Below the pieces are notes generated by a model. That model ran no database searches and was not told the DNA's origin. It was given only the letters and a program-made list of their open reading frames with translations. This document shows, in pieces, positions 1 through 64,000 of a DNA stretch of 64,000 bases. Location: assembly GCA_017822615.1 (NCBI GenBank), contig GCA_017822615.1_4530.1, one strand, 5' to 3'. Origin of the DNA: a phage. The translations under genes were made by a program, and so were the position numbers. Position 1 is the first letter of the stretch; each line of letters starts with the position of its first letter.

Positions 1-296
1 AAAAAAACTTTAAATACTGTGGGCGCGCAAAATTTTTAAAATTTTCCTTGACTTTTGAGTTTTGTTTTGTATCTAACATTTTAAGATAATTTTCCTAAAC
101 TTTAAATTTTGGTTTTCAACTTTCACTTTTGTAAATTCTTAAAAAGTTTAAATAATTTGAGGGATTTTTGAGATAAAAGATAGTGGGAATTTGATATAAC
201 CTTTAATCTTATTGGTAAACCTTCAGGAACCCACTCAGATCGAATCCTAGTGATGCAAACTGAAAAAGACAAGGGTTTGTATAGGACAAAATAACA

Positions 297-332
297 GGCT
301 CTCTACGGTGCTGTAGGAGCCTTATTTCTGTG
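297..332. terminator. hairpin terminator at end of leftward early operon (possibly bidirectional)
   Basis: GGCTCTCTAC-ggtgct-GTAGGAGCC stem-loop (297-321, one bulge) followed by TTATTTCTGTG; lies just past the stop of the 378..920 gene. Confidence 0.45.
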
Positions 333-377
333 CTACAAAGTGACACCTTTGTTCTAAAAATGAAAAAAGTTAAAATA

Positions 378-920
378 TCACAAATATCGTCTTTGCGGTA
401 TTTTGTCTGGGAAAAGTATTTCGATCAGTTTATTATGATATTTGCCTAAAAGATTCTGCCCTTTCCAGGTAGCAGGGTTTAGCACCCCTGGTTCATACAT
501 TCCCATTCCAATACCGTAAACCTTATCGTAAGGACTTGCTTCAACAAACGTTTTGTATTGGTAAAGGTGTAAGTCTGCATACAAATCTGGATTCTGTACA
601 TATTTCAAGCATAAGCCTCGCATAACAATACGCTCACGGTTCTCTTCCCACATATCATTATTAAAACCAGATACCGCTCGACCCATACGTTTGTAGTATG
701 CTTGTTTCCTCTCGTTGTCACGTATAGTTGAGTGATCAAGGATAGCTGCTGCAATCGCATGATCCTTGAACAGCAAAGCCTTACGCCACATCATATATTG
801 CTCAACACAACAGAAAGTCTCATTGTAACCTGGTTCAGTTTCTGTAAAGGGTGCAATATACCAATTACTAAACACATCTTTATGTGAAAAGAAGAATACA
901 TATTCATCAGTTATTCTCAT
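378..920 (-). CDS. NADAR-domain protein (YbiA-like, DUF1768)
   Basis: 180 aa ORF; N-terminal FFFSHKDVFSNWY...PFT and central EQYMMWRKALLF resemble the conserved NADAR/YbiA core by eye; last gene of leftward operon. Confidence 0.6.
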   Translation of the reverse strand: MRITDEYVFFFSHKDVFSNWYIAPFTETEPGYNETFCCVEQYMMWRKALLFKDHAIAAAILDHSTIRDNERKQAYYKRMGRAVSGFNNDMWEENRERIVMRGLCLKYVQNPDLYADLHLYQYKTFVEASPYDKVYGIGMGMYEPGVLNPATWKGQNLLGKYHNKLIEILFPDKIPQRRYL

Positions 921-1132
921 TTTTTCATGCCTTCTAAAACTTTAGCTTGCCCGTCTTGAAAAGCTTTCATCAGAACTATCTTAAGATTGACTTCCAAACG
1001 TTCTTCATCCTCTCTATAACAATCCAACACTGCTTTAAGTTCATCATAGTGGTTCAGAATAGGTTTAAAGATTTCATGATCTGCTAAACGTGCCATAGTT
1101 TCTCCTTTGTTAGTCCATCCACCAGTAGCCAT
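917..1132 (-). CDS. hypothetical protein
   Basis: 71 aa ORF, 4-nt overlap with downstream gene (translational coupling), same strand as operon. Confidence 0.4.
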   Translation of the reverse strand: MATGGWTNKGETMARLADHEIFKPILNHYDELKAVLDCYREDEERLEVNLKIVLMKAFQDGQAKVLEGMKK

Positions 1133-1475
1133 AAACTGCGTCTGCGTCGATGAGTTTGTGTTTGTTGTTCCGCATGTAGTCTAAGATAAGTAGACGTTTA
1201 TTGTATCTGGAGAGATTATGACCCTCTTTTCCGCCATAGTCAAAATATTTTGCAAGATCTTTACACTCAAACAAAATCAGTTCGGGAGTTTCTTCACACT
1301 GGTCTGTCTGGTACACTTGACGAATGATCATGTATACATCGTCGTCTTCCGCTAAATGCTCTACTGGTCCACATCCAGCAGGAACAAATTCATAGTCCCA
1401 TCTGATCAGATGTTTCTCTACTGCTTCAAAGAAGTCCATTCTTTCGTTGCGCATAATTTGAACGTCAACTAACAT
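1110..1475 (-). CDS. hypothetical protein
   Basis: 121 aa ORF in leftward operon; start may lie downstream of the track start. Confidence 0.4.
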   Translation of the reverse strand: MLVDVQIMRNERMDFFEAVEKHLIRWDYEFVPAGCGPVEHLAEDDDVYMIIRQVYQTDQCEETPELILFECKDLAKYFDYGGKEGHNLSRYNKRLLILDYMRNNKHKLIDADAVYGYWWMD

Positions 1476-2929
1476 GTTTCCTCCTCTCTCATTATTCCAC
1501 CTGCTTGGTTGATAGCACTTAAGACGATAGCCAAATCCTCGCGCAGGAAGGTTTCACTATGACCATCTTTCATGTGCAAGCGTTCTACACAGCCAATAGA
1601 CGGTAGAATCTGATCAGTCTTAGACTTTAGCTTACTCTCTAACGCCCTGCAAGCTTGGTAGGACGGCAGATCGAACAATGCTATACGGCGCATAGAGTAA
1701 TTGTTGTTTGCATTCTGCCCTTTGATCCTGATATCACTGTCCTTTGCAATCCCCAACTTGTAAGCTCCCGTGTCTTCTCCGTACTCATCAAGAATAATAT
1801 TGATGTAAAATTCTTGCATATTTCTGTTCTTACAGCCTGGACAACCTTTCCCATTGAGATAATCGGTAGGTGTGATCGTTTGCTCTCCATGCTCCCTACA
1901 TAGATATTTAAACTTGCTGTTATTGCTTACCTTATCAATGAATCCTATAAATTGATCCCCTCGTTCCTGGCAAGCTTTGGTCATACGGTAGGCCCATTGT
2001 TCAGGAGTGTAATGATAATATTTAGAACAACGGCAAGGAAGGCCACCCCTTTTCAAATGACTCATCTTCATCTCAAATTTATTATCGCATAAGCCTTCTT
2101 TACAATAATCATCCTCTGCACATATAGGACATTCTACAATCCAGTAAACCTGACGACCTAATCTATCTACTCTATCGCTACGATAATATTTACGCTCTAC
2201 ATTATCAGGACAAGCTTTTATAAAATCTTCAACATGTTGTTTATCCTCCATTGTATTCCTTTGTTTCGTCATTTCTCTTTGACAACTGTAGCATCCAGTC
2301 CCTTGTTTAGCACTGTTTACAGTGGTAGTGCACCATTGACCATGAACCTTACACTCACAAATCAACTTAGTGCGGGAACCGTTCCACGGTTCCACATAGC
2401 CTCTAACAATCCAGGGTTTTTCTTTATAAGCTTCTTCTACTTCTTCTTTATGTTTCTCCCATGCAATCGATGTTCTTTCTCTGTTTGCTTCTCCCATACA
2501 CTTCCTGCATCCACTCCCGTTTTTCGCAGAAGATATAGAAGTAGATCTCCACTCCCCATGTAAAGCACAACAACAAACCAGTTTAGTATTCCATCCTTTC
2601 CATTCTCCGTGCCATCCTGTAACAGTCCAAAACTTACCTGCCTGATTGTAAGTGGTTTGCACTTCTTCTTTATATTGCTCCCAGGTTTTTGATTTGTTTA
2701 TAGATACTGCTTTACTTATAATCTCCCTACCGCATTCTGGACAACCCCTCCCTAGTTTAGCGGTATTTATGCTTGTTGTTTTCCATTCTCCATGCAGAGC
2801 ACAGATGCATCTAAGTTTAGTTTTATTGCCGTTCCACGGCTCAATATAATCTACAACAGTCCAAGACTTACCTTGATAAGCTTGTTTTATATCTGTTTTA
2901 TATTGTTCCCAAGTGACTATTTTTGGCAC
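1469..2929 (-). CDS. Cys-rich protein with three tandem ~60-aa zinc-ribbon-like repeats
   Basis: 486 aa; three repeats of W-x-YK...EPWNG-x-KTKL-x-C-x-CALHGEW-x-TT/S-I...AK-x-G-x-GC-x-x-C in the N-terminal ~210 aa, then further CxxC pairs (CPICAEDDYC, CPGCKN). Confidence 0.5.
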   Translation of the reverse strand: MPKIVTWEQYKTDIKQAYQGKSWTVVDYIEPWNGNKTKLRCICALHGEWKTTSINTAKLGRGCPECGREIISKAVSINKSKTWEQYKEEVQTTYNQAGKFWTVTGWHGEWKGWNTKLVCCCALHGEWRSTSISSAKNGSGCRKCMGEANRERTSIAWEKHKEEVEEAYKEKPWIVRGYVEPWNGSRTKLICECKVHGQWCTTTVNSAKQGTGCYSCQREMTKQRNTMEDKQHVEDFIKACPDNVERKYYRSDRVDRLGRQVYWIVECPICAEDDYCKEGLCDNKFEMKMSHLKRGGLPCRCSKYYHYTPEQWAYRMTKACQERGDQFIGFIDKVSNNSKFKYLCREHGEQTITPTDYLNGKGCPGCKNRNMQEFYINIILDEYGEDTGAYKLGIAKDSDIRIKGQNANNNYSMRRIALFDLPSYQACRALESKLKSKTDQILPSIGCVERLHMKDGHSETFLREDLAIVLSAINQAGGIMREEETC

Positions 2930-2979
2930 ACCTCCCCCTTTAGCTATTAGTGCGAGCCTACAACAAAAGAATAACTAAA

Positions 2980-3013
2980 ATCCCTCCATAACAAATGCCC
3001 CTTGCGGGGCATC
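2980..3013 (-). terminator. intra-operon hairpin (ATGCCCC-ttgc-GGGGCAT)
   Basis: perfect 7-bp GC-rich stem at 2995-3012, U-rich on the minus-strand RNA downstream (rc of AACAAA); between ATPase gene and repeat-protein gene. Confidence 0.45.
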
Positions 3014-3017
3014 TTTA

Positions 3018-4157
3018 TTAGAACACGCTACCAAGTGTAGTGGAACGTTGTGTTACAGGCTCCAGCACCACTCGCAAAGTGTTTCCTGGTGTAGTGCTCA
3101 TAACCAGAATCTTACCACCTTCAATCAGATCACAAGTTAGACCATCAGCCGTTGCACATAGATCAATATGTGGATCACCATCTTCATCCAGGATAACATA
3201 ACTGTTGGTTTCCATTGCTTCCACTTCATCATCTTTCAAACTTTGTAGATAGATGTTCAGGGAACAAGCACCCGACAAAAACTTAGTAGGGGTGAAGTCG
3301 TGCCAGTTATTGATCCAATTCACCTTCAAGGTTTTGCCATTAGCTACGATAGAAGCCACATTCCATTTAGCATCGTTCCCTAAAGAAATACCCATCATTT
3401 CAAGACATTCTTTAAAAGTCATTTTTGGATAGAAATTCAATTCTTCTACAATGCCTTGAATAACATCGAAAGACAACTCTGTGCTAACATCCCATAAACG
3501 TTGGAAGTTATCTACGTGCTTTTTATTTACCAAGTTCTTATCCAAGTAATCTAACATAGTTTCACTAGACAGTTTATCGTAATTGAAACTGTAGTAGATA
3601 CGACTAGGACGGTTTACAAAATATTCCGAGATATAACCACTATTTTTAGTGAGGATGTAAAGTTTATTCCCACTTCCTGTTCCATCCAACAAGGTCAACA
3701 GTGCTTCCTGATCTTCTTTCTTAGCGTACACTTTATCAAATTCGTCAAATAAAACAACAGCACGATCTGTAATTTTACTCATAAATTCTAAGAAGCCAGC
3801 ATCTGTGTAAGGCTGTGTAACCAAAATGGTTGGAATACCTAAACCTTCTGTGGACATTAGAGACATGCTAATTAGTTTAGCTAACATCGTCTTACCACTG
3901 CCTTTTGTCCCTGTCAGTAACACCCCAGTATTTTTACCTTCTTTACTACGACGAGCAAATGTTTTAATAACATGTGCGGCGCGATCTTTAGTTTCCCCAT
4001 AAAGAGTGTTCGGAAGAGAGAAACTTTCACCACGCACTAAAGAGTAGTTACCGTGCGGATCGCAGTTGACAACCCAAACTCCAGCAGGAAGTTTATTAGC
4101 TTCAACGCCATATTCCTTATTTACAACAGCTACATCTCCAAAAATAGTGTATTTCAT
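3018..4157 (-). CDS. P-loop NTPase (AAA-type ATPase-like)
   Basis: 379 aa; Walker A GTKGSGKT and Walker B-like VVLFDEFD. Confidence 0.55.
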   Translation of the reverse strand: MKYTIFGDVAVVNKEYGVEANKLPAGVWVVNCDPHGNYSLVRGESFSLPNTLYGETKDRAAHVIKTFARRSKEGKNTGVLLTGTKGSGKTMLAKLISMSLMSTEGLGIPTILVTQPYTDAGFLEFMSKITDRAVVLFDEFDKVYAKKEDQEALLTLLDGTGSGNKLYILTKNSGYISEYFVNRPSRIYYSFNYDKLSSETMLDYLDKNLVNKKHVDNFQRLWDVSTELSFDVIQGIVEELNFYPKMTFKECLEMMGISLGNDAKWNVASIVANGKTLKVNWINNWHDFTPTKFLSGACSLNIYLQSLKDDEVEAMETNSYVILDEDGDPHIDLCATADGLTCDLIEGGKILVMSTTPGNTLRVVLEPVTQRSTTLGSVF

Positions 4158-4513
4158 TAGAACGTTTCTCCTTTTAAAATAATTACTGTAAACTTTGCAG
4201 TTTTTTCACTCTTAATATTCTTGACTAATAAGTATTCTCCTCCAGGGGCATCTTTGTATTGTTTAATAGCTACTATTTCATTTTTGCAAGTAGCTATAAT
4301 CGAATAAAAAGGACGTTCCGTGTTATCTTCTTTTCCCGTATATGCCTCAACATCTTTACACTCTTCTAGAACACCATTCCCAGGTGTATAGTAAAACTTG
4401 TTGCCTGTGATCACAACATCTTTACCAATATCTGTTTTAACTGCTACAAATTTTTGAGCGTAAGTGGTGAAGCTTACGGTAGCCAGCAATGTGGCTAAGA
4501 TTAGTTTTTTCAT
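4157..4513 (-). CDS. secreted/periplasmic protein with signal peptide
   Basis: start moved to MKKLILATLLATVSFTTYAQK (cat at 4511-4513) preceded by GGAGG RBS; classical signal peptide. Confidence 0.5.
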   Translation of the reverse strand: MKKLILATLLATVSFTTYAQKFVAVKTDIGKDVVITGNKFYYTPGNGVLEECKDVEAYTGKEDNTERPFYSIIATCKNEIVAIKQYKDAPGGEYLLVKNIKSEKTAKFTVIILKGETF

Positions 4514-4524
4514 AAACTTCCCTC

Positions 4525-4689
4525 CTATTCCCACAACATACAAATCGCAGCGACAAACATATTAGCAATAGCCGCACCAAGAACTATAAACATCGCCAGT
4601 TCAGAACAATATTCACCAACCAAAGGGGATACTATTGCACAGAGTAACCCCAATGTCAAACACAAGTTGATGATGAAGTTTAAAATCAT
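4525..4689 (-). CDS. small hydrophobic membrane protein (54 aa)
   Basis: not in ORF track (<60 aa); MILNFIINLCLTLGLLCAIVSPLVGEYCSELAMFIVLGAAIANMFVAAICMLWE, AAGGAG RBS, fills the gap between flanking genes. Confidence 0.4.
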   Translation of the reverse strand: MILNFIINLCLTLGLLCAIVSPLVGEYCSELAMFIVLGAAIANMFVAAICMLWE

Positions 4690-4698
4690 ATTCTCTCC

Positions 4699-4890
4699 TT
4701 ACAACCAACCTTTTGCCTGATAGCCTTTAGAAAATCCATCTTCCCATTCTTCGAATTCCTTTTTGTGTGTCATTGGACAATATGGATTTACTTTATTAAA
4801 CATACCAAACTTGAACCCTGCGGTATACCCCTTCTTAAAAGCTATTGATTCTAAAGAGATCATATTCTTTCTCCTCTTAGAACTCGACAA
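4699..4890 (-). CDS. hypothetical protein
   Basis: 63 aa ORF in operon. Confidence 0.35.
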   Translation of the reverse strand: MSSSKRRKNMISLESIAFKKGYTAGFKFGMFNKVNPYCPMTHKKEFEEWEDGFSKGYQAKGWL

Positions 4891-5128
4891 TGATTTTGTC
4901 TAAGTGTTCTGCTTCAACTTGGGATAATGTTAACACCTGCACCAAACCTCTGTCAATACCAATTTTAATGACTTGCAAATAATCACCAAAAAGATCTGAT
5001 AAAGAAATAGCATGTTCCGTAACTACAATAACTTCATTACCTTTAGTGTATTCTTTCCACACCCGACTACATTTATAAATGTAATCTTTTTGATCTTCAG
5101 TAATCATTTTAGGTTTGATACTTAACAT
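4877..5128 (-). CDS. hypothetical protein
   Basis: 83 aa ORF, tightly packed in operon. Confidence 0.4.
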   Translation of the reverse strand: MLSIKPKMITEDQKDYIYKCSRVWKEYTKGNEVIVVTEHAISLSDLFGDYLQVIKIGIDRGLVQVLTLSQVEAEHLDKIIVEF

Positions 5129-5493
5129 TACATACTCCCGTATTCTGGTTCAATATTATGTTTACGACAAATGGTATCCCAACGTTCATTACCAAAACTT
5201 CTTCCATGTAGAGCGTTAAATGCGAAATGCTCTGCCAACCACAATACTACATCATCAGGATCTGTGTCAAGAGGAATTCTAAACTCTCGATCATAACGCA
5301 TACGCAGAATAAAATCCTTATCATCTTCAAGGAGATACATGTGACTTTTAGCCCGTGATGCCAAATCAAAGAAAGGAGGCTCATCTTTCCAAACGTGACG
5401 CTCAACTTCAACACCATGATCTACTACCAGAGTAGCGATCACCTCTCTCATTTCTTTACTAAACATATTACCTCCATTAACCAATGAGTTCAA
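5128..5493 (-). CDS. hypothetical protein
   Basis: 121 aa ORF, start/stop overlap with neighbours. Confidence 0.4.
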   Translation of the reverse strand: MNSLVNGGNMFSKEMREVIATLVVDHGVEVERHVWKDEPPFFDLASRAKSHMYLLEDDKDFILRMRYDREFRIPLDTDPDDVVLWLAEHFAFNALHGRSFGNERWDTICRKHNIEPEYGSM

Positions 5494-5665
5494 CTGCTTT
5501 GCAGATGTAGATCCAAACCGGAGTGAGCATAAGAGCTATACCGAATGCACAATTCCACTTAATTCCCATTTCCTCTATTAGAGACATGATTAAGCCAACA
5601 GCACTAATAATCAGATAGATCCCTAAGAAAGCCATTGTGAAGAATTCAGACATATTTAGCTCCAA
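5477..5665 (-). CDS. small membrane protein
   Basis: 62 aa, two hydrophobic segments. Confidence 0.4.
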   Translation of the reverse strand: MELNMSEFFTMAFLGIYLIISAVGLIMSLIEEMGIKWNCAFGIALMLTPVWIYICKAVELIG

Positions 5666-6012
5666 AGATTATCAAAATAACTAGCGAATAAAAGACGGCC
5701 CTCTAACCGTGCCTTCCTTTGATCTTCAGCATACACGATTTCTGGATTACCACTATCAATAAAAGCATTCTCCATCTTTTCTAAAATATTTAACCACTCT
5801 CTTCTACCTGTCTCCTCTTCTTCATCTGTATACGGCGCACTTCTATTTGGATACAAAACACGCATCAGTTTAGTGGGGATCATGACAAACGTGCTATTGT
5901 TTGCCTTCTCACGGAAGGCTTTAATTCCTGCATAGATTACCTTCCCCAAAGCTGCATCCAAATCCATCAGGTCACTTTCTTCTATTTGAATTTCATCGTG
6001 TACAATTTTCAT
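5656..6012 (-). CDS. hypothetical protein
   Basis: 118 aa ORF in operon. Confidence 0.4.
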   Translation of the reverse strand: MKIVHDEIQIEESDLMDLDAALGKVIYAGIKAFREKANNSTFVMIPTKLMRVLYPNRSAPYTDEEEETGRREWLNILEKMENAFIDSGNPEIVYAEDQRKARLEGRLLFASYFDNLWS

Positions 6013-6296
6013 CGTGCCTTCTCCCGATCTGCGTCCAATTTCAACAAGAAGGTTGCATACTCTTCTGAGCCTTGATGCAAGAACATACGATAAGAACTTA
6101 CCAGTTTCTTGGTCGTTGTATAACGTTCCATTTCCCCAACAACACCTCCACCCAGGGTGTAGAGCACAACACCCTCAAACCCAACATGAGTTACTACTTC
6201 AACCAAGTCTGTGTTATCCCAATGGTAGTTAGGTGACACAATAAGATCGCCAACTGCCAGTTTAATGTTTGCTACTTCATTTTGTGAATAATACAT
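6009..6296 (-). CDS. hypothetical protein
   Basis: 95 aa ORF, ATGA overlap with downstream gene. Confidence 0.4.
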   Translation of the reverse strand: MYYSQNEVANIKLAVGDLIVSPNYHWDNTDLVEVVTHVGFEGVVLYTLGGGVVGEMERYTTTKKLVSSYRMFLHQGSEEYATFLLKLDADREKAR

Positions 6297-6308
6297 TTGG
6301 TTCTCCTC

Positions 6309-6602
6309 TCACATTAAGACACGTTTTGTATCGATGGGTGCATTATCAAACATGTTAAGAACATTGTCAAGCAGTTTTACTAATTCATTTGTAATTTGTT
6401 CTTTTGAACGGGAGGAAGTGAGCACTTTGCTTTCACCAACGATATGCATAACTTTTATAGGAGCATCTAAAATAATGTTGTGCTGACGATCCTCTTCAAA
6501 AGAAGCCAACCATTTCTCGTTGTTACCGTGTAAGGCTACAATGACACCAAAACCGTTAATTGTCTCAGAAATATTCTTAGTTGCTAAAGTAATGTTCATC
6601 AT
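6309..6602 (-). CDS. hypothetical protein (first gene of leftward operon)
   Basis: 97 aa ORF directly downstream of the divergent promoter region. Confidence 0.4.
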   Translation of the reverse strand: MMNITLATKNISETINGFGVIVALHGNNEKWLASFEEDRQHNIILDAPIKVMHIVGESKVLTSSRSKEQITNELVKLLDNVLNMFDNAPIDTKRVLM

Positions 6603-6627
6603 CTACCTCTCTTGTTAATGTTCATAT

Positions 6628-6655
6628 ATGATACCTGAAAATAATTTCAGATCAA
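6628..6655 (-). promoter_or_regulatory. sigma70-like promoter for leftward operon
   Basis: on minus strand TTGATC (-35, 6650-6655) N16 TATCAT (-10, 6628-6633). Confidence 0.4.
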
Positions 6656-6658
6656 GTA

Positions 6659-6686
6659 TTGACATGCTTTTTAGTCCTGTTAAGAT
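6659..6686 (+). promoter_or_regulatory. sigma70-like promoter for rightward operon
   Basis: TTGACA (6659-6664) N16 TAAGAT (6681-6686); AGGAG RBS and ATG at 6717 follow. Confidence 0.5.
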
Positions 6687-6716
6687 CAACTCATACAAAA
6701 CAAGAGGAGAAAACAA

Positions 6717-7151
6717 ATGCAAAACATCAAACTGACTTGGACCGAAGCTAAAGAAGCAATGAAGGAAGGTAGACGTGTTGAGCACAGTTATTTTTGCGGT
6801 GGTGAATGGTTTGAGATGCGAGATGGTGTTATTCTCGACGAACAAGGTTATAACATGGAAACTTGGTTCAGAGGGGAAGCTTGGCAGGAAGAGGGTTGGT
6901 CTGTAATTGAAAAAGAAGACAGTAAGGAAGAAGGCGTGTTGTCTAATGTAGAACGCAAGATGAGGGAAACAAAGATACCTGCTTTGGATTTTGTATACCT
7001 GGAAGAACTTGTGGCAGCATCTTTTGTAGCAGGAAATCTTTGGAATACACCTGTTAGCCGACTGGAGAACCAAAATAACCCATCTGCTCGTAATCACAAG
7101 CTTTATAAGGGTAAAGGTCACAACAAATTAAAGAAAGGAAAGAAGAAATGA
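6717..7151 (+). CDS. DUF2829-like protein (family that includes Thoeris anti-defence Tad2)
   Basis: 144 aa; N-terminal LTWTEAKEAMKEGRRVEH and later ETWFRGEAWQEEGWSV resemble the DUF2829 pattern by eye; Lys-rich tail. Confidence 0.4.
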   Translation: MQNIKLTWTEAKEAMKEGRRVEHSYFCGGEWFEMRDGVILDEQGYNMETWFRGEAWQEEGWSVIEKEDSKEEGVLSNVERKMRETKIPALDFVYLEELVAASFVAGNLWNTPVSRLENQNNPSARNHKLYKGKGHNKLKKGKKK

Positions 7152-7294
7152 TCTACAAAAACAAGTTCACTGGTTGTCTCCGTAAATTTATCGATAAGAA
7201 AGGGTATGTTTCTCTTGACAACGGGGTTACATGGACAGAGAATGGCACTTCAGAACAGCTGATCAAAGCTTTGCCTTACTACGAGGAGGTTTAA
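7148..7294 (+). CDS. small hypothetical protein (48 aa)
   Basis: not in track; ATGA overlap with upstream stop and TAAATG junction with the next gene. Confidence 0.3.
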   Translation: MIYKNKFTGCLRKFIDKKGYVSLDNGVTWTENGTSEQLIKALPYYEEV

Positions 7295-7618
7295 ATGTCA
7301 AACAGTTTGTTTAGCGTGTCAATTGCACCACGTGTCAACATCCGTTGTCAGTTTGTTACTTTACCTGGTGTAACGCATATCACATTAGAATACGATCCTC
7401 GCTCACGAGACAACCCAATCACAGGGAAAATTGATTGTGCTTATGGAGACTTTGTTATGGATCACCAAACCCTCTTATGCTGTGTGCAACGCTTACAGGC
7501 AGGATCTTTATACATCTTTAAGAAAACAGTGTTCCAAGAGATTGCTCAAGCAGTTGAAAGCGGTATGGAGACTCTTAACGTTATGATTGAAGCAGCCAAC
7601 CAGAAGGAGGTTTTATGA
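7295..7618 (+). CDS. hypothetical protein
   Basis: 107 aa, GAGGAGG RBS. Confidence 0.45.
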   Translation: MSNSLFSVSIAPRVNIRCQFVTLPGVTHITLEYDPRSRDNPITGKIDCAYGDFVMDHQTLLCCVQRLQAGSLYIFKKTVFQEIAQAVESGMETLNVMIEAANQKEVL

Positions 7619-7872
7619 CACTTTATCACGTAACCACTGAAGGCGATACCGAAGGTCGTACTACGAAAGATTTAGGGTATGTTGAAGCAGATTCCCCTGA
7701 ACACGCAATTAAGTATTTGCATTCCATCGGTAAATATGCGACTTATGAATATACTATCTACAAGGTTGAAGTTAGCCCTATACAAGTGGCAACTCCTATG
7801 GTAGAGTTGAAACATCTTAAGGCAAAAGTAAGACCTGGTATAGTGTCCGATTACAAAGGGGAGGTAAAGTGA
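7615..7872 (+). CDS. hypothetical protein
   Basis: 85 aa, ATGA overlap. Confidence 0.45.
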   Translation: MTLYHVTTEGDTEGRTTKDLGYVEADSPEHAIKYLHSIGKYATYEYTIYKVEVSPIQVATPMVELKHLKAKVRPGIVSDYKGEVK

Positions 7873-8081
7873 GTGGATGGATTAAAGTATCTGGTACCGA
7901 GGATGTTCCTATCGGAGAGTGGCTTGTAATCATGGCAAACGGCAAGAAGGGATTCTGTGAAGTTAACAAAACACGCAATGGCACGATAGCTGTTATCAAT
8001 GGTCATTTTTATTTTGACTTGGCACCTGTGATCGCATACCATGCACTACCAACATATGAAGAGGAGATTAACAATGGCTAA
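7869..8081 (+). CDS. hypothetical protein
   Basis: 70 aa, GTGA overlap with upstream gene. Confidence 0.4.
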   Translation: MSGWIKVSGTEDVPIGEWLVIMANGKKGFCEVNKTRNGTIAVINGHFYFDLAPVIAYHALPTYEEEINNG

Positions 8082-8397
8082 CAAAGAACCACATGTATAC
8101 ACTGCACTGGTAAAGCACTTGAACAAAGAACGTAACAAGATCATTGCAGATTATCGTAAATTTAAACGTAGTAGTCTAAATCGTAAATACATGCCACATG
8201 CAGCTTTTGACGCTACACGTGCAGTGTTTCGTGCAAAGATTGCAGAAATGGATAATCTGCTTAAGCTTGCACGATTATCTATTCAGGCATCCAAAGTAAC
8301 AGGAGTCACTCACTTCTTTGACTTCGATACTAAAGCACTATATGCACCAGAAGCAGGTGAACAATTGATTTATCTACTTACCAAAAATAAGTGTTGA
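8074..8397 (+). CDS. hypothetical protein
   Basis: start moved to ATG 8074 (MANKEPH...) with GAGGAG RBS at 8061-8066. Confidence 0.45.
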   Translation: MANKEPHVYTALVKHLNKERNKIIADYRKFKRSSLNRKYMPHAAFDATRAVFRAKIAEMDNLLKLARLSIQASKVTGVTHFFDFDTKALYAPEAGEQLIYLLTKNKC

Positions 8398-8422
8398 CTT
8401 TTTTCAAAAAATATGCTACCCT
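8394..8422 (+). promoter_or_regulatory. sigma70-like promoter
   Basis: TTGACT (8394-8399) N17 TACCCT (8417-8422), start of a 170-bp non-coding leader. Confidence 0.4.
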
Positions 8423-8566
8423 AACCCCGAAGGGTCGAGCGATAGCGAGTATAGATTATGTAATAGATTAATCTCTATCGTTAGATGTTCGAAGAACAGA
8501 GATTTAAGTACTTGTTCTTATCGGTAGATGATCGTAAGATCAAGAACAATAATAGGAGAGTGTGTT

Positions 8567-8764
8567 ATGTTAGTCAGTGAAATACTACCTGACTCTAATG
8601 GTAATCAGATCACTATTGATTGGTTTCCTGGTACTGGTACACTAGATCTAACTGCTGAATGGTCTGGTGATATTTATGGAGAAGGTGTGTTATCATTGTC
8701 TACAGAACAAATGATCATCCTTCGTGACTTCTTAATTAGTTTAGATCTAGGAGAAAACAAATGA
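8567..8764 (+). CDS. hypothetical protein
   Basis: start moved to ATG 8567 (MLVSEIL...) after AGGAG RBS. Confidence 0.4.
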   Translation: MLVSEILPDSNGNQITIDWFPGTGTLDLTAEWSGDIYGEGVLSLSTEQMIILRDFLISLDLGENK

Positions 8765-9030
8765 GTAAAACTTCTGTTGAGTTTATCGAGAAATCCCCTG
8801 TTCCAAAGTTATACCGTTTATCTGAAATTGAACCTATGTCTGTTTTCTATTACTACAACTCAGAAGTAAATGAACAAGAACGGGACTACTACTTAGCTAC
8901 AGATACAGGTGCAGTTTGCTTAACAGGTTCTCGTGCAGGAGAATACATTGCAAATAGTCGTTTTAATGAAGCAGATTCCTGTTGGGCTAAGGTTGAAACT
9001 AAGATCGTCATCAACATCATCAATCATTAA
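8761..9030 (+). CDS. hypothetical protein
   Basis: 89 aa, ATGA overlap. Confidence 0.45.
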   Translation: MSKTSVEFIEKSPVPKLYRLSEIEPMSVFYYYNSEVNEQERDYYLATDTGAVCLTGSRAGEYIANSRFNEADSCWAKVETKIVINIINH

Positions 9031-9052
9031 GATTAATCTCACAAAGAGTTAC

Positions 9053-9082
9053 TTGACATGTGCAAAGCTCTTTGTGTAGAAT
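9053..9082 (+). promoter_or_regulatory. sigma70-like promoter flanked by 9-bp inverted repeat
   Basis: TTGACA (9053-9058) N18 TAGAAT (9077-9082); CACAAAGAG (9040-9048) and CTCTTTGTG (9068-9076) bracket the -35. Confidence 0.5.
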
Positions 9083-9112
9083 AAAGATTCACTTACTAAG
9101 GAGACTTTATAA

Positions 9113-9310
9113 ATGGCTACAAAGAAACAGAAAATGAAATGTCTTACTCTTACTGAACTGGGTCAAGCTTCCAACTGCGTTACTGTTGGTAAGATTTATT
9201 CTACAGTTCTTGATAAAGACAACAACAGTTTTACTTTCAAAGATGATAACGGAAACCCTCAAGTTGGAATCTACCCTTCCTGTGCTTTTGGTACTTGGGA
9301 AAAAGTGTAA
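9113..9310 (+). CDS. hypothetical protein
   Basis: 65 aa, AAGGAG RBS. Confidence 0.4.
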   Translation: MATKKQKMKCLTLTELGQASNCVTVGKIYSTVLDKDNNSFTFKDDNGNPQVGIYPSCAFGTWEKV

Positions 9311-9353
9311 CTAATTAGAGGGTATACTTGTAAACAAGATTAAGGAGGCATTT

Positions 9354-9527
9354 ATGGGAGATAAACAAAGTAACATCCGTTACGCGCTTTATGGAAGAAT
9401 GGGTGCAGATTGTGAATGGATGCTTCTGTCGCAACGTATACCCTCTTACAAAGAGGCTCTTGAAAAAAGAGACTATTATAAACAAACATGGCGTTTTGTC
9501 ATTTGTAAACACTATTTGGAGGCGTGA
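9354..9527 (+). CDS. small hypothetical protein (57 aa)
   Basis: not in track; AAGGAGG RBS at 9342-9348, ATG 9354, TGATG junction with next gene; replaces minus-strand shadow ORF 9315..9542. Confidence 0.35.
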   Translation: MGDKQSNIRYALYGRMGADCEWMLLSQRIPSYKEALEKRDYYKQTWRFVICKHYLEA

Positions 9528-9835
9528 TGAGTACATTATCATTAGCAGTTATGGTACATCAACAGTATGAAGAAGCTGTGAAAGATTCAGAAAACCCTTC
9601 TACATTGGTGTTTGAAGATCGGACTGGTCTTAAATGGGTAGAATCTTGTGGTGAACTTTACTTTTGGTATCCACAAGGTTGCACAAGTAATTCTAATCTG
9701 TATAGTTATGAATTGGAGTATCGTGCGCCTGTAGACGAAGATGATAATTACATCATGTATTATGTTAATAATGGTTGCGGTGAAATGTTTAATGTAGTAT
9801 TCTCTAAAGCCTTGAAGTCCGACGAGGAGATGTGA
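9527..9835 (+). CDS. hypothetical protein
   Basis: ATG at 9527 preferred over GTG 9524 because of GGAGG spacing. Confidence 0.45.
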   Translation: MSTLSLAVMVHQQYEEAVKDSENPSTLVFEDRTGLKWVESCGELYFWYPQGCTSNSNLYSYELEYRAPVDEDDNYIMYYVNNGCGEMFNVVFSKALKSDEEM

Positions 9836-10194
9836 TGAGAAAAGTGCTGTTTGCCTTGCTGTTATTAGCCTCTACTGGTGTTTTTGCTCGTGACGGCTTT
9901 AAGGTTGGGGCAGATCGCACTAAATTCTTCACATGGTTCGGAGGTGAAGCACTTTACCAAGACGGTAAAGATAAAATAAAATGTAAGTATGTAGAAACAT
10001 TAAAAGGTGTGGATGATTGGGGCGATGCTTATCAAGCAACAGGCTTCTCTTGTAAGAAACACCTTTACATTGTAGTAAAAGAGTTTCAAGATATAAATAA
10101 ACAACTTTTTATTTTAGTAGATCCTAGTAAATTTAATGAACGGGCAGCTTATGAAGTTGACATGTTCTTAGAATACAAGAAGGAGGAAAAATGA
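9832..10194 (+). CDS. secreted protein with signal peptide
   Basis: MMRKVLFALLLLASTGVFA signal peptide. Confidence 0.45.
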   Translation: MMRKVLFALLLLASTGVFARDGFKVGADRTKFFTWFGGEALYQDGKDKIKCKYVETLKGVDDWGDAYQATGFSCKKHLYIVVKEFQDINKQLFILVDPSKFNERAAYEVDMFLEYKKEEK

Positions 10195-10553
10195 GAGAAA
10201 CGATTGTAGATGTTGTTATTAATGGTCAACGTTATGTGCCTGTTGTAGATAAAGCTGAACCAGATGCTTTAGATGTTGTTTTTGAAGACGATGATCTTGG
10301 CACTGTTACTGTGCGTGAATATTTCAGACGACTGCTCTCTACACTTTGGGAAGAAGAAGACAGTTTCAGTGGAAAACGTCCTTTCGGTAATTCTTGTTGG
10401 CAGTTCGATTTGATTATTGGTTTGATCGATGCTGGGTACCTGGAAGGTAAAGTTTATCGTGACGAAGATGGTGGTATAGAAGATACCGACTATGATCGAG
10501 AAGAAGCAGATAAACTAATTCAAGGTCTGATCGCACGTATGTGTTTAGGTTAA
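10191..10553 (+). CDS. acidic hypothetical protein
   Basis: 120 aa, D/E-rich. Confidence 0.45.
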   Translation: MRETIVDVVINGQRYVPVVDKAEPDALDVVFEDDDLGTVTVREYFRRLLSTLWEEEDSFSGKRPFGNSCWQFDLIIGLIDAGYLEGKVYRDEDGGIEDTDYDREEADKLIQGLIARMCLG

Positions 10554-10554
10554 T

Positions 10555-10923
10555 ATGAAGGTATTAAACTTTTACCATTTAGGCAAAACAATCCCAGAAG
10601 GTGCTGTTTATATTGGTAGAGCAATGCCACACATGGGACTAAAAGCCTCCAAGTTTGCAAACCCTTTTAAGTTAAAAGATGATGAACCACGAGGATCAAC
10701 TATACAAAGGTATAAAGAGTGGTTGTGGGAGCAAATTCGTTGTGGTAAGATCACTCTTGAAGATTTATTAGAGCTAGAAGGGAAAGATTTAGTTTGCTTC
10801 TGCTCCCCTCAACCTTGTCATGGAGATGTATTGATAGCAGCCGTGGCTTGGGCTAGAAAAGAGTGGGACAAAAGGCATCCTACTTATGTAGACAATTATT
10901 GGATTTGGGAGGAGAATTTTTGA
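10555..10923 (+). CDS. DUF4326-like protein
   Basis: 122 aa; YIGR...FANPF...Y..WL...L..L.GK.L.C.C.P.PCHGDVL pattern recalled for DUF4326. Confidence 0.4.
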   Translation: MKVLNFYHLGKTIPEGAVYIGRAMPHMGLKASKFANPFKLKDDEPRGSTIQRYKEWLWEQIRCGKITLEDLLELEGKDLVCFCSPQPCHGDVLIAAVAWARKEWDKRHPTYVDNYWIWEENF

Positions 10924-11273
10924 AAAATATTATTGATGTAGATGTGTTTGGTATCACAACACTACAAGACAAACAAGCAACACTGTATTATCATAAAAAA
11001 GAGGACCAAGCTTACATCTACATCGGGGCAGAAAAGTTTGGTGTTGGAGATATGGTTTTAAATGTTGAAGGAGATCTTCCTTTAGAACAAAAGTTGAAAG
11101 TTTTTCGTTTCACAGGAGATGTTAAACTAGACGGCGTTATCGCAATCCTACAAGAAGACCATTATTATATGGTAACTTTCGTTACTCCTGCTTTCTCTGG
11201 CCTTAATGGAGAAGAAGCCCTTAACGATGTTATTATCTTAAAGATTGGTAATGCTCTAAACGATGTAAACTAA
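10920..11273 (+). CDS. hypothetical protein
   Basis: TTG start at 10920 after GGGAGGAG RBS; the track's 10863 start would overlap upstream gene by 60 nt. Confidence 0.35.
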   Translation: MKNIIDVDVFGITTLQDKQATLYYHKKEDQAYIYIGAEKFGVGDMVLNVEGDLPLEQKLKVFRFTGDVKLDGVIAILQEDHYYMVTFVTPAFSGLNGEEALNDVIILKIGNALNDVN

Positions 11274-11283
11274 AGGAGGGAGT

Positions 11284-11793
11284 ATGTTCTTTGATGCAAA
11301 TTCTCTTTTTGTATCTACAGCAGGGCAATCTGCTGTTAATGCAGAATTTGAGGAAAGAGAAGAATGGATTGATAATCACAACTATGATCCAAGTAATTTA
11401 AACTGGTGCAGTTTGGATGTTGGTAATCTTAGTAGAGATAATGCACTTAGAGCATACTACTCTGTATATACTGTTGACAATCTTTATCAATACTATGTGT
11501 TTCGTAGTCTTATTGTTAATCTTAATTTAGCTGGACGTTTAAAGAACAATAAGGCATTCACATTGGGACATTATATTCCCTTCCGTAAAGGTGGTGTGCA
11601 TTTTCCATGTAATTGGATTATTCAAACACGAAAAGAAAACAGTTTAGCAGGAGATACCATGCCAAGATTTAAAGATAAGTGGACATGGGAAAAACAAATG
11701 GGATACATTAATGCACATTTGCCACCTAATCTAAAAGAACCTTATGCCAGCAGAGCTAAGGAAATGATGAGGATTGTCAAGAGTTTTTATTAA
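11284..11793 (+). CDS. hypothetical protein
   Basis: 169 aa, GGAGGGAG RBS. Confidence 0.45.
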   Translation: MFFDANSLFVSTAGQSAVNAEFEEREEWIDNHNYDPSNLNWCSLDVGNLSRDNALRAYYSVYTVDNLYQYYVFRSLIVNLNLAGRLKNNKAFTLGHYIPFRKGGVHFPCNWIIQTRKENSLAGDTMPRFKDKWTWEKQMGYINAHLPPNLKEPYASRAKEMMRIVKSFY

Positions 11794-11807
11794 GAGAGGA
11801 GAAATAC

Positions 11808-13400
11808 GTGTCTACACAGTTGAGTTTTACACCTACCGACGAACAATACGCTATTGAAAGTGGGTATCAAGAAAATCGTTTCGTTACAATTCAAGCTAAA
11901 TCCGGGTCAGGTAAAACGTCAACACTGTATATGTTGGCTAATGGCACAAATGATAGTATTCTATACTTGGCGTTTAACAAAAGTATGGCAGAGGAAGCTC
12001 GACGTAAAATGCCGCCTAATGTTATGTGCCGAACGCTACATTCAATCTGTTACCAGCGTCTTCCACAAAACCTTCGACACAAATTGTCTCGTCCAGAAGG
12101 TCAATATGTTAACGTAGCTGGAACTGGTAGTGAGATTGCCAAAAAATTCAAGATTCAGAATTTGATTGATAAGAATGGTAAAGTGCTACTGACTCGTGCA
12201 ATGATCGGGTTAATGGTAAAACAAACTTTAGCTAAATATGAGTTTTCTGACGATGAACATATTGGACATAAACATTTTCCTAAAGTGCATATGTCAGATC
12301 TTAAACGTAAGAACATCAACGAACAAAAACTTATTAATGAAGTTGTTAAATATGCGAAGCAACTTTGGCGTGAGCGTATTGATCCTAAATCAGAAACCAT
12401 TATGACTCATGACACCTATGTGAAACTCTTTGAATTGAGTAAAGAAGATTTAGGATACGATATTATTTTTGGAGATGAATTCCAGGATGTTAACCCTGCA
12501 TTCCTGTCTATCCTTCGCAATGCTAAATCGGCTAAACGTATTGTTGTTGTGGGTGATGAATTTCAGAGTATTTATCAGTTCCGTGGAAGCCAGAACATGA
12601 TGAAGCAAACGGCTACATATGGGGTTGAGTTGCCTCTGACAGCTTGTTTTCGCTTTGGTCCTAAAGTTGCGGACATTGCCAATGCGATCCTTTCTGATCG
12701 CTCACCTCTGAAGCATCCGCTGGTAGGCAAAGGTTATGATACTGTCACTGGAAGTTTTCATTCTGATGTGGTAGATTATAGTAAACCTTACACCATTATT
12801 TTCCGTAAGAATTTGACCCTGTTGCTCGAAGCTATGGATCGAATCGCTAACGGAGAAGAGATTATTATTAACGTAGATACCAAAGATTTCATTTCTATGG
12901 TTGATAGTGTTAATGCTTTACGTAGAGGTGATTTGGACAAAGTTAAGCATGAGACAGTTCTACCTTACACTTCTTGGGAAGAATTTGTAGAGTGTGCAGA
13001 ATCAGATCCTGATGCAAAACGACTTTTAAACATTGTTGTTTCTGGTAAAGCTAATAATATTGCATACACTTTACGTATGCACCGTAACTCTCCAACGGCT
13101 AAAGTTACTTTAACTACAGCCCACAAATCAAAAGGTTTGGAATGGGATCAGGTTATTGTTGCAAATGACTTCCCTTCTAATTACGATAAGAAGGGTGAGT
13201 GGGTAGGTCTTGAAGAATCAGAACGAAATCTTCTGTATGTTGCACATACACGTTGTATTAAATGTCTGCAATGGAACCGAACTGTTCAAGAGATTTTAGA
13301 CATGCATCGTTTAGGTAAGAGCACGGCTCCTGTATCTGAAGAAGATAAGCTTATAGCTGCCCTTGCTCGTAAGATTAATCAAATCAGAGAGGATCGTTAA
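11808..13400 (+). CDS. SF1 DNA helicase (UvrD/Rep-like)
   Basis: Walker A AKSGSGKTST, motif II FGDEFQD, motif III VVVGDEFQSIYQFRG, C-terminal TAHKSKGLEWDQVIV. Confidence 0.75.
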   Translation: MSTQLSFTPTDEQYAIESGYQENRFVTIQAKSGSGKTSTLYMLANGTNDSILYLAFNKSMAEEARRKMPPNVMCRTLHSICYQRLPQNLRHKLSRPEGQYVNVAGTGSEIAKKFKIQNLIDKNGKVLLTRAMIGLMVKQTLAKYEFSDDEHIGHKHFPKVHMSDLKRKNINEQKLINEVVKYAKQLWRERIDPKSETIMTHDTYVKLFELSKEDLGYDIIFGDEFQDVNPAFLSILRNAKSAKRIVVVGDEFQSIYQFRGSQNMMKQTATYGVELPLTACFRFGPKVADIANAILSDRSPLKHPLVGKGYDTVTGSFHSDVVDYSKPYTIIFRKNLTLLLEAMDRIANGEEIIINVDTKDFISMVDSVNALRRGDLDKVKHETVLPYTSWEEFVECAESDPDAKRLLNIVVSGKANNIAYTLRMHRNSPTAKVTLTTAHKSKGLEWDQVIVANDFPSNYDKKGEWVGLEESERNLLYVAHTRCIKCLQWNRTVQEILDMHRLGKSTAPVSEEDKLIAALARKINQIREDR

Positions 13401-13652
13401 ATGGCAGGGTATCACATAACAGACATTAAGAAACAACCTTATGGCAGCATAGAAAAGATTAAAGAGGAAGTAGAAGAACTTTTTGATGCTGTTGAGCAGG
13501 ATTGCAAAATAATGCAACTTGTTGAATTGTCAGATATTATAGGGGCTGTCGAGGGAGTTTTAGAACAACAGTTCCCAGATATGACTTTACAAGATTTAAT
13601 CATTATGTCCAACATTACTAAACGCGCTTTCCGCACAGGAGGAAGGTCATGA
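13401..13652 (+). CDS. MazG-like NTP pyrophosphohydrolase (small)
   Basis: 83 aa; EKIKEEVEELFDAVEQD resembles the MazG E-x-x-E-x-x-E-x-x-D metal-binding helix. Confidence 0.35.
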   Translation: MAGYHITDIKKQPYGSIEKIKEEVEELFDAVEQDCKIMQLVELSDIIGAVEGVLEQQFPDMTLQDLIIMSNITKRAFRTGGRS

Positions 13653-14206
13653 ACACAGGTGTGATTGCCGAAGCCATCCAGAGTTATGGACGCTTTGCTG
13701 AAATGTTAGATGTTCCTTATTTAGTGGATGCAGATATTTTGGCATTCACACTGCCACCTGGCAAAGAAGATGCTCCTTTGGGGCATCCTAATGGGAAGTT
13801 TTATGTTGCCAGTGCCGAGCAATCATTCTTGCAAATGGAAAAGGATGGCTACGAGTTTATCGCTGGTCATCCCTACATGGCCCTGACACCATGTTACCGC
13901 ACAGAGGAAGTGTTGGATGATTCTCACTTCAACATCTTCTTGAAGCTGGAGTTGATTGAGTTCTATCCCAGCTTTGGTGAAGTGAAAGAGTATGCCGAAG
14001 AAATGCGATACTTCTTCTGGACCTACTACAAAGTCCAAACAAGAATTGTAGAAACAGAAATAGGGCTTGACGTGGAAGACATGAATGGTTTAGAATTAGG
14101 GTCATTCGGAACAAGATTGTCCCCACAAGGTCATCCATATATTTATGCAACAGCCATAGCCGAACCTCGTGCATCTATGGCAATTAACAGGAGGAATCAT
14201 GATTAA
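13649..14206 (+). CDS. hypothetical protein
   Basis: 185 aa. Confidence 0.45.
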   Translation: MNTGVIAEAIQSYGRFAEMLDVPYLVDADILAFTLPPGKEDAPLGHPNGKFYVASAEQSFLQMEKDGYEFIAGHPYMALTPCYRTEEVLDDSHFNIFLKLELIEFYPSFGEVKEYAEEMRYFFWTYYKVQTRIVETEIGLDVEDMNGLELGSFGTRLSPQGHPYIYATAIAEPRASMAINRRNHD

Positions 14207-15584
14207 TAAATTTGCCCGTAAACAGGAAGTTGCTGAAGCAGCACGTCGCGCTGGTGTGTATGACAAATTGTGTGAAGGTATTGTGAAGGTGTATGGCTGG
14301 GAGGGAGAAGATGATCCAACCTGTTCAGGTGATTTTGCAATGAACGATATGACCTTCCCATATATTTCCTACAATGCCTCCACTGGTGAAATAAACGGTG
14401 TAACCAGCACCAGTGTTGATCGTTATCCAGACGCAGAACAAACCACAGGAGGTTACATGTTAGATTTGATTCTTAAGAAATCAGGGTTATTGGGAATCGA
14501 AGACGTTTTCGTAGATGCAGATAGTTTATCATTAGGAGATGTTGTTAAACTACTGGTAGACTTTAGATTTGCAACAGGTAAAAGCTTCTGGAAGCCAGAA
14601 GATGCTGAACGTTTGAAGACAATCGATCCAAGTATGTATGAACTGCCACAATATAAAGATAAACAATTCCGCAAGGTTATCTTCTTTGATCGTCAAGCAG
14701 GCTTAGATGCAATGCATATTGAAGTTGGGGATTTACCACGCCCACACTCTGCTGCTACTGGTGATCGCGGCCTTGTAGAAGTCACGGCTCAAGAATTTAA
14801 AAATATGTTTGCTGCGAAATACGATGAAGCTGCGCCTGTGCCAAGTATTGAGGAGCAAGAGGAAGAACAGTTTGTAGCGGAAGATACTGCATTTGAATAT
14901 CTGCCGAACACAGGTGTTATGCCTTCGGAAGATTTCGTGCAGGTTCGCTTCAACAATGGTCAAACAGATGTTGCTAAGGGAACAGTATTCACTTGGAATA
15001 TCGACAATCTGGAAGAGTGGGCGATTAAAGAATACTTCATTCTCCCGCGCACGGCAAAATACAACTATAATAATGGTGGACACCGCCCTTGTGGTGGTCA
15101 CGTAGAAGTTCTCTTTCGTGACGGAACTACGGATAGTGGATCGGCTACGCATTTCACTTGGGGTCATGTTGGATATGATCGGGATATTGTTGGTTGGCTT
15201 CCAACTAACAACCCTAAACCACGTTACCGTAAGCCTCGTAAGAAGCCTCCGGTAGGTAAGAAGAGTGTCGTTCGTGTCCTCTACACTACGCAACAGACCT
15301 ACACATTTAAAAATGTGGTAGACGTGCAAGTAACCGAGGAGCGAGTTTATATCCAATATGATCGTGAAGTTACAGAGGGTATCAAAGAATCGGTTACTAC
15401 CGAAATTGAAAATAAGCTTGTTATGGCAATCATTGTGGAAGAAAGTAAAGTAGAGAACGGTAAAGCCTATACTGTTCGTGATAGCTTCTTGCGTAATATC
15501 GATGGAACCTGGGATTACAATGGACACGATGGGACCGCTGTGAAGAACGGTAAGATCATGGGAAGACAATTCCTCTCCAAATGA
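14199..15584 (+). CDS. hypothetical protein
   Basis: start moved to ATG 14199 (MINKFARKQ...) after AGGAGG; 461 aa, no recognised motif. Confidence 0.45.
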   Translation: MINKFARKQEVAEAARRAGVYDKLCEGIVKVYGWEGEDDPTCSGDFAMNDMTFPYISYNASTGEINGVTSTSVDRYPDAEQTTGGYMLDLILKKSGLLGIEDVFVDADSLSLGDVVKLLVDFRFATGKSFWKPEDAERLKTIDPSMYELPQYKDKQFRKVIFFDRQAGLDAMHIEVGDLPRPHSAATGDRGLVEVTAQEFKNMFAAKYDEAAPVPSIEEQEEEQFVAEDTAFEYLPNTGVMPSEDFVQVRFNNGQTDVAKGTVFTWNIDNLEEWAIKEYFILPRTAKYNYNNGGHRPCGGHVEVLFRDGTTDSGSATHFTWGHVGYDRDIVGWLPTNNPKPRYRKPRKKPPVGKKSVVRVLYTTQQTYTFKNVVDVQVTEERVYIQYDREVTEGIKESVTTEIENKLVMAIIVEESKVENGKAYTVRDSFLRNIDGTWDYNGHDGTAVKNGKIMGRQFLSK

Positions 15585-15592
15585 TAAAACTT

Positions 15593-15617
15593 AAAGGCGC
15601 ACTTTGCGCCTTTTTTG
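15593..15617 (+). terminator. rho-independent terminator
   Basis: AAAGGCGCA-ctt-TGCGCCTTT then TTTTTT. Confidence 0.6.
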
Positions 15618-15687
15618 ATTTCCCTCAAAGCTTTTTTCGGTTGAAAGAGGTAGAATAATAGTTCTACTCACAAAATAAGGATTAATA

Positions 15688-17502
15688 ATGAAAGATTTGT
15701 ACCAAGATGTTTTTTCTTTTTTAGATCGCACTTCAGAAACATACACTAGAGAGAATGCAAACAAACCTTCCCACCTTGTTAACACGCACAGGGATCTCTT
15801 GGCGGGGATTTTAAGCAAACATATGGCAATGACACAGATACTGCCAAAAAACTTGTCAGAATGGCATACAGAAGGTTTTGGACATATTCACGACTTGGAT
15901 TATCTGCTCTCTCCTCTTACAAACTGTTGTCTTGTTAATTATCAAGATATGTTAGAGAATGGTTTTAAGATCGGTGCTGCACAGATAGAAAAACCAAAAT
16001 CTATTGGAGTAGCTACTACAGTGCTAACTCAAATCATCCAAGCTGTTGCCTCCAGTCAGTATGGAGGTCAGACGTGTGCGCACATTGATAAAGGTCTTAG
16101 TCCTTATGTTGAAGCCAGTTTCCTTAAAAACATGGAGATAACCAAACGTCGCTACGGTTGTTATGCAAGGAAAGAAGCCCTAGAAATGACCGAACAAGAT
16201 GTATATGACGCTATGCAAACTCTTTTGTATCAGGTTAACACTTTAATGAGTGTTAATGGACAATCTCCTTTTATTACAATCAGTATGGGTCTGGATACCT
16301 CTGTTTTTGGCAGAATGATCACAGCTAACTATCTTAAAGTGCATAGTAACGGTCTAGGTAAAGATCATGTAACGCCTGTATTCCCTAAAGTTATTTTCTT
16401 TTTACAAGAAGGTGTTAACATGAAACCTAGTGATCCTAACTACGACCTTAAGCAACAAGCTTTGGCATGTTGTGCTGATCGTATTTATCCAGATTTTATT
16501 TCTGTTCCTTTGAACAAAGAAGTTACGGGATCAGCAGATGGTACCGTTACGAGTATGGGTTGTCGTTCCTTTTTGTCGTACTATGCCACCGAACAAGGAG
16601 AAAAATATGATGGACGATTCAACCTTGGAGTAGTTTCTATCAACTTGCCTCTGATTGCTGCGGAAGCGAGAAGTAAAGGAGAATCTTTCACCGATCTTCT
16701 TAATAAACATATGGAGATAGCCTACGATGCTCACATGCTACGTGTAAACCGTATCAGACATACCAAAGCATCTGAAAACCCTATTCTTTTCATGGAAGGG
16801 GCTTTAGCGCGTTTAAATGCCAACGATGAAATTGGTGCTTTGTTTGAAGGTGGTTATGCTTCTATTAGTATTGGTTATGTAGGTCTTGCCGAAGCTTTGG
16901 AAATCCTTTATCCAGAGGAAAAAGATAAAAAGGAACTAGGTAAAAACATTCTGCAACATATGAAAGATGTGTGTGCTGTGTTTAAAGAACGATCTAAGTT
17001 GGCATTTAGTCTTTATGGAACTCCAGCAGAATCCTTGTGCTATAAATTTGCAACAGCTTTAAATGAAAAATATCCAGGTCTGGTAGAAAGAGACTATCTT
17101 ACTAATTCTTTTCATCAACCTGTATGGTTGGTAACAAATCCTTTTGAAAAATGGGATTATGAAGCAGGTTTTGCACAGATTAGCAATGGTGGTAACATAA
17201 GTTATGTCGAAACACCAAACTTAAAGAATAACTTAGAAGCTTTGGAGACTTTAGTAGACTACGCTTATGAACATATTCACTATTTTGGTATTAATCAGCC
17301 CGTGGATCAATGCTTTAAGTGTGGTTTTCATGGAGAATTTAAGGCAACGGCTAAAGGGTTTGAGTGTCCTAATTGTGGCAACCATGAAGAAGAAACTATT
17401 TCTGTAGTTAGACGTGTATCAGGGTATCTTTCTGCCCCTAATTCACGGCCTTATAACAAAGGTAAAATGCAGGAAGTTTTGCAAAGGGAGAAACATCTTT
17501 GA
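15688..17502 (+). CDS. nrdD: anaerobic ribonucleoside-triphosphate reductase
   Basis: 604 aa; C-terminal Zn ribbon CFKCG...CPNCG followed by glycyl-radical motif RRVSGYL. Confidence 0.85.
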   Translation: MKDLYQDVFSFLDRTSETYTRENANKPSHLVNTHRDLLAGILSKHMAMTQILPKNLSEWHTEGFGHIHDLDYLLSPLTNCCLVNYQDMLENGFKIGAAQIEKPKSIGVATTVLTQIIQAVASSQYGGQTCAHIDKGLSPYVEASFLKNMEITKRRYGCYARKEALEMTEQDVYDAMQTLLYQVNTLMSVNGQSPFITISMGLDTSVFGRMITANYLKVHSNGLGKDHVTPVFPKVIFFLQEGVNMKPSDPNYDLKQQALACCADRIYPDFISVPLNKEVTGSADGTVTSMGCRSFLSYYATEQGEKYDGRFNLGVVSINLPLIAAEARSKGESFTDLLNKHMEIAYDAHMLRVNRIRHTKASENPILFMEGALARLNANDEIGALFEGGYASISIGYVGLAEALEILYPEEKDKKELGKNILQHMKDVCAVFKERSKLAFSLYGTPAESLCYKFATALNEKYPGLVERDYLTNSFHQPVWLVTNPFEKWDYEAGFAQISNGGNISYVETPNLKNNLEALETLVDYAYEHIHYFGINQPVDQCFKCGFHGEFKATAKGFECPNCGNHEEETISVVRRVSGYLSAPNSRPYNKGKMQEVLQREKHL

Positions 17503-17969
17503 ATTTTGCAGGATATGAACCTGTAGATCTTATTAATGGTGAGGGAGTTAGGTGCTCCCTCTGGGTTAGTGGTTGTAGCCACGGTTGTCGTGGCTGTTTT
17601 AACCAGAAAGCCTGGTCTTATTCTTATGGGAAACCGTTCACTAACGAAAATGTAGAGCAAGTTTTAAAAGATTTGTCAAGACCGTTTGTAAAAGGTTTAA
17701 CAATTTTAGGAGGAGAACCATTAGATCCGCAGAATATTTACAATGTTAAAAACCTTATAGAAAAGGTTAGAGACGTTTATGGGTCAAGCAAAGATATAAT
17801 GGTGTATACAGGATATACTTTTGAGGAAGTGCCTTTGTATATTAAAAATCTTGTTGACATTATTGTAGACGGAAAGTATGAAATAAACAATCCAACCACA
17901 AAACCTTTCAGAGGGTCAGATAATCAAAGATTATGGACCAAAACGGCGAGTGGTTGGCAATCAGATTAG
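17499..17969 (+). CDS. nrdG: anaerobic RNR activating enzyme (radical SAM)
   Basis: CSLWVSGCSHGCRGCFN cysteine cluster; ATGA overlap with nrdD. Confidence 0.8.
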   Translation: MNFAGYEPVDLINGEGVRCSLWVSGCSHGCRGCFNQKAWSYSYGKPFTNENVEQVLKDLSRPFVKGLTILGGEPLDPQNIYNVKNLIEKVRDVYGSSKDIMVYTGYTFEEVPLYIKNLVDIIVDGKYEINNPTTKPFRGSDNQRLWTKTASGWQSD

Positions 17970-17982
17970 CGTAGGAGGTTTT

Positions 17983-18174
17983 ATGGTTACATATTTTGCT
18001 GTAGGAGATAGGGTAGGGACGGCAGGAGAACTTTTGAAGAACAGTGATCGGGACGTTAAGGACATTCTTGCAACCCTTGTGGATATTTTACAAAGAAAAG
18101 AGTTGCTTTCTGATCGAGATGTTGCTAAATTACTTGATATCGGAGGAGATGAACTTCAAAGACTTCCATTTTAA
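17983..18174 (+). CDS. hypothetical protein
   Basis: start moved to ATG 17983 after GTAGGAGG RBS. Confidence 0.35.
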   Translation: MVTYFAVGDRVGTAGELLKNSDRDVKDILATLVDILQRKELLSDRDVAKLLDIGGDELQRLPF

Positions 18175-18189
18175 GTGAGGAGATAAGTA

Positions 18190-18795
18190 ATGCAACATAG
18201 TGTAGTAGTCAACATGCCGAATAGTGGGGATAAATCTTTTGGTGTCCCTGCTAAAAAAGTGTGGAAAGCCCATTTTCATCTTACTTTATCTAACGTTAGT
18301 TCTGAAGAGTTGATGAAAGCAGCTAAGATCATTGGTGCCAAATGCACAACAATTGATTTACATCGGGATACAAAGTCTCAACGTGATCGTATGTTAACAA
18401 AGTATCAAAGCGATCTCGACACTACGTTAATGTTGCAATGTGTAGAAAAACTTGAGAACGCAGGTTTCAATGTTGTTCGTTACAAACTGGAACGAATGTT
18501 TAAACATGTTGCCTGTGTTCTTTTCATGGATCTAAGCAAAGAAAATTACGGAGAAGTTCACATTAAAACTTCAGCAAGTGATCCTGAAGTAGAAACAAAC
18601 TTCTTCCGTATTTCTTCTAATGCTGAAGAACTTGATTACCGATTTTACAATGCTCGCTTATATTCCGCAGAAGATAAGTTGCGTTTCAATGAAGCATATG
18701 ATATGCTCTTGAACAGTGGGATACAGATAAAAGGCTACCACATAGAACAAGTTGTGGTAGACAGTAACTTAAATCTTGATGCGTGGTGGGCCTAG
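18190..18795 (+). CDS. hypothetical protein
   Basis: 201 aa, GAGGAG RBS. Confidence 0.45.
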   Translation: MQHSVVVNMPNSGDKSFGVPAKKVWKAHFHLTLSNVSSEELMKAAKIIGAKCTTIDLHRDTKSQRDRMLTKYQSDLDTTLMLQCVEKLENAGFNVVRYKLERMFKHVACVLFMDLSKENYGEVHIKTSASDPEVETNFFRISSNAEELDYRFYNARLYSAEDKLRFNEAYDMLLNSGIQIKGYHIEQVVVDSNLNLDAWWA

Positions 18796-18796
18796 T

Positions 18797-19453
18797 ATGA
18801 CAATAAAACATATTTCTTTTGATGTATGGAATACTCTTATTTCTGCCAATCAAAACTATGCAGATGCACGTACGCACACTATTGCTACATATGGTAGAAT
18901 GTCTGAACGTGCGGCAAAAGAAGCATATAAAGATGCCAAAGAAATTATGGATAATGCTGCACTAAATGGGTGTGCAGAAGGTGTAGCATATGCATGGAAT
19001 ATGTTGGGAAGAAAGATAGGTTTAACCCCTGTAGAATCTGCACAAATGCGTTTTGAGTGTGAGCAATGGTTTCTTAAATTTCCTCCACATATCGCTTTAG
19101 ATTTGCCAGTTTGTTTGCTATACTTGTCTGGTAAATATGATCTTAGTATTAAAAGCAATACTAATTTTATATCTGGGAATATTTTGCGTCGTGCTTGTAT
19201 GTTCGACAGTTGGAATTGTTTTGAATTTATGCATTTTTCAGACGAACATCTGTTATGTAAACCAGATCCTAGATTCTTTGTTAGGACCGCCACATATTCA
19301 AGCATTCCTTTGAAGGCTGAAGAGATTTTACATGTTGGGGACAGCGAAGAATTTGATGGTAAATGTGTTGACATAGGGATTAACTTCTGTCATATTAAGA
19401 ACCCTAACGATTTACTAGAGAAACTTAAAAGAGGAGAAATTGTAAATGCGTAA
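18797..19453 (+). CDS. HAD-superfamily hydrolase (phosphatase/nucleotidase-like)
   Basis: N-terminal FDVWNTL (HAD motif I DxDxT-like) and C-terminal HVGDSEEFD (motif IV). Confidence 0.5.
   Translation: MTIKHISFDVWNTLISANQNYADARTHTIATYGRMSERAAKEAYKDAKEIMDNAALNGCAEGVAYAWNMLGRKIGLTPVESAQMRFECEQWFLKFPPHIALDLPVCLLYLSGKYDLSIKSNTNFISGNILRRACMFDSWNCFEFMHFSDEHLLCKPDPRFFVRTATYSSIPLKAEEILHVGDSEEFDGKCVDIGINFCHIKNPNDLLEKLKRGEIVNA
19368..19396 (+). promoter_or_regulatory. sigma70-like promoter inside 3' end of HAD gene
   Basis: TTGACA (19368-19373) N17 CATATT. Confidence 0.3.
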
Positions 19454-20273
19454 TCAAACTCAAATTTTTGCAAATAAATTTGATGACCTGGAAACTGCTA
19501 CTTTTGATATCAAAGACTATTCAAAATTGAAATTTGGTAGTAACCAAGCTGCGCGTCGTATGGGTAAAGAATTGGCACTTCAGTTTTTTGCTCAAGTGGC
19601 AATGAAACATATTGGGGAACAATTTGTTATCATCCCTTCTCCTTATAACCATGTGCACAATGCTGCAACAATGATGACAGATCATTTTATTAATTACTTT
19701 AATATGTTGCAAGCACAATATGATCAAGGTCGTTCAGCAGAACTGGATATTATTCATCGTAAAGTTAGCTATATCAACGATTATGGTTTCTTGGATAAAG
19801 CTAGTCGTAAGAAACTTATTGATGGGGATACATTCTACTGCAACAAAGAATTCTGGGGTGATAAGAAGCTTGTGTTCATTGATGATGTAAATATCACCGG
19901 AACTCATGAAGACAAACTGATTGAGATTCTTGATGAAAATCAAGTTAAAAATGATGTTTACTTCTTGTATTTTGCAAAATATGAAGGTAATCAAGCAGAT
20001 ACTGAAGCTAAACTGAATTTTAACTACATCAATACACCAGAAGCGTTTGTTAAAATGATTAATGAAGAACGTGATGCACAGTGTCTTGTTCGTCCTATTA
20101 AGTATCTTATGGGCCAAAATCACGAAGACTTCAAAATCATTCTTAGCCAATTGCCACACTACTATGTAGAGCAACTTTTCTTCGGATGTTTGGGAGAAGG
20201 TTACAACCGAATTTCAAAGTATGCTGAAAACTTTGAATTCTTGGATCGTTACACAAAACAACACATTCTGTAA
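19446..20273 (+). CDS. phosphoribosyltransferase (PRTase)-like protein
   Basis: KKLVFIDDVNITGTHED matches the type I PRTase PRPP-binding loop pattern. Confidence 0.5.
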   Translation: MRNQTQIFANKFDDLETATFDIKDYSKLKFGSNQAARRMGKELALQFFAQVAMKHIGEQFVIIPSPYNHVHNAATMMTDHFINYFNMLQAQYDQGRSAELDIIHRKVSYINDYGFLDKASRKKLIDGDTFYCNKEFWGDKKLVFIDDVNITGTHEDKLIEILDENQVKNDVYFLYFAKYEGNQADTEAKLNFNYINTPEAFVKMINEERDAQCLVRPIKYLMGQNHEDFKIILSQLPHYYVEQLFFGCLGEGYNRISKYAENFEFLDRYTKQHIL

Positions 20274-20286
20274 TAAGGAGCTAAAA

Positions 20287-20760
20287 ATGCTTAAAATGAA
20301 AACAGGTAATCTTATTGATGCCGCTAAAGCAGGTGAAGTAACTGTTATTGCTCATTGTTGCAATTGTATGTGTAATATGGGAGCAGGAATTGCTCCGCAA
20401 ATTAAACGAGCATTCCCTTATGCATATGCGGCAGATTTAGACACAATGGCTGGTGATCAAAGTAAGTTAGGTTCTTTTAGTTTAGGGGTGCCAGACGAAC
20501 AATCAGACCCTTTGGTATATAATCTATACGGGCAATACCGTTACGGATACAATGCTAAAGGTCGTCAGTTGGACTATGATGCACTTTACGATGCACTAAT
20601 AGCTATGGCTAATGATTTGCTTCTCCGTGACCAAAAATGTAAGATCGGTTTACCTATGATTGGAGCGGGACATGCCGGAGGTAATTGGGCTATCATCCAA
20701 GTGATGATTGAAGAAACTTTAGTAAAAACAGGTCACGATGTGACTATTTATAAACTTTAA
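20287..20760 (+). CDS. macro-domain protein (ADP-ribose binding/hydrolase)
   Basis: start moved to ATG 20287 after AAGGAG; VIAHCCNCMCNMGAGIAPQI and GLPMIGAGHAGGNW match macro-domain glycine-rich loops. Confidence 0.65.
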   Translation: MLKMKTGNLIDAAKAGEVTVIAHCCNCMCNMGAGIAPQIKRAFPYAYAADLDTMAGDQSKLGSFSLGVPDEQSDPLVYNLYGQYRYGYNAKGRQLDYDALYDALIAMANDLLLRDQKCKIGLPMIGAGHAGGNWAIIQVMIEETLVKTGHDVTIYKL

Positions 20761-20772
20761 GAGGAGATTAGT

Positions 20773-20994
20773 ATGGGTGTTTTTGCAGGTATTGTTGCAG
20801 TGGTAAGCTTTTTTGTTATTGCTTTTATGCTTAGTTTGATTCCAGCTTGGTTACTGTTGCTGGCTTACAACTATGTTGCTGAAGTTATGGGTCATGCAGA
20901 TATCACTGTCCCAGTAACCTTCTGGACCGTGGTTTGTGTTTCGTTTATTTTGGCGGTATTACGAGGAATCTTTTCCTCTCATTCAACAAAATAA
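20773..20994 (+). CDS. small membrane protein
   Basis: 73 aa, two hydrophobic helices. Confidence 0.45.
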   Translation: MGVFAGIVAVVSFFVIAFMLSLIPAWLLLLAYNYVAEVMGHADITVPVTFWTVVCVSFILAVLRGIFSSHSTK

Positions 20995-20997
20995 GTG

Positions 20998-21025
20998 TTG
21001 ACATAGTTCTTAAAAAGAGTAAGAT
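20998..21025 (+). promoter_or_regulatory. sigma70-like promoter upstream of terC
   Basis: TTGACA (20998-21003) N16 TAAGAT (21020-21025); leader contains GCGGGGA-atagt-TCCCCGC hairpin at 21038-21056. Confidence 0.5.
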
Positions 21026-21073
21026 ATATCACATGAAGCGGGGAATAGTTCCCCGCAAAGAGAGGAGAAAAGA

Positions 21074-22048
21074 ATGCAACTCGGTTTCCCAATTATTGAT
21101 GTAGTTGTTTTAGTTGGTATTTTAGCATTGTCTATTGGTATCGATTTCTTTGGTCATAAAGAGAATAAAGAAATTGGAATTAAATCTGCTTTGCTTTGGT
21201 CTGTTTTTTGGATTGCTTTAGCTTTAGGGTATTACGCATTCATTTGGGTAGAACATGGTAAAGAGTTTGCCGCGCTTTTCCTAAGTGGCTATGTGTTGGA
21301 AAAGAGTCTTTCTGTAGATAACCTAATGGTGTTCATGGCAATTTTTGCAAGCTTTGGAATTAAGAGCACACATCTCCAACATAAGATTCTACTTTGGGGG
21401 ATTGCAGGAGCCATTGTCTTCCGAGGTATTTTTGTTGCAGCAGGGACCGCTTTGTTTAACCTTCATTGGTCGGTCCAAGTGTTGTTCGGTTTGATTGTAG
21501 CTTGGTCTGCCGTGGCTATCATCAAAGGTGGTGACGAAGAAGAGGATATTGATTACTCTAAACATTGGGCTGTTCGTTTAGTAGGTAAAGTTATGCCTGT
21601 GCACAATGCACCGGATGGTGAAAAGTTCATCACCATTAAGAATGGTATTAAATATGCAACTCCTGCTCTTCTTTGTGTGTTTGTTATTGAGCTTACAGAT
21701 ATTGTCTTCTCTTTTGATTCAGTTCCGGCTGTGATCGGTGTGACACAAGAACCTCTGCTAGTTTATTCTGCAATGCTGATGGCTGTTCTTGGTTTACGTG
21801 CACTTTTCTTTGTGTTAAGTGTAGCTGTGAAATATCTGGTTCACTTAGAGAAAGCTGTTGCTGTGGTTCTGGTGTTTGTTGGTGCTAAACTTATGTATCA
21901 CCCGTTCGGTGAAACACTTCATGCCAAGTGGTCATTCCTCCCGCATGATATTTCCCCTAACGTAAGTCTGATGATTGTTCTAGGCACATTATCTCTTGGT
22001 GTTATTGCAAGCTTTATCTTCCCTGAAAAAGAAGAAGCTACTGTTTAA
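21074..22048 (+). CDS. terC: TerC-family integral membrane protein
   Basis: 324 aa polytopic membrane protein with the TerC signature EKSLSVDNLMVF. Confidence 0.8.
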   Translation: MQLGFPIIDVVVLVGILALSIGIDFFGHKENKEIGIKSALLWSVFWIALALGYYAFIWVEHGKEFAALFLSGYVLEKSLSVDNLMVFMAIFASFGIKSTHLQHKILLWGIAGAIVFRGIFVAAGTALFNLHWSVQVLFGLIVAWSAVAIIKGGDEEEDIDYSKHWAVRLVGKVMPVHNAPDGEKFITIKNGIKYATPALLCVFVIELTDIVFSFDSVPAVIGVTQEPLLVYSAMLMAVLGLRALFFVLSVAVKYLVHLEKAVAVVLVFVGAKLMYHPFGETLHAKWSFLPHDISPNVSLMIVLGTLSLGVIASFIFPEKEEATV

Positions 22049-22054
22049 TAAATG

Positions 22055-22080
22055 AGCCTCCTTCGGGAGGCTATTTTATA
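22055..22080 (+). terminator. rho-independent terminator
   Basis: AGCCTCC-ttcg-GGAGGCT then ATTTTAT. Confidence 0.6.
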
Positions 22081-22090
22081 GGAGAGACTT

Positions 22091-22441
22091 ATGAGTAATT
22101 TTGATGAAATTCAAGAACTTGTTTGGGATTTATCTGGTGATGTGGATTACGTTTTAGATTATCTTTCAAAAGTTTACCCTGGGGTAAGCGTTATGATCGT
22201 GACCAAAGATCCAATTAATTTGCCTCCTAATGTGGTAGCTTGTTGTGGGAGTGGTTCAGGGGAAGTGGAGCCTGTATCCCGTTGGGAATTAACTAAAGCT
22301 GTTTCAAAACGAAACGGTGAAGTTTTGAATATTGATATCGAGCAAATATGGACTTCTCCAGCAGCTAAATGGAATGATCCGAATGGTTGGGACTTGTTCT
22401 TCTGGGATAATGAAACTGATGATGAGGTATTTTTAAAATGA
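22091..22441 (+). CDS. hypothetical protein
   Basis: 116 aa. Confidence 0.45.
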   Translation: MSNFDEIQELVWDLSGDVDYVLDYLSKVYPGVSVMIVTKDPINLPPNVVACCGSGSGEVEPVSRWELTKAVSKRNGEVLNIDIEQIWTSPAAKWNDPNGWDLFFWDNETDDEVFLK

Positions 22442-22683
22442 AATACTTGTTGGTTGTGTTTGAAAATATTTGTTTTGCAATAGGGTTGTTTGTTGTAATT
22501 TTTGTATTGACAAGCGTAATCAACGGCAGTAAAGTGAGTTTATACCGAGATGGAGAGCAACTTTATTGCTTCTCTGGAGATTTCAAACACAGATGTATTA
22601 ATAGCCAAAACGAGGAAAGCAAATATGAAAAAACTAGCCCTGATTTTAATTGGTTGTATCTTTTTAACAGCTTGCGAGGATGA
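22438..22683 (+). CDS. possible small membrane protein (overlaps lipoprotein gene start)
   Basis: 81 aa, hydrophobic N-terminus; contains an internal promoter-like TTGACA-N17-TAAAGT at 22507-22535. Confidence 0.3.
   Translation: MKYLLVVFENICFAIGLFVVIFVLTSVINGSKVSLYRDGEQLYCFSGDFKHRCINSQNEESKYEKTSPDFNWLYLFNSLRG
22507..22535 (+). promoter_or_regulatory. sigma70-like promoter upstream of lipoprotein gene
   Basis: TTGACA N17 TAAAGT. Confidence 0.35.
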
Positions 22684-23062
22684 AACAAATCCTGCACAAT
22701 ACCAACAACCTCCTCAACAATACGCTCAACAAGGATCTGACGGAGATACAACTATTATCAACAATGGTGGCGGTTCTAGTAGTAGCGGTGTTGGTGAGTT
22801 TGCTACAGGTATGTTGTTAGGGCATATGATGAGTGGCGGTAGTAATCGTAGCAGTGGGGATTATAACGATAACAGAACGATTATTAATAAGCATTATAAT
22901 ACACCTAAACCGAAAACTAATTTTTATAGTAAGCCTAAACAAGAGATAAAAACTTATGAAAAGCCGAGACAAACTTTTAAAACAAATAGTAGCTATACAA
23001 CTCGTAAATCTTACAATAGCCCTTTAAGTAAAAAGAGTTCATCTCGTAGCAAGCGACGTTAA
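22625..23062 (+). CDS. lipoprotein (Q/S/N-rich)
   Basis: start moved to ATG 22625; MKKLALILIGCIFLTAC lipobox; low-complexity C-terminus. Confidence 0.55.
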   Translation: MKKLALILIGCIFLTACEDETNPAQYQQPPQQYAQQGSDGDTTIINNGGGSSSSGVGEFATGMLLGHMMSGGSNRSSGDYNDNRTIINKHYNTPKPKTNFYSKPKQEIKTYEKPRQTFKTNSSYTTRKSYNSPLSKKSSSRSKRR

Positions 23063-23076
23063 TAAGGAGAAAAACA

Positions 23077-23670
23077 ATGACAATTTCTATTCGTACTTCC
23101 ATCGTAGGTGTTAAAAGGTTGCCTAATGCTTTGCAAATCACACGCGCTTTGAGGGATACATTCTCTGCTGTGGACGAGCATAAGATGCTTGATAATCTTT
23201 CAAATTGGCCCTATTTCCATTATTTTAAAAATGAAGATGACGAGTTTATAGACGCTGTTTCTTATGGTTATGATTTCGGTAAGGAGGTTTCTGCTGAAGA
23301 ATTTGTAGCTATGGTGTTCCCAAACGGTTTGCCTACTCGCAGTAAACGTAAAAAAGGACCAAAAAACAAGAAACGTGCTACTAATAAAGCTACCATTTTC
23401 TTTACTGATGGCACACAATATACGATTAAAGATTTTGAAGAGGTATCTTATACAGCAGGTGGGAATCTTTCTTTCTACACCATCAAAAAACAAAACTCTA
23501 CGTTCAGCCATGTTTCTAACATGATTGAAATGTTAGTAGAAGATATTGAAAGCGTAGCTGTGTTAGGTATGCATAAAAGCTTTTTAATTACAAATATTTC
23601 AGATTTCAGTGCACGTTTATCTGGTCCTGATTTTGAAACCACGACCACGCATTTCACTTTTAAGGTGTAA
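23077..23670 (+). CDS. hypothetical protein
   Basis: 197 aa, basic patch SKRKKGPKNKKR. Confidence 0.45.
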   Translation: MTISIRTSIVGVKRLPNALQITRALRDTFSAVDEHKMLDNLSNWPYFHYFKNEDDEFIDAVSYGYDFGKEVSAEEFVAMVFPNGLPTRSKRKKGPKNKKRATNKATIFFTDGTQYTIKDFEEVSYTAGGNLSFYTIKKQNSTFSHVSNMIEMLVEDIESVAVLGMHKSFLITNISDFSARLSGPDFETTTTHFTFKV

Positions 23671-23673
23671 GTT

Positions 23674-24264
23674 ATGTATACCGAGAGAGACTTGCAACTC
23701 TTGTGGTGGGAAGTGATGCAGGAAATAAAAGAAGATTTTCCTGTTTACTACAACATGTTACGTGAAGCAGGATATAAAGCTTGTGTTAGAAACAAAGTGA
23801 ATAACTCTTTCGGTTGGTGCAACTACCGAGATAAAATTGTTGTTGTAAATTGGCACTTGCATAAGAACTCTACAAGAGATATGATCGTGGATACAATGAA
23901 GCACGAAATTGCTCATGCTATTGATGGTTGTATGGGTAAGTTTAGTAGACACGGTGCTCATTGGCAAAAACTGGCAGCAGAGTTAGGGGCTAATCCTAAA
24001 GCCACTTCCAAAGAGCCGTTGAACCACGAATATAAATATGTTCTTGTTCTGGTAGATAGGTTTGCGACAAGATGTGTTAGAGGTTATAATCGTAAACCTA
24101 ATCGCATGTACCCAGGTAAGCAACCTAATATGTGGTTGAAATCAGATAAAGAAGGGACCGAAGGAAAATTATGGTTGTATAAATGGGACGATTGGGTTAA
24201 AGTAGCTAAAGAGTACGGTGTTTCACCATATATAAGAGATGCAGAAGAGGAGAATGAAGAATGA
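23674..24264 (+). CDS. SprT-like zinc metallopeptidase
   Basis: HExxH motif in MKHEIAHAIDGC plus downstream His/Cys. Confidence 0.5.
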   Translation: MYTERDLQLLWWEVMQEIKEDFPVYYNMLREAGYKACVRNKVNNSFGWCNYRDKIVVVNWHLHKNSTRDMIVDTMKHEIAHAIDGCMGKFSRHGAHWQKLAAELGANPKATSKEPLNHEYKYVLVLVDRFATRCVRGYNRKPNRMYPGKQPNMWLKSDKEGTEGKLWLYKWDDWVKVAKEYGVSPYIRDAEEENEE

Positions 24265-25373
24265 CAAGTCCATTTTTAAAAGCAGCTACTGGCGGTCAGA
24301 AGAAGCCTGAAATGAGCGTATTTGCTGCAACAACAGATGCAAGTAAATCTGTATTCGCTCCAAGCGTGTTAGATGCCAGTCCTGTTTATGCACCAGCGGC
24401 ACCGCAAGAAGTTCCAGTTTTGCCTTCTATGACCCGACAAGAGATCGAAGAGATTGGGGCAGAGGCAGGAACAACCTTGCGTTCCTTGAATGCCGAGGTA
24501 TTAAAACATCAACGTAGTAATCAAGGCGATCAGATGAGTGAACGACTCACAGCTTTGATTAAACAGGCAAAACAACTTGATCCAAACTCTATTAAACAAA
24601 GCAAGGGTATTACTAAACTCATTAAAAAAGTTATGGGTATGAAAGAAGATCTGTTTGGGGAGTTTGATAATGTTAATAACCGTATTGAAGAGTTGGTAAA
24701 AAACCTTCAAATGGATATTCGCAAAGAAGAAGATTCCTTGGTATATCTTGAAAAGCTACATCAAGCTATTGGACAATATGCTGCAAGTTTGAACCGAGAT
24801 ATGCAGCTTCTAACAGCAACCTATGAAAAAGAAGAACAAGCTTTGGCTGCTCTTCCAGAAGATGCAGTAGAACAGCGACAAGTGATCCGAGATACTTTGG
24901 ATCTTCTGGAGATTCGTATTGCAGATTTAAAAGCATTGCGCCTACTGTGTGTCCAAATGGGACCGCGTGTACAAGGTATGCAAAAAGTTTCTGCAAGCTT
25001 AATGCGATCTGCGCGTAACATAGTAAATAATGTTATTCCTGCTTACTCTGCTAACTTCTCAATGTATATCGAGAGCTTACGTCAAATGAAAGCAGCAGAG
25101 ACGCAGAATAACGTTCTTGATGAATTTAACCTGGCAATTAAACTGGGTAGCGATCTTGCCACACAGAATCAGATCGAAGCAGCAGCACTGGCTAACCGTC
25201 AAGTGTTGGATATTGAAACTCTGCGTCACGATCAGGAAAACTTGGTTAAGATGTTGGAAGAAACTAACCGCATCAATACGGAAGCCCGTGCTGCTCGTGT
25301 TGATTATATTAATGAAGTTCAATCTTTGGAAGACGGGATGGTAGCTGCTGTGAAACGAGGGCTTGGTAAATGA
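24261..25373 (+). CDS. TelA-like (toxic anion resistance family) coiled-coil protein
   Basis: 370 aa largely helical; size, composition and ter-locus context suggest TelA; assignment by recollection only. Confidence 0.4.
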   Translation: MTSPFLKAATGGQKKPEMSVFAATTDASKSVFAPSVLDASPVYAPAAPQEVPVLPSMTRQEIEEIGAEAGTTLRSLNAEVLKHQRSNQGDQMSERLTALIKQAKQLDPNSIKQSKGITKLIKKVMGMKEDLFGEFDNVNNRIEELVKNLQMDIRKEEDSLVYLEKLHQAIGQYAASLNRDMQLLTATYEKEEQALAALPEDAVEQRQVIRDTLDLLEIRIADLKALRLLCVQMGPRVQGMQKVSASLMRSARNIVNNVIPAYSANFSMYIESLRQMKAAETQNNVLDEFNLAIKLGSDLATQNQIEAAALANRQVLDIETLRHDQENLVKMLEETNRINTEARAARVDYINEVQSLEDGMVAAVKRGLGK

Positions 25374-25570
25374 GAATCCGTATCTATATAATTGATGAGG
25401 ACATTGGTGTCCGTTATGATGACGAAAAACGATTCGCGCCGATGGGAGGCATATATCCCCCAAGTGTTCTAGCAGTTTGTCGTGATTGTTATATTTATGA
25501 AGGTTGTCGTAACTTCCGTAAATTCGAACTCCTTGCAGATATTGACTTCAATGAGGAGGAGGAGGAGTAA
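25370..25570 (+). CDS. hypothetical protein
   Basis: 66 aa, acidic C-terminus. Confidence 0.4.
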   Translation: MRIRIYIIDEDIGVRYDDEKRFAPMGGIYPPSVLAVCRDCYIYEGCRNFRKFELLADIDFNEEEEE

Positions 25571-25743
25571 TGAAAATATTACGAGTGAATATTGAAACTG
25601 CTTGGTGTGGATGCAATGAGGTTGTGGATATCGAAATTGAAGATGATATGTCTCAAGAGGATATAGAAGATCTTGCACACGAAACCTTTCAGGACTATTG
25701 TAATTACGGGTTCCATATTTTAGAGGAGGAAGAGGATGTTTAA
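25570..25743 (+). CDS. small hypothetical protein (57 aa)
   Basis: not in track; TAATG junction upstream and ATG overlap downstream. Confidence 0.35.
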   Translation: MKILRVNIETAWCGCNEVVDIEIEDDMSQEDIEDLAHETFQDYCNYGFHILEEEEDV

Positions 25744-25939
25744 CTACGATAACGACCCTAATATTATCCAGTTAACCCGACAAGAACTGATCACAATCAT
25801 TGAAGATGCTTTTATTGATGGCTGGAATACACAAGACAATGATTGGGGTGGACCCGAAGCTTTTCTGGAACATCATAAAGCTTATGGAGAATTTTGTGAA
25901 ACCACTGTAGCTCTTGATAATCTGAAGGAGGGTTTGTAA
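25736..25939 (+). CDS. hypothetical protein
   Basis: 67 aa. Confidence 0.4.
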   Translation: MFNYDNDPNIIQLTRQELITIIEDAFIDGWNTQDNDWGGPEAFLEHHKAYGEFCETTVALDNLKEGL

Positions 25940-26502
25940 TGGGTTGTTTTAGCTTTTTGTGCAAAGAATCGGGCAAAGCTGCCCTTTCTACTTCTTTCGA
26001 CGGATCACCTTGTTATCTCTTTCTTTTGAAGGACGGTGTTGTTATTGAAGAGATGTATGGCAACTATGATAGTTATGGTTGTGTTTTCTCTGGAAAGGAG
26101 GATGAAAATGGCGTTCGTGAACGGTTCGAATGGGCTATGGATTGGGGTAAGGTTTGTGATTTAATGCATTCCTCGAATCCAAGGGATGGTATCGCTATGG
26201 TGCTGGAAGAGTATTTTACAGGTGAAATCCCTACAGAACAATCTGACGGAGATCCTAACCAAGGTTGGGGTGATGGCGAAGAAGATCCAGATTGTTTTTT
26301 CAGCACAGAAAAGAATAAGTTTAAACGTGTTGACAACCCTTATCACAAAGTGCATAATACTCTCATTGAAACAGAAGATGACAAGATGGAAATTGAAGAA
26401 GATGATCCTCTTGTAACACTTCCTATAAGTGAGTTACAAAAGATCACTAAGGAAGCTTACGATTTGGGCTTCAAAATTGGTAGAGGAGGTATGCGTGTTT
26501 AG
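25939..26502 (+). CDS. acidic hypothetical protein
   Basis: 187 aa. Confidence 0.45.
   Translation: MGCFSFLCKESGKAALSTSFDGSPCYLFLLKDGVVIEEMYGNYDSYGCVFSGKEDENGVRERFEWAMDWGKVCDLMHSSNPRDGIAMVLEEYFTGEIPTEQSDGDPNQGWGDGEEDPDCFFSTEKNKFKRVDNPYHKVHNTLIETEDDKMEIEEDDPLVTLPISELQKITKEAYDLGFKIGRGGMRV
26330..26358 (+). promoter_or_regulatory. sigma70-like promoter (internal to preceding gene)
   Basis: TTGACA (26330-26335) N17 CATAAT (26353-26358). Confidence 0.4.
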
Positions 26503-26773
26503 ATTCAATATTCAAGAAGAAAAAAGTCAGGATTTACCTATTGCTTTCGAAGATCTTGACGTAGGGGCCACATTCATGTATTATGATGCCTATGAAGACG
26601 CAGGGTTGGATACCTACCGTAACTTGGTGTTCATTAAAAATTCCACAAACAGTGCGATTTGTATTAATGGATCACTAGCACAACGAGGCTATACTCATTG
26701 CATCCCACCAGATACAAATATGGTGGAAGTAGATTTAGAAGTTACCAATATTACACTTAAGAAGGAGAAATAA
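26495..26773 (+). CDS. small protein, paralog A of a duplicated family
   Basis: GTG start after GAGGAGG; shares FxIxEEK...DLDVGxTFxY...GLD...EVxLxVTxITLK with 27795..28064. Confidence 0.45.
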   Translation: MFRFNIQEEKSQDLPIAFEDLDVGATFMYYDAYEDAGLDTYRNLVFIKNSTNSAICINGSLAQRGYTHCIPPDTNMVEVDLEVTNITLKKEK

Positions 26774-26774
26774 T

Positions 26775-27569
26775 ATGTCCGAGAAAATCAGCCTGAAAAA
26801 ACGTCAAGAAAACCTTGCTTTCTCTCTGAAAAAGAATAAGAACCTGAATGAAGGTAAGATTGTTCTTCGTGTAGCATGTGCTCTAGATATTTCTGGTAGT
26901 ATGCATGGTCTATATTCTAGTGGGGTAGTGAGTGATTTTGTAGGTAAACTGCTTCCTTTTGGTATGCTGTTCGACGATAATCAACAAATTGATATGTGGG
27001 CCTTCAATACGAGTTCCCAAGAGCTTACTCCAGCAACAGCAGACGTTTACGATGACTATGTTGGTAAATGTATGCGTAATGTTCGTATCGGAGGTGGAAC
27101 AAATTACGCCCCTGTAATGGCAGATATCTACGATGAGTATTTTGGCACTGTTACCAAATATATTACCACTAAACAAGTGGTACAAGAGGAGGCTCCAAAG
27201 AAAGGCTTCTTTAATCGTCTGCTTGGTAAAACTGAAACAGTATCTGTAGAGCGTGAAAAGGTTGTAGCTGTGTCTGAACCAGGTGCTGACGTTACCCCTG
27301 GTGTTGTATTCTTCCAGACGGATGGTGAGAATGGTGATCCTAGTGCTGTTCGTCGTCTTATTGAAGAGAATAAGAATAAACCTATTTATTGGTTCATGGT
27401 TGGCGTTGGTAATGAGAAGTTTGGCTTCCTGAAAGAACTGGCAAATGCTTATGATAATGTTGGTTTTATTGGCATTAAAGATTTAGACTTGACAGATTCA
27501 GAGCTTTATGACAAACTCTTATCTGAAGAGTTCGGAGAGTGGGTTGTTAAAGTAGGTGCTAAAAAATGA
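26775..27569 (+). CDS. vWA-domain protein (TerY-like)
   Basis: MIDAS motif DISGSM with downstream GGTNYAP; N-terminus KISLKK...FSLKK resembles TerD N-terminus. Confidence 0.6.
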   Translation: MSEKISLKKRQENLAFSLKKNKNLNEGKIVLRVACALDISGSMHGLYSSGVVSDFVGKLLPFGMLFDDNQQIDMWAFNTSSQELTPATADVYDDYVGKCMRNVRIGGGTNYAPVMADIYDEYFGTVTKYITTKQVVQEEAPKKGFFNRLLGKTETVSVEREKVVAVSEPGADVTPGVVFFQTDGENGDPSAVRRLIEENKNKPIYWFMVGVGNEKFGFLKELANAYDNVGFIGIKDLDLTDSELYDKLLSEEFGEWVVKVGAKK

Positions 27570-27814
27570 TCGACGAGCTTGCCTCTCAAGTCATAGAAAA
27601 TTATTGGCGCGAGAGAGAAGCTTTCATTATGCGCAGTCTCAAAGAGTATTTCATTGGGACTGTGCGAATGGAAGATATTGTAAGTAGAGTAGAGATTCAT
27701 GTATGGCCTGATTATGAAGAATGGGTTGACAAAGAAAATGAAAATGCTATAATTCTTCGTATATACAAACCGGAGATAACATTAGGAGGAAGAAGTGTTA
27801 AACTTCGAAATTGA
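27566..27814 (+). CDS. hypothetical protein
   Basis: 82 aa, ATGA overlap. Confidence 0.4.
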   Translation: MIDELASQVIENYWREREAFIMRSLKEYFIGTVRMEDIVSRVEIHVWPDYEEWVDKENENAIILRIYKPEITLGGRSVKLRN

Positions 27815-28064
27815 TGAGCAAAAAGTAAATAAACGATGCCTTACCATTAAAGATTTGGATGTAGGAGATACTTTCGTCTATGAAAATGCATTTGACGAAA
27901 ATGGTTTAGACCTTAGTGAAATCATTGTTTATTTAAAAGTAGATGATGGGGAAAATGATTATTCTGCTGTAGAACTAAACCATCATGCACAATTAGTATC
28001 AATCCAAAACACATCTAAGCTTTTGGAAGTAGAATTGACTGTAACTGGTATTACACTTAAATAA
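27795..28064 (+). CDS. small protein, paralog B of a duplicated family
   Basis: GTG start after AGGAGG; see paralog A. Confidence 0.45.
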   Translation: MLNFEIDEQKVNKRCLTIKDLDVGDTFVYENAFDENGLDLSEIIVYLKVDDGENDYSAVELNHHAQLVSIQNTSKLLEVELTVTGITLK

Positions 28065-28079
28065 TAGAGGAGACAAAAG

Positions 28080-28682
28080 ATGACTGATAAAATTTCCCTG
28101 AAAAAAGGTTCTAGCGAAAAAATTTCCCTGAAGAAAGTTGCTCCGGCTCTGAAAGAACTGCGTCTGGAATTCTCTTGGAAATCTGATTCTAAACTGGATC
28201 TGGATGTAAGTGCACTGGTTTGTCGTCACAATGCCGCTGGCAATCCTGAAATGCTGTCTGCACGTCATCTGGTTTGCTATGCTAACAAGTTTGATCCTGA
28301 ACGTTCTACCTTCGCTGGTGACGATGTTCGTGATGGAACTGGCAGCATGGAGCAGATTGATATTACTCTGGCTAAAATCTCTCCTGATGCACAAGAGATT
28401 GCCTTTGTTCTGACCATTGAGGATGATACAGGTCTGAAACGTTTTGGTCATGCTTCTGAAGGTATGCTTAAAATCTTCGACTCCGAGCGCAATGTGGAAA
28501 TTCTGGATTTTGACTTCCTGGCTCCTGAAGTAGCTGGCAACACAATCTGCCACGTGGCTTCCCTGGTTCGTGAAGATGGAGAATGGAAGCTGAAAGCATA
28601 TGGTGTAGGTAAAGCTGGTCTGGATATTTGCGATGTGGTGATGGCCTTCGGTGGTAAAAAAGAATGGTATGAATGTCCATAA
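28080..28682 (+). CDS. terD: TerD-family protein
   Basis: 200 aa aligns end to end with canonical TerD: N-terminal ISLKKG..ISLKK, LDLDVSALV, GDDVRDGTG, DGEWKLKAYGVGKAGL. Confidence 0.85.
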   Translation: MTDKISLKKGSSEKISLKKVAPALKELRLEFSWKSDSKLDLDVSALVCRHNAAGNPEMLSARHLVCYANKFDPERSTFAGDDVRDGTGSMEQIDITLAKISPDAQEIAFVLTIEDDTGLKRFGHASEGMLKIFDSERNVEILDFDFLAPEVAGNTICHVASLVREDGEWKLKAYGVGKAGLDICDVVMAFGGKKEWYECP

Positions 28683-28698
28683 TAATTAACAAATGATT

Positions 28699-28718
28699 TT
28701 GAGGGGGAGAAGTCCCCC
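28699..28718 (+). terminator. GC-rich hairpin after terD (weak terminator)
   Basis: GAGGGGGA-gaag-TCCCCCTC; only TT following. Confidence 0.35.
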
Positions 28719-28781
28719 TCTTGCAATAAAGCCTCTATCGTGTTATACTAGAAGTTCGTTAACTTAAAAAGGAGGCAAAAT

Positions 28782-29588
28782 TTGCTGATAAAAAACTTTG
28801 TAACAGTTGCGTTACTATCCTTAACTGCTTTTACATTTACACCTGTTGTGGCGAAAGCCGAAGCTGCAAACGTAAAAACCGCTAAAGTAGTTCACAAATG
28901 TACAAAGCAATATAATGATAAAATTCTATTAGCTTGTGCAATTTACGCAGAAGGTCGCGGTCTGGGTAAAAAAGGAATGAATGCCGTTGGGAATGTGGTA
29001 ATCAACAGAAGAAATGATGCCTACTTCCCTAACACAGTCAAGGGAGTCTTGTTCCAGAAAGGGCAATTCTCATATGCGAAAACTTTTAACGTGACAGAGA
29101 AAGATAAGTGGCAGGAAGCAAAAGCAATAGCGGAGCGTTTACTTTATTTAGAGAAACATTTTCCTGAATTGCGGTCTGTTTTAGATGTTACTAAAGGTGC
29201 TCTATACTTCAAGAAACGGAATATAAGGACACACTGGGAGCGTGATATGCGTCTTGTTTATCGAGATAAAGTGCATGGTTTCTATCTACCAAAGGGAGTT
29301 AAAATGCAAGAAGATAATACTGTTGTTGTAGCAAGTTACCTGGTTGTCGGTCTTACCGAAGAGGACGTATACTACACCCGTAAACATTTGGAAGCATACG
29401 CTACTTTGTTTATGGAAGATGAAAAGGATGTAGATAAATATAGCATTGATATGATCAACGACAGTATTTATCCTTGTATGGTTCTTAAAGTAGATGCTGT
29501 GCTGTGGGAGCGTTTTGCAAGGACTCATGATGCTGTAGAATGCTCCGCAGTAATGTCTCAAAACAACATTTTAGGGGAGATTCACTGA
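28782..29588 (+). CDS. cell-wall hydrolase (SleB/CwlJ-like) with N-terminal signal/SAR segment
   Basis: TTG start after AAGGAGG; hydrophobic N-terminus then LLACAIYAEGRG...VGNVVINRR...QKGQFSY matching the SleB-type hydrolase core. Confidence 0.5.
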   Translation: MLIKNFVTVALLSLTAFTFTPVVAKAEAANVKTAKVVHKCTKQYNDKILLACAIYAEGRGLGKKGMNAVGNVVINRRNDAYFPNTVKGVLFQKGQFSYAKTFNVTEKDKWQEAKAIAERLLYLEKHFPELRSVLDVTKGALYFKKRNIRTHWERDMRLVYRDKVHGFYLPKGVKMQEDNTVVVASYLVVGLTEEDVYYTRKHLEAYATLFMEDEKDVDKYSIDMINDSIYPCMVLKVDAVLWERFARTHDAVECSAVMSQNNILGEIH

Positions 29589-29818
29589 TGGGAGAAGTCA
29601 TTGAAGTAAATTTTCGCACTAAACAAAAAGTGCAAAAATATGTTGTTATTAAAAACATTTGCGTTGTCTGCTTCAATACTGTAATATACGATTCACGACG
29701 CGGAGAAAACGAAAATGAACCTTACATTGAAATTTCTAAGAACAAAGGTCAATGTATTTGTAAGAACTGTGCAGTAGCTATTAAGGAGGTTGTAAATGAA
29801 AACGCTTGGGACCAATGA
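29588..29818 (+). CDS. small Zn-finger-like protein
   Basis: start moved to ATG 29588 (MGEVIEV...); CVVC...CKNC pairs. Confidence 0.4.
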   Translation: MGEVIEVNFRTKQKVQKYVVIKNICVVCFNTVIYDSRRGENENEPYIEISKNKGQCICKNCAVAIKEVVNENAWDQ

Positions 29819-29987
29819 AACTGGTGAGATCTCTCTTCAAGAAGTGACAAACGACAAGCTGATTAAACTACGGGATGTAGCTCGTGACCATCTCCAAGAA
29901 TCTTTTAAAGAATATATGGAAGCACGAGATCGTGTCATCCAAATCCAACAAGAAATGATTAAACGTGGGATTGTAGCTGACAGTTAA
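29796..29987 (+). CDS. hypothetical protein
   Basis: 63 aa. Confidence 0.35.
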   Translation: MKTLGTNETGEISLQEVTNDKLIKLRDVARDHLQESFKEYMEARDRVIQIQQEMIKRGIVADS

Positions 29988-30003
29988 TATAACGGAGGGG
30001 AGA

Positions 30004-30567
30004 ATGATTTATTATATTACTCCCTATCTGACAGGAAATATCGGCAAGGCTATCAATGAAGCTATTGCCGTTCTTCCAGATGATAGTTGGGTGTGCTTAA
30101 GAGATACCGATACAATGTTCCTCCTGCCTGATCAACCATCTATGCTTGAAGAGCTTATTATGTCAAACCCGCCTTTTGATGTAATAGGTGCAACTTGTAA
30201 CAGGTTAGGTAGTGGTTATCAGCTTTTCTCTAACCAAATTAACGATGATCCAAATATTCTAAACCATATAGAATATGCTAAGATTGCAAGAGAATATCAT
30301 AAAGTGAGTGTTGAAGAAGTTCCTTTCGGAACACCTCTGGCAGGTTTCTTTTTGCTTTTTAGAAAATCATTGTGGAATGAAATTCCTTTCGAAGAAAAAT
30401 CTATCCAATTCGACCTAATTTTCTCTCGCACTTTACATGAAAAAGGAAAAAGGTTAGGATTGATGCGGGGAATGTATCTGTTTCACATTTACAGATTAGG
30501 TCAAACAAATCCTCAACGGTCTATACATCATTTATTACACTGTCACGATCACAGTAAAACTATCTAG
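30004..30567 (+). CDS. putative glycosyltransferase
   Basis: 187 aa with DTD acidic motif; weak. Confidence 0.3.
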   Translation: MIYYITPYLTGNIGKAINEAIAVLPDDSWVCLRDTDTMFLLPDQPSMLEELIMSNPPFDVIGATCNRLGSGYQLFSNQINDDPNILNHIEYAKIAREYHKVSVEEVPFGTPLAGFFLLFRKSLWNEIPFEEKSIQFDLIFSRTLHEKGKRLGLMRGMYLFHIYRLGQTNPQRSIHHLLHCHDHSKTI

Positions 30568-30575
30568 GAGAGAAA

Positions 30576-31259
30576 ATGGAAAATATTAAAATCGGAGTGG
30601 GTGTTATCACTGTAGGTGTCCGTCCACTTAAAGACTATCTTGTAACAGATCCACATGCAGATTTTCGAGTATTCAACGATCCAGATCGTAAAGGTGTAGC
30701 TTACGCCAGGAATGAACTTATGCACCAGTTTTATGAAGAAGGTTATGATTATTGGTTTATTTTTGACGACGATTGCTACCCAATCATGGAGGGATGGGAA
30801 ACATATTTTGTAGATCAAGCTGTCTCTGGAGGATGGGATTTCTTTGGTATGCCGGAGTATTTCAAAGATAAAGTTGTTGGGAGTAAAGGAGAAGTTATTC
30901 TCTGGGAACTTGCAATGTGTCAATTTGCAATGTATTCTCGTGCCGTTGTTGAGAAGATGGGTTATTTCCGCCCTTACACTCACGGCTATGGTTTTGAAGA
31001 TGCTGAATGGGTACACCGTTTGAAAGCTGCTGGTTTGAATCAGGGCATTCAGGCAATACCTTGTCCACTTCGTATCATGGCTTATATCCACCCAGACGAT
31101 GTTTTTGGAAACAATCCTATGCCTTTTGCTAATCTGACAAAAGAAGAGAAAGAAGCTGCTATTGGCATTAACTGGGAAGAATATAAAGCGTCTTTAGAAG
31201 ATATTAAAAATGGGAAAATCCGAATTTCTTATGAGGAGGCACTGGCACATGTCAAATAA
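30576..31259 (+). CDS. glycosyltransferase, GT-A (family 2-like)
   Basis: GVAYARN and FIFDDDCYP (DxD) motifs. Confidence 0.5.
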   Translation: MENIKIGVGVITVGVRPLKDYLVTDPHADFRVFNDPDRKGVAYARNELMHQFYEEGYDYWFIFDDDCYPIMEGWETYFVDQAVSGGWDFFGMPEYFKDKVVGSKGEVILWELAMCQFAMYSRAVVEKMGYFRPYTHGYGFEDAEWVHRLKAAGLNQGIQAIPCPLRIMAYIHPDDVFGNNPMPFANLTKEEKEAAIGINWEEYKASLEDIKNGKIRISYEEALAHVK

Positions 31260-32196
31260 AAAATGGACTAAACTGAAAATTGATGCAAAACCTCACAGTG
31301 GTTGTGATTATCATCGTATTGTTATACCATTTAACAACAATAATTTTCAGCCTAAGAAAGATGTTGTCGTGTTTAACCGTATTCATTCTAAAGGGGCAGA
31401 ATATGTTCTGTCCCTGAAACGTCAAGGTGTTAAGATTGTTGTAGATTTAGATGATTTCTACCAACTTAATCCAGAACATTATTTAGCAAGTTTATATGAG
31501 TCAAACACTCATGCTATTGTAGCTATGGTTAAGCTTGCCGATGTGGTCATTGTGACTACGGAATATTTGGCATATAAGATCCGTCACTTAAATAGGAATG
31601 TTGTTGTGATCCGAAATGCACTTCCTTTTGATAGCGGACAATTCACTTTGTCAAATGATCGTTCATCCGGTACCCCTGTTGTATGGGCTGGCGGTGCTAG
31701 TCACGAACCCGATTTACGACTAGTCTCTAATACTTTCGATGATGAACTTCTTACTATTGCAGGATATGAAGCATCGCAGAGTATCACAGGGCAAGAGTGG
31801 ATTAAGATCCGTAGAAATTTACCAAATGCCAAATATAAAGCTGCTGTAAAAGATTTAGATAATTACATGAGTGTTTACGAAAGTCATGCTATTGCTATAG
31901 CTCCTTTGGTAGATAATGATTTTAATAATTGTAAAAGTAATCTCAAAATCCTTGAAGCTGGGGCAAAAGGTATTCCGATTGTTTGTTCTAAGGTATTACC
32001 TTATTTTAACCCTGTAGATGCTCGCGCTGTTGCTTATGCAGAGAATAAAGCAGAATGGCATTACGAAATTGTTAAGCTTCTTCGAAATCCGAACTATCGG
32101 GAAGATCGCGGCTTGTTCTTAGCGGAACATGTTCGAACACATTATAATCTGGCAGATGCAAACGAATTGCGACGCCAGGTTATTGAAAGTTTGTAG
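31249..32196 (+). CDS. glycosyltransferase (GT-B-like), paralog 1
   Basis: start moved to ATG 31249 after GAGGAGG; C-terminal NCKSNLKILEAGAKGIPIVCS. Confidence 0.5.
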   Translation: MSNKKWTKLKIDAKPHSGCDYHRIVIPFNNNNFQPKKDVVVFNRIHSKGAEYVLSLKRQGVKIVVDLDDFYQLNPEHYLASLYESNTHAIVAMVKLADVVIVTTEYLAYKIRHLNRNVVVIRNALPFDSGQFTLSNDRSSGTPVVWAGGASHEPDLRLVSNTFDDELLTIAGYEASQSITGQEWIKIRRNLPNAKYKAAVKDLDNYMSVYESHAIAIAPLVDNDFNNCKSNLKILEAGAKGIPIVCSKVLPYFNPVDARAVAYAENKAEWHYEIVKLLRNPNYREDRGLFLAEHVRTHYNLADANELRRQVIESL

Positions 32197-32203
32197 GTGA
32201 AGT

Positions 32204-33147
32204 ATGGGACAAATAATTCTTGACAATCGTAACGGAATCAATTATAGTGTCTGCGATTTCCATAGGGTAGTGCTGCCTTACTCAAGGCAGTTCTCTTCAC
32301 AACCTAAACACAACGTTTTCGTTTTTAACGGAGTGCCAACAAAAGGTAAAGAGGGCTTTTAGCCCTTAAAAACCTGGGCTTTAAAATGGTTATGGATTTG
32401 GATGACTCTTTAGTTATTCCAAAAGGACACATGTTAGAAGGTATTTTTGAATCAGGTATTCGTGAACATTTAAAATGGTTTTTAGAGCACAGTGATCTTG
32501 TTACAACTACGACACCTGCCTTGCAAGTTGAACTTTCACAATACAATGATAATGTGCACATAATCCCTAATGGACTTCCTTACGATGAAGGTCAATTTGT
32601 GTTGACCCGTGATCGCTACTCCAAAACTCCATTAGTCTGGGCTGGAAGTGAAACACATAAACAAGATTTGGCTATCTTGCCCGATTTTGGTAAAGATCTT
32701 ACAATATGTGGTTTTCGTAGGGATTCTGAAGTTTTAAGTAGTCGTGAATGGTCTTTAATCAGGGAAAATGTAGCACCAACTTGTGTTTATGAAGGTGTAA
32801 GACCATATGCCAACTACATGGAATCTTACGATGGTCATCAAATCAGTCTTGCACCATTGATCGATAACGTGTTTAATAATGCAAAAAGCAATCTTAAAAT
32901 TCTTGAGGCAGGTGCTAAGGGTTTACCTTTAATCTGCTCTCCTCGTGAGAATTATCATACACAAGAGTTTAAAGATTTGTTATTCTTTGCTGAAACACCT
33001 TCCGAGTGGAAAGATATTACGGAATACTTATTAAGTGCTCCCGATGTTTGCATGGAGAAAGGATTAGCATTAGCTAAGTATGTCAGGACTCATTATCACA
33101 TTGATGTGTTGAATGAGCGTCGTAGACTTTTATTTGAGGAGCTATAA
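32204..33147 (+). pseudogene. glycosyltransferase paralog 2, interrupted by an apparent -1 frameshift in a TTTT run
   Basis: 52-codon N-terminal ORF (32204-32362) aligns with paralog 1 N-terminus then hits TAG; C-terminal ORF from 32386 continues the alignment in the -1 frame; junction at GGC-TTTT-AG (32354-32362). Confidence 0.45.
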
Positions 33148-33425
33148 TGATTAACACTTTTGATTTTGAATACACCACTCGTAACGGGAAAGCCTTGGTC
33201 GTGGAGGTGGATTACTATTATGAAGAACCTAATCCACTTTCTCGTGAAAGCGATTGGGATTACCACGGAGGGCTTTTAATTGACGGTATTCGTTTTTATG
33301 AAGGATCTACAGAAGTTTTTGAAAAAGATTTAAATGTAACTGTAGCAGAAATTGCTTTCCAATTTAGAAAGCACATGGAAGAACTAGAAGCAGAATATAT
33401 GATGGAGACTAACGAACCATTTTAA
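33147..33425 (+). CDS. hypothetical protein
   Basis: 92 aa, ATGA overlap. Confidence 0.45.
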   Translation: MINTFDFEYTTRNGKALVVEVDYYYEEPNPLSRESDWDYHGGLLIDGIRFYEGSTEVFEKDLNVTVAEIAFQFRKHMEELEAEYMMETNEPF

Positions 33426-33437
33426 CAGGAGAACAAA

Positions 33438-35216
33438 GTGTCGCACATTATAACTAAATATGGATTTGATGTTGATCTTAGCAAGGAAGGGCATACAGGT
33501 TGTCCGCGCTGCATGAAAAATGGCAAGGATCGCTCTCGTAATAACCTGATGGTTTATGGATTAGATTCTAATGGAGAGCATAAAGGTGCTAAGTGCTTTG
33601 CGTGTGAATACACTATTCCTAGCGTAGAATGGTTACGAGAAAATGGTGAAGTTTTAGAAGAAGAGGAGGAGATTGTGGGTTCGGAATTTAATAAACAGAT
33701 TCATCGTAAAATTGTTCAAGAAACATCAACCAACCCACGTGGTTATCGAGGCATTAAAGAAAAAGTTTCATCTTTCTATGGTGTTCGTTATGAATACCGT
33801 CAGGAAGGGGATCAGATGGTAGTAGAAAGTTGTTTATATCCAACTACTATCGGTAAAGAATTGGTTGGTTTTAAGCGTCGTATTCATCCTAAAGATTTCA
33901 GTAAACCTATTGGTCAAGTAGGTAAAGATGTAGATCTTTTTGGACAAATTCGTTTTGCAGACCGTTCTCATACTGTGGTAATTACAGGTGGTGAACACGA
34001 TGCTCTGGCAGCTTATCAAATGCTGTCTGAAAACTTGGACAACAAATATGAACTTCCAGCAGTAGTTAGTGGCACAACTGGTGAAACCAGTATGTATAAA
34101 CAAGTTCAGGCACAATACCCTTTCTTTGAAAAATTTAAGAAGATTATTGTTTGCATGGATAATGACAAAGCAGGTAATGAGGCATTTGAAAATATTGTTA
34201 AGGTGCTGCCTCGTAACAAAGTCTACCGTATGCAGATGGATCTTAAGGATGCCAATCAGTATCTGGAAGAAGGTCGTGCAAAAGATTTCGTAAAAGCTTT
34301 TTGGAGTGCTCGTCTATACACCCCAGCAGGTGTTTATGCTTCTAATGTCTTGTATGAAGCTGCATTAGAATGCTTGGAATCCAAGATGATTACCTTGCCT
34401 CCTTTTATGCGTGTTGCTGCAAATATGCTGGGTGGTGGTTTAGTAGAGGAAGAGATTACAGTCATCCTGGCAAAGACCAGTATCGGTAAAACTTTGATGG
34501 TGAACGAGATCACCAAACATATTATTGTTGCGCACCCAGAACATACCCTAGGTATTCTGTCCTTGGAAGCAACTTATAAGAAATATTCTCGTAACCTGTT
34601 GTCCTCGTTCCTGCATATTCCTCTACACAGGAAAACACCGGAAGAGAAATTTCAAATCTTGGAAGAGAATAAAGAAAAAATCCTAGATTTTTACGAAAGA
34701 GAAGATGGATCACCACGTTTTTATGTGTGTGATGATCGTGGAGCAGATGTGGAGTCTATCAAAGAAAAAGTTTTGGAGATGATCATCTATTTTGGAGTAA
34801 CAATTCTTGTTATCGACCCTTATTCTGATTTGCTTTCTGGTATGGATGTTCAAGCCCAGGAAGAGTTAGCAACATGGTTGAAGCGCATCATGAAAGAGTA
34901 TGCTATAACTATTATCGTCATCTCACACGTTAAGAAATCGGCTAATGGTGGCAATGAACACTTAACAGAGGACGATGCAATGGGTAGTAGTTTCTTGGCT
35001 AAAGGTGCTGGTATTACCTTGGCTTTGGAACGAGATAAAGCCGCTGAAGACCCTGTAGAACGCAATACGACTCATTGCTTTATCCTAAAAAACCGTGAGT
35101 TCTCGGAAACTGGTCCGGCAGGGCAGTTTTACTATGACATTAGAACTGCAACTCTGCATGACAAAGAGCAGTATTTCAACAATCCTGCTAATTTGCCTAC
35201 GGATAGCAACTACTAA
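33438..35216 (+). CDS. bifunctional primase-helicase (Zn ribbon + TOPRIM + DnaB-like helicase)
   Basis: GTG start; CPRC...CFAC zinc ribbon, TOPRIM acidic motifs (GGEHD, CMDNDKAGNEA), Walker A AKTSIGKT, Walker B VLVIDPYSD. Confidence 0.8.
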   Translation: MSHIITKYGFDVDLSKEGHTGCPRCMKNGKDRSRNNLMVYGLDSNGEHKGAKCFACEYTIPSVEWLRENGEVLEEEEEIVGSEFNKQIHRKIVQETSTNPRGYRGIKEKVSSFYGVRYEYRQEGDQMVVESCLYPTTIGKELVGFKRRIHPKDFSKPIGQVGKDVDLFGQIRFADRSHTVVITGGEHDALAAYQMLSENLDNKYELPAVVSGTTGETSMYKQVQAQYPFFEKFKKIIVCMDNDKAGNEAFENIVKVLPRNKVYRMQMDLKDANQYLEEGRAKDFVKAFWSARLYTPAGVYASNVLYEAALECLESKMITLPPFMRVAANMLGGGLVEEEITVILAKTSIGKTLMVNEITKHIIVAHPEHTLGILSLEATYKKYSRNLLSSFLHIPLHRKTPEEKFQILEENKEKILDFYEREDGSPRFYVCDDRGADVESIKEKVLEMIIYFGVTILVIDPYSDLLSGMDVQAQEELATWLKRIMKEYAITIIVISHVKKSANGGNEHLTEDDAMGSSFLAKGAGITLALERDKAAEDPVERNTTHCFILKNREFSETGPAGQFYYDIRTATLHDKEQYFNNPANLPTDSNY

Positions 35217-35236
35217 GGGCTTCGGCCCTTTTATTA
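35216..35236 (+). terminator. short hairpin terminator
   Basis: AGGGC-ttcg-GCCCT then TTTATT. Confidence 0.45.
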
Positions 35237-35246
35237 AAAATACCTG

Positions 35247-35275
35247 TTGACAACTTTGCGGAAGGGACTTATACT
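35247..35275 (+). promoter_or_regulatory. sigma70-like promoter
   Basis: TTGACA N17 TATACT. Confidence 0.5.
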
Positions 35276-35308
35276 TGTCTCATCAACCAAACAAGAGGAG
35301 AAGTAAAA

Positions 35309-35740
35309 ATGCGTATGACAATCGATCTGAATGCAAAAGTTAAAGCTGCTGGTGCTCTGGGTGCTGGTGTTATTAAACACAAACAAGCGTTGGCATTTGC
35401 CATCCCACACATGATTGTTGAGGATCATCCTGAAGAGTTTGCTGTAAAAGTTGTTGAGAACAATGTCTCTGTTATTGAACATATCCCAACTGGACGTTCT
35501 TACCGTGTTGTTTCTTCTAAAGGTTTCCGTTTCGATGTAAGCCCTTCTTTCACAAAAGGTGCTGGTCGTAGTAAAGTGGGTATTCTTTCTTACAAATATT
35601 ATATCGATAAAGTTGCAGATGGTGTTGCATTCTGTCGTGTAAGTGAAGGTAAAGTAGATATCATCTTTAAAAATACCAAAAACATGGTTATTTCTGACGA
35701 TGGTAAAGTTGACCTCACTATTGAGTTCGCTAACAACTAA
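35309..35740 (+). CDS. hypothetical protein
   Basis: 143 aa, AGGAG RBS. Confidence 0.45.
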   Translation: MRMTIDLNAKVKAAGALGAGVIKHKQALAFAIPHMIVEDHPEEFAVKVVENNVSVIEHIPTGRSYRVVSSKGFRFDVSPSFTKGAGRSKVGILSYKYYIDKVADGVAFCRVSEGKVDIIFKNTKNMVISDDGKVDLTIEFANN

Positions 35741-35749
35741 GGAGGACTA

Positions 35750-36544
35750 TTGAGCAAGTTGAACACACTTGATCAATATTACACTAACCCCGCTTATGCG
35801 GGGTTCTTATGTGATAAGATCAAAGAAATTTTTGGAGAGGAAGCTAACTACGTAGAACCATCTGCGGGAGAAGGAGCTTTCTCTTCTTGTTTTAAAAACA
35901 TAACTTCTTTTGATATTGACCCTAAGTTTGAAGATTGTATTGAGGCAGATTTTTTAGCTCAATCTGTTGAGTCTGTTGGTAGTGTAACTGCTTTTGTCGG
36001 TAATCCTCCGTTTGGAAAAAATGCTAGTCTTGCCATTAAGTTCTTTAACCATTGTGCTGAAATGTTGGATAACGAAGGTGGTATTTGTTTTATCTTGCCT
36101 CGCACATTTCAAAAAATCTTTTTTGCACACAAACTAAATCCCCACATGCATCTTCTTTACGAAGAAGAATGTCCAAAAGGATCTTTTATTCTTCATGGAG
36201 AACCTTGGGATGTTCCTTGTGTATTCCAGATATGGATTAAACGCAACGAGAAGCGTTCTCCCGTTGTTTTAGGAGAGAATCGACTATTCGTATTAGGTAA
36301 CAGTAAAGACTACGATATAGCCGTTAGGAGAGCGGGAGCAAGTGCAGGTAAAGTGTTATCAGAAGAAGATTCTTTATCTGAAGCATCTACCTATTTTTTA
36401 AAAGCCTTGACTTCTGATCTTAAAACGCGTATCATTGAGGCTTACCCGTTACTTAAAGCTGAAGCTAGTAAAACTGCGGGAGTAAGAAGTTTAAGTTTAA
36501 AAGAACTTCAGTGGGTTCTGGAGAACATTAGAAAGGAGGAATAG
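35750..36544 (+). CDS. N6-adenine DNA methyltransferase (orphan)
   Basis: TTG start; SAM-binding EPSAGEGAF and catalytic NPPFG motif; no adjacent nuclease. Confidence 0.65.
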   Translation: MSKLNTLDQYYTNPAYAGFLCDKIKEIFGEEANYVEPSAGEGAFSSCFKNITSFDIDPKFEDCIEADFLAQSVESVGSVTAFVGNPPFGKNASLAIKFFNHCAEMLDNEGGICFILPRTFQKIFFAHKLNPHMHLLYEEECPKGSFILHGEPWDVPCVFQIWIKRNEKRSPVVLGENRLFVLGNSKDYDIAVRRAGASAGKVLSEEDSLSEASTYFLKALTSDLKTRIIEAYPLLKAEASKTAGVRSLSLKELQWVLENIRKEE

Positions 36545-39141
36545 TGAGTAAGTTTACATGGGATATTGAAGCAAACGGATTGTTGAATAATGACACTATT
36601 GATTATTTAGCTAGTCCTTATCGTCTCAAAGACACATTTCAAATGCACTGTATTGTCTTAGAGAACCATGAAACAGGAGAAATAGTAGCTTTCCACGATG
36701 GCCCTAAATACATCTTTGATGGGCGTCCTTATGAAGAGTCAGATGGTAAATACACATATGTTCTTAAAGAGTATGTGGCGCAAGATTACACGCATTTTCA
36801 ACTAAAAGATTTCCCAGACTTTATTAATCATGAAGGTTATTTTAAAGACAAGCCTGAATATCTGGTTGAAATGGCTGTGGCTCACAACGGTATCAACTAC
36901 GACTGGTTGGCTACAAAACTGTTTTATGGATTAGATTACAGTGTTAAATATAATACGTGGGGCAAAAATAAGGTAAAACTTATTGACTCCTTGATTTTGA
37001 GTAAAGTGTTAAACCCAGATCGAAAGATTGAGGGCAAATCAGGACATAGCTTGGCAGCACTTTCTCGAAAAGCAGGTGGTGATGTAAAAATAGATTTCCG
37101 TAAAGAGATTCCAGAAGAAGATCGATTTAAGACTTTTGCTGCGGATATGCTTTATTACTGTATCTATGACAACAAAGCCAATACTAGCGTATATAACTAC
37201 CTTATGGAAGAATGGGGTGATTATGATAAATGGGAAGGTCCATTTGAACTTGAACAACGTGTAGCAGACATTATCACACGCCAAGAACACCGTGGGTTTG
37301 CTTTTAACATGAAGCAAGCAGAAGAGAACCTTGCTTTTTTGGATGCAGAAATGGAGCGTCTTCGTTTACTCGTTGAGCCTATTTTGCCACCTAAACCAGC
37401 AACAAAAGGCTATCTTAAGGCTTTTATTCCACCTAAGTTGCAAATTAAAAAGAACTTAGAGCCAACTAACCATATGATCAATTTTGCTAAGAAACATGAT
37501 GGTCATTTGGAAGAGAGGGATGGCGATTGGTGGTTAGTTATGTTGGGGAAAGAGTGGAAACTGCCAGTTGCAGCAGATGAACCTCTATGTGATCCTAACA
37601 TCCCTGCAACATTGAACGATACAACCCATATTAAAAACTGGCTTGTAGGATTAGGTTGGGTACCGTCTGAATATAAAGATAAAGACTTAACTCTTAAATC
37701 TGGCACCAAGATTAAAAAGAGCGAGGAAGAACTTCAGAAAGGTATTCGAGCTTACGTTGAGCAAACTCTATCTTCTAATTTTTGTCAGGATCGTTGTGAT
37801 CATCTGGAGTGCACACCGGAAACCTTGGAAAGGAAGATTCAAGAGCGTATAGCAAAAGGTAAAGGTCGCGGTCTTAAAGTATTGACTAACCCATGTTTTA
37901 CCAAAGGTCAGGAAAAAGAAATCTGTCCTAACCTGCAAGCTTTGGGTGAGAAATTTCCTTATGCTACTCAGATTGTAGAATACTTAACGTATAAGCATCG
38001 TAGGAACTCTATTTTAGGTGGCGGTGCTGATTGGGAAGAAGATGAAGAAGATCAAGAATACGATAAAGGTTTCTTAGCCGCAGTAAGGGCGGATGGGCGT
38101 ATTCCTACACCAGCCGCTACATGTGATGCTGCAACCTCTCGTATGAAGCATAGGTCTGTAGCCAATATCCCTCGTGTCACATCTTTGTTTGGATGGGAGA
38201 TGCGTAACTTGTTTGGTGTAGAAGTTCCTAAATACTTCCAGATCGGTTATGACTTCGACTCTTTGGAAGCAAAGATTGAGTCGCATTATTGTTGGCGCTA
38301 CGAACCGGAGCCTCATGAATACTGTAACGCTCTCTTGTTAGAGAAGCCTAACGATGTTCATACCATGATGGCAAAACGTATTACAGATACTATTGGGCGT
38401 AAGTTTGAACGTAGTCCGGCGAAATCTGTTAAATACGGGATCACTTATGGTGCACAAGCAGACAAGGTTGCTAAAACAATTGGTAGCGATAAATACACAG
38501 GGCAACTGGTGTTCGATGCTTTCTGGGAAGCTGCATTCCCACTGGCGCGTCTTAAAGAACGTTTAAACGATTTCTGGGTTAAGACTGGTAAACAGTATGT
38601 TTTGGGTATTGACGGTCGTAAGGTTCCTACTCGTTCTGCTCACGCGATTCTTAACTCTCTGTTCCAAAGTGGTGGGGTTATCTGTGCTAAACGTGCAATG
38701 GTTATTTATGACGACATGATCGAAGAAGAAGGGCTAAGTGTTGACTTCTTTAAAGATGACTGGAAGAATAAAGACTTCGTGCAACAAATGATTGCATATC
38801 ACGATGAAGCCCAGCTTGAAGTTTCTCGTAACCTTGTAGAATTCAAATGGTTTTCACCTGAATCATTAGGTTGGAAGAAAGTAGACGATCCTGAAGAACA
38901 AAAGAAAATTGATAAAGAATGCCTTGCTAAAGTTGAAGAATGGAAGCATAATAAGGAAAAAGAGACAGGGCAAATTTGGGCTAACATTCATGAATCTCCC
39001 AAAGGTGGATGGTTTACAGCCTATAGTCGGGCAGGTGAACTTGCTGCTTTAGCTGTTACTAAGGCTGGAGAATTTTACAATCTTAATGTTCAGCTTACTG
39101 CCGGATATGATGTGGGTAACTCCTGGGCGTCCTGTCACTAG
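36544..39141 (+). CDS. DNA polymerase, family A, with 3'-5' exonuclease domain
   Basis: GTG start; Exo I WDIEANGL; polymerase motif B KSVKYGITYGA and motif C YHDEAQLEV. Confidence 0.85.
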   Translation: MSKFTWDIEANGLLNNDTIDYLASPYRLKDTFQMHCIVLENHETGEIVAFHDGPKYIFDGRPYEESDGKYTYVLKEYVAQDYTHFQLKDFPDFINHEGYFKDKPEYLVEMAVAHNGINYDWLATKLFYGLDYSVKYNTWGKNKVKLIDSLILSKVLNPDRKIEGKSGHSLAALSRKAGGDVKIDFRKEIPEEDRFKTFAADMLYYCIYDNKANTSVYNYLMEEWGDYDKWEGPFELEQRVADIITRQEHRGFAFNMKQAEENLAFLDAEMERLRLLVEPILPPKPATKGYLKAFIPPKLQIKKNLEPTNHMINFAKKHDGHLEERDGDWWLVMLGKEWKLPVAADEPLCDPNIPATLNDTTHIKNWLVGLGWVPSEYKDKDLTLKSGTKIKKSEEELQKGIRAYVEQTLSSNFCQDRCDHLECTPETLERKIQERIAKGKGRGLKVLTNPCFTKGQEKEICPNLQALGEKFPYATQIVEYLTYKHRRNSILGGGADWEEDEEDQEYDKGFLAAVRADGRIPTPAATCDAATSRMKHRSVANIPRVTSLFGWEMRNLFGVEVPKYFQIGYDFDSLEAKIESHYCWRYEPEPHEYCNALLLEKPNDVHTMMAKRITDTIGRKFERSPAKSVKYGITYGAQADKVAKTIGSDKYTGQLVFDAFWEAAFPLARLKERLNDFWVKTGKQYVLGIDGRKVPTRSAHAILNSLFQSGGVICAKRAMVIYDDMIEEEGLSVDFFKDDWKNKDFVQQMIAYHDEAQLEVSRNLVEFKWFSPESLGWKKVDDPEEQKKIDKECLAKVEEWKHNKEKETGQIWANIHESPKGGWFTAYSRAGELAALAVTKAGEFYNLNVQLTAGYDVGNSWASCH

Positions 39142-39158
39142 TTAACTCATTGTTTTAT

Positions 39159-39180
39159 AAGGGGCTTCTGCCCCTTTATA
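39159..39180 (+). terminator. rho-independent terminator
   Basis: AAGGGGC-ttct-GCCCCTT then TATA. Confidence 0.5.
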
Positions 39181-39189
39181 GGAGGAGAT

Positions 39190-39381
39190 ATGCATTACGA
39201 TTTAGATTGTCTTGGTATGCCTTACCTACCAGATGAATTTGAAGGTGAAGAAGAACGTGAATGGGACGATGGGGATATCCGTTGTTGGTCTTGTGGTAAA
39301 GATATGTCCTATGAACAACATATGCACAATGATGGTTTCTGCATACATTGTTATAATGAAATTGATCTGGAGGAAGATTAA
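39190..39381 (+). CDS. small C4 zinc-finger protein
   Basis: 63 aa; CWSCGK...CIHCY. Confidence 0.45.
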   Translation: MHYDLDCLGMPYLPDEFEGEEEREWDDGDIRCWSCGKDMSYEQHMHNDGFCIHCYNEIDLEED

Positions 39382-39548
39382 TGGGAAATGGTATCATGAT
39401 TTGCTATAAAATTGTGCATATTGTCGGAGACGAAGTTATCACTCGGTATTTTATGATAGAGTCTCAAACCGATGAGGTTTACAATGACTGGCTTGAAAAA
39501 GGTGGATACGATTTTGTATCTAAAGAAACTTTCCGTTTAGAAGTATAA
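39381..39548 (+). CDS. small hypothetical protein (55 aa)
   Basis: not in track; TAATG junction with upstream stop. Confidence 0.3.
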   Translation: MGNGIMICYKIVHIVGDEVITRYFMIESQTDEVYNDWLEKGGYDFVSKETFRLEV

Positions 39549-39558
39549 GGAGAAAACA

Positions 39559-39777
39559 ATGCGTAAATTAGTGAGCTTTAATGTTTCAATTCTTGTTGAT
39601 GAACAAAATGAAGATGTTATTAAAGGTCTTGCAAATAAGATTGCAGGCGGAATGACGGAAGCTGAAGTGTGGGAAGAATGTGCTCGACTTTATGAGGAAG
39701 GTGTTATTGAGGTCTTGGGGGATGAGATTAATATGGACGATGTTGTAAAAGTAACTGTGGAGCGTATCCATGACTAA
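39559..39777 (+). CDS. hypothetical protein
   Basis: 72 aa, AAGGAG RBS. Confidence 0.45.
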   Translation: MRKLVSFNVSILVDEQNEDVIKGLANKIAGGMTEAEVWEECARLYEEGVIEVLGDEINMDDVVKVTVERIHD

Positions 39778-40363
39778 ATCAAAACAAATCAATATTGCCA
39801 AAGAAATTCTTACCGTATTAAAGATTGCTGATCCTAATTCTGTCTTGGCTGGCGGCGCTGTTCGTGATTGGCGTATTCTTGATATTGCTGGACGTGATCT
39901 GGATTTTTACACGTCTCTTCCTGCACATCGATCAGAAGAGCAAATACAAGAATTGATTGCATCTGCTTTGATGGGAACTAATGTTCGTAAATTAGGAAAC
40001 AAAGAAGCTTCGGATAACTACGAGGGTGTTACTGGTCTTAAACACGTTTTTGAGTTTGAACGTGATGGTCAGCTTTGCAACCTTATGATTATGGAACCAA
40101 GCGTAATGACAACCTTTCTAAATGAGTTTGATCTGTCCATCTGCCAGGCTGCATTTGATGGGAAGGATTGTTATTACTCTAAAGATTTTGAAACAACTTT
40201 GGAAACAGGGATCTGCTTCTTGCACAAAGATGTTAGAGAAGATGCCAAACACGTTATTAAAATTGCTACACGTTTCCCATATCTTCGTTTTGTGAAAGAG
40301 GTTAAGGTTCCACGTCCACCTCAAGTAGATACCAGATTGGAAGAAGATGATATTCCTTGGTAA
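39770..40363 (+). CDS. hypothetical protein with acidic SSB-like C-terminal tip (EEDDIPW)
   Basis: 197 aa, last residues LEEDDIPW. Confidence 0.45.
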   Translation: MTKSKQINIAKEILTVLKIADPNSVLAGGAVRDWRILDIAGRDLDFYTSLPAHRSEEQIQELIASALMGTNVRKLGNKEASDNYEGVTGLKHVFEFERDGQLCNLMIMEPSVMTTFLNEFDLSICQAAFDGKDCYYSKDFETTLETGICFLHKDVREDAKHVIKIATRFPYLRFVKEVKVPRPPQVDTRLEEDDIPW

Positions 40364-40370
40364 TTAAAGC

Positions 40371-40400
40371 TTGACAATATTAAACATTTTATGATAGGAT
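40371..40400 (+). promoter_or_regulatory. sigma70-like promoter
   Basis: TTGACA N18 TAGGAT. Confidence 0.4.
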
Positions 40401-40408
40401 AGCATTCA

Positions 40409-40801
40409 ATGACTGAACGTTCTAAGATAGCTGTTGAAACTGTTTATGGAAACTACACCAGTTTGACACTAGTTGAGAAAAATGTTGTAGGTCTTGACAA
40501 CTCTTTTTATTTTCAAATTTTGGTTATTCAAGGTGGAAACAAGAAGCTAACTGCTCGTGTCGAAACATCTGAAATAATTGAAACCACTGTTACAAACAAA
40601 GAATTCATTTCACTGCAAGATACAATCCGAAACGTTATAGACGAAGAAGGCAAAGCTGCCACAATTAAACTCGGAGGTTTCCCAGTGCAAATAGTTCATT
40701 TTCCTAATGGTGAAATTGGAGTTGGAATAGGTAAAGGTAAATACCTGTTAGAGCAAGATGATATGGAAAGACTCCGCTCTTTCTGTGCAAAATTAATGTA
40801 A
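40409..40801 (+). CDS. hypothetical protein
   Basis: 130 aa. Confidence 0.45.
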   Translation: MTERSKIAVETVYGNYTSLTLVEKNVVGLDNSFYFQILVIQGGNKKLTARVETSEIIETTVTNKEFISLQDTIRNVIDEEGKAATIKLGGFPVQIVHFPNGEIGVGIGKGKYLLEQDDMERLRSFCAKLM

Positions 40802-40817
40802 TGTAGAGGAGATAATA

Positions 40818-41705
40818 ATGTCCGTAATTAATACTGAAACTGATCGTAAAGGCAAAACCGTAACTTATGCAACTGGTATCGTAGACTACGTTAAACTGGA
40901 TAAATTCGCTGAACCTAAAACTTTTCATTGGGAAGGAAAAACGATTGTTTCAACTCACCGAGCCTCTCTTGTTCTGAAAGAGAAAGGTGCTAAACCAGAT
41001 GAGAAAGGTGTTTGGATTTCTCTTGGTGACATTGAACTGAAAGAAGGTTATGAAAACCTGCAAGTCAAAGAAGGTGATAATTGGATCACTATTGAAAAAG
41101 GTGTAGAAGTAAGTATTGATATTGATCGCGTTGATAATAAAGGCGGTAAAACTTACTACAATACTAAAAAATCTCGTATTACAGTATTGTCTACCGATGG
41201 TGTTCAGAAGTCTAACAAATCTTCTGGCAATAAAGGTTCCAACGATGCTGCTCCTAAGCAGTCCTATAAAAAACGTGATACTGTAGGTCTGGAAACTGGT
41301 CACGCAGTAAATGGTGCACTGGAACTGATTCGTAATGGTGTTAAAGGTGATGCTTTCGATATCGCTGGGGTTGTTCAATCTGCAACTGTCACGCTGAAAT
41401 CGGAAATTGCTGAATCTCGTGGCGTTGATATTAATGATTATGATCTTGGGGCATCTGTTGGTCACGCTATTCTCAATGCTTGTAAAGACCATACCATTAA
41501 GACTGTATCTGTAGAAGATCTGATTGACTCTGCTCGTAAAGTTCTAGCTCTGTCTGATAAAGTTGCTGCTGCCATTCGTGGTTCCGCAGAACAACCTAAG
41601 AAAGAAGAGAAGAAAGAAGTTAAGAAACCTGAACCACAACCAGAACCAACTCCAAGCAATCAAGAAGAACCTCCAATGGACTTCGATGATGATATTCCGT
41701 TCTGA
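40818..41705 (+). CDS. ssb: single-stranded DNA-binding protein with E. coli SSB-type C-terminal tip
   Basis: 295 aa; flexible G/S/K-rich linker and terminal PPMDFDDDIPF, which matches the C-terminus of E. coli SSB as I recall it; the N-terminal domain does not resemble E. coli SSB. Confidence 0.6.
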   Translation: MSVINTETDRKGKTVTYATGIVDYVKLDKFAEPKTFHWEGKTIVSTHRASLVLKEKGAKPDEKGVWISLGDIELKEGYENLQVKEGDNWITIEKGVEVSIDIDRVDNKGGKTYYNTKKSRITVLSTDGVQKSNKSSGNKGSNDAAPKQSYKKRDTVGLETGHAVNGALELIRNGVKGDAFDIAGVVQSATVTLKSEIAESRGVDINDYDLGASVGHAILNACKDHTIKTVSVEDLIDSARKVLALSDKVAAAIRGSAEQPKKEEKKEVKKPEPQPEPTPSNQEEPPMDFDDDIPF

Positions 41706-41730
41706 TCTTATTGATTTATAAAGAGTTTTT

Positions 41731-41768
41731 ATAAAAGAAAAGGGAACCTTTGCGGGTTCCCTTTTTAT
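41731..41768. terminator. bidirectional terminator at convergent junction
   Basis: GGGAACC-tttgcg-GGTTCCC flanked by A-run upstream and TTTTTATT downstream; between stop of ssb (+) and stop of 41768..44443 (-). Confidence 0.65.
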
Positions 41769-44443
41769 TAGTCGTAATATTTCAAACCTGTAATGAACTT
41801 CGATCCCCAATCCGCACTTGCGGCGGTGAACGTCAACATCCAAGTTGTAGCTGTACCAGTGAAGACCTCTCGTTGCACAGTACCATCAGTGTGGTAAATG
41901 TCCACGCCAGTATGTCCATTCTTAGGAATAGTGAAGGTAACAGCACTGGTAGTGTCTCGTGCATAAGAACAAACAAATGGTGTCCCAGCCCAAACTGGAT
42001 TTGTCATATCACCCATCTCAAGCTGTGGAACCCAAGCAATAAGACCTGCCGTACCATCTCCTGCGAAAGTGTCTGATCCACTTGCATTCAAAGCTATAAT
42101 CTCATAGGTTATAGATGCTTGTTTGGCAACTGTCACTTTGTGTAGAATTACACGATACCAACCATTCCCCATATCGATTATGTTTGCATCTGCACCTGTA
42201 AATGTTCCAGCTACAAGATCATAAGTCCCTTCGTTAATCTCATCTCCTGAAGTCAATTTGAGTTTCACTTTAGTGATCCCGTCTGGCTTCAAGAATACGG
42301 ATGCCGCCCAGTGCTTACCTGCTGTAATATCAGAAGCTGTATTCACTGCTGATAAAATATGTTGTCCTGAAGTTGTAGAAGGTGTTAACTTGTAAGTGTT
42401 AGCTGTAGTTCCAACCGGAGAGTTGATTGTTGATGCCGTGACTGTCAAGTTCGTCTTCAACCACGGGGAAGCTGTTGTCAAGTTATTGTTGATAAAGATA
42501 TGTGTACGGTTGGCTGCTACAACACGTCTACCTTGTGGAGTTGTACCAACATATTCTAAAGGTGCTACGGGAGCAGAACTCTCTGTAGGTACAAGGATAT
42601 CTCCAGAAGCCCTGGCATAACGGTTACTCCTGTTGACCTTTACATCCGCCGGAATAGTTTCTTGCGTCAAATCATAATCCATCACAATCACCACAGCATT
42701 CACTGTGAGATAAGAACTATCTTCGGCAGTTACCACACCTTGATAAGTTGCTCTACAACCGATACGACAACCTCCATCAGCAACCGCTGTAATAACGCCT
42801 GTAACGGGGTCAACTGTTGCTACCGTAGGGTCATTAGAGAAATACTCAACAACCATACCAGGTAAGCTTGCTGCTCCTGTTGGCGTTATTTCTGCTACCA
42901 TTGTTTGTGTTGTTCCTACATCCATCGCAGATAAGCTAGGGGTGTAAACACTCAATGTTGAAGCATATCCTCCAGAGGTATCTGATAAAGTTGTTCCTTC
43001 AGCGTTTAAGGCTGTCATACCTGCATCAAAACCACCTTCTGCATGGAAAGTCATTAAACCAGTAGATGATATTGTCATGTTTGCAGGGGCAGAAGAAGTG
43101 TATTTAATATTGAAAAGTTTGCCTCCTTCTGGGCTAACAGAATGTGTCAACTGTTTAGTTCCACCTACAATACAAATTCCTAAAGAATCTGTAGTTAAGC
43201 CTGTTGCCAGAATATCGCCCGTAATCACGGAGCTTGCTATTGGTGTGAATTTATTATAGTTTAGACCACTATTGAACAGATACGAGGCTTTCCCATCTTT
43301 CCAAATACCGGAATAATACATATCTCCATTATAAACGAAAAAGGTTCCTTGATAACCTAATTGGTTAGTAACATCCATATTCAGCGTATGAACGCTTGTG
43401 AGCTTGTTTATATCCCAAGAACCCACTCCTTCAGGTTTAACTGGTTTTCCCACTTGGAGTGGATCTCCGCTCGCAGAATCATACCCCAAACCTAAGTTTG
43501 CAGTGTAGTTCTTACCAATAGCCCACAAGGAATTATTGATCCCAACGAAAAAAGAGTGGCGGCTTGGTGGAAACTTCCATGTTGAGAAACCTGCTGCAAA
43601 GGTATCCAGTTTAGTGTAGGTTGTTTCTGTATTAGATCTAACATATAAGTAGTTTACTGTACCCGTGCCACCGGAGGTATCTCCTACAACTATTGTCTGG
43701 GAAACTGTATTGATGTAATCTTTGACATACACTGTTTCAGTAGTGGATATTGTGGCATTGACAAAAGCTGTTGTTGTGTTATTATTACCTGCTAAACCTT
43801 TACTAGCTCCACAAACACGCAAGGTTCCCACATTGTTGACATAAGAGCATTGGTTGTAACCTGCATCAAAAGCAACTGCTGCGCTTGTTATCTGACGAGG
43901 AGTAGAAACTTCGTTAGTAGTGCTTGCACCTAAACTACCTACTGTGTTTTGACCCGATCCATAAAGAACACCACTATTCATTAACCAGAGAGTATTGTTA
44001 TACCCTCCTTTAACCTCTTTAAGATTGGCTAAAGAAATAGTCCCTGTTATTACAGATGGAAAGCTGGTCCAGGTAGTTACACATGCATCCGTACCACCTG
44101 CTGCTATAGATCCTACCAACCCTGCTGTCAATCCTGAATATTGCCATCCCCCACTGTTAGTTTTAATAACAAAACAACGATCTGCGGTAAACACATCCGC
44201 TACTACAGTAGAAGCTAAGTGGAAATTATTGAATCGTGCACTACGAGTTCCATCTGCAATCTCACCAAAGAGGTTTGCGCCTTGAGTAAACAATCTACCA
44301 TCATTAAGCAAAATTGCTAAACTGCTGTTAGAATTACCAGCGTTATCTGGGTAATCTAAAGTGATTACTTTTTTAACAATACCTGCTGGCAGAGGAACGA
44401 CACCAGTGCTGGTCATAATAGTAAATATTGGAATTGGAAACAT
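41768..44443 (-). CDS. tail fibre-like structural protein
   Basis: 891 aa, G/S/T/N-rich, distal end of structural operon. Confidence 0.45.
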   Translation of the reverse strand: MFPIPIFTIMTSTGVVPLPAGIVKKVITLDYPDNAGNSNSSLAILLNDGRLFTQGANLFGEIADGTRSARFNNFHLASTVVADVFTADRCFVIKTNSGGWQYSGLTAGLVGSIAAGGTDACVTTWTSFPSVITGTISLANLKEVKGGYNNTLWLMNSGVLYGSGQNTVGSLGASTTNEVSTPRQITSAAVAFDAGYNQCSYVNNVGTLRVCGASKGLAGNNNTTTAFVNATISTTETVYVKDYINTVSQTIVVGDTSGGTGTVNYLYVRSNTETTYTKLDTFAAGFSTWKFPPSRHSFFVGINNSLWAIGKNYTANLGLGYDSASGDPLQVGKPVKPEGVGSWDINKLTSVHTLNMDVTNQLGYQGTFFVYNGDMYYSGIWKDGKASYLFNSGLNYNKFTPIASSVITGDILATGLTTDSLGICIVGGTKQLTHSVSPEGGKLFNIKYTSSAPANMTISSTGLMTFHAEGGFDAGMTALNAEGTTLSDTSGGYASTLSVYTPSLSAMDVGTTQTMVAEITPTGAASLPGMVVEYFSNDPTVATVDPVTGVITAVADGGCRIGCRATYQGVVTAEDSSYLTVNAVVIVMDYDLTQETIPADVKVNRSNRYARASGDILVPTESSAPVAPLEYVGTTPQGRRVVAANRTHIFINNNLTTASPWLKTNLTVTASTINSPVGTTANTYKLTPSTTSGQHILSAVNTASDITAGKHWAASVFLKPDGITKVKLKLTSGDEINEGTYDLVAGTFTGADANIIDMGNGWYRVILHKVTVAKQASITYEIIALNASGSDTFAGDGTAGLIAWVPQLEMGDMTNPVWAGTPFVCSYARDTTSAVTFTIPKNGHTGVDIYHTDGTVQREVFTGTATTWMLTFTAASADWGSKFITGLKYYD

Positions 44444-44452
44444 TTAAACCCT

Positions 44453-44481
44453 CCATAAAAAGAAAGCCCCTTTCGGGGCTT
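44453..44481 (-). terminator. hairpin terminator/attenuator between tail fibre genes
   Basis: AAGCCCC-tttc-GGGGCTT with U-run on minus-strand RNA (rc of CCATAAAAAGAA). Confidence 0.5.
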
Positions 44482-44484
44482 CTG

Positions 44485-46509
44485 TTATCGTGTTACAACA
44501 ACCATGTCCACGATATCACCCACACCAGGATACGTTAATTGCAAAATTGTTACTGCGTTAGCAGTAGTTGCTATTTCTGTATCATTTAGTGCTCCATAAG
44601 ACGCATCTAGTGTAACCGTGTGTCCCGTTGTATCTTGAATCAAATAAATCATTGCTGAAAACGCTTTAGGTTTTGTAGAGCCAGTGACACCAGGCCATGC
44701 TCCAACTGTCAGAGCGTCAGTTACTGTAACAAAATACATATTGGAAGTTCCAGAAGGAGTCCAAGATGCTCCAGAGTTGGCAGTAGTTGTTTCAAGTTCC
44801 ATGAAACCTGCTGTAACTCTAGTTGGTGTTATAGCTTCCGTAGGATCTGATCCTGATATTTCGATCCAATTTCCATCAGACCTACCATACGTCAAGCCGT
44901 CTTGAGGGGCTTCTGGTATACTAGGAAGAGTGCCTATAAGCGTCCACGTAGAAGAATCTGTTTTCTTAAACACTGCTCCAGTGGTAGTATTGAAGGCGTA
45001 ATCATTGATAACACCGTCTCCTGCGACTGGATTAGTTGTTGCTACAAACCACTGTGCGCCGTCCTTACCGTTGGTCCCATCAGTACCGTTGGTTCCGTTT
45101 GTTCCAGGATCACCCTTATCTCCTTTATCCCCTTTTTCACCTTTGTCGCCTTTAATACTTCCCATGTCAACAAAAGATGCGGAATTGGTGTCTTGATCGT
45201 AGGTATAGATGTAAAGATTACTAGTGTCTTCAGTTAAGTAAGCATCACCATAGTTATTGTAAACAGGGAGAGCTTCACTGTTCGGAACATGACCTTTAGC
45301 TGTAATTGATGTTCCTCCAAGACTGCCAACATTCATCCATTCCGTAGCATCTTGGACCCAAACATATAAATCATTATTAATTTTATATGCGTCACCTACT
45401 TCTCCAGTCGGAGGAAGTTCAGCTTCGCTGTTCAGAACCCCGATAATCTCTAAGCCTGATCCTGTTGCACCCACTGGTCCTTGTGGACCTAGTTCACCTT
45501 GTGGACCTCGCTCTCCTTGATCACCCTTGTCTCCTTTTGGACCTTTAAGTGAGGCAATAAAATCTACTTCTGTCCCTTCATTACCAGCATCCAGCCAACT
45601 TTGATATGCAGATTTCCCTTCATCTCCATCTGTTCCATCTAGACCGTCTTTTCCTGCCTCGCCTTGTGGACCTTGAGGACCAACAATATTACCCATGTTG
45701 ACCCAAGCTGTCCCATTAGAGACATAAAGATTACCATTGATAGAATAAGCTTGGCTTACGTTTTCAGAGGTAGGTTGTGGTAAGTTACTTGTAGAAGGCA
45801 AATCTCCACGATAATCAAAACCGTTGGCGTTAACACCAGGTGCTCCCTGTGGCCCTGTAGGACCAACATCGCCTTTATCACCTTTTATAGAGGTAAGGAA
45901 ATCATAAACAGATCCTGTATTACCATCTGCCAACCATACCTCGTAAGCTGATTTACCTTCTGGCCCAAGAGAAGAAATAAGTTTCCAAACAGAACCATCC
46001 CAAGCGTAGATTACATCACCTACGATATAACCATCCCCTGCAACGTTACCTGTGGATGGTAGTTCACTAGTACTTGCTAATGATCCTTTAATATTAAGTT
46101 GAGCACCAGTATCCCCTTTCAAAGAGGCAAGCCACTGTGCTTCTGTTCCAACAAAACCATTATCAAGTGCGATCTGATAAGCCGATTTACCAGCTTCAGG
46201 TATTGTTTCCGACAGATCATCAATTTGTTGCTGCATTGCCGTAAACTTGGCATTGATAATTGCTATATCATCAGCGGTCCCAACACTTTGCCATGCAAGG
46301 GAAGAAATACCACCTGTGGTGGCTGGCGTAGAGTTTGCTGGAACCACTTTAGGAAAAGTTCCTTTCCATTGGTAATAATTCCCTTCTGCTGCTAACAGCA
46401 AAACTTCACGGGAATTACGTAATGTAAAACCTGCCTCAAAGCTGCGACGTTTTCGATAAGTAGCTTCTACCAGATCGGCTATCGCACTATTAGGTCTTGT
46501 TAAATTCAT
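44485..46509 (-). CDS. tail fibre protein with collagen-like Gly-X-Y repeats
   Basis: 674 aa; GDKGDVGPTGPQGAPG, GPQGPQGEAGKDGLDGTDG, KGPKGDKGDQGERGPQGELGPQGPVGATG, KGDKGEKGDKGDKGDPGTNGTNGTDG; three repeats of GKSAYQ/E..W...G....DF..S.KG. Confidence 0.6.
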   Translation of the reverse strand: MNLTRPNSAIADLVEATYRKRRSFEAGFTLRNSREVLLLAAEGNYYQWKGTFPKVVPANSTPATTGGISSLAWQSVGTADDIAIINAKFTAMQQQIDDLSETIPEAGKSAYQIALDNGFVGTEAQWLASLKGDTGAQLNIKGSLASTSELPSTGNVAGDGYIVGDVIYAWDGSVWKLISSLGPEGKSAYEVWLADGNTGSVYDFLTSIKGDKGDVGPTGPQGAPGVNANGFDYRGDLPSTSNLPQPTSENVSQAYSINGNLYVSNGTAWVNMGNIVGPQGPQGEAGKDGLDGTDGDEGKSAYQSWLDAGNEGTEVDFIASLKGPKGDKGDQGERGPQGELGPQGPVGATGSGLEIIGVLNSEAELPPTGEVGDAYKINNDLYVWVQDATEWMNVGSLGGTSITAKGHVPNSEALPVYNNYGDAYLTEDTSNLYIYTYDQDTNSASFVDMGSIKGDKGEKGDKGDKGDPGTNGTNGTDGTNGKDGAQWFVATTNPVAGDGVINDYAFNTTTGAVFKKTDSSTWTLIGTLPSIPEAPQDGLTYGRSDGNWIEISGSDPTEAITPTRVTAGFMELETTTANSGASWTPSGTSNMYFVTVTDALTVGAWPGVTGSTKPKAFSAMIYLIQDTTGHTVTLDASYGALNDTEIATTANAVTILQLTYPGVGDIVDMVVVTR

Positions 46510-46571
46510 TTATCTCTCCTATCATTAGACCATTCTATTGGAAGAAGAGGGGGAATCCCCCCTCTATTCCA

Positions 46572-49500
46572 TTAGGTTGTTGGCACATCTACTACTGGCG
46601 TTGGGCGAATAACCGCAGTATTACCTACAGAAACATTACTGGAATCATTAGGTATGGTTTTAATTCTAACTCCAGCACTTGTAGGCGTTACAATTGGATC
46701 TGCAATGTCTATTTTAACTGGGTTAGTCCACGTATCATTATCTTGATAAGGTGCACGAGTAATAACTGTGTCCAAATCTGCTCCACCTACGCCAGCACCA
46801 GGAATACGGATACGTGTCCCTGCTGACAGAGGGTAATGATACAACCAAGAAGCATTTGTTGCTGTCCCGTTAGGAGTCAAGTTCTGTGTCAGGAAGGTAT
46901 CTCCTGCCTGTGTAGCTCGAATACCGAAAGCTGGGATATCTGGAATATATGCCCCACTTGTTGTTACAAGGAAGAACGTATTATCCGCTTTGACTATCAT
47001 ATCACCTTTGTCAAACTCTTTCCCTGTTGGGAAATGCATTCCATCAATGTTTCGACTAGGATTAGGCTCTAAGTAATAAACTTTGCCCGTTGTCCCTACA
47101 ATAGCTCCAATACCACCTGCGATATTGGTATACATATTAGCTTCAACATTACAGTTGACACGATGAATATCCGAGTAACGGCAACGGCTCCACTGTGGAC
47201 GACCAGTAACCATCGTCTTGCCATCTGGGTAACAGTTTACGTTAACCATTTCAAGAACAGATTTTTCTCTACGGAAGAATCCATCATAAAATGTCCCTGG
47301 ACCAGATTCAGGTTGACCAACACAATCGAAGATATTACAGGTGATGTTAGACATTGAAAGCCAAGAAGCTATACCGAACAACTGCAATGCAGCGCAACGA
47401 ATATTTTCAAAGCTAACTCTGTTTTCATAACCTGGCCCAGCGGAAACTCCCGCAAAAACACGCCCAGTTTTGGTGTGAATGTTACGAACAGAATAGTTAA
47501 AGCATGGATTTGAAGGTCTGCCCTGTGCCGGAACTACCGGATTACCCTCTTCGTCCAGAACTGCGTTAGTTCCCCACTCCAAGTAAATCATACGGATATT
47601 ACTTGCAAGTGTGCTACCGTCTGTTTTAGGCTCTCCATAAACACCATCAATCGTAAAGTCTTTACTTCCATACATTACAACTGCGCCAGTTGCCAAACCT
47701 GTCCCAACAGATACGGTTTGATCTGGATCGCCATGAATGTTTTCGATAGAAATATTACGACCAACTTCTACGTGGACAATCTGACGGCAACGTTTTGCAA
47801 AAACGTTACGAATTGTAATGTTCTTACAATATTGATCATCAGGGATTCCGTAACCATATGGTCCTTTACCAGCTACACCGATACCGATACCCCAGTTCGA
47901 CAGAGGAATAGGAGCATTAGTTCCATCGATATTAGACAGGTAAATATTCTCAATCACACAACCATCGTCATAATGTTTATTGATGACGTTCAGTTCTATT
48001 GCATCACCTTGCATGTCCATGAAGGTAAGGTTACGGAAGACACCACGTGTTACTGGTTCCCCTGTTCCTTGTTGAAGGATGCCGTATAACCCATTTTTAA
48101 AAGTACAATTATCAATTTCAAAAGTACCTGATATTGGGTTGCCTTGGAATACCAAGCTACCAACTTGACCCGCGCGAGGAGCACCGTCCCACAAACAATC
48201 GAACATGCGCACAGCACCACCCCAATACATAACACGAGAGTTACGGAAAGTTGTGCCTTCTACTGTAGCATTTTGCACACGATAGTCGCGTTGACCACGG
48301 AACACACCCCCACGCAAAGTGATACCTTGAATATCAAAAGAGCTTGTCGTGAAAGTCATATCGCAACCGTAAGCATCGAGAATCTTGCTTTTCGAAGCTT
48401 TTGCTGCTAACAGTGCCGCTTGGAAAGCTGCTTCTGGTGTGGTATATGCTGTTGTGTTGTTAGCAAATTCTGACAAGTAGACAACATCGAATAAATCGTT
48501 GTATGTTCCACCACGAGGGGTTAACAGTCCTTCTGTATTGGTCAGAACCCATGCATTTGGACCTAATCCACCGCTTGTCTCCAATGTATCGGAGGCCAAA
48601 ATACTTTTTGGTAAACTTCCAGCCCAACGATAACGACCAGCGCCACGTCCAATCGTCTGATTTTTAGCTGTCAGAGTTACATTATTACCAAAGCTTGTAG
48701 GCAAATGAACAAACTGTCCACGCTCAACAGCCAGTGCAGAAAGGTCTACAGATCCTCCAGAATAAGTCATTACTCCAGAAACAGACAAGGATGTTAAAGT
48801 GCCTGTAATGTTAGGAGGTAATGTGTAGGAAGACTGCGCTACCGGATCATACAGAGCTTTAATCCCTGTTAACGATTGACCTGCTGTTGCGTAAGCCACC
48901 TCATCATCTAACAAACCATACTTACGAGCAATAGTTTGCAGAGGGACTTTATCCATGCTTTCTGTTAGTTCTTCCGTTTTTGTTTCTAAACTAACAAGAC
49001 GGTTCTCTAGATTAGGATCTGTATCTGCTGAAGCTACGATTTTGCCAATATAAGCAAAAAGTTTGTTTGGCAGTCCTGTTGCAGGATCGTGTCCCAAAGG
49101 TTCAGATAAGATGATCTTACTATCTTCTATACGGAAAGCTTCCCCCAGAACCTGAATAACACCATTGATCGTAACAATAGCACTATCAAAGATGTAAGGA
49201 GGACTAATTACTGTTTCATAACCAGTTGCACCAGAATATACCCAAGGGGTGACTTCTGTTGCCAATTGTTCTGTCTTCAGTCCCCACAATACCCAGTTGT
49301 TATCTCCTACTGGAGTCCCTTGCATAGGGATTGGGTTAACCAATGTAGCGTTAGGGGCATAGTAATAACCGCTCAATACTCCATTCTGGAAATAACGAAG
49401 TTGGTTAAAAACTGTTTCGTTTGTGCCTTGCGCCCAATCCAATGGGCTTTTAAAGAAAAAGTTGTCAACAAGGGCTTTTCTCAGGGTTGGTATCAACCCT

Positions 49501-49625
49501 GATTCTGTTTCAATACTCTCTGTAGCACTTCCATTAATAACATCATGGAGTTGGTTAGATGAGAAAATAACCAGGTCTACGCCCTGTTCGAGAGACGTTG
49601 CTGGATATGTTGGGAATGTTGCCAT
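46572..49625 (-). CDS. tail fibre/tailspike with beta-helix-like (pectate-lyase-type) central region
   Basis: 1017 aa; repeated short segments such as NITIRNV...ISIENIHG...FTIDGVYG typical of right-handed beta-helix. Confidence 0.5.
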   Translation of the reverse strand: MATFPTYPATSLEQGVDLVIFSSNQLHDVINGSATESIETESGLIPTLRKALVDNFFFKSPLDWAQGTNETVFNQLRYFQNGVLSGYYYAPNATLVNPIPMQGTPVGDNNWVLWGLKTEQLATEVTPWVYSGATGYETVISPPYIFDSAIVTINGVIQVLGEAFRIEDSKIILSEPLGHDPATGLPNKLFAYIGKIVASADTDPNLENRLVSLETKTEELTESMDKVPLQTIARKYGLLDDEVAYATAGQSLTGIKALYDPVAQSSYTLPPNITGTLTSLSVSGVMTYSGGSVDLSALAVERGQFVHLPTSFGNNVTLTAKNQTIGRGAGRYRWAGSLPKSILASDTLETSGGLGPNAWVLTNTEGLLTPRGGTYNDLFDVVYLSEFANNTTAYTTPEAAFQAALLAAKASKSKILDAYGCDMTFTTSSFDIQGITLRGGVFRGQRDYRVQNATVEGTTFRNSRVMYWGGAVRMFDCLWDGAPRAGQVGSLVFQGNPISGTFEIDNCTFKNGLYGILQQGTGEPVTRGVFRNLTFMDMQGDAIELNVINKHYDDGCVIENIYLSNIDGTNAPIPLSNWGIGIGVAGKGPYGYGIPDDQYCKNITIRNVFAKRCRQIVHVEVGRNISIENIHGDPDQTVSVGTGLATGAVVMYGSKDFTIDGVYGEPKTDGSTLASNIRMIYLEWGTNAVLDEEGNPVVPAQGRPSNPCFNYSVRNIHTKTGRVFAGVSAGPGYENRVSFENIRCAALQLFGIASWLSMSNITCNIFDCVGQPESGPGTFYDGFFRREKSVLEMVNVNCYPDGKTMVTGRPQWSRCRYSDIHRVNCNVEANMYTNIAGGIGAIVGTTGKVYYLEPNPSRNIDGMHFPTGKEFDKGDMIVKADNTFFLVTTSGAYIPDIPAFGIRATQAGDTFLTQNLTPNGTATNASWLYHYPLSAGTRIRIPGAGVGGADLDTVITRAPYQDNDTWTNPVKIDIADPIVTPTSAGVRIKTIPNDSSNVSVGNTAVIRPTPVVDVPTT

Positions 49626-49628
49626 TAA

Positions 49629-49964
49629 TTACCCCTTATTCTGTGTACGTTTAACTATGTCATCTAGCATCATTTGGATAGTCGCATTCTTGAGGTCCAT
49701 AATCTTTTCAATTTTTTGCTCAAGGGTGTTATTATTTGCCATTAATGTAGAGTTAATTTGATTTAGCATCTGGGTAAGTTCGGCTTTAGTTGCATAAGTT
49801 GATTCAACAAAGACCAACTTCTTCTCTAGCTCTCGACTTTTCTCCTCCATTTCCTCAAGATCAGAGCCGAATTTATCCATTTTTTGTTTGAAAAAGAACC
49901 AGATGACTCCGATTAAAGGGATTATTGCATCCTTTGCAAGTCCCCATGCTTCTTGAAATTCCAT
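49629..49964 (-). CDS. small membrane-anchored coiled-coil protein
   Basis: 111 aa; N-terminal hydrophobic segment then coiled-coil heptads. Confidence 0.4.
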   Translation of the reverse strand: MEFQEAWGLAKDAIIPLIGVIWFFFKQKMDKFGSDLEEMEEKSRELEKKLVFVESTYATKAELTQMLNQINSTLMANNNTLEQKIEKIMDLKNATIQMMLDDIVKRTQNKG

Positions 49965-49973
49965 AGTGATCCC

Positions 49974-50519
49974 TTATTCTGTCGGTAATGTAGGCCAATC
50001 TATAGCGTAAGGATAGTCTTTTTGAAGCGGAACACGATTTAGTTTAACTACATAAACTTGAAGATTTTTAAGATAAGCTAATTCGTCTTCAGTAGCCATT
50101 TCTAAATCTTTAGCATACTGTAAAGGTGTTATAAGTGCTACCGCTGTTTCTTGTAAAGAGCGAATTTTTGCACTAGCTTGTGTCATCAACTCTTCACGGG
50201 AATACTCTTTATCCTTAAGAGTTAAGGTTTCTAAATCCAGAACCTTGTTCCTAATATCCTCAAAAGTATCTATATTAAAGTCTACTTGTGCTATAGAAAG
50301 ATCTTCAGGGCAAAGCAGTGTAGGATCAGTATTCCAAAACACAATACGATTTTGATCATCAAAAACGACTTTCATTTTATCGTTATTGAATTCTGTGCTA
50401 CGTAAATCATACCAATCGTAACCTTGATCGCAACGAAGAAAAAGAATGTTCTCTGCTTCTACCAATTCTTTTAGTTCAGGGTCTTCAGGAATATATTTTT
50501 TAAAGTTTGTAAATATCAT
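49974..50519 (-). CDS. hypothetical protein (possible tail fibre assembly factor)
   Basis: 181 aa immediately downstream of a fibre gene; by position only. Confidence 0.35.
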   Translation of the reverse strand: MIFTNFKKYIPEDPELKELVEAENILFLRCDQGYDWYDLRSTEFNNDKMKVVFDDQNRIVFWNTDPTLLCPEDLSIAQVDFNIDTFEDIRNKVLDLETLTLKDKEYSREELMTQASAKIRSLQETAVALITPLQYAKDLEMATEDELAYLKNLQVYVVKLNRVPLQKDYPYAIDWPTLPTE

Positions 50520-51581
50520 TTAGCCTCCAATATCGTACCAGTTTCCGTTAACGTTGCGCTGGAGGCGTTTGAAGTAAACCCCACCGATGTTATCCGCAGA
50601 GCTACGTCCTGTTTCCTGTACGATAATACCAGAAAGAACATAACCAGAAGAACAGATATAAGTCCAAGAAACCTCGTTCCCTGGTGGATAATACACACCT
50701 TGGCTAGTATAACGAATATCTCTTACAAAGGTTCCGTTAGCATAGTTGTAGTTATTTGTAATCTGACTTTGATGATTACTTTCTACATTGTTTATACGAG
50801 AAGAGAGGTTGTTGTTAACATTATTCAAGTTGTTTTGAACAGTGTTAATATTCGTCTGCAATGTGTTCTGAAGGGAAGTCAAACGAGAGTTCAGATAATC
50901 TAAACGAACTAAAGCATTTCCGTTAGAAGTATCTTGTCCACTGTTTGATCTTGGATTATCTATTAGAACATAACCTGCGTCATATAAACGAATACCTGCC
51001 GATACACTACCTGTGCTAGGATTTCTACGATAGATGTAAAGCTGACCTCCGCTTTGATACTCGGCAGAAATCTCACCATTTGTTTGTCCTGCAAAGTTTT
51101 TGAAGAACAGTGTTGCAGGATCTGTTGTGGAAGTACCGTTAACATAAACATCGCCACCATAAATAGCACCACCCGCATCACGTTTTACCAGCACGTTTGG
51201 TGTTACTGTTGAACTAGTGGCATCTGTAATGTTTGCCGACAAGTGATTATGACTGTTATCTTGAACTTGGATAGATAAAGTAACTTCTTTGTTACCGTTC
51301 CAAGTAGCCTCACCAGTAGCATCACCTGCCATTGTAATCTTAGTTCCCACTAAAGGCAAGTAGGTATTAGGTAAAGTTGGAAGAAAGTCATCCACCAAAT
51401 AGCGAATCCATAAACCGATATTATTAAGAATCCAGTTCATTTCTTCGCAAGTCATGATTTGACCATAATCCATACCAACTGTGCGGATGGTTTCTTTAGG
51501 TCTAATTTTGTTTGTGTTTAAAGTTCCTGGGAGCGTTACAGTTTGTGTAGCCCAGTCAGGATAATATATTGGCTTCGCCAT
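50520..51581 (-). CDS. tail fibre protein
   Basis: 353 aa, N/T/S/G-rich with NLNNVNNNLSSRINNVESN repeat. Confidence 0.45.
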   Translation of the reverse strand: MAKPIYYPDWATQTVTLPGTLNTNKIRPKETIRTVGMDYGQIMTCEEMNWILNNIGLWIRYLVDDFLPTLPNTYLPLVGTKITMAGDATGEATWNGNKEVTLSIQVQDNSHNHLSANITDATSSTVTPNVLVKRDAGGAIYGGDVYVNGTSTTDPATLFFKNFAGQTNGEISAEYQSGGQLYIYRRNPSTGSVSAGIRLYDAGYVLIDNPRSNSGQDTSNGNALVRLDYLNSRLTSLQNTLQTNINTVQNNLNNVNNNLSSRINNVESNHQSQITNNYNYANGTFVRDIRYTSQGVYYPPGNEVSWTYICSSGYVLSGIIVQETGRSSADNIGGVYFKRLQRNVNGNWYDIGG

Positions 51582-51590
51582 TTAAACTCC

Positions 51591-52220
51591 TTAATCTATT
51601 TGCTTGAGAAGCGTACACATGCGTCCTGTTTCATCCCCAGTAGATTCCATGTACAGGGAACCTAAACCACCAATACCATGAGGCGGTTTGGTAGCATAAT
51701 AAGAACTAAAACCAAAAGCTGATCCTGCTTTTGCTCCAAGACGGTAGCTACTAATAATAGGGAAAACACTTAGCAACTGCTCTAAAGCTTGATCAGATTG
51801 AAGACACAGGTTGTAGAAAAACACATCAAAGGTTTTATTCAAACCTACGTAAGTATTAAGCGTTTCACGCTCTGTTCCTGTGAAACGGGCGAAGATATCA
51901 ATTATGTCACCACGAGTCCCCGATGAGGCTACGCGGTAAGCCCTGATTTTTAATATTGTTCTATACTCTTCATCATCAGAGCCATTACGTTCGATCCCCA
52001 TTTCTTCCCCTAGAATATCTAGGTATTTGCCTGTGGCTGTAGAGATCAAGCGGTGTTTAGCAAGATAGATCATTGCCTGATCTATCTTTTGCTTTTCACT
52101 GGATACGATGTAGAGGAGCTTGACAATGTTAGGAGAAGATTTAAAATCTTCAATCAGAAGGTTTTTAACGTCTTCATTGATACTGGCCCAAGTTGTTACA
52201 TGGTCAACACTCACTGCCAT
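51591..52220 (-). CDS. baseplate protein (gpI/XkdU-like)
   Basis: 209 aa; position after J-like gene and weak pattern similarity. Confidence 0.4.
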   Translation of the reverse strand: MAVSVDHVTTWASINEDVKNLLIEDFKSSPNIVKLLYIVSSEKQKIDQAMIYLAKHRLISTATGKYLDILGEEMGIERNGSDDEEYRTILKIRAYRVASSGTRGDIIDIFARFTGTERETLNTYVGLNKTFDVFFYNLCLQSDQALEQLLSVFPIISSYRLGAKAGSAFGFSSYYATKPPHGIGGLGSLYMESTGDETGRMCTLLKQID

Positions 52221-52222
52221 TT

Positions 52223-53710
52223 TTACACTCCATACTCGTAAGAAATGTTATCAAGGTCAAAAGAAGGGACAACATTATAAGCAGGAACTATATTATTCTC
52301 TGTATATTTACTGTCATCCTCAGTATTAAGTTTAACATAAACACGAAGAGAAGTCAAGCGTCCAAAAGCAAGTGCTGCATAAATAACACCTTTGATTTGA
52401 TCGTTCGTTACTGAAGAACCTAATTCAAAGTAAGCTTGCAGGTTTTGTAAAGCTTCTACGATGTTTTGTTTTTCTGTTCCACTTAAAGTTGTTCCGTTGA
52501 CAGTTTGATAAACAAGTTTTACAGAATACATAGCAGAAGCACCAGGAGAGAAGCGAATAATTTCTTGTCCTCCATCTTCTGTTGTAACTGTTATGTTAGT
52601 TGTTCCGTGTGTCAAAGTGTTGATTGGTTTGGTTTTATAAATAACATTTGCAATTTCTTCTGCACTGCCACCATAAACTATAGTCTGGAAAGTCATAGCT
52701 GGAGCGTGTTCTTGATCATGTAACGTAGGGTTATCATAAATCTTCACCTTAGTAACACCATCTGTAAGCAACAGAGCTTTCACAATAGCTGCTCGTGTCC
52801 CTGCGTTAGCTTCATCAACGTTGTCATTGAAACGAGAGCGGAATTCTGCGTCTGTCTCAACATCTCGACCAGGAGAAAATGAATAGAAGTTACCACTGTC
52901 AAGATAACCTGTAAAGGTAGAAGATATCCCTGTAATAGACTCCACACCAACAGGATTGTATCCTTTCTCTGCTGCAACTACCGGAATCTCACTCCATTTG
53001 GTTCCAACCGGAACACTAGCATAAAATTTAATAGGAGTTACCAGCCCCACTGGAGTATCACTGGTTAAAGAAGTAAAACCAATTGATAAGTTACCTGAAT
53101 CAGAAAATACAAGACTACGATCAGCTTCTGTTAAATTTGCCTTGATAAAAGTTTCAAGATCGGTTATAAATGTAGAAGAACCAGGTGCAAGTGTTTTACT
53201 GTTTAGTCCTCCATCGACCGCACTTTGTGCATAAAAAGTAATATTTGGAACACCTGTAGCAGTTGCATTAGCACGAGAGATTTGATAAGCTGCAATCTTA
53301 GCATTCAACATAGTTGGTGTGCTAACATAGTAGTTCATATCACTATCAGAGTTGAAATAAATATCTGTGCCTAGCTCATAAGTCCAAGCTGCTTTGTTAT
53401 TACTCTTAACATATGCATAACCTGTACTTGCTGCTGCACCTGCTCGATAGAAACCGCGTTTAGAAAAGATTTCATCAAGATAAATACCTTCTGCACCATC
53501 CAGTGTTTGAGTATTATAAACACCTTGCATACCTTCCCACAATGTGTAATCTGTGTATGCAATTATTCTAAACAGTTGTCCGATCACAGTATCTTCCGAA
53601 GTGGCTGCATCTGCACCAAATGTGTTTTTTACTGCTGTCATGTAGTTGTTTAAAACATCGTCAAAAGTCGGGATTACAAATCCCGCATCTGTCAAACCAT
53701 ATTCGTCCAT
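52223..53710 (-). CDS. baseplate wedge protein (gpJ-like)
   Basis: 495 aa; N-terminal PTFDDVLNNY...GQLFRIIAYTDYTLWEGMQGVYN pattern resembles Baseplate_J family. Confidence 0.45.
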   Translation of the reverse strand: MDEYGLTDAGFVIPTFDDVLNNYMTAVKNTFGADAATSEDTVIGQLFRIIAYTDYTLWEGMQGVYNTQTLDGAEGIYLDEIFSKRGFYRAGAAASTGYAYVKSNNKAAWTYELGTDIYFNSDSDMNYYVSTPTMLNAKIAAYQISRANATATGVPNITFYAQSAVDGGLNSKTLAPGSSTFITDLETFIKANLTEADRSLVFSDSGNLSIGFTSLTSDTPVGLVTPIKFYASVPVGTKWSEIPVVAAEKGYNPVGVESITGISSTFTGYLDSGNFYSFSPGRDVETDAEFRSRFNDNVDEANAGTRAAIVKALLLTDGVTKVKIYDNPTLHDQEHAPAMTFQTIVYGGSAEEIANVIYKTKPINTLTHGTTNITVTTEDGGQEIIRFSPGASAMYSVKLVYQTVNGTTLSGTEKQNIVEALQNLQAYFELGSSVTNDQIKGVIYAALAFGRLTSLRVYVKLNTEDDSKYTENNIVPAYNVVPSFDLDNISYEYGV

Positions 53711-53952
53711 TAGTCATCCTCTTTGGTAGATTGTGATCTGCCCCAGCGTAAATCAATAAGATTTTTCATGAGGCGAGAAGGAGTTATCATGAAAACAAAA
53801 GCCCAACCCATCCATTCAGGAATTTCTTTTTCTATTCCTAAAAAGATAAACATGCCTGTCATAACCGACATGCCTACAGCGTTCCAGACTTTCGTAGAAC
53901 TGACTTTATTATCAGGATATGTACAGAACATACCTATTAAAAATTTTCTCAT
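53710..53952 (-). CDS. small membrane protein
   Basis: 80 aa, two TM segments. Confidence 0.4.
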   Translation of the reverse strand: MRKFLIGMFCTYPDNKVSSTKVWNAVGMSVMTGMFIFLGIEKEIPEWMGWAFVFMITPSRLMKNLIDLRWGRSQSTKEDD

Positions 53953-54098
53953 AGTGCGTTCTCATTACTTTTTAAATCACGATATGCAGCTAATTCCCCA
54001 AGGTCTACAGAACCCGCTGAATGCACAAGTACAGCAGCACTAAGACTAATGGCAGTAGTACCTGGGGCAATACCGCCTTGGGAGAACATTTCGTTCAT
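53949..54098 (-). CDS. small hypothetical protein (49 aa)
   Basis: not in track; AGAGG RBS, ATGA overlap with downstream gene. Confidence 0.3.
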   Translation of the reverse strand: MNEMFSQGGIAPGTTAISLSAAVLVHSAGSVDLGELAAYRDLKSNENAL

Positions 54099-54148
54099 AA
54101 GTACCTCTTTGTTTTTCTAAGAAACCCCCTCCGAAGAGGGGTTTGTTA

Positions 54149-56131
54149 TTAAGATCCTGAAGACTTAACCCATGTAAAGGTGTCTCCACGATAAATAACT
54201 TCGTATCCGAGAGTAGTGTCGAAATACTTTTGCCATGCGTAAGGCTGGCTAGGTCTATTGGCTGTAGTACCGCCTTCGTTTAGCCCGTAACTGAAGCGTC
54301 CGGTGCCGTTTGCGCTAAAGAACTCACCTCGCACGGTATCGATACTCCAAGTATTTAATAGCTTCTTGCAAATCATCTTACCTGTGGCAGTGCTACGCAC
54401 TTCAGTAGTACGCGCCTCCAACATATCAGTAAAGATGAAATTCATCTGATTGCCTGATGTGTTGTAGCAGGTAAATTGCATTTCATCTGTACCATAACCA
54501 GCCTGAATAGTTACGGCAATAGGCCTGGTTGCATTGGTATTACGCACCTCATTACACCAGCGCGAGTTAGTAACTGTACCTGATGCAGTGAACTCCTGGT
54601 ATATCTTAGAGTTCGTGCGAATGCCTGCTGCTGCCGGGTTATGAATCTCAGGGTAAGTAAACTTACTACGGTCATACGTTATGTTGTTGAAAGTATAATT
54701 GCCGACATCTCCCGATATATTGTTTGTAATGGCAATAGGGTGAGTAAGCGTAGTACTACGGTTAATGATGTTTAGGTTATCAATTGTGATACCACCTGCA
54801 GTACCCCCTGCATAGTTATTGTAAATACCAATAGCTACACCATACGGGGAACTGGTATCACCTACCTGGTTACAGTTCAAACTTGTCATATTACGGATAT
54901 GGAACTTACAATCATCTCGCCACTTAACAGTTTGCAGTTCCTGATTCTTACTGTTACGCCCATAAACGGAATCAATAGTAATATTGCCGGACACGCCCCC
55001 GTCACCACGGATTTCTATACAACGTTGGCATCCAATAGATGATACGGACCCTACGGTAACGTTTATAGGTTGTGATACACCAGTAAGTTGGTGTACTGCA
55101 AACAGGAGTGCAGGCCCAGCGTTATTAACACCTCGTACAGAACCTATTACTAAATCAATGATAAATTCAGAAGATACGTCAGGCTCCACGTCAATAGTAG
55201 CCCACGGACCTGCCGAAGCTCCTTGAATACTAACTCCTACACTATCTTCGATATATAAACCACGGCATGAGATAACACTTATACCTTGTCTACGAGAACG
55301 GGTGTATACACCAGTACCGGTAATTGCACCTCCGTACTGTTGGTCGTCGTTAACGAACCAAAGGATACTATCGCCCCAACAATAACTGATGTTTGGTGAA
55401 TCAATCACAAGGTTGCTACTGTTGAAGTTGCGAATACCATAACCCCATTCACCTGTAGTCCCTGTATGTGTTTCAACATCACCAACAATAACAGGGTTAA
55501 TTATTTTTGAGTTATGAGCATAGTAAGCGTCTATGATGACATATCGCCCTGATTCTACTGCATCCATTTTTAAAGACGCACCAGCAGAAAATTCGATGTC
55601 TATATTTTGGCGGGTCATTCTCAGCCCCATAGGATATGTTTCACTCCTGACAGGGTCCAAAGTATCCACGAGAACAATTCTATGCTCTCCTGGCGGAATG
55701 GTTACTTTATTAGGGGTCAATTCATATGCGGTTTTCAGAAGAGGCATGATGTCGTCTCCGCTTTTTACAGCCCCCCAATTTCTTAAATCGTCGATATCAA
55801 ATCCATTAAGTAATCCAACGCACTGCCACGAGTCGTCAGGGGAGGAACCGGCACCTACAGTTATAGTGCCGTATTTGGGTGTGTAATAATAACCGTTTGT
55901 TGTGTTTTTTAGAGCTGATACACCCTCAGTTGCGCTTCCTCCTGATAAGAAAGATCCTTCAGACTTAACTAATTGGAGTGGTTTTAGTGTATTATTAGCC
56001 CAGCTTCCAACCGTGTCAGTAAGAAAGTTGGAAACTGTGCTTTTAACAGTCTTATCAGGTTGGTCTAAAACCAGGTAATCAGAACCATTAACTTTTGATG
56101 TTTCGGGTAAATTAGTAATTGTAGTTGACAT
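54149..56131 (-). CDS. tailspike-like protein with beta-helix signatures
   Basis: 660 aa; IDLVIGSVRGVNN...INVTVGSVSSIG...ITIDSVYGRN repeats. Confidence 0.5.
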   Translation of the reverse strand: MSTTITNLPETSKVNGSDYLVLDQPDKTVKSTVSNFLTDTVGSWANNTLKPLQLVKSEGSFLSGGSATEGVSALKNTTNGYYYTPKYGTITVGAGSSPDDSWQCVGLLNGFDIDDLRNWGAVKSGDDIMPLLKTAYELTPNKVTIPPGEHRIVLVDTLDPVRSETYPMGLRMTRQNIDIEFSAGASLKMDAVESGRYVIIDAYYAHNSKIINPVIVGDVETHTGTTGEWGYGIRNFNSSNLVIDSPNISYCWGDSILWFVNDDQQYGGAITGTGVYTRSRRQGISVISCRGLYIEDSVGVSIQGASAGPWATIDVEPDVSSEFIIDLVIGSVRGVNNAGPALLFAVHQLTGVSQPINVTVGSVSSIGCQRCIEIRGDGGVSGNITIDSVYGRNSKNQELQTVKWRDDCKFHIRNMTSLNCNQVGDTSSPYGVAIGIYNNYAGGTAGGITIDNLNIINRSTTLTHPIAITNNISGDVGNYTFNNITYDRSKFTYPEIHNPAAAGIRTNSKIYQEFTASGTVTNSRWCNEVRNTNATRPIAVTIQAGYGTDEMQFTCYNTSGNQMNFIFTDMLEARTTEVRSTATGKMICKKLLNTWSIDTVRGEFFSANGTGRFSYGLNEGGTTANRPSQPYAWQKYFDTTLGYEVIYRGDTFTWVKSSGS

Positions 56132-56139
56132 TTTTACTC

Positions 56140-58293
56140 CTATATATAAAATTTTTGTGTTGTTACCAAATCTTCTCCAGATTTAGTAGCTAATGTAATT
56201 CCACTTATGGTAGCAATCTCAACATTTGCTTGTTTAAGAGTGATATCTTGCAAATAACAATTCAAAGGCACATTACCCATATAGAAAACTTGGGATTGAG
56301 AATTAACTACCGTGATGGAATCATGCATTATTTGAGGATAGGCCCATATATATTGTGTAAGCCCATTGAACTTATTGGCGTTCAACACTATATTACCTAT
56401 AATCATCTTCCAAAGATATGTGCGGTAGTTTGATTTAGGATCAAAGCCATACAAAGGTGCAAGAGTAGCATCTGGAACAAAACCTGAAAGGTAGTGAATA
56501 TCAGAATATTCAAAACCTAATTTTTCATGTGGTATAGTAATTGCATCAAATGCTTTCATCATCTTACCTTCCAGAAGCCAGTCATAACACTCTGAACAGT
56601 AAAAATCAAAAGCTTCAGGAATGTAGTAATCAGACGGGAAGTTAACTTTCTCCATCAAACCGTTGCCGATAATTGATGGCAAGAACGGAAGCAATGTTAC
56701 CTTGGCTCCTGGGTAAGTTGCTCTAGTATCTGTTGCAAACTTTGTAACTCTTAATCCTAGTTTACGAGACAAAAATGCATAATATTCGTCAAACGGCGTT
56801 CCTGTTTTATAATTATCTATTGTTCCTGCATCTTGTGCAAATAAACCTGTTTCTGTGTTGAATGCCAGTTTGGTAGTGTAATCATATATGCAAGGCATTT
56901 TACTTGCTGTATTATACCACCACCAAGGCTCACCAATTTGAATGACAACTGGAATATTATTAGCTTGCGAAATAGATGCTATTTTATTAATAACATTTTG
57001 CAAATATTCCATACCTTCGTCAATAGTTGGAGACAACACATAACTAGGAGGTTCATACCCTGTTGCTGCAAGAGCATCGTTCCAATCATGCTGGACCCAT
57101 TCTACAGGACAAACTGTGCTCATCAATTCAAAACTTAAAGAGTTCATTATTGTGTAGCCCTTCTCGTTTGCTATAGAATGGAAGCTGTTAAGCCAAGCTT
57201 CTGTAGCCGGATTCAGGAAAACAGATTTATTTAAAGCCCAAGATGTTCCATTCCATGAGAACTCATAATAGTGAGACATTCCGTTATAATGGTTAATCAT
57301 CCCACGATAACCTAGTGCATATGTATTATAAATAACTCTCTCTGGAGTCAGGTTATACATATCATCATAAGATGTGCACATGCGAATATCATGTTCAGGC
57401 TGGACAAGGTTGCTGACTTTCATCATACTGTAACCAGAGGTAGGTTCAAGAAGAGTGAAAGTAAACCAAGCCTCTTGACTGTCAATAGGTACAACCTCTT
57501 CTATTTCTTCATACCTTGCTGTAATCAAAGAGAAGAAAATATTATCTACAGCACTCATATCCAAAGGAATATCATTATTAGGGCCAGAAAAGATATTACC
57601 AAAATCTAACTTGATTGTAGCTGTTTTACCATCTTCTGAAATATCTGAAGCGTAGAATCCTAAACTGACATAATGAACACTTTTATCCAGGAGAGTTACA
57701 GTCAAAGTCGGCACCAAAGGTTCTTCTTTAAAACCTGGCATGTTTTGACTAATTTCCATTTTAAACCAAAGTTTCTCTGAACTTAAATCTGTGTGGGGTA
57801 AATACCCAACACCTTTATGGTCATATTTGTCAACTGTGCTCCAGATAACCCCTGCCAAACCTGCTGTTGTTCTGTTTACAAATCTTGCAGTAAAAGAGTC
57901 TCCATGAGATACAATAGAACAACTTTCCGTTGCTTGAGAATCTATTGTCCAATACATAGGAGAGAACATTTTAACGTCTTTTGTAGTCCAAGTTATTGGA
58001 GTAGTATTTTCTTGGATAGTAGTTATAATACAATTGATGGTTGTTTCAACCATCATGTTATTTTGACTAATCCCTGAAACTTGGAGGGAGAAGTTAAGAT
58101 CTATTGAGTTCTTTGGTCGTTCAAATACTTCAACCACAATGGTAGCAGAATCAGCATCATCAGGGAACACAAGTGTTCCCGATTTTGCAATATAATCTCT
58201 ACCAGCGACTGCTGTTCCATCAACAGTCGTGTAGTTAAATGAACTCGCATTTACTCTCTTGTCTCGCGTGACAGTAAATATAGCTTGTTTCAT
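56140..58293 (-). CDS. large structural/tail-associated protein
   Basis: 717 aa, aromatic-rich, within structural operon. Confidence 0.4.
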   Translation of the reverse strand: MKQAIFTVTRDKRVNASSFNYTTVDGTAVAGRDYIAKSGTLVFPDDADSATIVVEVFERPKNSIDLNFSLQVSGISQNNMMVETTINCIITTIQENTTPITWTTKDVKMFSPMYWTIDSQATESCSIVSHGDSFTARFVNRTTAGLAGVIWSTVDKYDHKGVGYLPHTDLSSEKLWFKMEISQNMPGFKEEPLVPTLTVTLLDKSVHYVSLGFYASDISEDGKTATIKLDFGNIFSGPNNDIPLDMSAVDNIFFSLITARYEEIEEVVPIDSQEAWFTFTLLEPTSGYSMMKVSNLVQPEHDIRMCTSYDDMYNLTPERVIYNTYALGYRGMINHYNGMSHYYEFSWNGTSWALNKSVFLNPATEAWLNSFHSIANEKGYTIMNSLSFELMSTVCPVEWVQHDWNDALAATGYEPPSYVLSPTIDEGMEYLQNVINKIASISQANNIPVVIQIGEPWWWYNTASKMPCIYDYTTKLAFNTETGLFAQDAGTIDNYKTGTPFDEYYAFLSRKLGLRVTKFATDTRATYPGAKVTLLPFLPSIIGNGLMEKVNFPSDYYIPEAFDFYCSECYDWLLEGKMMKAFDAITIPHEKLGFEYSDIHYLSGFVPDATLAPLYGFDPKSNYRTYLWKMIIGNIVLNANKFNGLTQYIWAYPQIMHDSITVVNSQSQVFYMGNVPLNCYLQDITLKQANVEIATISGITLATKSGEDLVTTQKFYI

Positions 58294-58301
58294 TTTACCC
58301 C

Positions 58302-61178
58302 TTACTCGGTAACGTCCACACTAATGTTTGCCATTGTCAAAACAGTAAGTGCAGGAATATTGCTCGAATCCAAAACAGGTAATGCATTTTGGGGATTAAG
58401 TTTTTTGTATAAGGCATACAACCCAAAACCACGTAACAACTCTCCGGCGTGGAAGCCAAAGAAGACTCCGTTATCACTGTCTGGTCTAGGAGCAGCACTC
58501 CAACAACCATTCATAACGTGATTAGGACCAAGAACAATATAATTTTCCTGAATAAGTTCAAAACAGCGATCTGCTACTATTTTAATGTTAGGAATTTCTG
58601 AATCATATCCAGCCATCCCCATTATAGCACATCCCGCCATAAAGAGCGCAGACATGTGACTTGTAAAGTCATCTACAGGCGCAGCCACTTCTCCGTTGGG
58701 ATAAAATATTGTTGGTGTTCTTCCTTCGTTGTTATCTTGGAACCACTTCAGATAATTGATCCAGTTTTTACAAACTGTTAAAAGTTTTGCAGGAACTTCT
58801 GCTCCTCGTTGCTTCAGTTCGTATACTGTATGACACGCACAGAAGAATGCTCGTGCTTCATAACCATCCCAAGCTTTATCGTTCCAATGATACATTGTGA
58901 ACTCATTCTTGTTTCCATATTTATGAGCATCCCAACGATCCCAAACATAAGCTTGTGCCATTGGCCCAGGCATCACAGGGGCAAACTTATTATAAAACCA
59001 CATTTGTGAATCATATAAAAAGTCTATACTGTTGTTCATACGAACCCAGTCAATATCTCTCCCTTTAAAACAATATAAGGATGGGTATTGATAACCTGGG
59101 TAAGGAATACCACGCCAACCATCATACAATGCTGTGTTAGGATCACTAATATTGGAAAATGGAATGATTCCTGGAGTATAATTCAAACTATCAAGTTTGT
59201 AGTCCAGTATCGTACAATCTCCAAGTTTTGCTGTATAAGGCTTTTCAGACGAAACTGTAACCCTGAAGTACATTGTGTAGTCATCGCCAGTGGCTGAAGA
59301 ATACAAAGATGGGATATCGTTAACGCAATAAAAGTCGATTGCCCCTGTCAAACCATTTGCAGGTTCAGAATCCAATGCAATGTTAATCTGATCAACAGTA
59401 GTCAGGTTTATTGACGAAGGTTTTGTCTCTGTGTCATTGTGATTAGGTTGCCAAGTACTTAATTTGAAATCAGCAGGACTTAAAGCTTTAGTAACCCATG
59501 CAGAATTTGTTTTTTCTAACATGGCCCACCATCTCCAACCTGCGGAATCCGTAATAGTGATGTTAAAATCATCTGCGTATGAACGATACGTAATAGATTT
59601 TAAATTGGTTGTTTTAGTTGGTGTTAACCAAAACCCAATAGTAAAACCACCATCTGAATCCATATTAGCAGAAACTATCTGATCACTATTTGTCCCAGCA
59701 ATACCAGTTGCATATTTATATTGTATCACAGTATTGCTTCCCCAGTCAACAATGATTCTAGGTTCAGCAATAATATATACACCACCTCCAGGAGGTTCAG
59801 TGCGCATAAAACTGGATAAAGGTATATCCATCTTAGTCATATTAGCTGCACCAAGAGGTAAGCCACAACGATATGTCACTGTGTCTGTTTCACTCTTAGT
59901 CTTGCTTAATTCTAACTCTGGACGGAAAAGAACACCTTCCCCTGCATCATCTACGCCTTGAAACTCAATACGCAGTTTTGAATTCTGATCCACTCTGAAC
60001 CAAACTGCTTGTTGTTCTAGAGTTGTTTGTGCTGCAACATCTTGGCGAATTACTGTGTATCCTAACTCGTCACGAGAATATTTAGGTATTGCTGTAGATG
60101 GGTATGAGTAATCATACGAGATACCATCTGTAAAAGGAATTATTGCTGTCGTAGATCTACGGAAGAATTTATCAAACATATCGATGTTTGAGTAGTCTTG
60201 ACACAACAATAAAGAAGATTGCCAGCAAAGCCAGTATTTTCTCTCTCCTGTGATTTGATACATCAAGTAGTTTGCATCACACCACCACGTTTCAGCATCG
60301 GAAGCATTATCTTGATAACCTAACTCTACCGGAACGTTTACAGGACGGTTATGCCACATCTCATTACGCTTAAGCAGATATCCACCGTGTTCTACAGGAT
60401 TGCATGTAGCGTAGTTGAATTTATAGTCCCCGTTCACAGAAGCATTTTTAAGTTGCACTGTTCCATATTCTGCGAAGCTGTGCCCTGTAGATAAAATGTT
60501 ACCGTCCCAATCAACTTTACGTCCTAGACGATCTATAATCCATTCAACGTCCCACTGATCTCCATATTCTTTCCAGTTGGTTGAACCATCTGGGTTAGTT
60601 GCATAAACTGTTGCGTTAACGGAGTTCCAACCAAGATTGCCATTGAAAGCAAACCAAGCTTTATCTAAGTATTCCCCCCAATGCGGTGCACCTTTAGGAA
60701 TAACAGTCCTTCCGTTAATCCAAGTCATCATGCTACCTTTGAACCCGCCGTGCGTAGGATACCCATCATCTGTGAGAGGGTAATGTGCTAAACGTGGTTC
60801 TTTACCATTGATGATCCAGTTGGGACGATATTTAGCTGGAGGATCAGGAATAGGTTGGCCCCCGAAGAAGTGATCTATATAGGCTTGCCAATACTTCTCG
60901 GCAGATTCAAGATATTTTTTATCCCCTGTAGCCAAATATGCATAAGCAAAACCAGTGATAAGCACAGATTGACCTTCGGTAGTAGCGTCACCGTTTGGTT
61001 GCCCTTCCTGCGCTGTCCAGTTAATAAAGTGTCTGTTGTTCGCCAATACGTTTTGTGGGTTGATAATGTAATGCTGAACCGTAGGATCTATGGTAAGCCC
61101 AGTATTTCTTTCCAAAAACTGAACCAACCCTTCAATCAACTGAAACGTGTTGTCAATATTGTGCTTAACTCTTGACAT
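58302..61178 (-). CDS. large tail-associated protein, Trp/Tyr-rich (possible carbohydrate-active domain)
   Basis: 958 aa with many W/Y and acidic residues; no motif assigned. Confidence 0.35.
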   Translation of the reverse strand: MSRVKHNIDNTFQLIEGLVQFLERNTGLTIDPTVQHYIINPQNVLANNRHFINWTAQEGQPNGDATTEGQSVLITGFAYAYLATGDKKYLESAEKYWQAYIDHFFGGQPIPDPPAKYRPNWIINGKEPRLAHYPLTDDGYPTHGGFKGSMMTWINGRTVIPKGAPHWGEYLDKAWFAFNGNLGWNSVNATVYATNPDGSTNWKEYGDQWDVEWIIDRLGRKVDWDGNILSTGHSFAEYGTVQLKNASVNGDYKFNYATCNPVEHGGYLLKRNEMWHNRPVNVPVELGYQDNASDAETWWCDANYLMYQITGERKYWLCWQSSLLLCQDYSNIDMFDKFFRRSTTAIIPFTDGISYDYSYPSTAIPKYSRDELGYTVIRQDVAAQTTLEQQAVWFRVDQNSKLRIEFQGVDDAGEGVLFRPELELSKTKSETDTVTYRCGLPLGAANMTKMDIPLSSFMRTEPPGGGVYIIAEPRIIVDWGSNTVIQYKYATGIAGTNSDQIVSANMDSDGGFTIGFWLTPTKTTNLKSITYRSYADDFNITITDSAGWRWWAMLEKTNSAWVTKALSPADFKLSTWQPNHNDTETKPSSINLTTVDQINIALDSEPANGLTGAIDFYCVNDIPSLYSSATGDDYTMYFRVTVSSEKPYTAKLGDCTILDYKLDSLNYTPGIIPFSNISDPNTALYDGWRGIPYPGYQYPSLYCFKGRDIDWVRMNNSIDFLYDSQMWFYNKFAPVMPGPMAQAYVWDRWDAHKYGNKNEFTMYHWNDKAWDGYEARAFFCACHTVYELKQRGAEVPAKLLTVCKNWINYLKWFQDNNEGRTPTIFYPNGEVAAPVDDFTSHMSALFMAGCAIMGMAGYDSEIPNIKIVADRCFELIQENYIVLGPNHVMNGCWSAAPRPDSDNGVFFGFHAGELLRGFGLYALYKKLNPQNALPVLDSSNIPALTVLTMANISVDVTE

Positions 61179-61651
61179 TAAATAACTCCTGCTAAAACTA
61201 AGCTACCTGTCCAAGTTGCTCCATTATCATAACTGATAAACTCAAAAGTGTCTGTTGCACCTTGACGATAACTCAAAACTGGGGAACGACCAAAACTCCA
61301 TTTTACAGAAGAAGGCCATACGACTTTATTTGCACCACTTCCTTGACGCAAAGCTAAAGTAAAGTTTAAAACTGCATTTGTTGCTACTGGAATATTAGTA
61401 AAACTAATTGTGCACGTTGCAGAAGATAAAGTTGCTGAAAAATATTCTGCCGAACTAATATCTAATGCTAGGGTGCTAGTTACTGTTCCCCGTGCATTCA
61501 GACGGTTTCTAGTTACCCCTGCACCACTCAACAGCACTTTCAAAGAAGTTTTCTTTGTTATTCCAGCCTGATCTGTTACAAAGAAATCTGTATCAGACAC
61601 AGAGGTTGTTTGGGTAAGATCAGAAACTTTGATCGTAGTTAAATCTGCCAT
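61178..61651 (-). CDS. structural protein
   Basis: 157 aa, S/T-rich beta-type composition. Confidence 0.4.
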   Translation of the reverse strand: MADLTTIKVSDLTQTTSVSDTDFFVTDQAGITKKTSLKVLLSGAGVTRNRLNARGTVTSTLALDISSAEYFSATLSSATCTISFTNIPVATNAVLNFTLALRQGSGANKVVWPSSVKWSFGRSPVLSYRQGATDTFEFISYDNGATWTGSLVLAGVI

Positions 61652-62277
61652 TACTCTTCTACTCCTGTCATAGCTGTTATACCGAAATTATTGTTTGTAG
61701 CTAATGCATCACCTTTTTCGTTAACCATGATTCTTTCCACTGCTGACTCTGTAGACCATTCATTCCACCAAGTAGAGTAGGTATCACGTGGCAAACCAAC
61801 AAAGTTGATAAAGCGATAAAGTCTATTCGAATTCTCAACAATACTGTAAGCTTCGCAAGTGATCGCTGCATTGTCTTCACCAGCTTCAGGGTAAATAAAC
61901 TCTTCAGAAGGTTGAGTATTGAATATAGATGTTACTGTATCTGCTCCAACTGTGACCATAACTGTCATTGAGTAATAACGTTGATCCATGTCATACGCAG
62001 ATTTATAACTGTTTATTGTATCAATGTAAACGTTTTTGGCAATCTCTGCTAAAAATATTCTGTCTACAATATCTTTCTTTCTGGCAACACCAATAATCTC
62101 TTGTAAGTAAGGAACACCGAAGTTAGTATTTAAAAACCACTCCCCACGATACGTGTTCAGAGTTATCCCAAGAGTTTGTGCTGCAATTTCTGTTCTGGTT
62201 GTAGTGAGGACCAAATCCCCATCATCCATGATGAGGTCGTTGTTTGGTCCAAGCTTTAAGTCAAAAGGGATTCCCAT
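61651..62277 (-). CDS. baseplate protein (gpW/XkdS-like?)
   Basis: 208 aa; position after spike gene. Confidence 0.35.
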   Translation of the reverse strand: MGIPFDLKLGPNNDLIMDDGDLVLTTTRTEIAAQTLGITLNTYRGEWFLNTNFGVPYLQEIIGVARKKDIVDRIFLAEIAKNVYIDTINSYKSAYDMDQRYYSMTVMVTVGADTVTSIFNTQPSEEFIYPEAGEDNAAITCEAYSIVENSNRLYRFINFVGLPRDTYSTWWNEWSTESAVERIMVNEKGDALATNNNFGITAMTGVEE

Positions 62278-62278
62278 G

Positions 62279-63013
62279 TTAGGCTCCTGTTGGTTTTAAG
62301 GACTCGGCACTTGAGCTACCGCTCTGAATGTTACGAACCGTGTGCGTGTGAGTATGGAATCCGATGCCATTACCATCTGTCATCAAACCGTTCTGATCTA
62401 TTTTAAGACCATTGATATCTGCCACGCCGCCTTTGAAAGTTAAATTACCACCTTTTAGATCCAAAGTCCCTGTGCCATCTGTAATAGTAATACCAGAGGT
62501 AGTAATATCTATTTTCATCCCTTGACTATTCCATATTGAAATATTACCTGTAGGGTCGAAAGAAGCGTACGTGTTTTTGTTGTTAGAAATAACTACCTTT
62601 TCAGAATCTACAGCTTCTGTTGAATCTGTTCCTGTAGCTATTTTGGGAATAAAACAAATAGGGTATAATCCACAAGGCTGCATAAAAGTGGATGATGAAG
62701 AGGTTTCTCCACTAGTTTGCAGTGCATTAGAAGGATCTCTTTCAGAAAATATAACAGTTCCTAAATCGCCAGCTTTAATAGGGAATGAGATTCTTCCTGT
62801 CCCACCACCATTAACCATAAAAGGAACATCTTCAAAAGTAGGGTAATCTATTTCATCTTCGCTAGATCGTGTGTTTTTAACAATAGATTCTAAGGTGACA
62901 GTCTTAGCACCATAATTAACGCCAGTCACACGGACTGGCAGGGCTGTATGGACTTCTGCTAATTGTTCTGTCATTAAGCCACGCATTGCTGTGACAAAAT
63001 TTAATGCATCCAT
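62279..63013 (-). CDS. baseplate central spike-like protein with HTHTHT metal-binding motif
   Basis: 244 aa; C-terminal GIGFHTHTHTV resembles HxH apex motifs of gpV-type spikes. Confidence 0.4.
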   Translation of the reverse strand: MDALNFVTAMRGLMTEQLAEVHTALPVRVTGVNYGAKTVTLESIVKNTRSSEDEIDYPTFEDVPFMVNGGGTGRISFPIKAGDLGTVIFSERDPSNALQTSGETSSSSTFMQPCGLYPICFIPKIATGTDSTEAVDSEKVVISNNKNTYASFDPTGNISIWNSQGMKIDITTSGITITDGTGTLDLKGGNLTFKGGVADINGLKIDQNGLMTDGNGIGFHTHTHTVRNIQSGSSSAESLKPTGA

Positions 63014-64000
63014 TATTTCTCCTTAGTCATTATTTCAGACACGGATACACACTCCACTTCAGTAACCCACTCTTTACCCTCTTTATCACCATTGTGAGAA
63101 ACAGAAACAACTTTAAATGGACCATCATAATCTCGGCTTTTTAACCAGATTGTTTTTTCTGGTAATATTGCACCATTCATTTGACATTTGAATTTAACAC
63201 CATCTGTAGGTTTCTTTGCCTTCTTAGAGGACTTGGTAACTTTTTTAGTAGGTTTTATATCGTTGTGGAATGGTTCTGGACTTCCTATCAGACCAGTTTC
63301 AGGGCTAATATAGGCGCTACGTGCACTAGACATTTGTGAACGAGGCGTGACATAAACAGATCCATCTTGTATTGACACATTGTGATCAATACTTTTACAA
63401 ATATGTTCTAGGTAATGTGAAGTGTTTCCACACATAGCTGTTGCTGAAGATAAGGTTTGATCATTATCTACGTGTATATTACCTTCTGTAGTTCCTAAAT
63501 CCTTTACCAAATCTGTCACAACACGTTTTATTTTAGTTCCTTTTGGATAACTGCGACTTGTTCTTGCTTCTGCAATGTTAATACCGCCATCTAAACAGTG
63601 TAAAGTGGTTTTCCTGTCTACCGAGTCAAAAGTATCACTAACCCACTGGATAGTTCCTTTGAAGATCATAACCAACTCTTCACCTTCGTATCCTACCGCT
63701 AAAGCAACAGCCAAGTTATTTCGGATACCACGGTTTATATAGTTAACAGTATCATCCGAAAGGTTATAAACTACAATCTCTGCTTGGTTAGGATCTTTGT
63801 TATTATCTTTCTTAATACTGAAGGTTATTTGATGGTCTTGCAACAAATACAAATTAGAAGAGGATTTTTCTGTTGTCCCTAACTTGGTATCCAAATCTAC
63901 TGTAGATTTAAATGCCGAGTTCTTAGTTCTCTTCTGTATTGTGTTTGTGGCAGAACCAATTAATAATTTGTATGCCCTGTTTAAATTAGGGGCAGGAGCT
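63013..64000 (-). CDS. structural protein, 5' end beyond window
   Basis: reading frame stays open upstream of the track's TTG start through position 64000; gene is truncated by the window edge. Confidence 0.45.
   Translation of the reverse strand, partial: APAPNLNRAYKLLIGSATNTIQKRTKNSAFKSTVDLDTKLGTTEKSSSNLYLLQDHQITFSIKKDNNKDPNQAEIVVYNLSDDTVNYINRGIRNNLAVALAVGYEGEELVMIFKGTIQWVSDTFDSVDRKTTLHCLDGGINIAEARTSRSYPKGTKIKRVVTDLVKDLGTTEGNIHVDNDQTLSSATAMCGNTSHYLEHICKSIDHNVSIQDGSVYVTPRSQMSSARSAYISPETGLIGSPEPFHNDIKPTKKVTKSSKKAKKPTDGVKFKCQMNGAILPEKTIWLKSRDYDGPFKVVSVSHNGDKEGKEWVTEVECVSVSEIMTKEK

Follow-up and report, generated by a model that had tools for sequence, protein, structure and literature searches.

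How many separate host-binding appendages are encoded by a run of six very large genes is the question raised by the structural block of the window, which is the whole 64,000-nt stretch of phage DNA that was analysed (GenBank assembly GCA_017822615.1, contig GCA_017822615.1_4530.1). The initial annotation had counted at least five very large fibre or spike proteins between 41768 and 61178, two of them with beta-helix signatures. All six ORFs (891, 674, 1017, 660, 717 and 958 aa) were recovered on the minus strand at the coordinates listed in Table 1, but fibre or spike architecture was recognised in the 674-, 1017- and 660-aa proteins only. The other three are a globular (alpha/alpha)6 barrel (958 aa), a protein combining Calx-beta, NCTSP_N and TIM-barrel domains (717 aa) and one combining RCC1, Big_2 and GTA domains (891 aa), and the count was corrected accordingly. 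In this region a phAPEC8/phi92-type E. coli phage (Phapecoctavirus, Stephanstirmvirinae; a myovirus) encodes its multi-fibre apparatus for host recognition, which is already well known, and the explanation that we hold to be highly probable overall is a two-layer adsorption apparatus at the baseplate periphery, built to the phi92 design and carrying a swapped beta-helix spike. Its sole new element is this exchangeable, candidate sugar-cutting tailspike, with a body that is absent from deposited phage genomes.

The six ORFs are real genes: dozens of Phapecoctavirus genomes have annotated counterparts with about 98% identical DNA, and identity to relatives from this genus was 97-99% across 41700-54072 and 56013-61200. 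A tblastn search against the annotated phi92 region gave a one-to-one gene order with gp141-gp151 and 60-87% protein identity, the spike body excepted (values per gene in Table 1). The syntenic block comprises gp141, gp142, the exchangeable spike, the gp144-gp146 wedge, the gp147 fibre with its chaperone, gp149, a gp150-type spike and the gp151 fibre. The GC content of the distal genes was 0.42-0.434, against 0.345-0.40 in the conserved parts, and every distal gene is followed by a terminator-like hairpin. Phi92 gp153 and the ORF at 40818-41705 had seemed to disagree in strand, but they are not homologous, which removes the conflict.

Table 1. Features of the adsorption block in the window, with phi92 counterparts and protein identities
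Feature	Position	Strand	Description
891-aa protein	41768..44443	-	RCC1-like beta-propeller aa ~1-400; Big_2 Ig-like aa 411-587; GTA head-spike-fibre domain aa 644-814
674-aa tail fibre (= phi92 gp151, 60%)	44485..46509	-	Tail_spike_N adaptor aa 12-77, collagen-like triple-helix repeats, foldon-like segment, C-terminal tip
1017-aa tailspike (phi92 gp150 colanidase homologue)	46572..49625	-	N-terminus, adaptor and beta-helix body
181-aa tail-fibre assembly chaperone (= phi92 gp148)	49974-50519	-	Caudo_TAP
353-aa short tail fibre (= phi92 gp147)	50520-51581	-	75% identical in aa 1-267, with a different tip
Baseplate wedge pair, 495 aa (= phi92 gp145, 80%) and 209 aa (= gp146, 87%)	51591..53710	-	495-aa protein Baseplate_J-like
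49-aa ORF	53949..54098	-	Decayed remnant of a tailspike N-terminal adaptor of the CBA120 type; relatives carry it at 102-114 aa
Terminator-like hairpin	54126..54141	-	Directly past the spike stop codon; partly within the transferred cassette
Receptor-binding body and small C-terminal domain of 660-aa tailspike	54149..56012	-	phi92 gp143/endosialidase slot; right-handed parallel beta-helix, candidate polysaccharide depolymerase
Anchor of 660-aa tailspike, aa 1-39/40	56013..56131	-	Conserved N-terminus
717-aa phi92 gp142 homologue (77%)	56140..58293	-	Calx-beta, NCTSP_N and TIM barrel
958-aa phi92 gp141 homologue (83%)	58302..61178	-	Globular (alpha/alpha)6 barrel, GH-like fold, two beta-sandwich inserts
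157-aa 'tail fibre protein' (phrog_9017)	61178..61651	-	Stop overlaps start of 958-aa gene

Taken at their labels, the six large proteins could each be a fibre or spike of its own that binds a receptor independently, and the virion would then bear at least six different appendages. PHROGs and the deposited records label all six 'tail protein', 'tail fibre' or 'tail spike', and the 958-, 891- and ~681-aa proteins were named TfpL, TfpM1 and TfpM2, purely by Pharokka annotation (PMC12695924). In the phi92 cryo-EM structure, however, three fibre sets, not six, were seen per baseplate sixth, with gp143 at the tip of the L-shaped fibre and the arm unassigned (PMC13450770), and six large genes thus do not mean six fibres. 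Also against this reading, no fibre shaft is seen in the 958-aa model, which shows a globular barrel bearing beta-sandwich inserts, the 717-aa protein is a TIM-barrel protein, and proteins of both types form one polypeptide in P0226. The 958-aa family further has more than 100 residues invariant across genera, unlike a receptor-binding tip. Six separate fibres were accordingly judged very improbable.

The 958-aa protein is labelled 'tail protein' or 'long tail fibre' in annotations. In its AlphaFold2 model, helical hairpins form an (alpha/alpha)6 barrel, to which the beta-sandwich domains are added, and an elongated fibrous architecture was not found for this 'TfpL'. The closest structural neighbours are single-domain enzymes at 9-14% identity. 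Searches of Pfam, NCBIfam and PDB sequences gave no match, and the protein could be given neither a GH family nor catalytic residues. Its barrel segments contain many invariant positions, which are acidic (D64, E68, D294, E296, D333, D336, D750, E913) or aromatic (several W/Y).

For the 717-aa protein, Pfam matches were obtained to PF23845 (NCTSP TIM barrel, E=3e-79), PF23844 (NCTSP_N, E=2.9e-16) and a third domain (E=8.9e-11), and among PDB chains to N4 gp64 (9lc0_M, E=3.5e-30) and N4 gp65 (9lc0_I, E=1.1e-12). Its match in the literature is the conserved 'glycan deacetylase lateral tail fibre', and it is a candidate module for the NGR glycan. For a conserved lateral fibre of these phages, the S5F legend of the BASEL study reports homology to N4 Gp64, and phi92-like phages, like N4, require wecB and nfrB. 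The literature gave nothing relevant for the 'non-contractile tail sheath' label as a link to Campylobacter phages, and the name comes from N4 gp65. The 'sheath' label was most likely transferred, since the genomic context is that of a myovirus, with a Baseplate_J wedge and a central spike protein (N-terminal domain and beta-helical trimerization domain).

The 958- and 717-aa proteins are both conserved and globular, have carbohydrate-enzyme-like folds and probably form a conserved scaffold or glycan module, not independent fibres. As gp141 and gp142 are unmodelled in the phi92 map, where they are also absent from the authors' fibre-like candidates (PMC13450770), the position of the pair was taken from gene order and natural fusions only, namely the single chain of P0226 and a P2 gpI wedge domain joined to a gp141-like region in P0206. 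It is tentatively proposed that both proteins jointly make up the arm of a phi92-type fibre I (or II), as an active NGR glycan-processing complex into which the spike plugs via its 39-aa anchor; if true, the 'Swiss army knife' would have an enzyme complex at its core rather than a fibre. The two could instead be catalytically dead scaffolds or lectins, with enzyme folds kept for structure or binding and without glycan processing. This would agree with N4, where gp64 and gp65 are structural sheath subunits and gp65 is a receptor binder, with the 958-aa protein having no Pfam or NCBIfam enzyme family and with catalytic residues not being assignable in either protein. It agrees less well with the many invariant acidic and aromatic residues of the 958-aa barrel and with the poly-GlcNAc deacetylase domain that the BASEL study predicts in the gp64-like protein, and we consider a dead scaffold a realistic possibility, though short of likely.

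The 891-aa protein is specific to Phapecoctavirus and relatives, and its type is missing from Justusliebigvirus (PMC12695924). It is probably an adhesin. The Big_2 region is 62% identical to phi92 gp152, and the GTA_spike_fiber domain was detected above the curated cutoff (NF048003, E=2.6e-20, 73.7 bits vs 36), with a further match to the RcGTA head spike fibre (6tb9_F3, E=5.7e-14). This C-terminal domain would suit a protein outside the tail adsorption apparatus, such as a capsid-vertex or other head or neck fibre (a decoration adhesin) with its gene at the edge of the tail module. Big_2 Ig-like domains are likewise typical of proteins that decorate heads and tails (phrog_215 in the head and packaging category, 'structural protein with Ig domain'), the N-terminus is without a recognisable tail-anchor domain, and the gene is the last in the block and has its own terminator-like hairpin. 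However, its neighbours on the minus strand are genes for spikes and fibres, and 'tail protein' is the PHROG that it matches best. Resemblance to a head spike protein has also been noted for two tail-fibre candidates of phi92, gp140 and gp151 (PMC13450770), so that a GTA-type domain does not by itself tell where the protein sits. Virion proteomics or structures of Phapecoctavirus that could place it were sought in the literature, and nothing relevant was found. A head or neck location was considered somewhat unlikely, and the protein was provisionally grouped with the tail apparatus as a probable adhesin, though it may not belong to the tail.

The domain order predicted for the 674-aa protein is that of a fibre; its fold, like those of the 1017-, 717- and 891-aa proteins, was assigned by sequence homology. 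A genuine sixth receptor-binding unit, overlooked in the initial annotation, is the 353-aa fibre with its chaperone; the tip of this fibre matches the short tail fibre 9cuy_c, and phi92 gp147 is fibre III in the cryo-EM structure, in which the fibres attach to the wedge protein gp145 (PMC13450770). The 157-aa protein is probably the equivalent of phi92 gp140, an assignment from gene order only; as a split P2 gpI wedge domain of the kind found in P0206 it was rejected, BLASTP giving nothing meaningful.

Both beta-helices proposed earlier were upheld. In the 1017-aa spike, a gp150-type N-terminus (aa 1-215, 75% identity) is followed by an adaptor module of the CBA120-TSP/G7C type (aa ~226-400), which is lacking in phi92, and by the body (aa 426-1000), which aligns to the crystal chain of the phi92 gp150 colanidase (6E0V, E=1.5e-79). 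Further matches were to phrog_6117 (E=2e-282), to WcaM over aa 502-662 (E=1e-25; 90 bits vs an equivalog cutoff of 808) and, weakly and below threshold, to Pfam Beta_helix (E=0.0099); an HHpred result for the near-identical ABPW7 protein has been published (PMC11126041). On this homology, the beta-helix body is real and belongs to the gp150 colanidase family. Its colanic-acid specificity is uncertain, since the body is only 33% identical to the characterised enzyme, and the 'colanic acid degradation' label may be an annotation transfer for a spike that targets another exopolysaccharide, as the WcaM score far under the cutoff would also allow. Against such a different target, two independent links lead to colanic acid, the biochemical colanic-acid hydrolase activity reported for phi92 gp150 (PMC13450770) and the host colanic-acid cluster protein WcaM, and central blocks are strongly conserved with gp150 ('ILQQGTGE', 'GDAIELNV', 'NWGIGIGVAG'). 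Another exopolysaccharide was therefore rated unlikely, and a colanidase-type spike is the preferred reading.

The 660-aa spike was modelled by AlphaFold2 as nearly all beta-strand (pLDDT 86.4, pTM 0.80). Foldseek matched the model with probability 1.0, at low TM-scores of 0.28-0.38, to beta-helix tailspikes and depolymerases, namely CBA120 TSP3 (E=1.9e-8), Pam1, Fri1 gp49, Depo32 and P22 TSP, and to GH28 polygalacturonases. The Pfam search of the protein itself gave no family at E<=0.01, Beta_helix and Pectate_lyase_3 included; PF13229 or PF12708 is present in more distant homologues. Across 31 homologues E228, D254, D314 and E316 are invariant, and they are candidate catalytic residues, guessed from this acidic invariance. 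Kinship of the 660-aa protein with the 1017-aa body (aa 426-1017) was not detectable by hhalign (probability 12.8%), and the two beta-helices thus represent independent lineages.

The initial annotation had proposed comparing modules with related phages, and swapping was found: the body of this spike is exchanged between flanks of 97-99% DNA identity. Homology of the relatives stops at 56013, placing a breakpoint at 56013/56014 and supporting a separate particle-binding anchor; a second breakpoint lies at ~54138-54072, with donor-type homology reaching 54138. The anchor is 95-100% identical in other Phapecoctavirus and phi92 gp143 alleles (95% to aa 1-40 of phi92 gp143), and it begins 58 of the 120 matches listed, joined to 47 other body families. 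Its GC content is 0.345, against 0.434 in the body, and pLDDT falls below 50 for aa 1-52, as expected of a docking peptide modelled without its partner. In relatives, the same slot is occupied by a 762-aa protein (Ro121c4YLVW), an 849-aa protein with GDSL (SKA64) or a 921-aa endosialidase (phAPEC8). The body itself was found in no INPHARED/GenBank phage record, the best match being a Vibrio phage at 38%, and a related prophage spike occurs in one of 5,426 complete E. coli genomes (CUWW11). Two carriers of the same body are a small myovirus whose baseplate is of the Pam3/E217 type, where it follows a Tail_spike_N adaptor (96% aa, 93.3% nt), and an E. coli prophage beside the bio operon, where it follows a P22 head-binding domain (76% aa). 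A search at the anchor/body junction for a long recombination motif of the kind described in other genera (PMC10408124) revealed just 2-3 nt of microhomology. A conserved terminator downstream of exchangeable receptor-binding proteins, in the position of the hairpin listed in Table 1, has been described (PMC10408124).

These results can be assembled into a working scheme of two layers. A conserved layer, the same in all relatives, consists of the wedge (495 and 209 aa), the short fibre with its chaperone (353 and 181 aa) and the 958- and 717-aa pair. By analogy with phi92 gp147, the short fibre would mediate final, irreversible binding, and the pair may provide a baseplate-proximal arm and a module aimed at the conserved NGR glycan. 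The distal proteins, with their own hairpins and higher GC, make up the specificity layer: the 1017-aa spike, the 674-aa fibre, the probable 891-aa adhesin and the 660-aa spike. The 660-aa spike would dock to the virion by its 39-aa N-terminal anchor, its body having been gained by the in-frame swap at 56013/56014 from a pool of spike bodies common to unrelated myoviruses and P22-like prophages, and its most likely role is to recognise and cut one particular capsule or O-antigen. The ORFs, the synteny, the homologies, the breakpoints, the natural fusions and the folds of the 660- and 958-aa proteins come directly from the analysis, while virion positions, enzymatic activity and receptors are inferred. 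The multi-receptor-binding apparatus with candidate depolymerases that had been proposed for this locus was correct, though it is the published phi92/phAPEC8 design; the part that did not hold is that every large ORF encodes a fibre or spike. A broad capsule or O-antigen range is plausible by homology.

Several receptor-binding proteins, including depolymerases, have been textbook knowledge for this phage family since 2012, and the general finding changes nothing. The tailspike specificity, in turn, is not represented among deposited phages, and the exact in-frame breakpoint between the 39-aa anchor and the body offers a recipe for spike swaps in Phapecoctavirus therapy candidates. The folds and natural fusions of the gp141 and gp142 homologues make them candidates for unassigned densities in the 2026 phi92 cryo-EM structure, and connect the apparatus, through its conserved part, with the NGR glycan pathway common to N4.

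The multivalent adsorption apparatus of phi92 (gp141-gp151) was reportedly described by Schwarzer et al. in 2012. The present locus resembles that of phi92 (Justusliebigvirus) in gene order, conserved parts, the gp150-type spike and the 39-40-aa anchor on the exchangeable spike. It differs in that a beta-helix spike replaces the endosialidase gp143 in the slot, that the gp150 homologue is 213 aa longer, with an inserted CBA120-type adaptor, and has a diverged body (33% identical), that the 891-aa propeller/Ig/GTA-fibre protein stands in place of the 202-aa gp152, and that the short-fibre tip is different. With the Phapecoctavirus phages phAPEC8, Ro121c4YLVW, SKA64 and UP17, DNA identity is 97-99% outside the spike body, whereas the spike body (54073-56012) is unrelated to those of phAPEC8, Ro121c4YLVW and SKA64.

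The (alpha/alpha)6-barrel glycoside hydrolases (GH8, GH105, GH76, GH88) differ from the 958-aa protein in the low identity given above, with no sequence-family match, and in that its barrel is broken by two large beta-sandwich inserts. As in N4, whose sheath proteins gp64 and gp65 are known from structures (9YF4, 9YF5, 9YFT, 9LC0), a gp64 TIM barrel and a gp65 N-terminal domain are present in the 717-aa protein, and wecB and nfrB dependence is common to both phage groups. Unlike N4, a podovirus with a six-fold sheath round the tail tube, the present phage is a contractile-tailed myovirus, and it carries both domain types in one 717-aa chain, to which Calx-beta is added. The Tail_spike_N adaptor modules of the 1017- and 674-aa proteins recall the branched tailspike complexes of CBA120/Kuttervirus and G7C. 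The closest parallel to the exchange itself lies in the modular tailspikes of E. coli phages (PMC10408124), which share a conserved anchor, a swapped beta-helix body and a terminator after the receptor-binding protein gene, as well as the occurrence of one body across lytic phages of different morphotypes and a P22-like prophage. In those tailspikes the anchor is a Tail_spike_N or P22 head-binding domain and the junction a 44-nt motif (PMC10408124), whereas here the anchor is a 39-aa peptide specific to Stephanstirmvirinae and the junction consists of 2-3 nt of microhomology.

The six large open reading frames (ORFs) reported for the structural block in the initial annotation, named here by their length in amino acids, were all confirmed in place on the minus strand, and the smaller tail genes lying between them, which had gone unmentioned, were added to the list (see table). 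The genes are beyond doubt real. The 19.5-kb region was 97–99% identical at the DNA level to dozens of deposited Phapecoctavirus Escherichia phages (including phAPEC8, Ro121c4YLVW, UP17 and SKA64); even the best matches covered only ~90% of the region. With ARAGORN, no tRNA genes were detected in the whole 64-kb window. The GC skew flips its sign around 6 kb and again around 41.7 kb, coinciding with coding-strand switches.

Coordinates of features in the adsorption block
Feature	Position	Strand	Basis
891-aa ORF	41768-44443	minus	ORF call
674-aa ORF	44485-46509	minus	ORF call
1017-aa ORF	46572-49625	minus	ORF call
Smaller tail gene	49629-49964
Smaller tail gene	49974-50519
Smaller tail gene	50520-51581
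Smaller tail gene	51591-52220
Smaller tail gene	52223-53710
Smaller tail gene	53710-53952
49-aa ORF	53949-54098	minus
660-aa ORF	54149-56131	minus	ORF call
717-aa ORF	56140-58293	minus	ORF call
958-aa ORF	58302-61178	minus	ORF call
Terminator-like hairpin	41738-41765	minus
Terminator-like hairpin	44463-44482	minus
Terminator-like hairpin	46550-46562	minus
Terminator-like hairpin	54126-54141	minus

The ~10% without cover in the relatives (54073-56012) corresponds to the body of the 660-aa spike. Its first 39 aa were 95–100% identical to other Phapecoctavirus spikes and to gp143 of phi92, a Justusliebigvirus phage of the same design. This anchor begins 58 of the 120 matches listed and carries 47 other body families, among them the phAPEC8 endosialidase and bodies that contain GDSL, GDPD, pectate-lyase or peptidase-S74 domains. 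The body in the window was not found in any phage-collection record, the best near-full-length match being a Vibrio phage (38%). Proteins from metagenomes and read archives carry the same body at 59–96% identity behind different adaptors. In a small myovirus whose baseplate is of the Pam3/E217 type, it follows a Tail_spike_N adaptor (P0001); it is also part of a longer spike that bears a CBA120-type module as well (P0005); and in a prophage of E. coli adjoining the bio operon it follows a P22 head-binding domain (P0007). Among 5,426 complete genomes of E. coli, just one had a related spike. Two contigs of the Logan read archive, the examined one from run SRR10098751, are the only records of the exact chimeric protein. 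An ENA metagenome scaffold of 149,792 bp, on which the downstream tail genes are syntenic, encodes a 95%-identical copy truncated at the contig end.

At 56014, exactly where homology to other Phapecoctavirus genomes stops, the DNA begins to match the spike of the small myovirus (93.3% over 1,877 nt), and this match continues beyond the end of the spike gene to within the terminator-like hairpin (54141-54126). Microhomology at the junction is only 2–3 nt, and GC is 0.434 in the body vs 0.345 in the anchor. Modular exchange of anchor and body has been described for E. coli tailspikes (PMC10408124), and the 660-aa spike is an exchange of that type, documented for a body new to this position in Phapecoctavirus.

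Directly downstream of this spike, the 49-aa ORF is a decayed CBA120/Kuttervirus-type tailspike N-terminal adaptor ('MNEMFSQGG...'). The adaptor measures 102 aa in Ro121c4YLVW and 114 aa in SKA64, and in the window an internal deletion has shortened it. Its Ro121c4YLVW version was 76% identical to P0005 aa 385–462 and 42% identical to aa 230–300 of the window's 1017-aa spike. The ORF appears to be a fossil left by a second tailspike gene in tandem.

GC was 0.42–0.434 in the distal receptor-binding genes (41768-49625, 54149-56012), against a window average of 0.393, and 0.345–0.382 in the anchor, 717-aa and wedge genes (56013-58293, 52223-53710); the distal values are clearly higher, which is consistent with specificity modules from a different gene pool. 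All four distal genes (891, 674, 1017 and 660 aa) have a same-strand terminator-like GC hairpin at their 3' side, whereas the conserved baseplate genes in between overlap or leave little space. Overall, the terminator-like count was only modestly above shuffled expectation (21 vs 13.4 ± 4.0).

The beta-helix calls made earlier for the 660-aa and 1017-aa proteins both held. Pfam gave no match for the 660-aa protein, and its sole PDB sequence match was the crAss001 tail fibre protein (gp22; E=4e-7). Its AlphaFold2 model (31 homologues; pLDDT 86.4, pTM 0.80) was nearly all beta-strand, with aa 1–52 disordered. Foldseek against the PDB returned beta-helix tailspikes and depolymerases with probability 1.0: CBA120 TSP3 (E=1.9e-8), the cyanophage Pam1 tailspike, Fri1 gp49, Depo32, DpK2 and the P22 tailspike, as well as alginate epimerases and GH28 polygalacturonases. 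E228, D254, D314 and E316, invariant across the 31 homologues, are candidate catalytic residues.

For the 1017-aa protein, the alignment of aa 426–1000 to the phi92 gp150 crystal chain 6E0V (E=1.5e-79) contained central blocks that are strongly conserved, and aa 502–662 matched WcaM, a protein from the colanic-acid cluster of the host (E=1e-25), at a score far short of the equivalog cutoff. The best PHROG was 'colanic acid degradation', the Pfam Beta_helix match was sub-threshold (E=0.0099), and HHpred on the near-identical ABPW7 protein led to the same conclusion (PMC11126041). Compared with gp150, it has an additional module (aa ~226–400) homologous to N-terminal domains of CBA120 tailspikes and G7C gp63.1. 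As the adaptor modules of the 1017- and 674-aa proteins are those with which Ackermannviridae form branched spike complexes, a branched arrangement is plausible.

The 674-aa protein was rightly called a fibre: it starts with Tail_spike_N, has collagen triple-helix repeats and a foldon-like segment, and its tip is related to the 'putative tail fiber protein' chain of PDB entry 9CUY. In engineered chimeras (1v1h; foldon-tagged spike constructs), the part derived from T4 fibritin gave a short match to aa 503–552, which suggests a foldon-like trimerisation element beside the repeats. The 891-aa protein combines an RCC1-like propeller and a Big_2 region with a GTA head-spike-fibre domain that scored above the curated cutoff; it may sit on the tail or on the head, and is absent from Justusliebigvirus.

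The fibre/spike assignment failed for the 717- and 958-aa proteins. The 717-aa protein consists of Calx-beta, NCTSP_N and a TIM barrel, and matched both coliphage N4 sheath subunits (gp64, E=3.5e-30; gp65, E=1.1e-12), which form a six-fold non-contractile sheath with gp65 as receptor binder (PMC13434306); its 'non-contractile tail sheath' label in Phapecoctavirus therefore looks like a borrowed N4-like annotation. N4, Vequintavirinae and phi92-like phages alike require wecB and nfrB, reflecting the surface glycan NGR, not ECA (Sellner et al.); the 717-aa protein is thus the known conserved candidate NGR module.

Pfam, NCBIfam and PDB sequence searches gave no match for the 958-aa protein. Its family (43–55% identity) extends to phages and prophages of Enterobacter, Pseudomonas, Stenotrophomonas and marine bacteria, with >100 invariant residues, the wrong conservation pattern for a receptor-binding tip. 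The AlphaFold2 model was globular (pLDDT 84.9, pTM 0.81): helical hairpins (aa 3–104, 293–329, ~700–924) build a barrel interrupted by two beta-sandwich regions. Natural fusions of its homologues (gp141-like) offer 'Rosetta stone' evidence for the wiring of the apparatus: with NCTSP_N and a TIM barrel, i.e. both equivalents in a single chain (P0226), with an N-terminal P2 gpI baseplate-wedge domain (P0206), and with a C-terminal glycine-rich domain of a type seen in a neighbouring tail-fibre-locus gene (P0213). From the conservation, the globular model and the fusions we infer that the 958- and 717-aa proteins form a conserved wedge-attached, glycan-directed arm. The recent name 'long tail fibre TfpL' for the 958-aa protein (PMC12695924) rests on automatic annotation only.

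In the proposed mechanism, distal spikes and fibres would bind surface polysaccharides, and those with a beta-helix would probably also cleave them: the 1017-aa spike would act on colanic acid, the 660-aa spike on some O-antigen or capsule. The 717/958 module would engage the NGR glycan in an N4-like manner, and a 353-aa short fibre would bind the LPS core region and trigger baseplate rearrangement, the role proposed for phi92 gp147 and rV5-like phages. Host range may be readjusted when another spike body is joined to the unchanged 39-aa anchor.

The block was mapped to phi92 using annotated relatives and the phi92 record, quantified by tblastn. gp141 corresponds to 958 aa (83% identity), gp142 to 717 aa (77%), gp144 to 80 aa, the wedge gp145 to 495 aa (80%), gp146 to 209 aa (87%), gp147 to 353 aa (75% over aa 1–267), gp149 to 111 aa, gp150 to 1017 aa (N-terminus 75%, body 33%) and gp151 to 674 aa (60%). 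The slot of the endosialidase gp143 holds the 660-aa spike, conserved only in aa 1–40 (95%); the chaperone gp148 position is held by a 181-aa protein with a Pfam Caudo_TAP match and no tblastn match to phi92; and gp152 (202 aa) shares with the 891-aa protein only its Ig-like middle (aa 411–587, 62%). The initial annotation was broadly right about a multi-receptor-binding apparatus, with an inflated fibre count, and had missed the short fibre and chaperone homologous to phi92 fibre III; in work on phi92 and relatives the block already figures as the 'multivalent adsorption apparatus' or 'nanosized Swiss army knife'. In the 2026 phi92 cryo-EM structure (PMC13450770), three fibre sets sit on gp145: L-shaped fibre I, whose tip is inferred to be gp143 and whose arm, like fibre II, has no protein assigned, and fibre III, which is gp147; gp141 and gp142 are not in the built model. 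What is new here is only the spike allele and the fold assignments, which hint at the identities of these unassigned phi92 densities.

Follow-up and report, generated by a model that had tools for sequence, protein, structure and literature searches.

A Side Tail Fibre with Short Collagen-Like Tracts between Folded Modules in a phAPEC8-Type Escherichia coli Phage

Identity and Setting of the Gene

The window analysed here is a single stretch of 64,000 nucleotides of phage DNA (GenBank assembly GCA_017822615.1, contig GCA_017822615.1_4530.1). The gene under study is encoded on its minus strand, and the features assigned to it are listed below in the order in which they occur along the protein.

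44485..46509, minus strand: whole gene, encoding a 674-aa side tail fibre orthologous to phi92 gp151 (basis: ORF list, PHROG 15437 and BLASTP)
46279..46476, minus strand: anchor domain Tail_spike_N (PF18668), aa 12-77; 70.5 bits in Pfam against a cut-off of 25
46204..46269, minus strand: single long helix, aa 81-102 (H81-102 in the AlphaFold2 secondary structure)
46114..46191, minus strand: GKSAY module A1, aa 107-132, type I (Ala8, Phe13, Trp20); modelled helices H110-116 and H123-130
45964..46101, minus strand: beta module B1, aa 137-182, motif LP..G..GD.Y ... W..G; internal-repeat alignment; four modelled strands, pLDDT about 88-90
45880..45957, minus strand: GKSAY module A2, aa 185-210, type II (Trp8, Asn13, Phe20); modelled helices H188-194 and H201-209
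45835..45882, minus strand: collagen-like tract 1, 6 triplets, aa 210-225; Gly at every third residue
45682..45825, minus strand: beta module B2, aa 229-276; internal-repeat alignment; model pLDDT 91-93
45616..45681, minus strand: collagen-like tract 2, 8 triplets, aa 277-298, leading straight into A3
45541..45618, minus strand: GKSAY module A3, aa 298-323, type II; modelled helices H301-307 and H314-321
45460..45543, minus strand: collagen-like tract 3, 10 triplets, aa 323-350; Gly at every third residue
45313..45453, minus strand: beta module B3, aa 353-399; internal-repeat alignment and AlphaFold2 model
45151..45309, minus strand: beta module B4, aa 401-453; internal-repeat alignment and AlphaFold2 model
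45058..45150, minus strand: collagen-like tract 4, 11 triplets, aa 454-484; the length-variable segment
44926..45054, minus strand: divergent beta module B5, aa 486-528; internal-repeat alignment and model
44851..44925, minus strand: foldon-like beta hairpin, aa 529-553 (IPEAPQDGLTYGRSDGNWIEIS); phmmer, Pfam and model
44488..44844, minus strand: C-terminal beta-sandwich knob, aa 556-674
44463..44482, minus strand: terminator-like hairpin directly 3' of the stop codon; 8-bp stem with 5 GC pairs, and a T run after it (consensus scan)

The gene is a catalogued collagen-containing side tail fibre of phAPEC8-type E. coli phages and was already known. Its product aligns over aa 1-674 with positions 1-655 of the 656 in the PHROG 15437 profile "tail fiber protein" (E=0), its nucleotide sequence is 100% identical to a gene annotated "tail fiber protein" in Escherichia phage AV125 (Phapecoctavirus), and phi92 gp151 shares 60% amino acid identity with it over the full length by BLASTP. 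The name "TfpM2" has been used for a fibre of this family (PMC12695924). The gene lies in a cluster of tail-fibre and tailspike genes, flanked on one side by a colanidase tailspike (the adjoining ORF 46572-49625 in the window matches PHROG 6117 "colanic acid degradation") and on the other by another tail protein. In phi92, gp150 and gp151 are adjacent, the fibre gene likewise following that of the colanidase. The designation as a tail fibre in the first-pass annotation is borne out by the end-to-end PHROG alignment, the identity with AV125 and the match to gp151 in both sequence and position. The gene itself is ordinary, belonging to a heavily sampled coliphage genus. A terminator is annotated in phage ASO2A at the same place as the hairpin found here. 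Opposite-strand ORFs within the fibre gene, such as 45005-45196, lack gene support and were taken as by-products of the periodic Gly codons.

The order of modules can be written as N-A-B-A-c6-B-c8-A-c10-B-B-c11-B-F-C. In this string A stands for a GKSAY module and B for a beta module, cN denotes a Gly-X-Y tract with N triplets, and F and C mark the foldon and the C-terminal knob, respectively. It can be observed that the tracts do not simply alternate with GKSAY modules, as had been described initially; the five beta modules had been overlooked. The PF18668 anchor, the probable short coiled coil, the T4-fibritin-like foldon and the beta-sandwich knob were also missing from that initial description.

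Terminal Domains and Location on the Virion

The anchor domain matches, in a PDB sequence search, the N-terminal parts of CBA120 TSP1, TSP3 and TSP4, G7C gp63.1 and other tailspikes, with E values from 1.9e-13 to 2.6e-5, and the same tailspikes were returned by Foldseek. The neighbouring colanidase tailspike also carries a PF18668 domain, at aa 302-361. The presence of this domain on both the fibre and the colanidase tailspike suggests a branched multi-fibre apparatus like those of phi92 and CBA120, in which the same anchor occurs on TSP1 and TSP3. By analogy with CBA120-type tailspikes, the N-terminal anchor would dock the fibre onto such a branched adsorption apparatus. The bodies differ, however: those of the CBA120 tailspikes are beta-helix depolymerases, whereas the body here is a fibre of beads and collagen-like tracts. 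The single long helix that follows the anchor in the AlphaFold2 model is a probable short trimeric coiled coil.

At the opposite end of the chain, the knob is probably the receptor-binding tip. Its sequence is common to the phiTE tail fibre and to HdK5/Mangalyan-type coliphage fibres. The phiTE structure 9cuy_g was considered as a structure for the knob on the basis of this sequence match and was set aside, since the model in that study covers just its N-terminal residues. A C1q/TNF jelly-roll fold was not found in the C-terminal knob. With Foldseek, the C-terminal part had a single significant structural match, the Pa223 capsid spike gp52 (PDB 9NY6), which differs from the present fibre in being borne on the capsid, in having no collagen tracts and in its N-terminal attachment, and which shares 12-16% sequence identity.

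This match raises the question of whether the protein could belong to the capsid, as a head fibre or a decoration spike, instead of being a tail fibre. Such a reading would also accommodate the label "potential capsid binding domain" given to the N-terminal domain in a note of the phi92 record, as well as the cryo-EM study of phi92, in which gp151 could not be placed in any fibre density (PMC13450770). It nevertheless appears very improbable, given that the PF18668 anchor is found in the tail-borne CBA120 TSP1, TSP3 and TSP4 and G7C gp63.1, that the gene is situated between a colanidase tailspike and another tail protein, and that the knob is shared with tail fibres. Moreover, "head-binding domain" is the historical name, from the P22 tailspike, for a tail-binding domain. 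A tail fibre is therefore the preferred reading; for orthologs of phi92 gp151, the tail-fibre position on the virion, and even presence there, are putative.

Immediately before the knob lies the foldon-like hairpin. Matches to T4 fibritin and foldon chains were obtained with phmmer at aa 531-552 (E 0.003-0.03). Pfam Fibritin_C (PF07921) reached 14.8 bits on the fragment aa 486-554, under the cut-off of 21, and 36.6 bits, above that cut-off, in relative P0016. The strands of the hairpin are located at E541-544 and E547-550 in the AlphaFold2 model, and a hairpin is present in both models. Residues A534, P535, D537, Y541, R543 and W548 are invariant among orthologs, and the motif IPEAP.DG..Y.R.DG.W keeps the Glu, Arg, Tyr and Trp positions, which we take to be the key residues of the T4 foldon.

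Folded Modules of the Shaft

The sequence GKSAY marks three 26-aa modules with Gly at each boundary and is located at aa 107, 185 and 298. All three copies had been quoted exactly in the first-pass annotation, and their size, given there as about 30 aa, is corrected here. Identity among the modules is 46-65% at the protein level and 58-65% at the DNA level. Each of the three copies was predicted by AlphaFold2 as a helix-loop-helix, with pLDDT of 80-86. Their junctions with the collagen-like tracts are tight: the final Gly of A2 doubles as the first Gly of tract 1, and A3 is fused in register with tracts 2 and 3. In 120 relatives in which GKSAY modules lie next to Gly-X-Y tracts, the median gap is -1 residue.

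Among 402 distinct GKSAY copies from relatives, positions 8, 13 and 20 form the three top mutual-information pairs. The core packing Ala/Phe-or-Tyr/Trp at these positions accounts for about 250 of the copies and the packing Trp/Asn-or-His/Phe-or-Tyr for about 118, with mixed combinations being rare. This covariation could partly reflect two old module subfamilies as opposed to direct compensation. The module is present in about 17,000 protein clusters, and tandem arrays of up to 38 copies are found in distant relatives. Furthermore, 126 A-A junctions were observed in GKSAY arrays without any collagen, indicating that the module is a generic spacer bead and no dedicated collagen cap. No family match to GKSAY was obtained in the copies of Pfam-A, NCBIfam and PDB searched, nor did a search of the literature yield anything specific on this motif. 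The bead would lend itself readily to domain annotation and to structure determination as a trimer. DUF2934 of Pfam gave no match at E<=1 on the A1-B1-A2 fragment. In relative P0029 the same family reaches 35.3 bits over the whole protein (cut-off 22), a sum of weak matches of which none passes singly. Designed ankyrin repeats were rejected as a structure for GKSAY, with profile matches at chance level.

The beta module, about 45 aa in length, has four strands in the model, with pLDDT of about 88-93. A profile of this module hits phiKZ gp184 (E=2.8e-4) and the JBD30 DUF2793 protein 8rk3_a (E=0.028), and no DUF2793 domain is reported by Pfam on the 674-aa protein itself. B5 was detected with a profile that was built with B5 copies included, and its assignment to the family is weaker than that of B1-B4.

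Gly-X-Y Tracts and Their Probable Conformation

The four Gly-X-Y runs reported initially were confirmed, with 6, 8, 10 and 11 triplets. They total 97 residues, with individual lengths of 16-31 residues, and are recognized by Pfam Collagen (PF01391) with 46.4 bits, above its cut-off of 27.2 (E=3.3e-12). With Gly at 13.5% of the protein, chance would not come near to producing in-phase runs of 6-11 Gly. Phage fibres have been known to contain collagen-like motifs since the late 1990s. Asp, Lys, Glu and Gln are abundant at the X and Y positions, which hold 10 Pro in total, a charged and proline-poor composition that resembles the hydroxyproline-free collagens of bacteria.

Comparison of orthologs demonstrates how differently the tracts are constrained. 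Tract 1 has 6 triplets in every ortholog, and all six of its Gly residues are invariant in the alignment. Tract 2 ranges from 5 to 11 triplets, tract 3 from 8 to 10, and tract 4 from fewer than 4 to 13. Across orthologs of 60% identity the periodicity of Gly is invariant while the X and Y residues vary freely, and every tract indel, in the ortholog alignment as well as in variants within lineages, comprises 3 or 6 residues only and keeps the phase.

Formation of a triple helix by such short, proline-poor tracts is not assured. It could be argued that they form no triple helix and serve as flexible hinges or linkers, rich in glycine, that join beads trimerising on their own, a reading which would suit the small number of triplets, the few Pro among the X and Y residues, the wide range of lengths tolerated among orthologs and the low confidence of the model in these regions, although pLDDT below 50 is expected for Gly-X-Y tracts in an AlphaFold2 monomer model and is uninformative. 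A mere linker, however, would not need the phase of three that is kept in all tract indels, and the strict periodicity of Gly against a background of varying X and Y residues points in the same direction, as does the above-threshold Pfam match. In addition, the Col domains of related phages and prophages that are flanked by trimerisation modules are triple-helical (PMC3368898). The linker reading is accordingly considered unlikely. If the segments do form collagen triple helices, they would contribute a thin rod of about 28 nm to the fibre. Being short, proline-poor and rich in charge, they would be too short to be stable alone.

Length Variation among Relatives

Length variation and conservation of the repeats in relatives had been anticipated in the first-pass annotation, and both were found: the modules are conserved, and orthologs range from 622 to 681 aa. 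Variation within the genus is limited, in that about 60 of the 64 listed Phapecoctavirus records have exactly 2025 nt. One close relative was found in IMG/VR; it is truncated and added nothing on polymorphism within the genus. Five independent length variants were identified within lineages of at least 90% identity, and all are in-frame changes of 1-2 triplets in tract 4 (-NGT, -KGDKGD, +KGE, +DGQ and -GIP). Tract 4 constitutes 4.6% of the protein, yet is the site of all five credible indels within lineages.

At the DNA level, a search for tandem repeats reported 9-nt arrays in tracts 2, 3 and 4 and none in tract 1. In tract 2 a 9-nt periodic array is located at 45662-45681 and in tract 3 a 9-nt/18-nt array at 45475-45519, while tract 4 contains two 9-nt arrays (45068-45105 and 45109-45154), the highest-scoring in the gene. 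The arrays consist of 2.2-5.1 copies of 9-nt or 18-nt units with 68-90% match, and long near-perfect tandem DNA of the contingency-locus type was not found in the gene. Replication slippage on the imperfect 9-nt periodic DNA of tract 4 would be the simplest cause of the triplet indels, a proposal that draws entirely on the positions of the indels and the sequence removed or added.

A different mechanism had been put forward at first, namely that the DNA repeats act as recombination sites for variation in fibre length. While the length does vary, homologous recombination between GKSAY DNA copies and Gly-X-Y DNA, adding or removing whole blocks, is quite unlikely as the source. A self-comparison of the DNA revealed short, diverged repeats only: no exact direct repeat in the gene is longer than 12 nt, a length that falls within the 9-15 nt of codon-shuffled controls. 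The GKSAY copies, with the DNA identity given above and exact in-register runs of at most 8 nt, would be poor recombination substrates, and the junctions of the five credible variants all lie outside the GKSAY copies. Some observations do favour gain and loss of blocks. The long GKSAY arrays of distant relatives show that duplication happened over evolutionary time, and one whole beta module, B5, is missing from ortholog P0012. An additional tandem copy of A1 is present in SKA64, with boundaries that fall within 1 nt of the GKSAY module. In this copy 77 nt are repeated exactly in tandem and one G is lost, which breaks the frame and truncates the annotated CDS. It should be noted that 77 nt is a common k-mer size of assemblers; the SKA64 copy is either an assembly artefact or a defective allele and was excluded from the variant count. 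The 162-aa deletion in EP57 was likewise excluded: its junction has no obvious microhomology, both neighbouring genes are also shortened, and the record is 130.7 kb in size versus about 150 kb for other Phapecoctavirus records.

Slippage on tract 4 is thus preferred for the fast component of length evolution, in which single Gly-X-Y triplets would be gained or lost, mostly in this distal tract. The slow component would consist of the gain or loss of whole beads. Single-triplet steps in the distal tract provide a concrete place at which the reach of the fibre could be linked to adsorption.

Proposed Build of the Fibre and Its Relation to Known Systems

Taken jointly, the observations are best explained by a side tail fibre of Phapecoctavirus with a beaded collagen shaft, whose length changes by triplets in tract 4 and, more rarely, by turnover of beads. 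We assign this explanation a probability of roughly 0.7. The protein is very probably homotrimeric. The shaft would resemble beads on a string, consisting of one short coiled coil, three GKSAY beads, five beta beads and four Gly-X-Y segments, and the chain would end in the fibritin-like foldon hairpin followed by the beta-sandwich knob. Folded trimeric beads at both ends of the tracts, together with the foldon, may keep the three chains joined and in register, as flanking domains do in the EPclA-D proteins and in engineered collagen-foldon fusions.

The closest known system is phi92 gp151 with its PHROG 15437 family, which has the same module order, the same gene position after the colanidase and the same N- and C-terminal domains. 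It differs mainly in the triplet counts of tracts 2, 3 and 4 (653 aa versus 674 aa here) and in point substitutions. The domain map presented here can aid the design of truncations and tags for orthologs of gp151.

A functional parallel is offered by EPclA-D, collagen-like tail-fibre proteins of EHEC prophages (Ghosh et al. 2012, PMC3368898), whose Col domains have non-collagen trimerisation modules beside or within them. Their Col lengths differ by multiples of 3, the proteins appear beaded in EM, and a flanking domain nucleates refolding of the triple helix (PMC3368898). The flanking domains, PfN (PF08400), PCoil, PfC (PF06820) and Pf2 (PF03406), are unrelated to the modules described here, and none of them was found by Pfam on the 674-aa protein at E<=0.1. 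The Col domains also differ, with one or two of about 88-116 residues in EPclA-D versus four tracts of 16-31 residues in the present fibre. By analogy, the fibre would work similarly to EPclA-D, but it is no member of that family.

More tentatively, the GKSAY bead, and to a lesser extent the beta bead, might be a widespread trimer-registering module that clamps or nucleates short collagen helices free of hydroxyproline, an idea that we regard as possible and somewhat doubtful. If it holds, nature would possess, in GKSAY beads and collagen-foldon junctions, a modular set of parts for building collagen rods that are segmented and adjustable in length, and the two covarying core types could encode specificity in the pairing of beads.

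The foldon invites comparison with T4 fibritin and with collagen-foldon fusions. As in these fusions, the motif of about 25 residues, predicted as a hairpin, lies C-terminal to Gly-X-Y sequence. It differs in being sub-threshold in Pfam and in not conserving the hydrophobic tail found at the C-terminus of the T4 foldon. Unlike in fibritin, the foldon is internal here, with the knob after it, and many relatives contain 2-6 tandem copies. Natural designs of bead, collagen and foldon may serve as templates for collagen biomaterials. In ortholog P0012 a Gly-X-Y tract abuts the foldon directly, and the chain 1nay_A of an engineered collagen-foldon protein (PDB 1NAY) was among the weak PDB matches.

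Identity and Neighbourhood of the Fibre Gene

At the DNA level, the fibre gene shows 100% identity to that annotated as tail fibre in Escherichia phage AV125 (Stephanstirmvirinae, Phapecoctavirus) and 91-99.9% identity to its counterpart in approximately 64 other Phapecoctavirus records. PHROG 15437 (“tail fiber protein”) covers the protein end to end, and the tail fibre identity proposed in the first-pass annotation is therefore well founded. Collagen-like motifs in phage fibres have long been known. Since both gene and family are in databases, annotated as a collagen-containing tail fibre, this finding is already known. The gene and its surroundings are as follows:

46572-49625, minus strand, upstream neighbour, 1017 aa, PHROG 6117 colanic acid degradation, phi92 gp150 homolog
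44485-46509, minus strand, tail fibre, 674 aa
44463-44482, minus strand, GC-rich hairpin and T run directly after the fibre stop codon
41768-44443, minus strand, downstream neighbour, tail protein, 891 aa, RCC1-like beta-propeller repeats and Big_2 Ig-like domains
41738-41765, minus strand, GC-rich hairpin and T run directly after the stop codon of this next gene

Over its full length, the fibre shares 60% identity with phi92 gp151. The latter directly follows the colanidase gp150, the same gene order as in the window. The colanidase homolog in the window (1017 aa) is approximately 200 aa longer than phi92 gp150 (804 aa); its Tail_spike_N domain is internal (aa 302-361), and tail-fibre PHROGs match its N-terminal ~200 aa. 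The protein encoded at 41768-44443 has been named TfpM1 and reported absent from Justusliebigvirus (PMC12695924). Phage ASO2A has annotated terminators at equivalent positions around its fibre gene, and each large fibre gene may possess its own terminator.

The GC skew of the window reverses at about 6 kb and again at about 42 kb, the latter coinciding with the minus-strand fibre gene block, and the GC content of the fibre cluster (0.42-0.43) is slightly above that of the rest (~0.38). Fibre genes of ~74-98% DNA identity are also found in records named for other hosts, namely ZCKP1 (Klebsiella), vB_AbaM_ABPW7 (Acinetobacter), B15 (Campylobacter), and PsgM04F (Pseudomonas phage), reflecting either a very broad host range or unreliable host labels.

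Module Order and Predicted Structure

Direct scanning of the protein revealed four uninterrupted Gly-X-Y runs, numbered as tracts 1-4 from the N-terminus, and GKSAY at aa 107, 185, and 298. Pfam Collagen scores 46.4 bits against a threshold of 27.2. The runs and the three GKSAY modules had been described from the sequence; they are far beyond chance, with module sequences exactly as quoted. What had been missed is the full module order, N-A-B-A-c6-B-c8-A-c10-B-B-c11-B-F-C, in which A represents a GKSAY module, B a beta module, c a Gly-X-Y tract with its number of triplets, and N, F, and C the anchor, foldon-like hairpin, and knob, respectively.

aa 12-77, N, tailspike anchor PF18668, 70.5 bits
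aa 81-102, long single helix in the AlphaFold2 model
aa 210-225, Gly-X-Y tract 1, 6 triplets
aa 277-298, Gly-X-Y tract 2, 8 triplets
aa 323-350, Gly-X-Y tract 3, 10 triplets
aa 454-484, Gly-X-Y tract 4, 11 triplets
aa 529-553, F, foldon-like, IPEAPQDGLTYGRSDGNWIEIS
aa 556-674, C, beta-sandwich knob

The N domain matches the N-terminal parts of CBA120 TSP1, TSP3, TSP4, and G7C gp63.1 in both sequence and fold. Module B is an internal repeat of ~45 aa with the motif LP..G..GD.Y...W..G, present in five copies of which the fifth is divergent; its profile hits phiKZ gp184, a minor capsid protein rich in beta structure (E=2.8e-4), and, more weakly, a JBD30 DUF2793 protein (E=0.028). The F region gives PDB sequence matches to the T4 fibritin foldon (E 0.003-0.03), lies under the Pfam Fibritin_C threshold in the window fibre but over it in relatives, and retains A534, P535, D537, Y541, R543, and W548 as invariant residues in orthologs. 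For the knob, sequence similarity extends to the phiTE tail fibre and, at 50% identity, to HdK5/Mangalyan-type coliphage fibres.

In the AlphaFold2 monomer model (mean pLDDT 72), each GKSAY module forms a helix-loop-helix (pLDDT 80-86), each B module a four-stranded beta unit (~88-93), F a hairpin, and the knob a beta sandwich (~90). The Gly-X-Y tracts, which contain few prolines and many Asp, Lys, Glu, and Gln, remain below 50, as expected for a single chain of a triple helix. It should be noted that the Gly phase is strictly conserved in orthologs while X and Y residues are free, and that tract indels occur only in multiples of three residues, all of which argues against the tracts being mere linkers.

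A homotrimeric side fibre is the best reading of this architecture. The N-terminal domain would anchor the fibre to a branched adsorption apparatus, as suggested by CBA120-type complexes and by the occurrence of this domain in the adjacent colanidase too. The shaft would consist of thin Gly-X-Y rods alternating with folded beads. The canonical collagen rise is 0.286 nm per residue, at which the 97 Gly-X-Y residues would add ~28 nm. In engineered collagen fusions the foldon serves chain association and register, and the weak PDB matches of the fibre include one such chain, the engineered collagen-foldon 1nay_A. In EHEC prophage collagen-like proteins these functions are served by PfC and PCoil, and the Col domains likewise vary in length by multiples of three (PMC3368898). 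On these precedents, chain association and register of the short tracts probably depend on the flanking trimeric beads and the foldon.

Length Variation in Relatives

The DNA repeats of the gene had been proposed as recombination sites for variation in fibre length. At the DNA level these repeats are weak: the three 26-aa GKSAY modules share 46-65% identity in protein and 58-65% in DNA, the longest exact direct repeat is 12 nt (9-15 nt in codon-shuffled versions), and the arrays detected by Tandem Repeats Finder are all short and imperfect, with 9-nt or 18-nt units, and lie within tracts 2, 3, and 4, with none reported for tract 1. Plus-strand ORFs of 60-110 aa also overlap the gene antisense, for example at window 45005-45196 (+), and the one opposite tract 4 reads PLSPLSPFSPLSPL; they are read as by-products of periodic Gly codons, not as genes.

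Within the genus, fibre length is very stable. The gene is exactly 2025 nt in approximately 60 of the 64 listed Phapecoctavirus records, and every full-length protein listed in the 90%-identity cluster measures 674 aa. The four exceptions are as follows:

ASO2A, -9 nt (NGT) in tract 4, at repeated AACGG(A/T)AC
iGC_PHA_EC001, -18 nt (KGDKGD) in tract 4, at repeated AAAGG(G/A)GAT
SKA64 (OM362897; 301-2401 of locus L003), exact 77-nt tandem copy of module A1, minus one G
vB_EcoM_EP57 (OR544956), 486-nt in-frame deletion of tract 3, B3, B4, and most of tract 4

The first two were counted as credible, and the others were left out as unverifiable. The SKA64 duplication breaks the reading frame, with a truncated CDS annotated (549-aa product). 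Its length of 77 nt is a common assembler k-mer size and its boundaries coincide with module A1 to within 1 nt; it is either an artefact or a real defective allele. For EP57, no obvious microhomology was found at the deletion junction. The fibre genes on both sides are likewise much shortened relative to the window, and the whole record amounts to 130.7 kb in comparison with ~150 kb for other Phapecoctavirus records, which points to either a phage with multiple deletions or a collapsed assembly.

Two other 90%-identity clusters contribute +KGE (two proteins), +DGQ (two proteins), and -GIP, all in tract 4. All five credible independent indel events are thus located in a tract that represents 4.6% of the protein, for which simple arithmetic gives a probability of ~2e-7 under uniform placement. 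The interpretation drawn from the sequence is partly borne out: the protein is a fibre whose length does vary in relatives, but through Gly-X-Y triplet steps in one tract and not through recombination between GKSAY repeats. Given where these indels lie and their sequence, the simplest explanation for the length change in tract 4 would be replication slippage on DNA of imperfect 9-nt periodicity, and each triplet would shift the reach of the distal knob by ~0.86 nm. Across genera, the triplet count is constant at 6 in tract 1 and spans 5-11 in tract 2, 8-10 in tract 3, and <4 to 13 in tract 4. In one ortholog bead B5 is absent and a Gly-X-Y tract directly adjoins the foldon, while more distant, longer relatives (800-1170 aa) combine these beads in different numbers and frequently contain 2-6 foldon-like units in tandem.

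The GKSAY Module as a Domain

Some potential for novelty may lie in the GKSAY bead as a named domain and in the natural collagen-foldon junctions, and only there. A profile of the three window copies matched 17,277 representative proteins (E<=0.001), with up to 38 copies per protein. The module is very widespread, yet no Pfam or NCBIfam family was reported for it, the profile found no solved structure in the PDB, and a literature search for the motif gave nothing relevant; weak DUF2934 matches sum up in some relatives with many copies. In relatives, the beads adjoin Gly-X-Y tracts (median gap -1 residue) and also occur in tandem arrays without collagen.

Among 402 distinct copies from 120 relatives, positions 8, 13, and 20 form the three pairs of highest mutual information. 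Two packings are observed, Ala/Phe-or-Tyr/Trp and Trp/Asn-or-His/Phe-or-Tyr, mixtures being rare; module A1 of the window has the first packing, and modules A2 and A3 have the second. The covarying triad is consistent with the two helices enclosing a small packed core, and old subfamily structure could also contribute to the covariation.

In blastn, the DNA of A1 alone (46114-46191) matched fibre or virion genes of unrelated phages, among them Acinetobacter phages, Pseudomonas jumbo phages (e.g., 201phi2-1), and Cellulophaga phages. At 76-86% identity over 60-100 nt, this is unusually high DNA conservation for a module of 26 codons. Beads may not be confined to tailed phages. Collagen-plus-bead proteins were also located on the 1.26-Mb IMG/VR contig IMGVR_UViG_2597490056_000001 (records L074 and L084) and on the IMG/VR contig GVMAG-S-3300005286-75 (record L078), where GVMAG denotes a giant-virus metagenome-assembled genome.

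Follow-up and report, generated by a model that had tools for sequence, protein, structure and literature searches.

In our preferred reading, the 958-residue protein encoded within the baseplate module of this phage is an adaptor-attached tail appendage with the fold of a sugar-cutting enzyme and a putative role in glycan cleavage; we give this reading a probability of about 60%. The (alpha/alpha)6 six-hairpin barrel of sugar-cutting enzymes was predicted with high confidence in a structure model, and the jelly-roll modules of its larger insert look like carbohydrate-binding modules. The protein would thus be a virion-borne, glycosidase-like tail appendage, the activity being putative.

The glycosidase idea is well supported but already known for orthologues and not new here, since close relatives have been labelled putative glycosidases. 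Gp141 of phage phi92 is listed as 'Glycosidase' in Table 1 of PMC5380687, which cites Schwarzer 2012, and the 83%-identical orthologue of BASEL phage EmilieFrey (bas61_0025) is annotated 'lateral tail fiber protein with several glycosidase domains'. The likeness to phi92 gp141 and its Stephanstirmvirinae orthologues amounts to about 83% identity over all 958 residues for the Justusliebigvirus copies. Our contribution is to spell out the split (alpha/alpha)6 architecture, to define a set of conserved residues and to describe the family-wide pairing with an adaptor; otherwise nothing essential differs from gp141.

Gene, genomic setting and composition

The window, i.e. the whole 64-kb stretch of DNA analysed, belongs to a Phapecoctavirus, a myophage of E. 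coli. The open reading frame lies exactly where it had been predicted, at 58302-61178, and comprises 958 codons and a stop codon with ATG as start; we add that it is on the minus strand. The peptide quoted from it at the time, WWCDANYLMYQITGERKYWLCWQSS, was found at residues 298-322. A ribosome-binding site precedes the ATG, which shares one base with the stop codon of the upstream gene in a TAATG junction. This is a genuine gene and not a chance reading frame, since full-length homologues are present in 534 phage records; with tblastn, 521 phage records reached at least 80% query coverage. The features are collected in Table 1.

Table 1. Features of the six-hairpin protein gene and its two neighbours in the window.
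Feature	Position	Strand	Remarks
Six-hairpin tail protein gene, 958 aa, phi92 gp141 type	58302..61178	minus	stop codon 58302-58304; ORF list and translation
Adaptor gene, 157 aa, phi92 gp140 type	61178..61651	minus	PHROG 9017
Downstream partner gene, 717 aa, phi92 gp142 type	56140..58293	minus	Calx-beta, NCTSP_N, TIM barrel (N4 gp64/gp65 kind)
Ribosome-binding site AGGAG	61186..61190	minus	7 nt before ATG; direct reading of the sequence
Barrel segment 1, aa 1-112	60843..61178	minus	DSSP helices 3-24, 67-84, 87-104; TTEGQS motif with E68, codon 60975-60977
Beta-rich insert 1, aa 113-285, between barrel helices	60324..60842	minus	model strands 122-276
Barrel segment 2, aa 286-335	60174..60323	minus	helices 293-310, 313-330; NASDAETWW with D294; contains WWCDANYLMYQITGERKYWLCWQSS (60213-60287)
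Beta-sandwich block, aa 336-690	59109..60173	minus	aa 354-658 all strand by DSSP
Mobile CBM-like module, about aa 478-630	59289-59747	minus	within the beta-sandwich block; D544, GWRWW
Barrel segment 3, aa 691-929	58392..59108	minus	six long helices; conserved D750, W770, R776, H841, E913
C-terminal tail, aa 930-958	58305..58391	minus	low-confidence model, pLDDT about 31-33

The placement of the gene inside the baseplate module proved correct. Genes for the hub, the central spike and a gp25-like sheath initiator lie upstream, and Baseplate_J and gpI-like wedge genes downstream, so that the gene stands between the sheath initiator and adaptor genes on one side and the Baseplate_J gene on the other. 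The order hub, spike, sheath initiator, gp140-type adaptor, gp141, gp142 is common to the window, phi92 and EmilieFrey.

The original prediction had started from a composition rich in tryptophan, tyrosine and acidic residues, which we compared with that of the 29 other likely genes of the window. The tryptophan part stood clearly (3.5% against 1.5%, binomial P = 4e-6) and the tyrosine part mildly (5.9% against 4.4%, P = 0.013). The acidic part failed as an enrichment, because aspartate and glutamate together made up 11.3% of the protein as compared with 12.0% in the other genes. Phenylalanine was not enriched relative to these genes, and the aromatic residues combined reached 13.9% against 9.9% (P = 4e-5). 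The contrast that had been drawn with glycine-rich fibres nearby was borne out, with 7.5% glycine in the protein and 10-13.5% in the neighbouring fibre-like reading frames of 660, 1017, 674 and 891 residues.

Predicted fold and conserved residues

No match to the protein was found by sequence in Pfam, NCBIfam or, with phmmer, the PDB, and its natural barrel-only homologues matched nothing in Pfam. The structure model (pLDDT 89.3, pTM 0.84; secondary structure by DSSP) predicted a closed barrel in which about 12 helices pair up as six hairpins. This barrel is assembled from three separate stretches, residues 1-112, 286-335 and 691-929, between which two beta-rich inserts are placed; the first of these is missing in barrel-only homologues of 450-540 residues. 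A profile of the barrel alone, searched against the PDB, matched six-hairpin enzymes, led by 6ex6 (E = 5.6e-6) and followed by GH76, cellobiose 2-epimerase and GH88. A right-handed parallel beta-helix catalytic domain was absent from the model.

In Foldseek, the check that had been suggested for the predicted structure, the beta insert matched CBM11 with a probability of 1.0 (target TM 0.52-0.56) and CBM22 with about 0.8. D544, W548 and W550 (in GWRWW) were invariant in this block, which had no match to a CBM family at the sequence level. The CBM-like module is present in duplicate in the homologues P0063 and P0100, and PHROG 23426 matches residues 498-624. At the level of the fold, the suspected carbohydrate-binding or glycoside-hydrolase character is thus supported.

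Conservation of residues was assessed in 77 family representatives with identities down to about 21%. E68 was kept in 92% of them, D294 in 92%, D750 in 90%, R776 in 95% and E913 in 88%; Q70 and W298 were each kept in at least 90% and H841 in 79%. Counted together with W770, most of these residues are found where every other barrel helix begins or immediately ahead of that point, E68 and D294 being at helix starts by DSSP on the model. From this position relative to the helices we infer that they cluster in one pocket. The four acidic residues E68, D294, D750 and E913 were retained together in 64 of the 77 representatives; seven of the remaining 13 differ at a single one of the four sites, and about six divergent lineages at three or four.

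These numbers bear on a non-catalytic reading, in which the protein would be a scaffold or lectin. It would form a conserved hub in the structure of the lateral fibre network, connecting the baseplate adaptor with receptor-binding parts that are distal and exchangeable, and any action on sugar would be limited to binding. We consider this unlikely, although several observations speak for it. In several lineages E68, D294, D750 and E913, the putative catalytic residues, have been replaced, yet both protein and adaptor are retained. However, joint retention of the four acids over very long divergence is hard to explain through folding needs alone, and the conserved residues sit within motifs that resemble the catalytic motifs of GH8. 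Scaffold and enzyme roles are, moreover, not mutually exclusive.

The GH8 motifs deserve a closer description. GH8 and other inverting (alpha/alpha)6 hydrolases, such as E. coli BcsZ, C. thermocellum CelA and CPF_2247 (PDB 3ren), share about 9-14% identity with the protein. They are secreted or periplasmic enzymes, in contrast to a phage tail protein whose barrel is interrupted by beta domains of about 530 inserted residues. We built a GH8 profile from nine sequences, E. coli BcsZ and eight plasmid-borne GH8 genes. Its best profile-profile alignment with the barrel was collinear over 294 columns but not significant (probability 1.7%, P = 0.03), and hhalign against BcsZ itself gave a probability of 0.1%. 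In the same register of this non-significant alignment, TTEGQS with E68 coincided with TSEGQS of BcsZ, and NASDAE.W with D294 coincided with SASDGD.W, which carries BcsZ D116. E55 in the BcsZ motif TSEGQS is the catalytic acid, and D243 the catalytic base. The position of D243 fell on non-acidic residues around C780-C782, in a low-confidence part of the alignment; D750 or E913 could serve as base in its place. Membership in GH8 was not supported: neither the protein nor its barrel-only homologues matched PF01270, and the profile alignment was not significant despite the coinciding motifs.

For GH76 alpha-1,6-mannanases, a local alignment with CtGH76 paired ATDDTGWW (ATDNTGWW in the variant structure 9r4p) with NASDAE.WF, at a non-significant i-E-value of 21-33. 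The adjacent Asp-Asp pair of GH76 is the catalytic dyad, with which the D-to-N variant 9r4p agrees. In the tail protein the pair reads S-D-A-E, and the retention of only its first Asp would speak against GH76 membership.

The same fold could also serve another chemistry on a host glycan, as a polysaccharide lyase, a sugar epimerase or isomerase, or an unsaturated-uronyl hydrolase. The PDB matches to cellobiose 2-epimerase and GH88 that suggest it rest, however, on the generic helix-hairpin repeat and not on active-site motifs. Six-hairpin epimerases use a pair of histidines where only H841 is fairly conserved here, an isomerase would have no obvious use on a virion, and the substrates of GH88 and GH105 are products of lyases, none of which was identified in the module. 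We therefore hold this option to be improbable.

Adaptor pairing and attachment to the virion

A gene with the adaptor C-domain lay directly upstream of the six-hairpin gene in all six contexts compared (the window, A24, phiR8-01, FV3, SB18 and L017), which include a barrel-only homologue of about 25% identity. The conserved domain occupies the C-terminal 100 or so residues of the adaptor, and the N-termini are specific to the virion. Between the copy in the window and the proteins encoded upstream in the podophages A24 and phiR8-01, the domain shows 43% identity; its alignment has 19 invariant columns, and its HMM matched the gene that precedes the distant homologue P0194 (E = 4e-18). In the Autographivirus phiR8-01, the adaptor and barrel pair occupies the slot of the T7 gp17 tail fibre, the adaptor carrying the N-domain of the T7 tail fibre (E = 5.6e-9), and the adaptor of FV3 carries a Tail_spike_N domain. 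The sole exception seen is a direct fusion in a P2-like prophage, in which barrel and baseplate protein gpI form one protein, encoded immediately after gpV, gpW and gpJ. The N-terminal extensions of about 275 residues in P0136, P0142 and P0144 were considered as fused adaptors and discarded; they provide no Rosetta-stone evidence, because the adaptor C-domain HMM gave no match to them.

Gene order, adaptor domains and natural fusions suggest that the protein is located on the virion, the N-terminus of the adaptor-type attachment presumably plugging into the particle. Many homologues continue into varied C-terminal extensions (NCTSP plus TIM barrel, Gly_rich_2 or uncharacterised) to give proteins of 1400-1650 residues. 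Such diversity has the look of a proximal fibre segment and speaks for the scaffold or lectin described above. On the other side, the pair of phiR8-01 comprises apparently the only tail-fibre-like genes of that phage, and no gene for a distal partner is adjacent.

The mode of attachment also bears on the possibility that the protein is a peptidoglycan hydrolase used in penetration, which would explain its conservation across phages of many Gram-negative hosts. Identities of about 45% across diverse hosts, lower in Vibrio phages, do suggest a common target. The attachment resembles that of fibres and spikes, however (a T7 fibre slot, a gpI fusion, an adaptor with a tailspike N-domain), and not the central spike or tape measure on which wall hydrolases are found, and an internal core protein of phiR8-01 already has a lytic transglycosylase. 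We give this option very little credence.

The 717-residue protein encoded downstream (Pfam E = 3e-79; PDB 9lc0, Gp64, E = 3.5e-30) is homologous to gp64 and part of gp65 of phage N4, which belong to the non-contractile tail sheath and the NGR/NfrA-binding apparatus, whereas the six-hairpin protein itself has no similarity to N4 proteins; N4-like phages were not among the six-hairpin matches listed. The gp142 type has been proposed as an NGR receptor-binding protein (bioRxiv 10.64898/2026.04.02.716166). In P0106, a six-hairpin protein, NCTSP_N and a TIM barrel form one natural fusion, which suggests that both proteins may act in a single glycan-targeting appendage. NCTSP_N begins there at residue 969, directly after the barrel, so that the C-terminal tail of the 958-residue protein matches the position of the linker. 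The two gene types are not neighbours in rV5-like phages, a point against the preferred reading.

Returning to the reading as an appendage with a sugar-cutting fold, we infer pocket geometry, hydrolysis and substrate as follows. The conserved residues would occupy the positions that form the substrate pocket in six-hairpin enzymes. On the cell surface, a polysaccharide chain would be bound by the jelly rolls and cut in the pocket; acid/base hydrolysis of the GH8 kind, in which E68 donates the proton, would be the most likely mechanism. Cutting of the glycan may help the baseplate to travel through the glycan layer to the outer membrane. In this phage group, the protein probably shares one appendage with the downstream TIM-barrel protein of the phi92 gp142/N4 gp65 kind, a kind that has been linked to the NGR exopolysaccharide.

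Distribution and comparison with known systems

PHROG 2871 ('tail protein') matches residues 1-957 with E = 0. The protein is 99.9% identical to that of Escherichia phage Mt1B1_P17; identity is about 83% for Justusliebigvirus and 35% for Vequintavirus. Identities of about 45% were seen in phages and prophages of Enterobacterales, Pseudomonas, Stenotrophomonas, Psychrosphaera, Spongiibacter and marine bacteria, and lower ones in Vibrio phages. The family matches in phages of about 85 kb are Kolesnikvirus, and a tblastn search with the distant homologue P0179 gained only 121Q-like jumbo phages.

Between genera, the protein is 83% identical, as compared with 80-87% for core baseplate proteins, and nearby genes for true receptor-binding proteins are swapped: in EmilieFrey the 660-residue gene is absent and the 1017-residue gene matches only at its N-terminus. 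Both points are in line with the non-catalytic scaffold or lectin, as is the phi92 study, in which both fibre II and an 'arm-like scaffold' within fibre I are left without an assigned protein.

In the 2026 phi92 cryo-EM study, one fibre and part of another are left unassigned, the authors screened fibre-shaped models only, and gp141 is neither placed nor mentioned. For these densities, the gp141-type protein, which is conserved, enzyme-like, not fibrous and equipped with an adaptor of its own, is a concrete candidate. The rV5 proteomics text does not include gp42 among the proteins it lists, and the sections covered of the cryo-EM paper on Bas63 (Felixounavirus) describe no homologue.

As a tentative extension, possible but rather doubtful, the gp141 type may constitute a distinct (alpha/alpha)6 glycan-active family with GH8-like motifs that has no Pfam or NCBIfam model. 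Adaptor and enzyme would then form a portable two-gene appendage, used in myophage baseplates, in the tails of T7-like and other podophages, in jumbo phages and in P2-like prophages. In phi92-like phages, gp140-gp141-gp142 would be fibre II or the proximal arm of fibre I and process a conserved exopolysaccharide such as NGR, not a strain-specific capsule or O-antigen.

The proposed role, a virion-borne glycan enzyme on a modular N-terminal or separate adaptor, is that of the trimeric beta-helix tailspike depolymerases (P22 tailspike, K1F endosialidase, phi92 gp143 and gp150), and the Tail_spike_N domain of the FV3 adaptor is a domain of such tailspikes. In contrast to them, the six-hairpin protein is an alpha/alpha barrel with jelly rolls and no beta-helix, and it is conserved, not host-variable. 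If active, it would stand for a second class of virion-borne glycan enzymes, different in architecture from the beta-helix tailspikes. The way in which rV5-, phAPEC8- and phi92-like phages, whose very broad host range makes them popular candidates for therapy, pass the glycan layer could then also be approached through a protein that is conserved and not specific to strains.

Two candidate relatives were dropped. A link to the flagellum-binding Gp047 of Campylobacter phages was abandoned, because the 'Campylobacter phage' matches turned out to be genomes of the rV5-like type, at 35% identity just like Vequintavirus. The capsule depolymerase gp02 of Vibrio phage HH109 has a pectin-lyase fold and is unrelated. 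Against the preferred reading, the degree of conservation (83% between genera and about 45% across distant hosts) is at least as compatible with a structural role as with an enzyme specific to a host.

Position and surroundings of the gene

We read the 958-aa protein, with a probability of roughly 60%, as a baseplate-tethered glycan-binding, probably glycan-cleaving appendage protein built on a six-hairpin, i.e. (alpha/alpha)6, barrel. The gene was found at the coordinates originally proposed for it, on the minus strand (table). The start codon shares one base with the stop of the gene before it and lies 7 nt after an AGGAG. The window derives from a Phapecoctavirus (Stephanstirmvirinae), an E. 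coli myophage of ~150 kb, and the protein is 99.9% and 99.4% identical to the copies in phages Mt1B1_P17 and anhysbys. By position and identity it is the orthologue of phi92 gp141. It shares 83% identity with the Justusliebigvirus orthologue, core baseplate proteins reach 80-87% in the same comparison, and of the 1017-aa gene the N-terminus alone is common to both. The copy in Justusliebigvirus phage ESCO9 is likewise 83% identical, and gp141 of such phages is >97% identical to phi92 gp141 (PMC10269720).

Composition was tested against 29 other likely genes of the window. The predicted richness in Trp, Tyr and acidic residues held for Trp (3.5% vs 1.5%, P=4e-6) and Tyr (5.9% vs 4.4%, P=0.013), but not for Asp+Glu (11.3% vs 12.0%). 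The protein did differ from its fibre-like neighbours, as had been noted, with 7.5% Gly against 10-13.5%.

In the direction of transcription the genes encode the baseplate hub (293 aa), the central spike (244 aa), a gp25-like sheath initiator (208 aa), a 157-aa 'tail fiber protein' (phi92 gp140 type, here called the adaptor), the 958-aa protein, a 717-aa protein, a 660-aa protein, an 80-aa protein, a Baseplate_J wedge (495 aa), a gpI-like wedge (209 aa) and a short tail fibre with its chaperone. The gene thus lies inside the baseplate module, as predicted.

The 717-aa protein, of phi92 gp142 type, is related to N4 gp64 (E=3.5e-30) and also matches ~75 residues of the N4 non-contractile sheath protein. 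This type was proposed as the NGR exopolysaccharide receptor-binding protein of Vequintavirus and Justusliebigvirus (2026 preprint, bioRxiv 10.64898/2026.04.02.716166). A natural fusion of 1557 aa (P0106) joins a six-hairpin protein to NCTSP_N and a TIM barrel; in other six-hairpin homologues the C-terminus is extended by a Gly_rich_2 domain or by sequence of unknown kind. A partnership between the 717-aa and 958-aa proteins would not be general, since the two genes, adjacent in the window, lie apart in rV5-like phages and Goslar. The 660-aa gene looks like an exchangeable tailspike cassette within an otherwise conserved baseplate operon, because no counterpart was found in Justusliebigvirus EmilieFrey.

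Coordinates of the features discussed (window unless a locus is named)
Feature	Position	Strand	Remarks
958-aa gene	58302-61178	minus	ATG start, 958 codons + stop
Beta-sandwich module of the 958-aa protein	59289-59747 (aa ~478-630)	minus	GWRWW motif; invariant D544, W548, W550
717-aa gene, phi92 gp142 type	56140-58293	minus	Calx-beta, NCTSP_N, TIM barrel
660-aa Gly/Ser-rich gene	54149-56131	minus	Position where phi92 has endosialidase gp143
gpI-barrel fusion, 1097 aa	L018 7001-10294		P2-like prophage, ENA metagenome; Tail_P2_I (aa 6-142) + complete six-hairpin protein
Barrel-only homologue P0194	L017 2491-4104		Adjoins lysis genes
Adaptor-domain gene	L017 1867-2487		Directly upstream of P0194

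Fold and conserved residues

An AlphaFold2 model from a 79-sequence alignment was confident (pLDDT 89.3, pTM 0.84), being poor at the ends and in one loop only. It places eleven long helices in three blocks (aa 3-104, 293-330 and 711-927), with a beta-rich insert (~aa 113-285) between the first two and a large all-beta block (~aa 336-690) between the last two; in the model the three blocks assemble into a complete six-hairpin barrel. Natural homologues of 450-540 aa span query positions 1-924 without inserts, which makes the barrel the ancestral unit and the beta domains insertions. Both inserts are absent from P0192, P0194, P0213 and P0261. The module at aa ~478-630 is duplicated in two homologues (P0063 and P0100) and, on its own, forms the C-terminal part of another tail protein (P0193; PHROG 23426); it behaves as a mobile unit.

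The family profile, and more clearly the barrel-only profile, matched six-hairpin enzymes in the PDB, best 6ex6 (E=5.6e-6), then GH76, cellobiose 2-epimerase and GH88. These matches run through a hairpin repeat, Y-x-A-T-G-D-x-x-Y-L, one copy of which is the very peptide (aa 298-322) quoted in the original prediction. In a Foldseek search with the predicted structure, suggested there as a check, the insert matched jelly rolls of CBM11 and CBM22. The fold proposed from composition, carbohydrate-binding or glycoside hydrolase-like, is supported, and the protein belongs to the six-hairpin structural superfamily.

Among 77 cluster representatives, with identities down to ~21%, the query residue was kept in >=90% of sequences at ~28 positions only. 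Conservation was 95% for R776, 92% for E68 and D294, 90% for D750, 88% for E913, 79% for H841 and at least 90% for Q70, W298 and W770. In the model these residues sit at or just before the N-terminal ends of alternate helices (67-84, 293-310, 773-790, 840-855), except E913, a few residues into the last helix. Such helix ends form the substrate cleft of six-hairpin enzymes, and by analogy the conserved residues would line it here. E68, D294, D750 and E913 were all kept in 64 of the 77; of the 13 that deviate, seven do so at one residue and about six very divergent lineages, where alignment error is possible, at three or four. Joint loss in these lineages would be expected if the four residues make up one functional site.

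E68 lies within TTEGQS and D294 within NASDAETWW, resembling TSEGQS (E55, the catalytic acid) and SASDGDVW (D116) of GH8, as compared on the retrieved sequence of E. coli BcsZ. Against a 9-sequence GH8 profile the barrel aligned with both motifs in register over 294 collinear columns, non-significantly (probability 1.7%, P=0.03); hhalign against BcsZ alone gave no match. The GH8 base has no clear counterpart in the non-significant profile alignment, and in a local alignment to GH76, likewise non-significant, D-A-E stands opposite the Asp-Asp pair. A putative acid/base pair is plausible from these motifs; the protein has demonstrable membership in no defined GH family, an independence that could grow into something. 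The main rival is that the protein serves the fibre network as a conserved scaffold or lectin without catalysis; we consider it rather unlikely beside the appendage reading, with which it is also compatible.

Distribution and attachment to the virion

A full-length homologue is present in 534 phage records, among them those of Phapecoctavirus, Justusliebigvirus and Seunavirus-like phages, 121Q-like and SPFM-like jumbo phages, Goslar, Vequintavirus (35% identity), Kolesnikvirus, Rosemountvirus-like 53-57-kb myophages, large Vibrio phages and the podophages Cronobacter A24, Salmonella 7-11, Yersinia phiR8-01 and ISAO8, and Vibrio G1. Others are found in Enterobacter, E. coli and Pseudomonas prophages and in marine bacteria. 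Just 189 clusters matched at E<1e-3 in a library of 1.84 billion cluster representatives, and no Pfam or NCBIfam model or PDB sequence matched the 958-aa protein.

The adaptor's C-terminal ~100 residues (Q-G-x-G-x-N-K-V-x-W-P...W...P.L...G..D...D.G..W.G) recur in five further contexts, each time in the protein encoded immediately upstream of the homologue. These are podophage A24, Autographivirus phiR8-01, Vequintavirus FV3, Kolesnikvirus SB18 and the metagenomic phage contig L017, whose barrel-only homologue shares ~25% identity (adaptor-domain HMM E=4e-18). Adaptor N-termini vary and match the virion type, with a T7 tail-fibre N-domain in phiR8-01 (E=5.6e-9) and Tail_spike_N in FV3 (E=3e-10). 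In phiR8-01 the adaptor-barrel pair occupies the T7 gp17 slot, between internal core proteins and lysis/terminase genes. In the P2-like prophage L018 the gpI-barrel fusion directly follows gpV, gpW and gpJ, without an adaptor, and the contig ends right after it; in P2 itself the tail-fibre genes come next after gpI. Adaptor pairing, virion-type N-termini, the gp17 slot and the gpI fusion make a peripheral, fibre-like attachment very likely. Since barrel-only homologues retain the adaptor, its C-domain may contact the barrel itself. The original suggestion of a possible virion-associated enzyme finds support in the fold and in the probable role. The portable adaptor-plus-barrel module across phage morphotypes could grow into something.

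A metagenomic protein of 293 aa (P0175) is 58% identical to the six-hairpin N-terminus over its first ~180 residues and continues into the adaptor C-domain (HMM E=8e-19); recombination, misassembly or genuine variation could each account for it.

Earlier descriptions and database records

The glycosidase idea is already known for this family, as orthologues carry that label: a review from 2017 (PMC5380687) tabulates both phi92 Gp141 and Gp142 as 'Glycosidase', with reference to Schwarzer et al. 2012, and the orthologue in BASEL phage EmilieFrey is annotated 'lateral tail fiber protein with several glycosidase domains'. The BASEL paper stressed conserved sugar-binding or glycan-hydrolysing domains at this locus and found it not clear which gene builds which fibre. 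Our literature search found no published description of a phage tail protein with a six-hairpin fold. The 2026 phi92 cryo-EM paper, which screened candidates picked for fibre-like shape, assigned gp135-139 and gp145-147, ascribed fibre I to gp143 and fibre III to gp147 by inference, named no protein for fibre II or for the arm of fibre I, and made no mention of gp141 or gp142. Proteins of the 958-aa type are candidates for these densities, and this candidacy could also grow into something.

Several 'Campylobacter phage' records of 128-143 kb (MG065635, MG065690, MG065655, MG065647, MG065661 and others) contain rV5-type six-hairpin and gp142-type genes with identities equal to those of E. coli Vequintavirus phages, and are probably mislabelled in host or name. 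KY608966 ('Escherichia phage CF2', 53 kb; locus L005), marked UNVERIFIED, is filed as Tequatrovirus; neither its size nor its six-hairpin gene, whose 42% identity resembles that of Rosemountvirus-type 52-57-kb phages, agrees with a T4-like phage.
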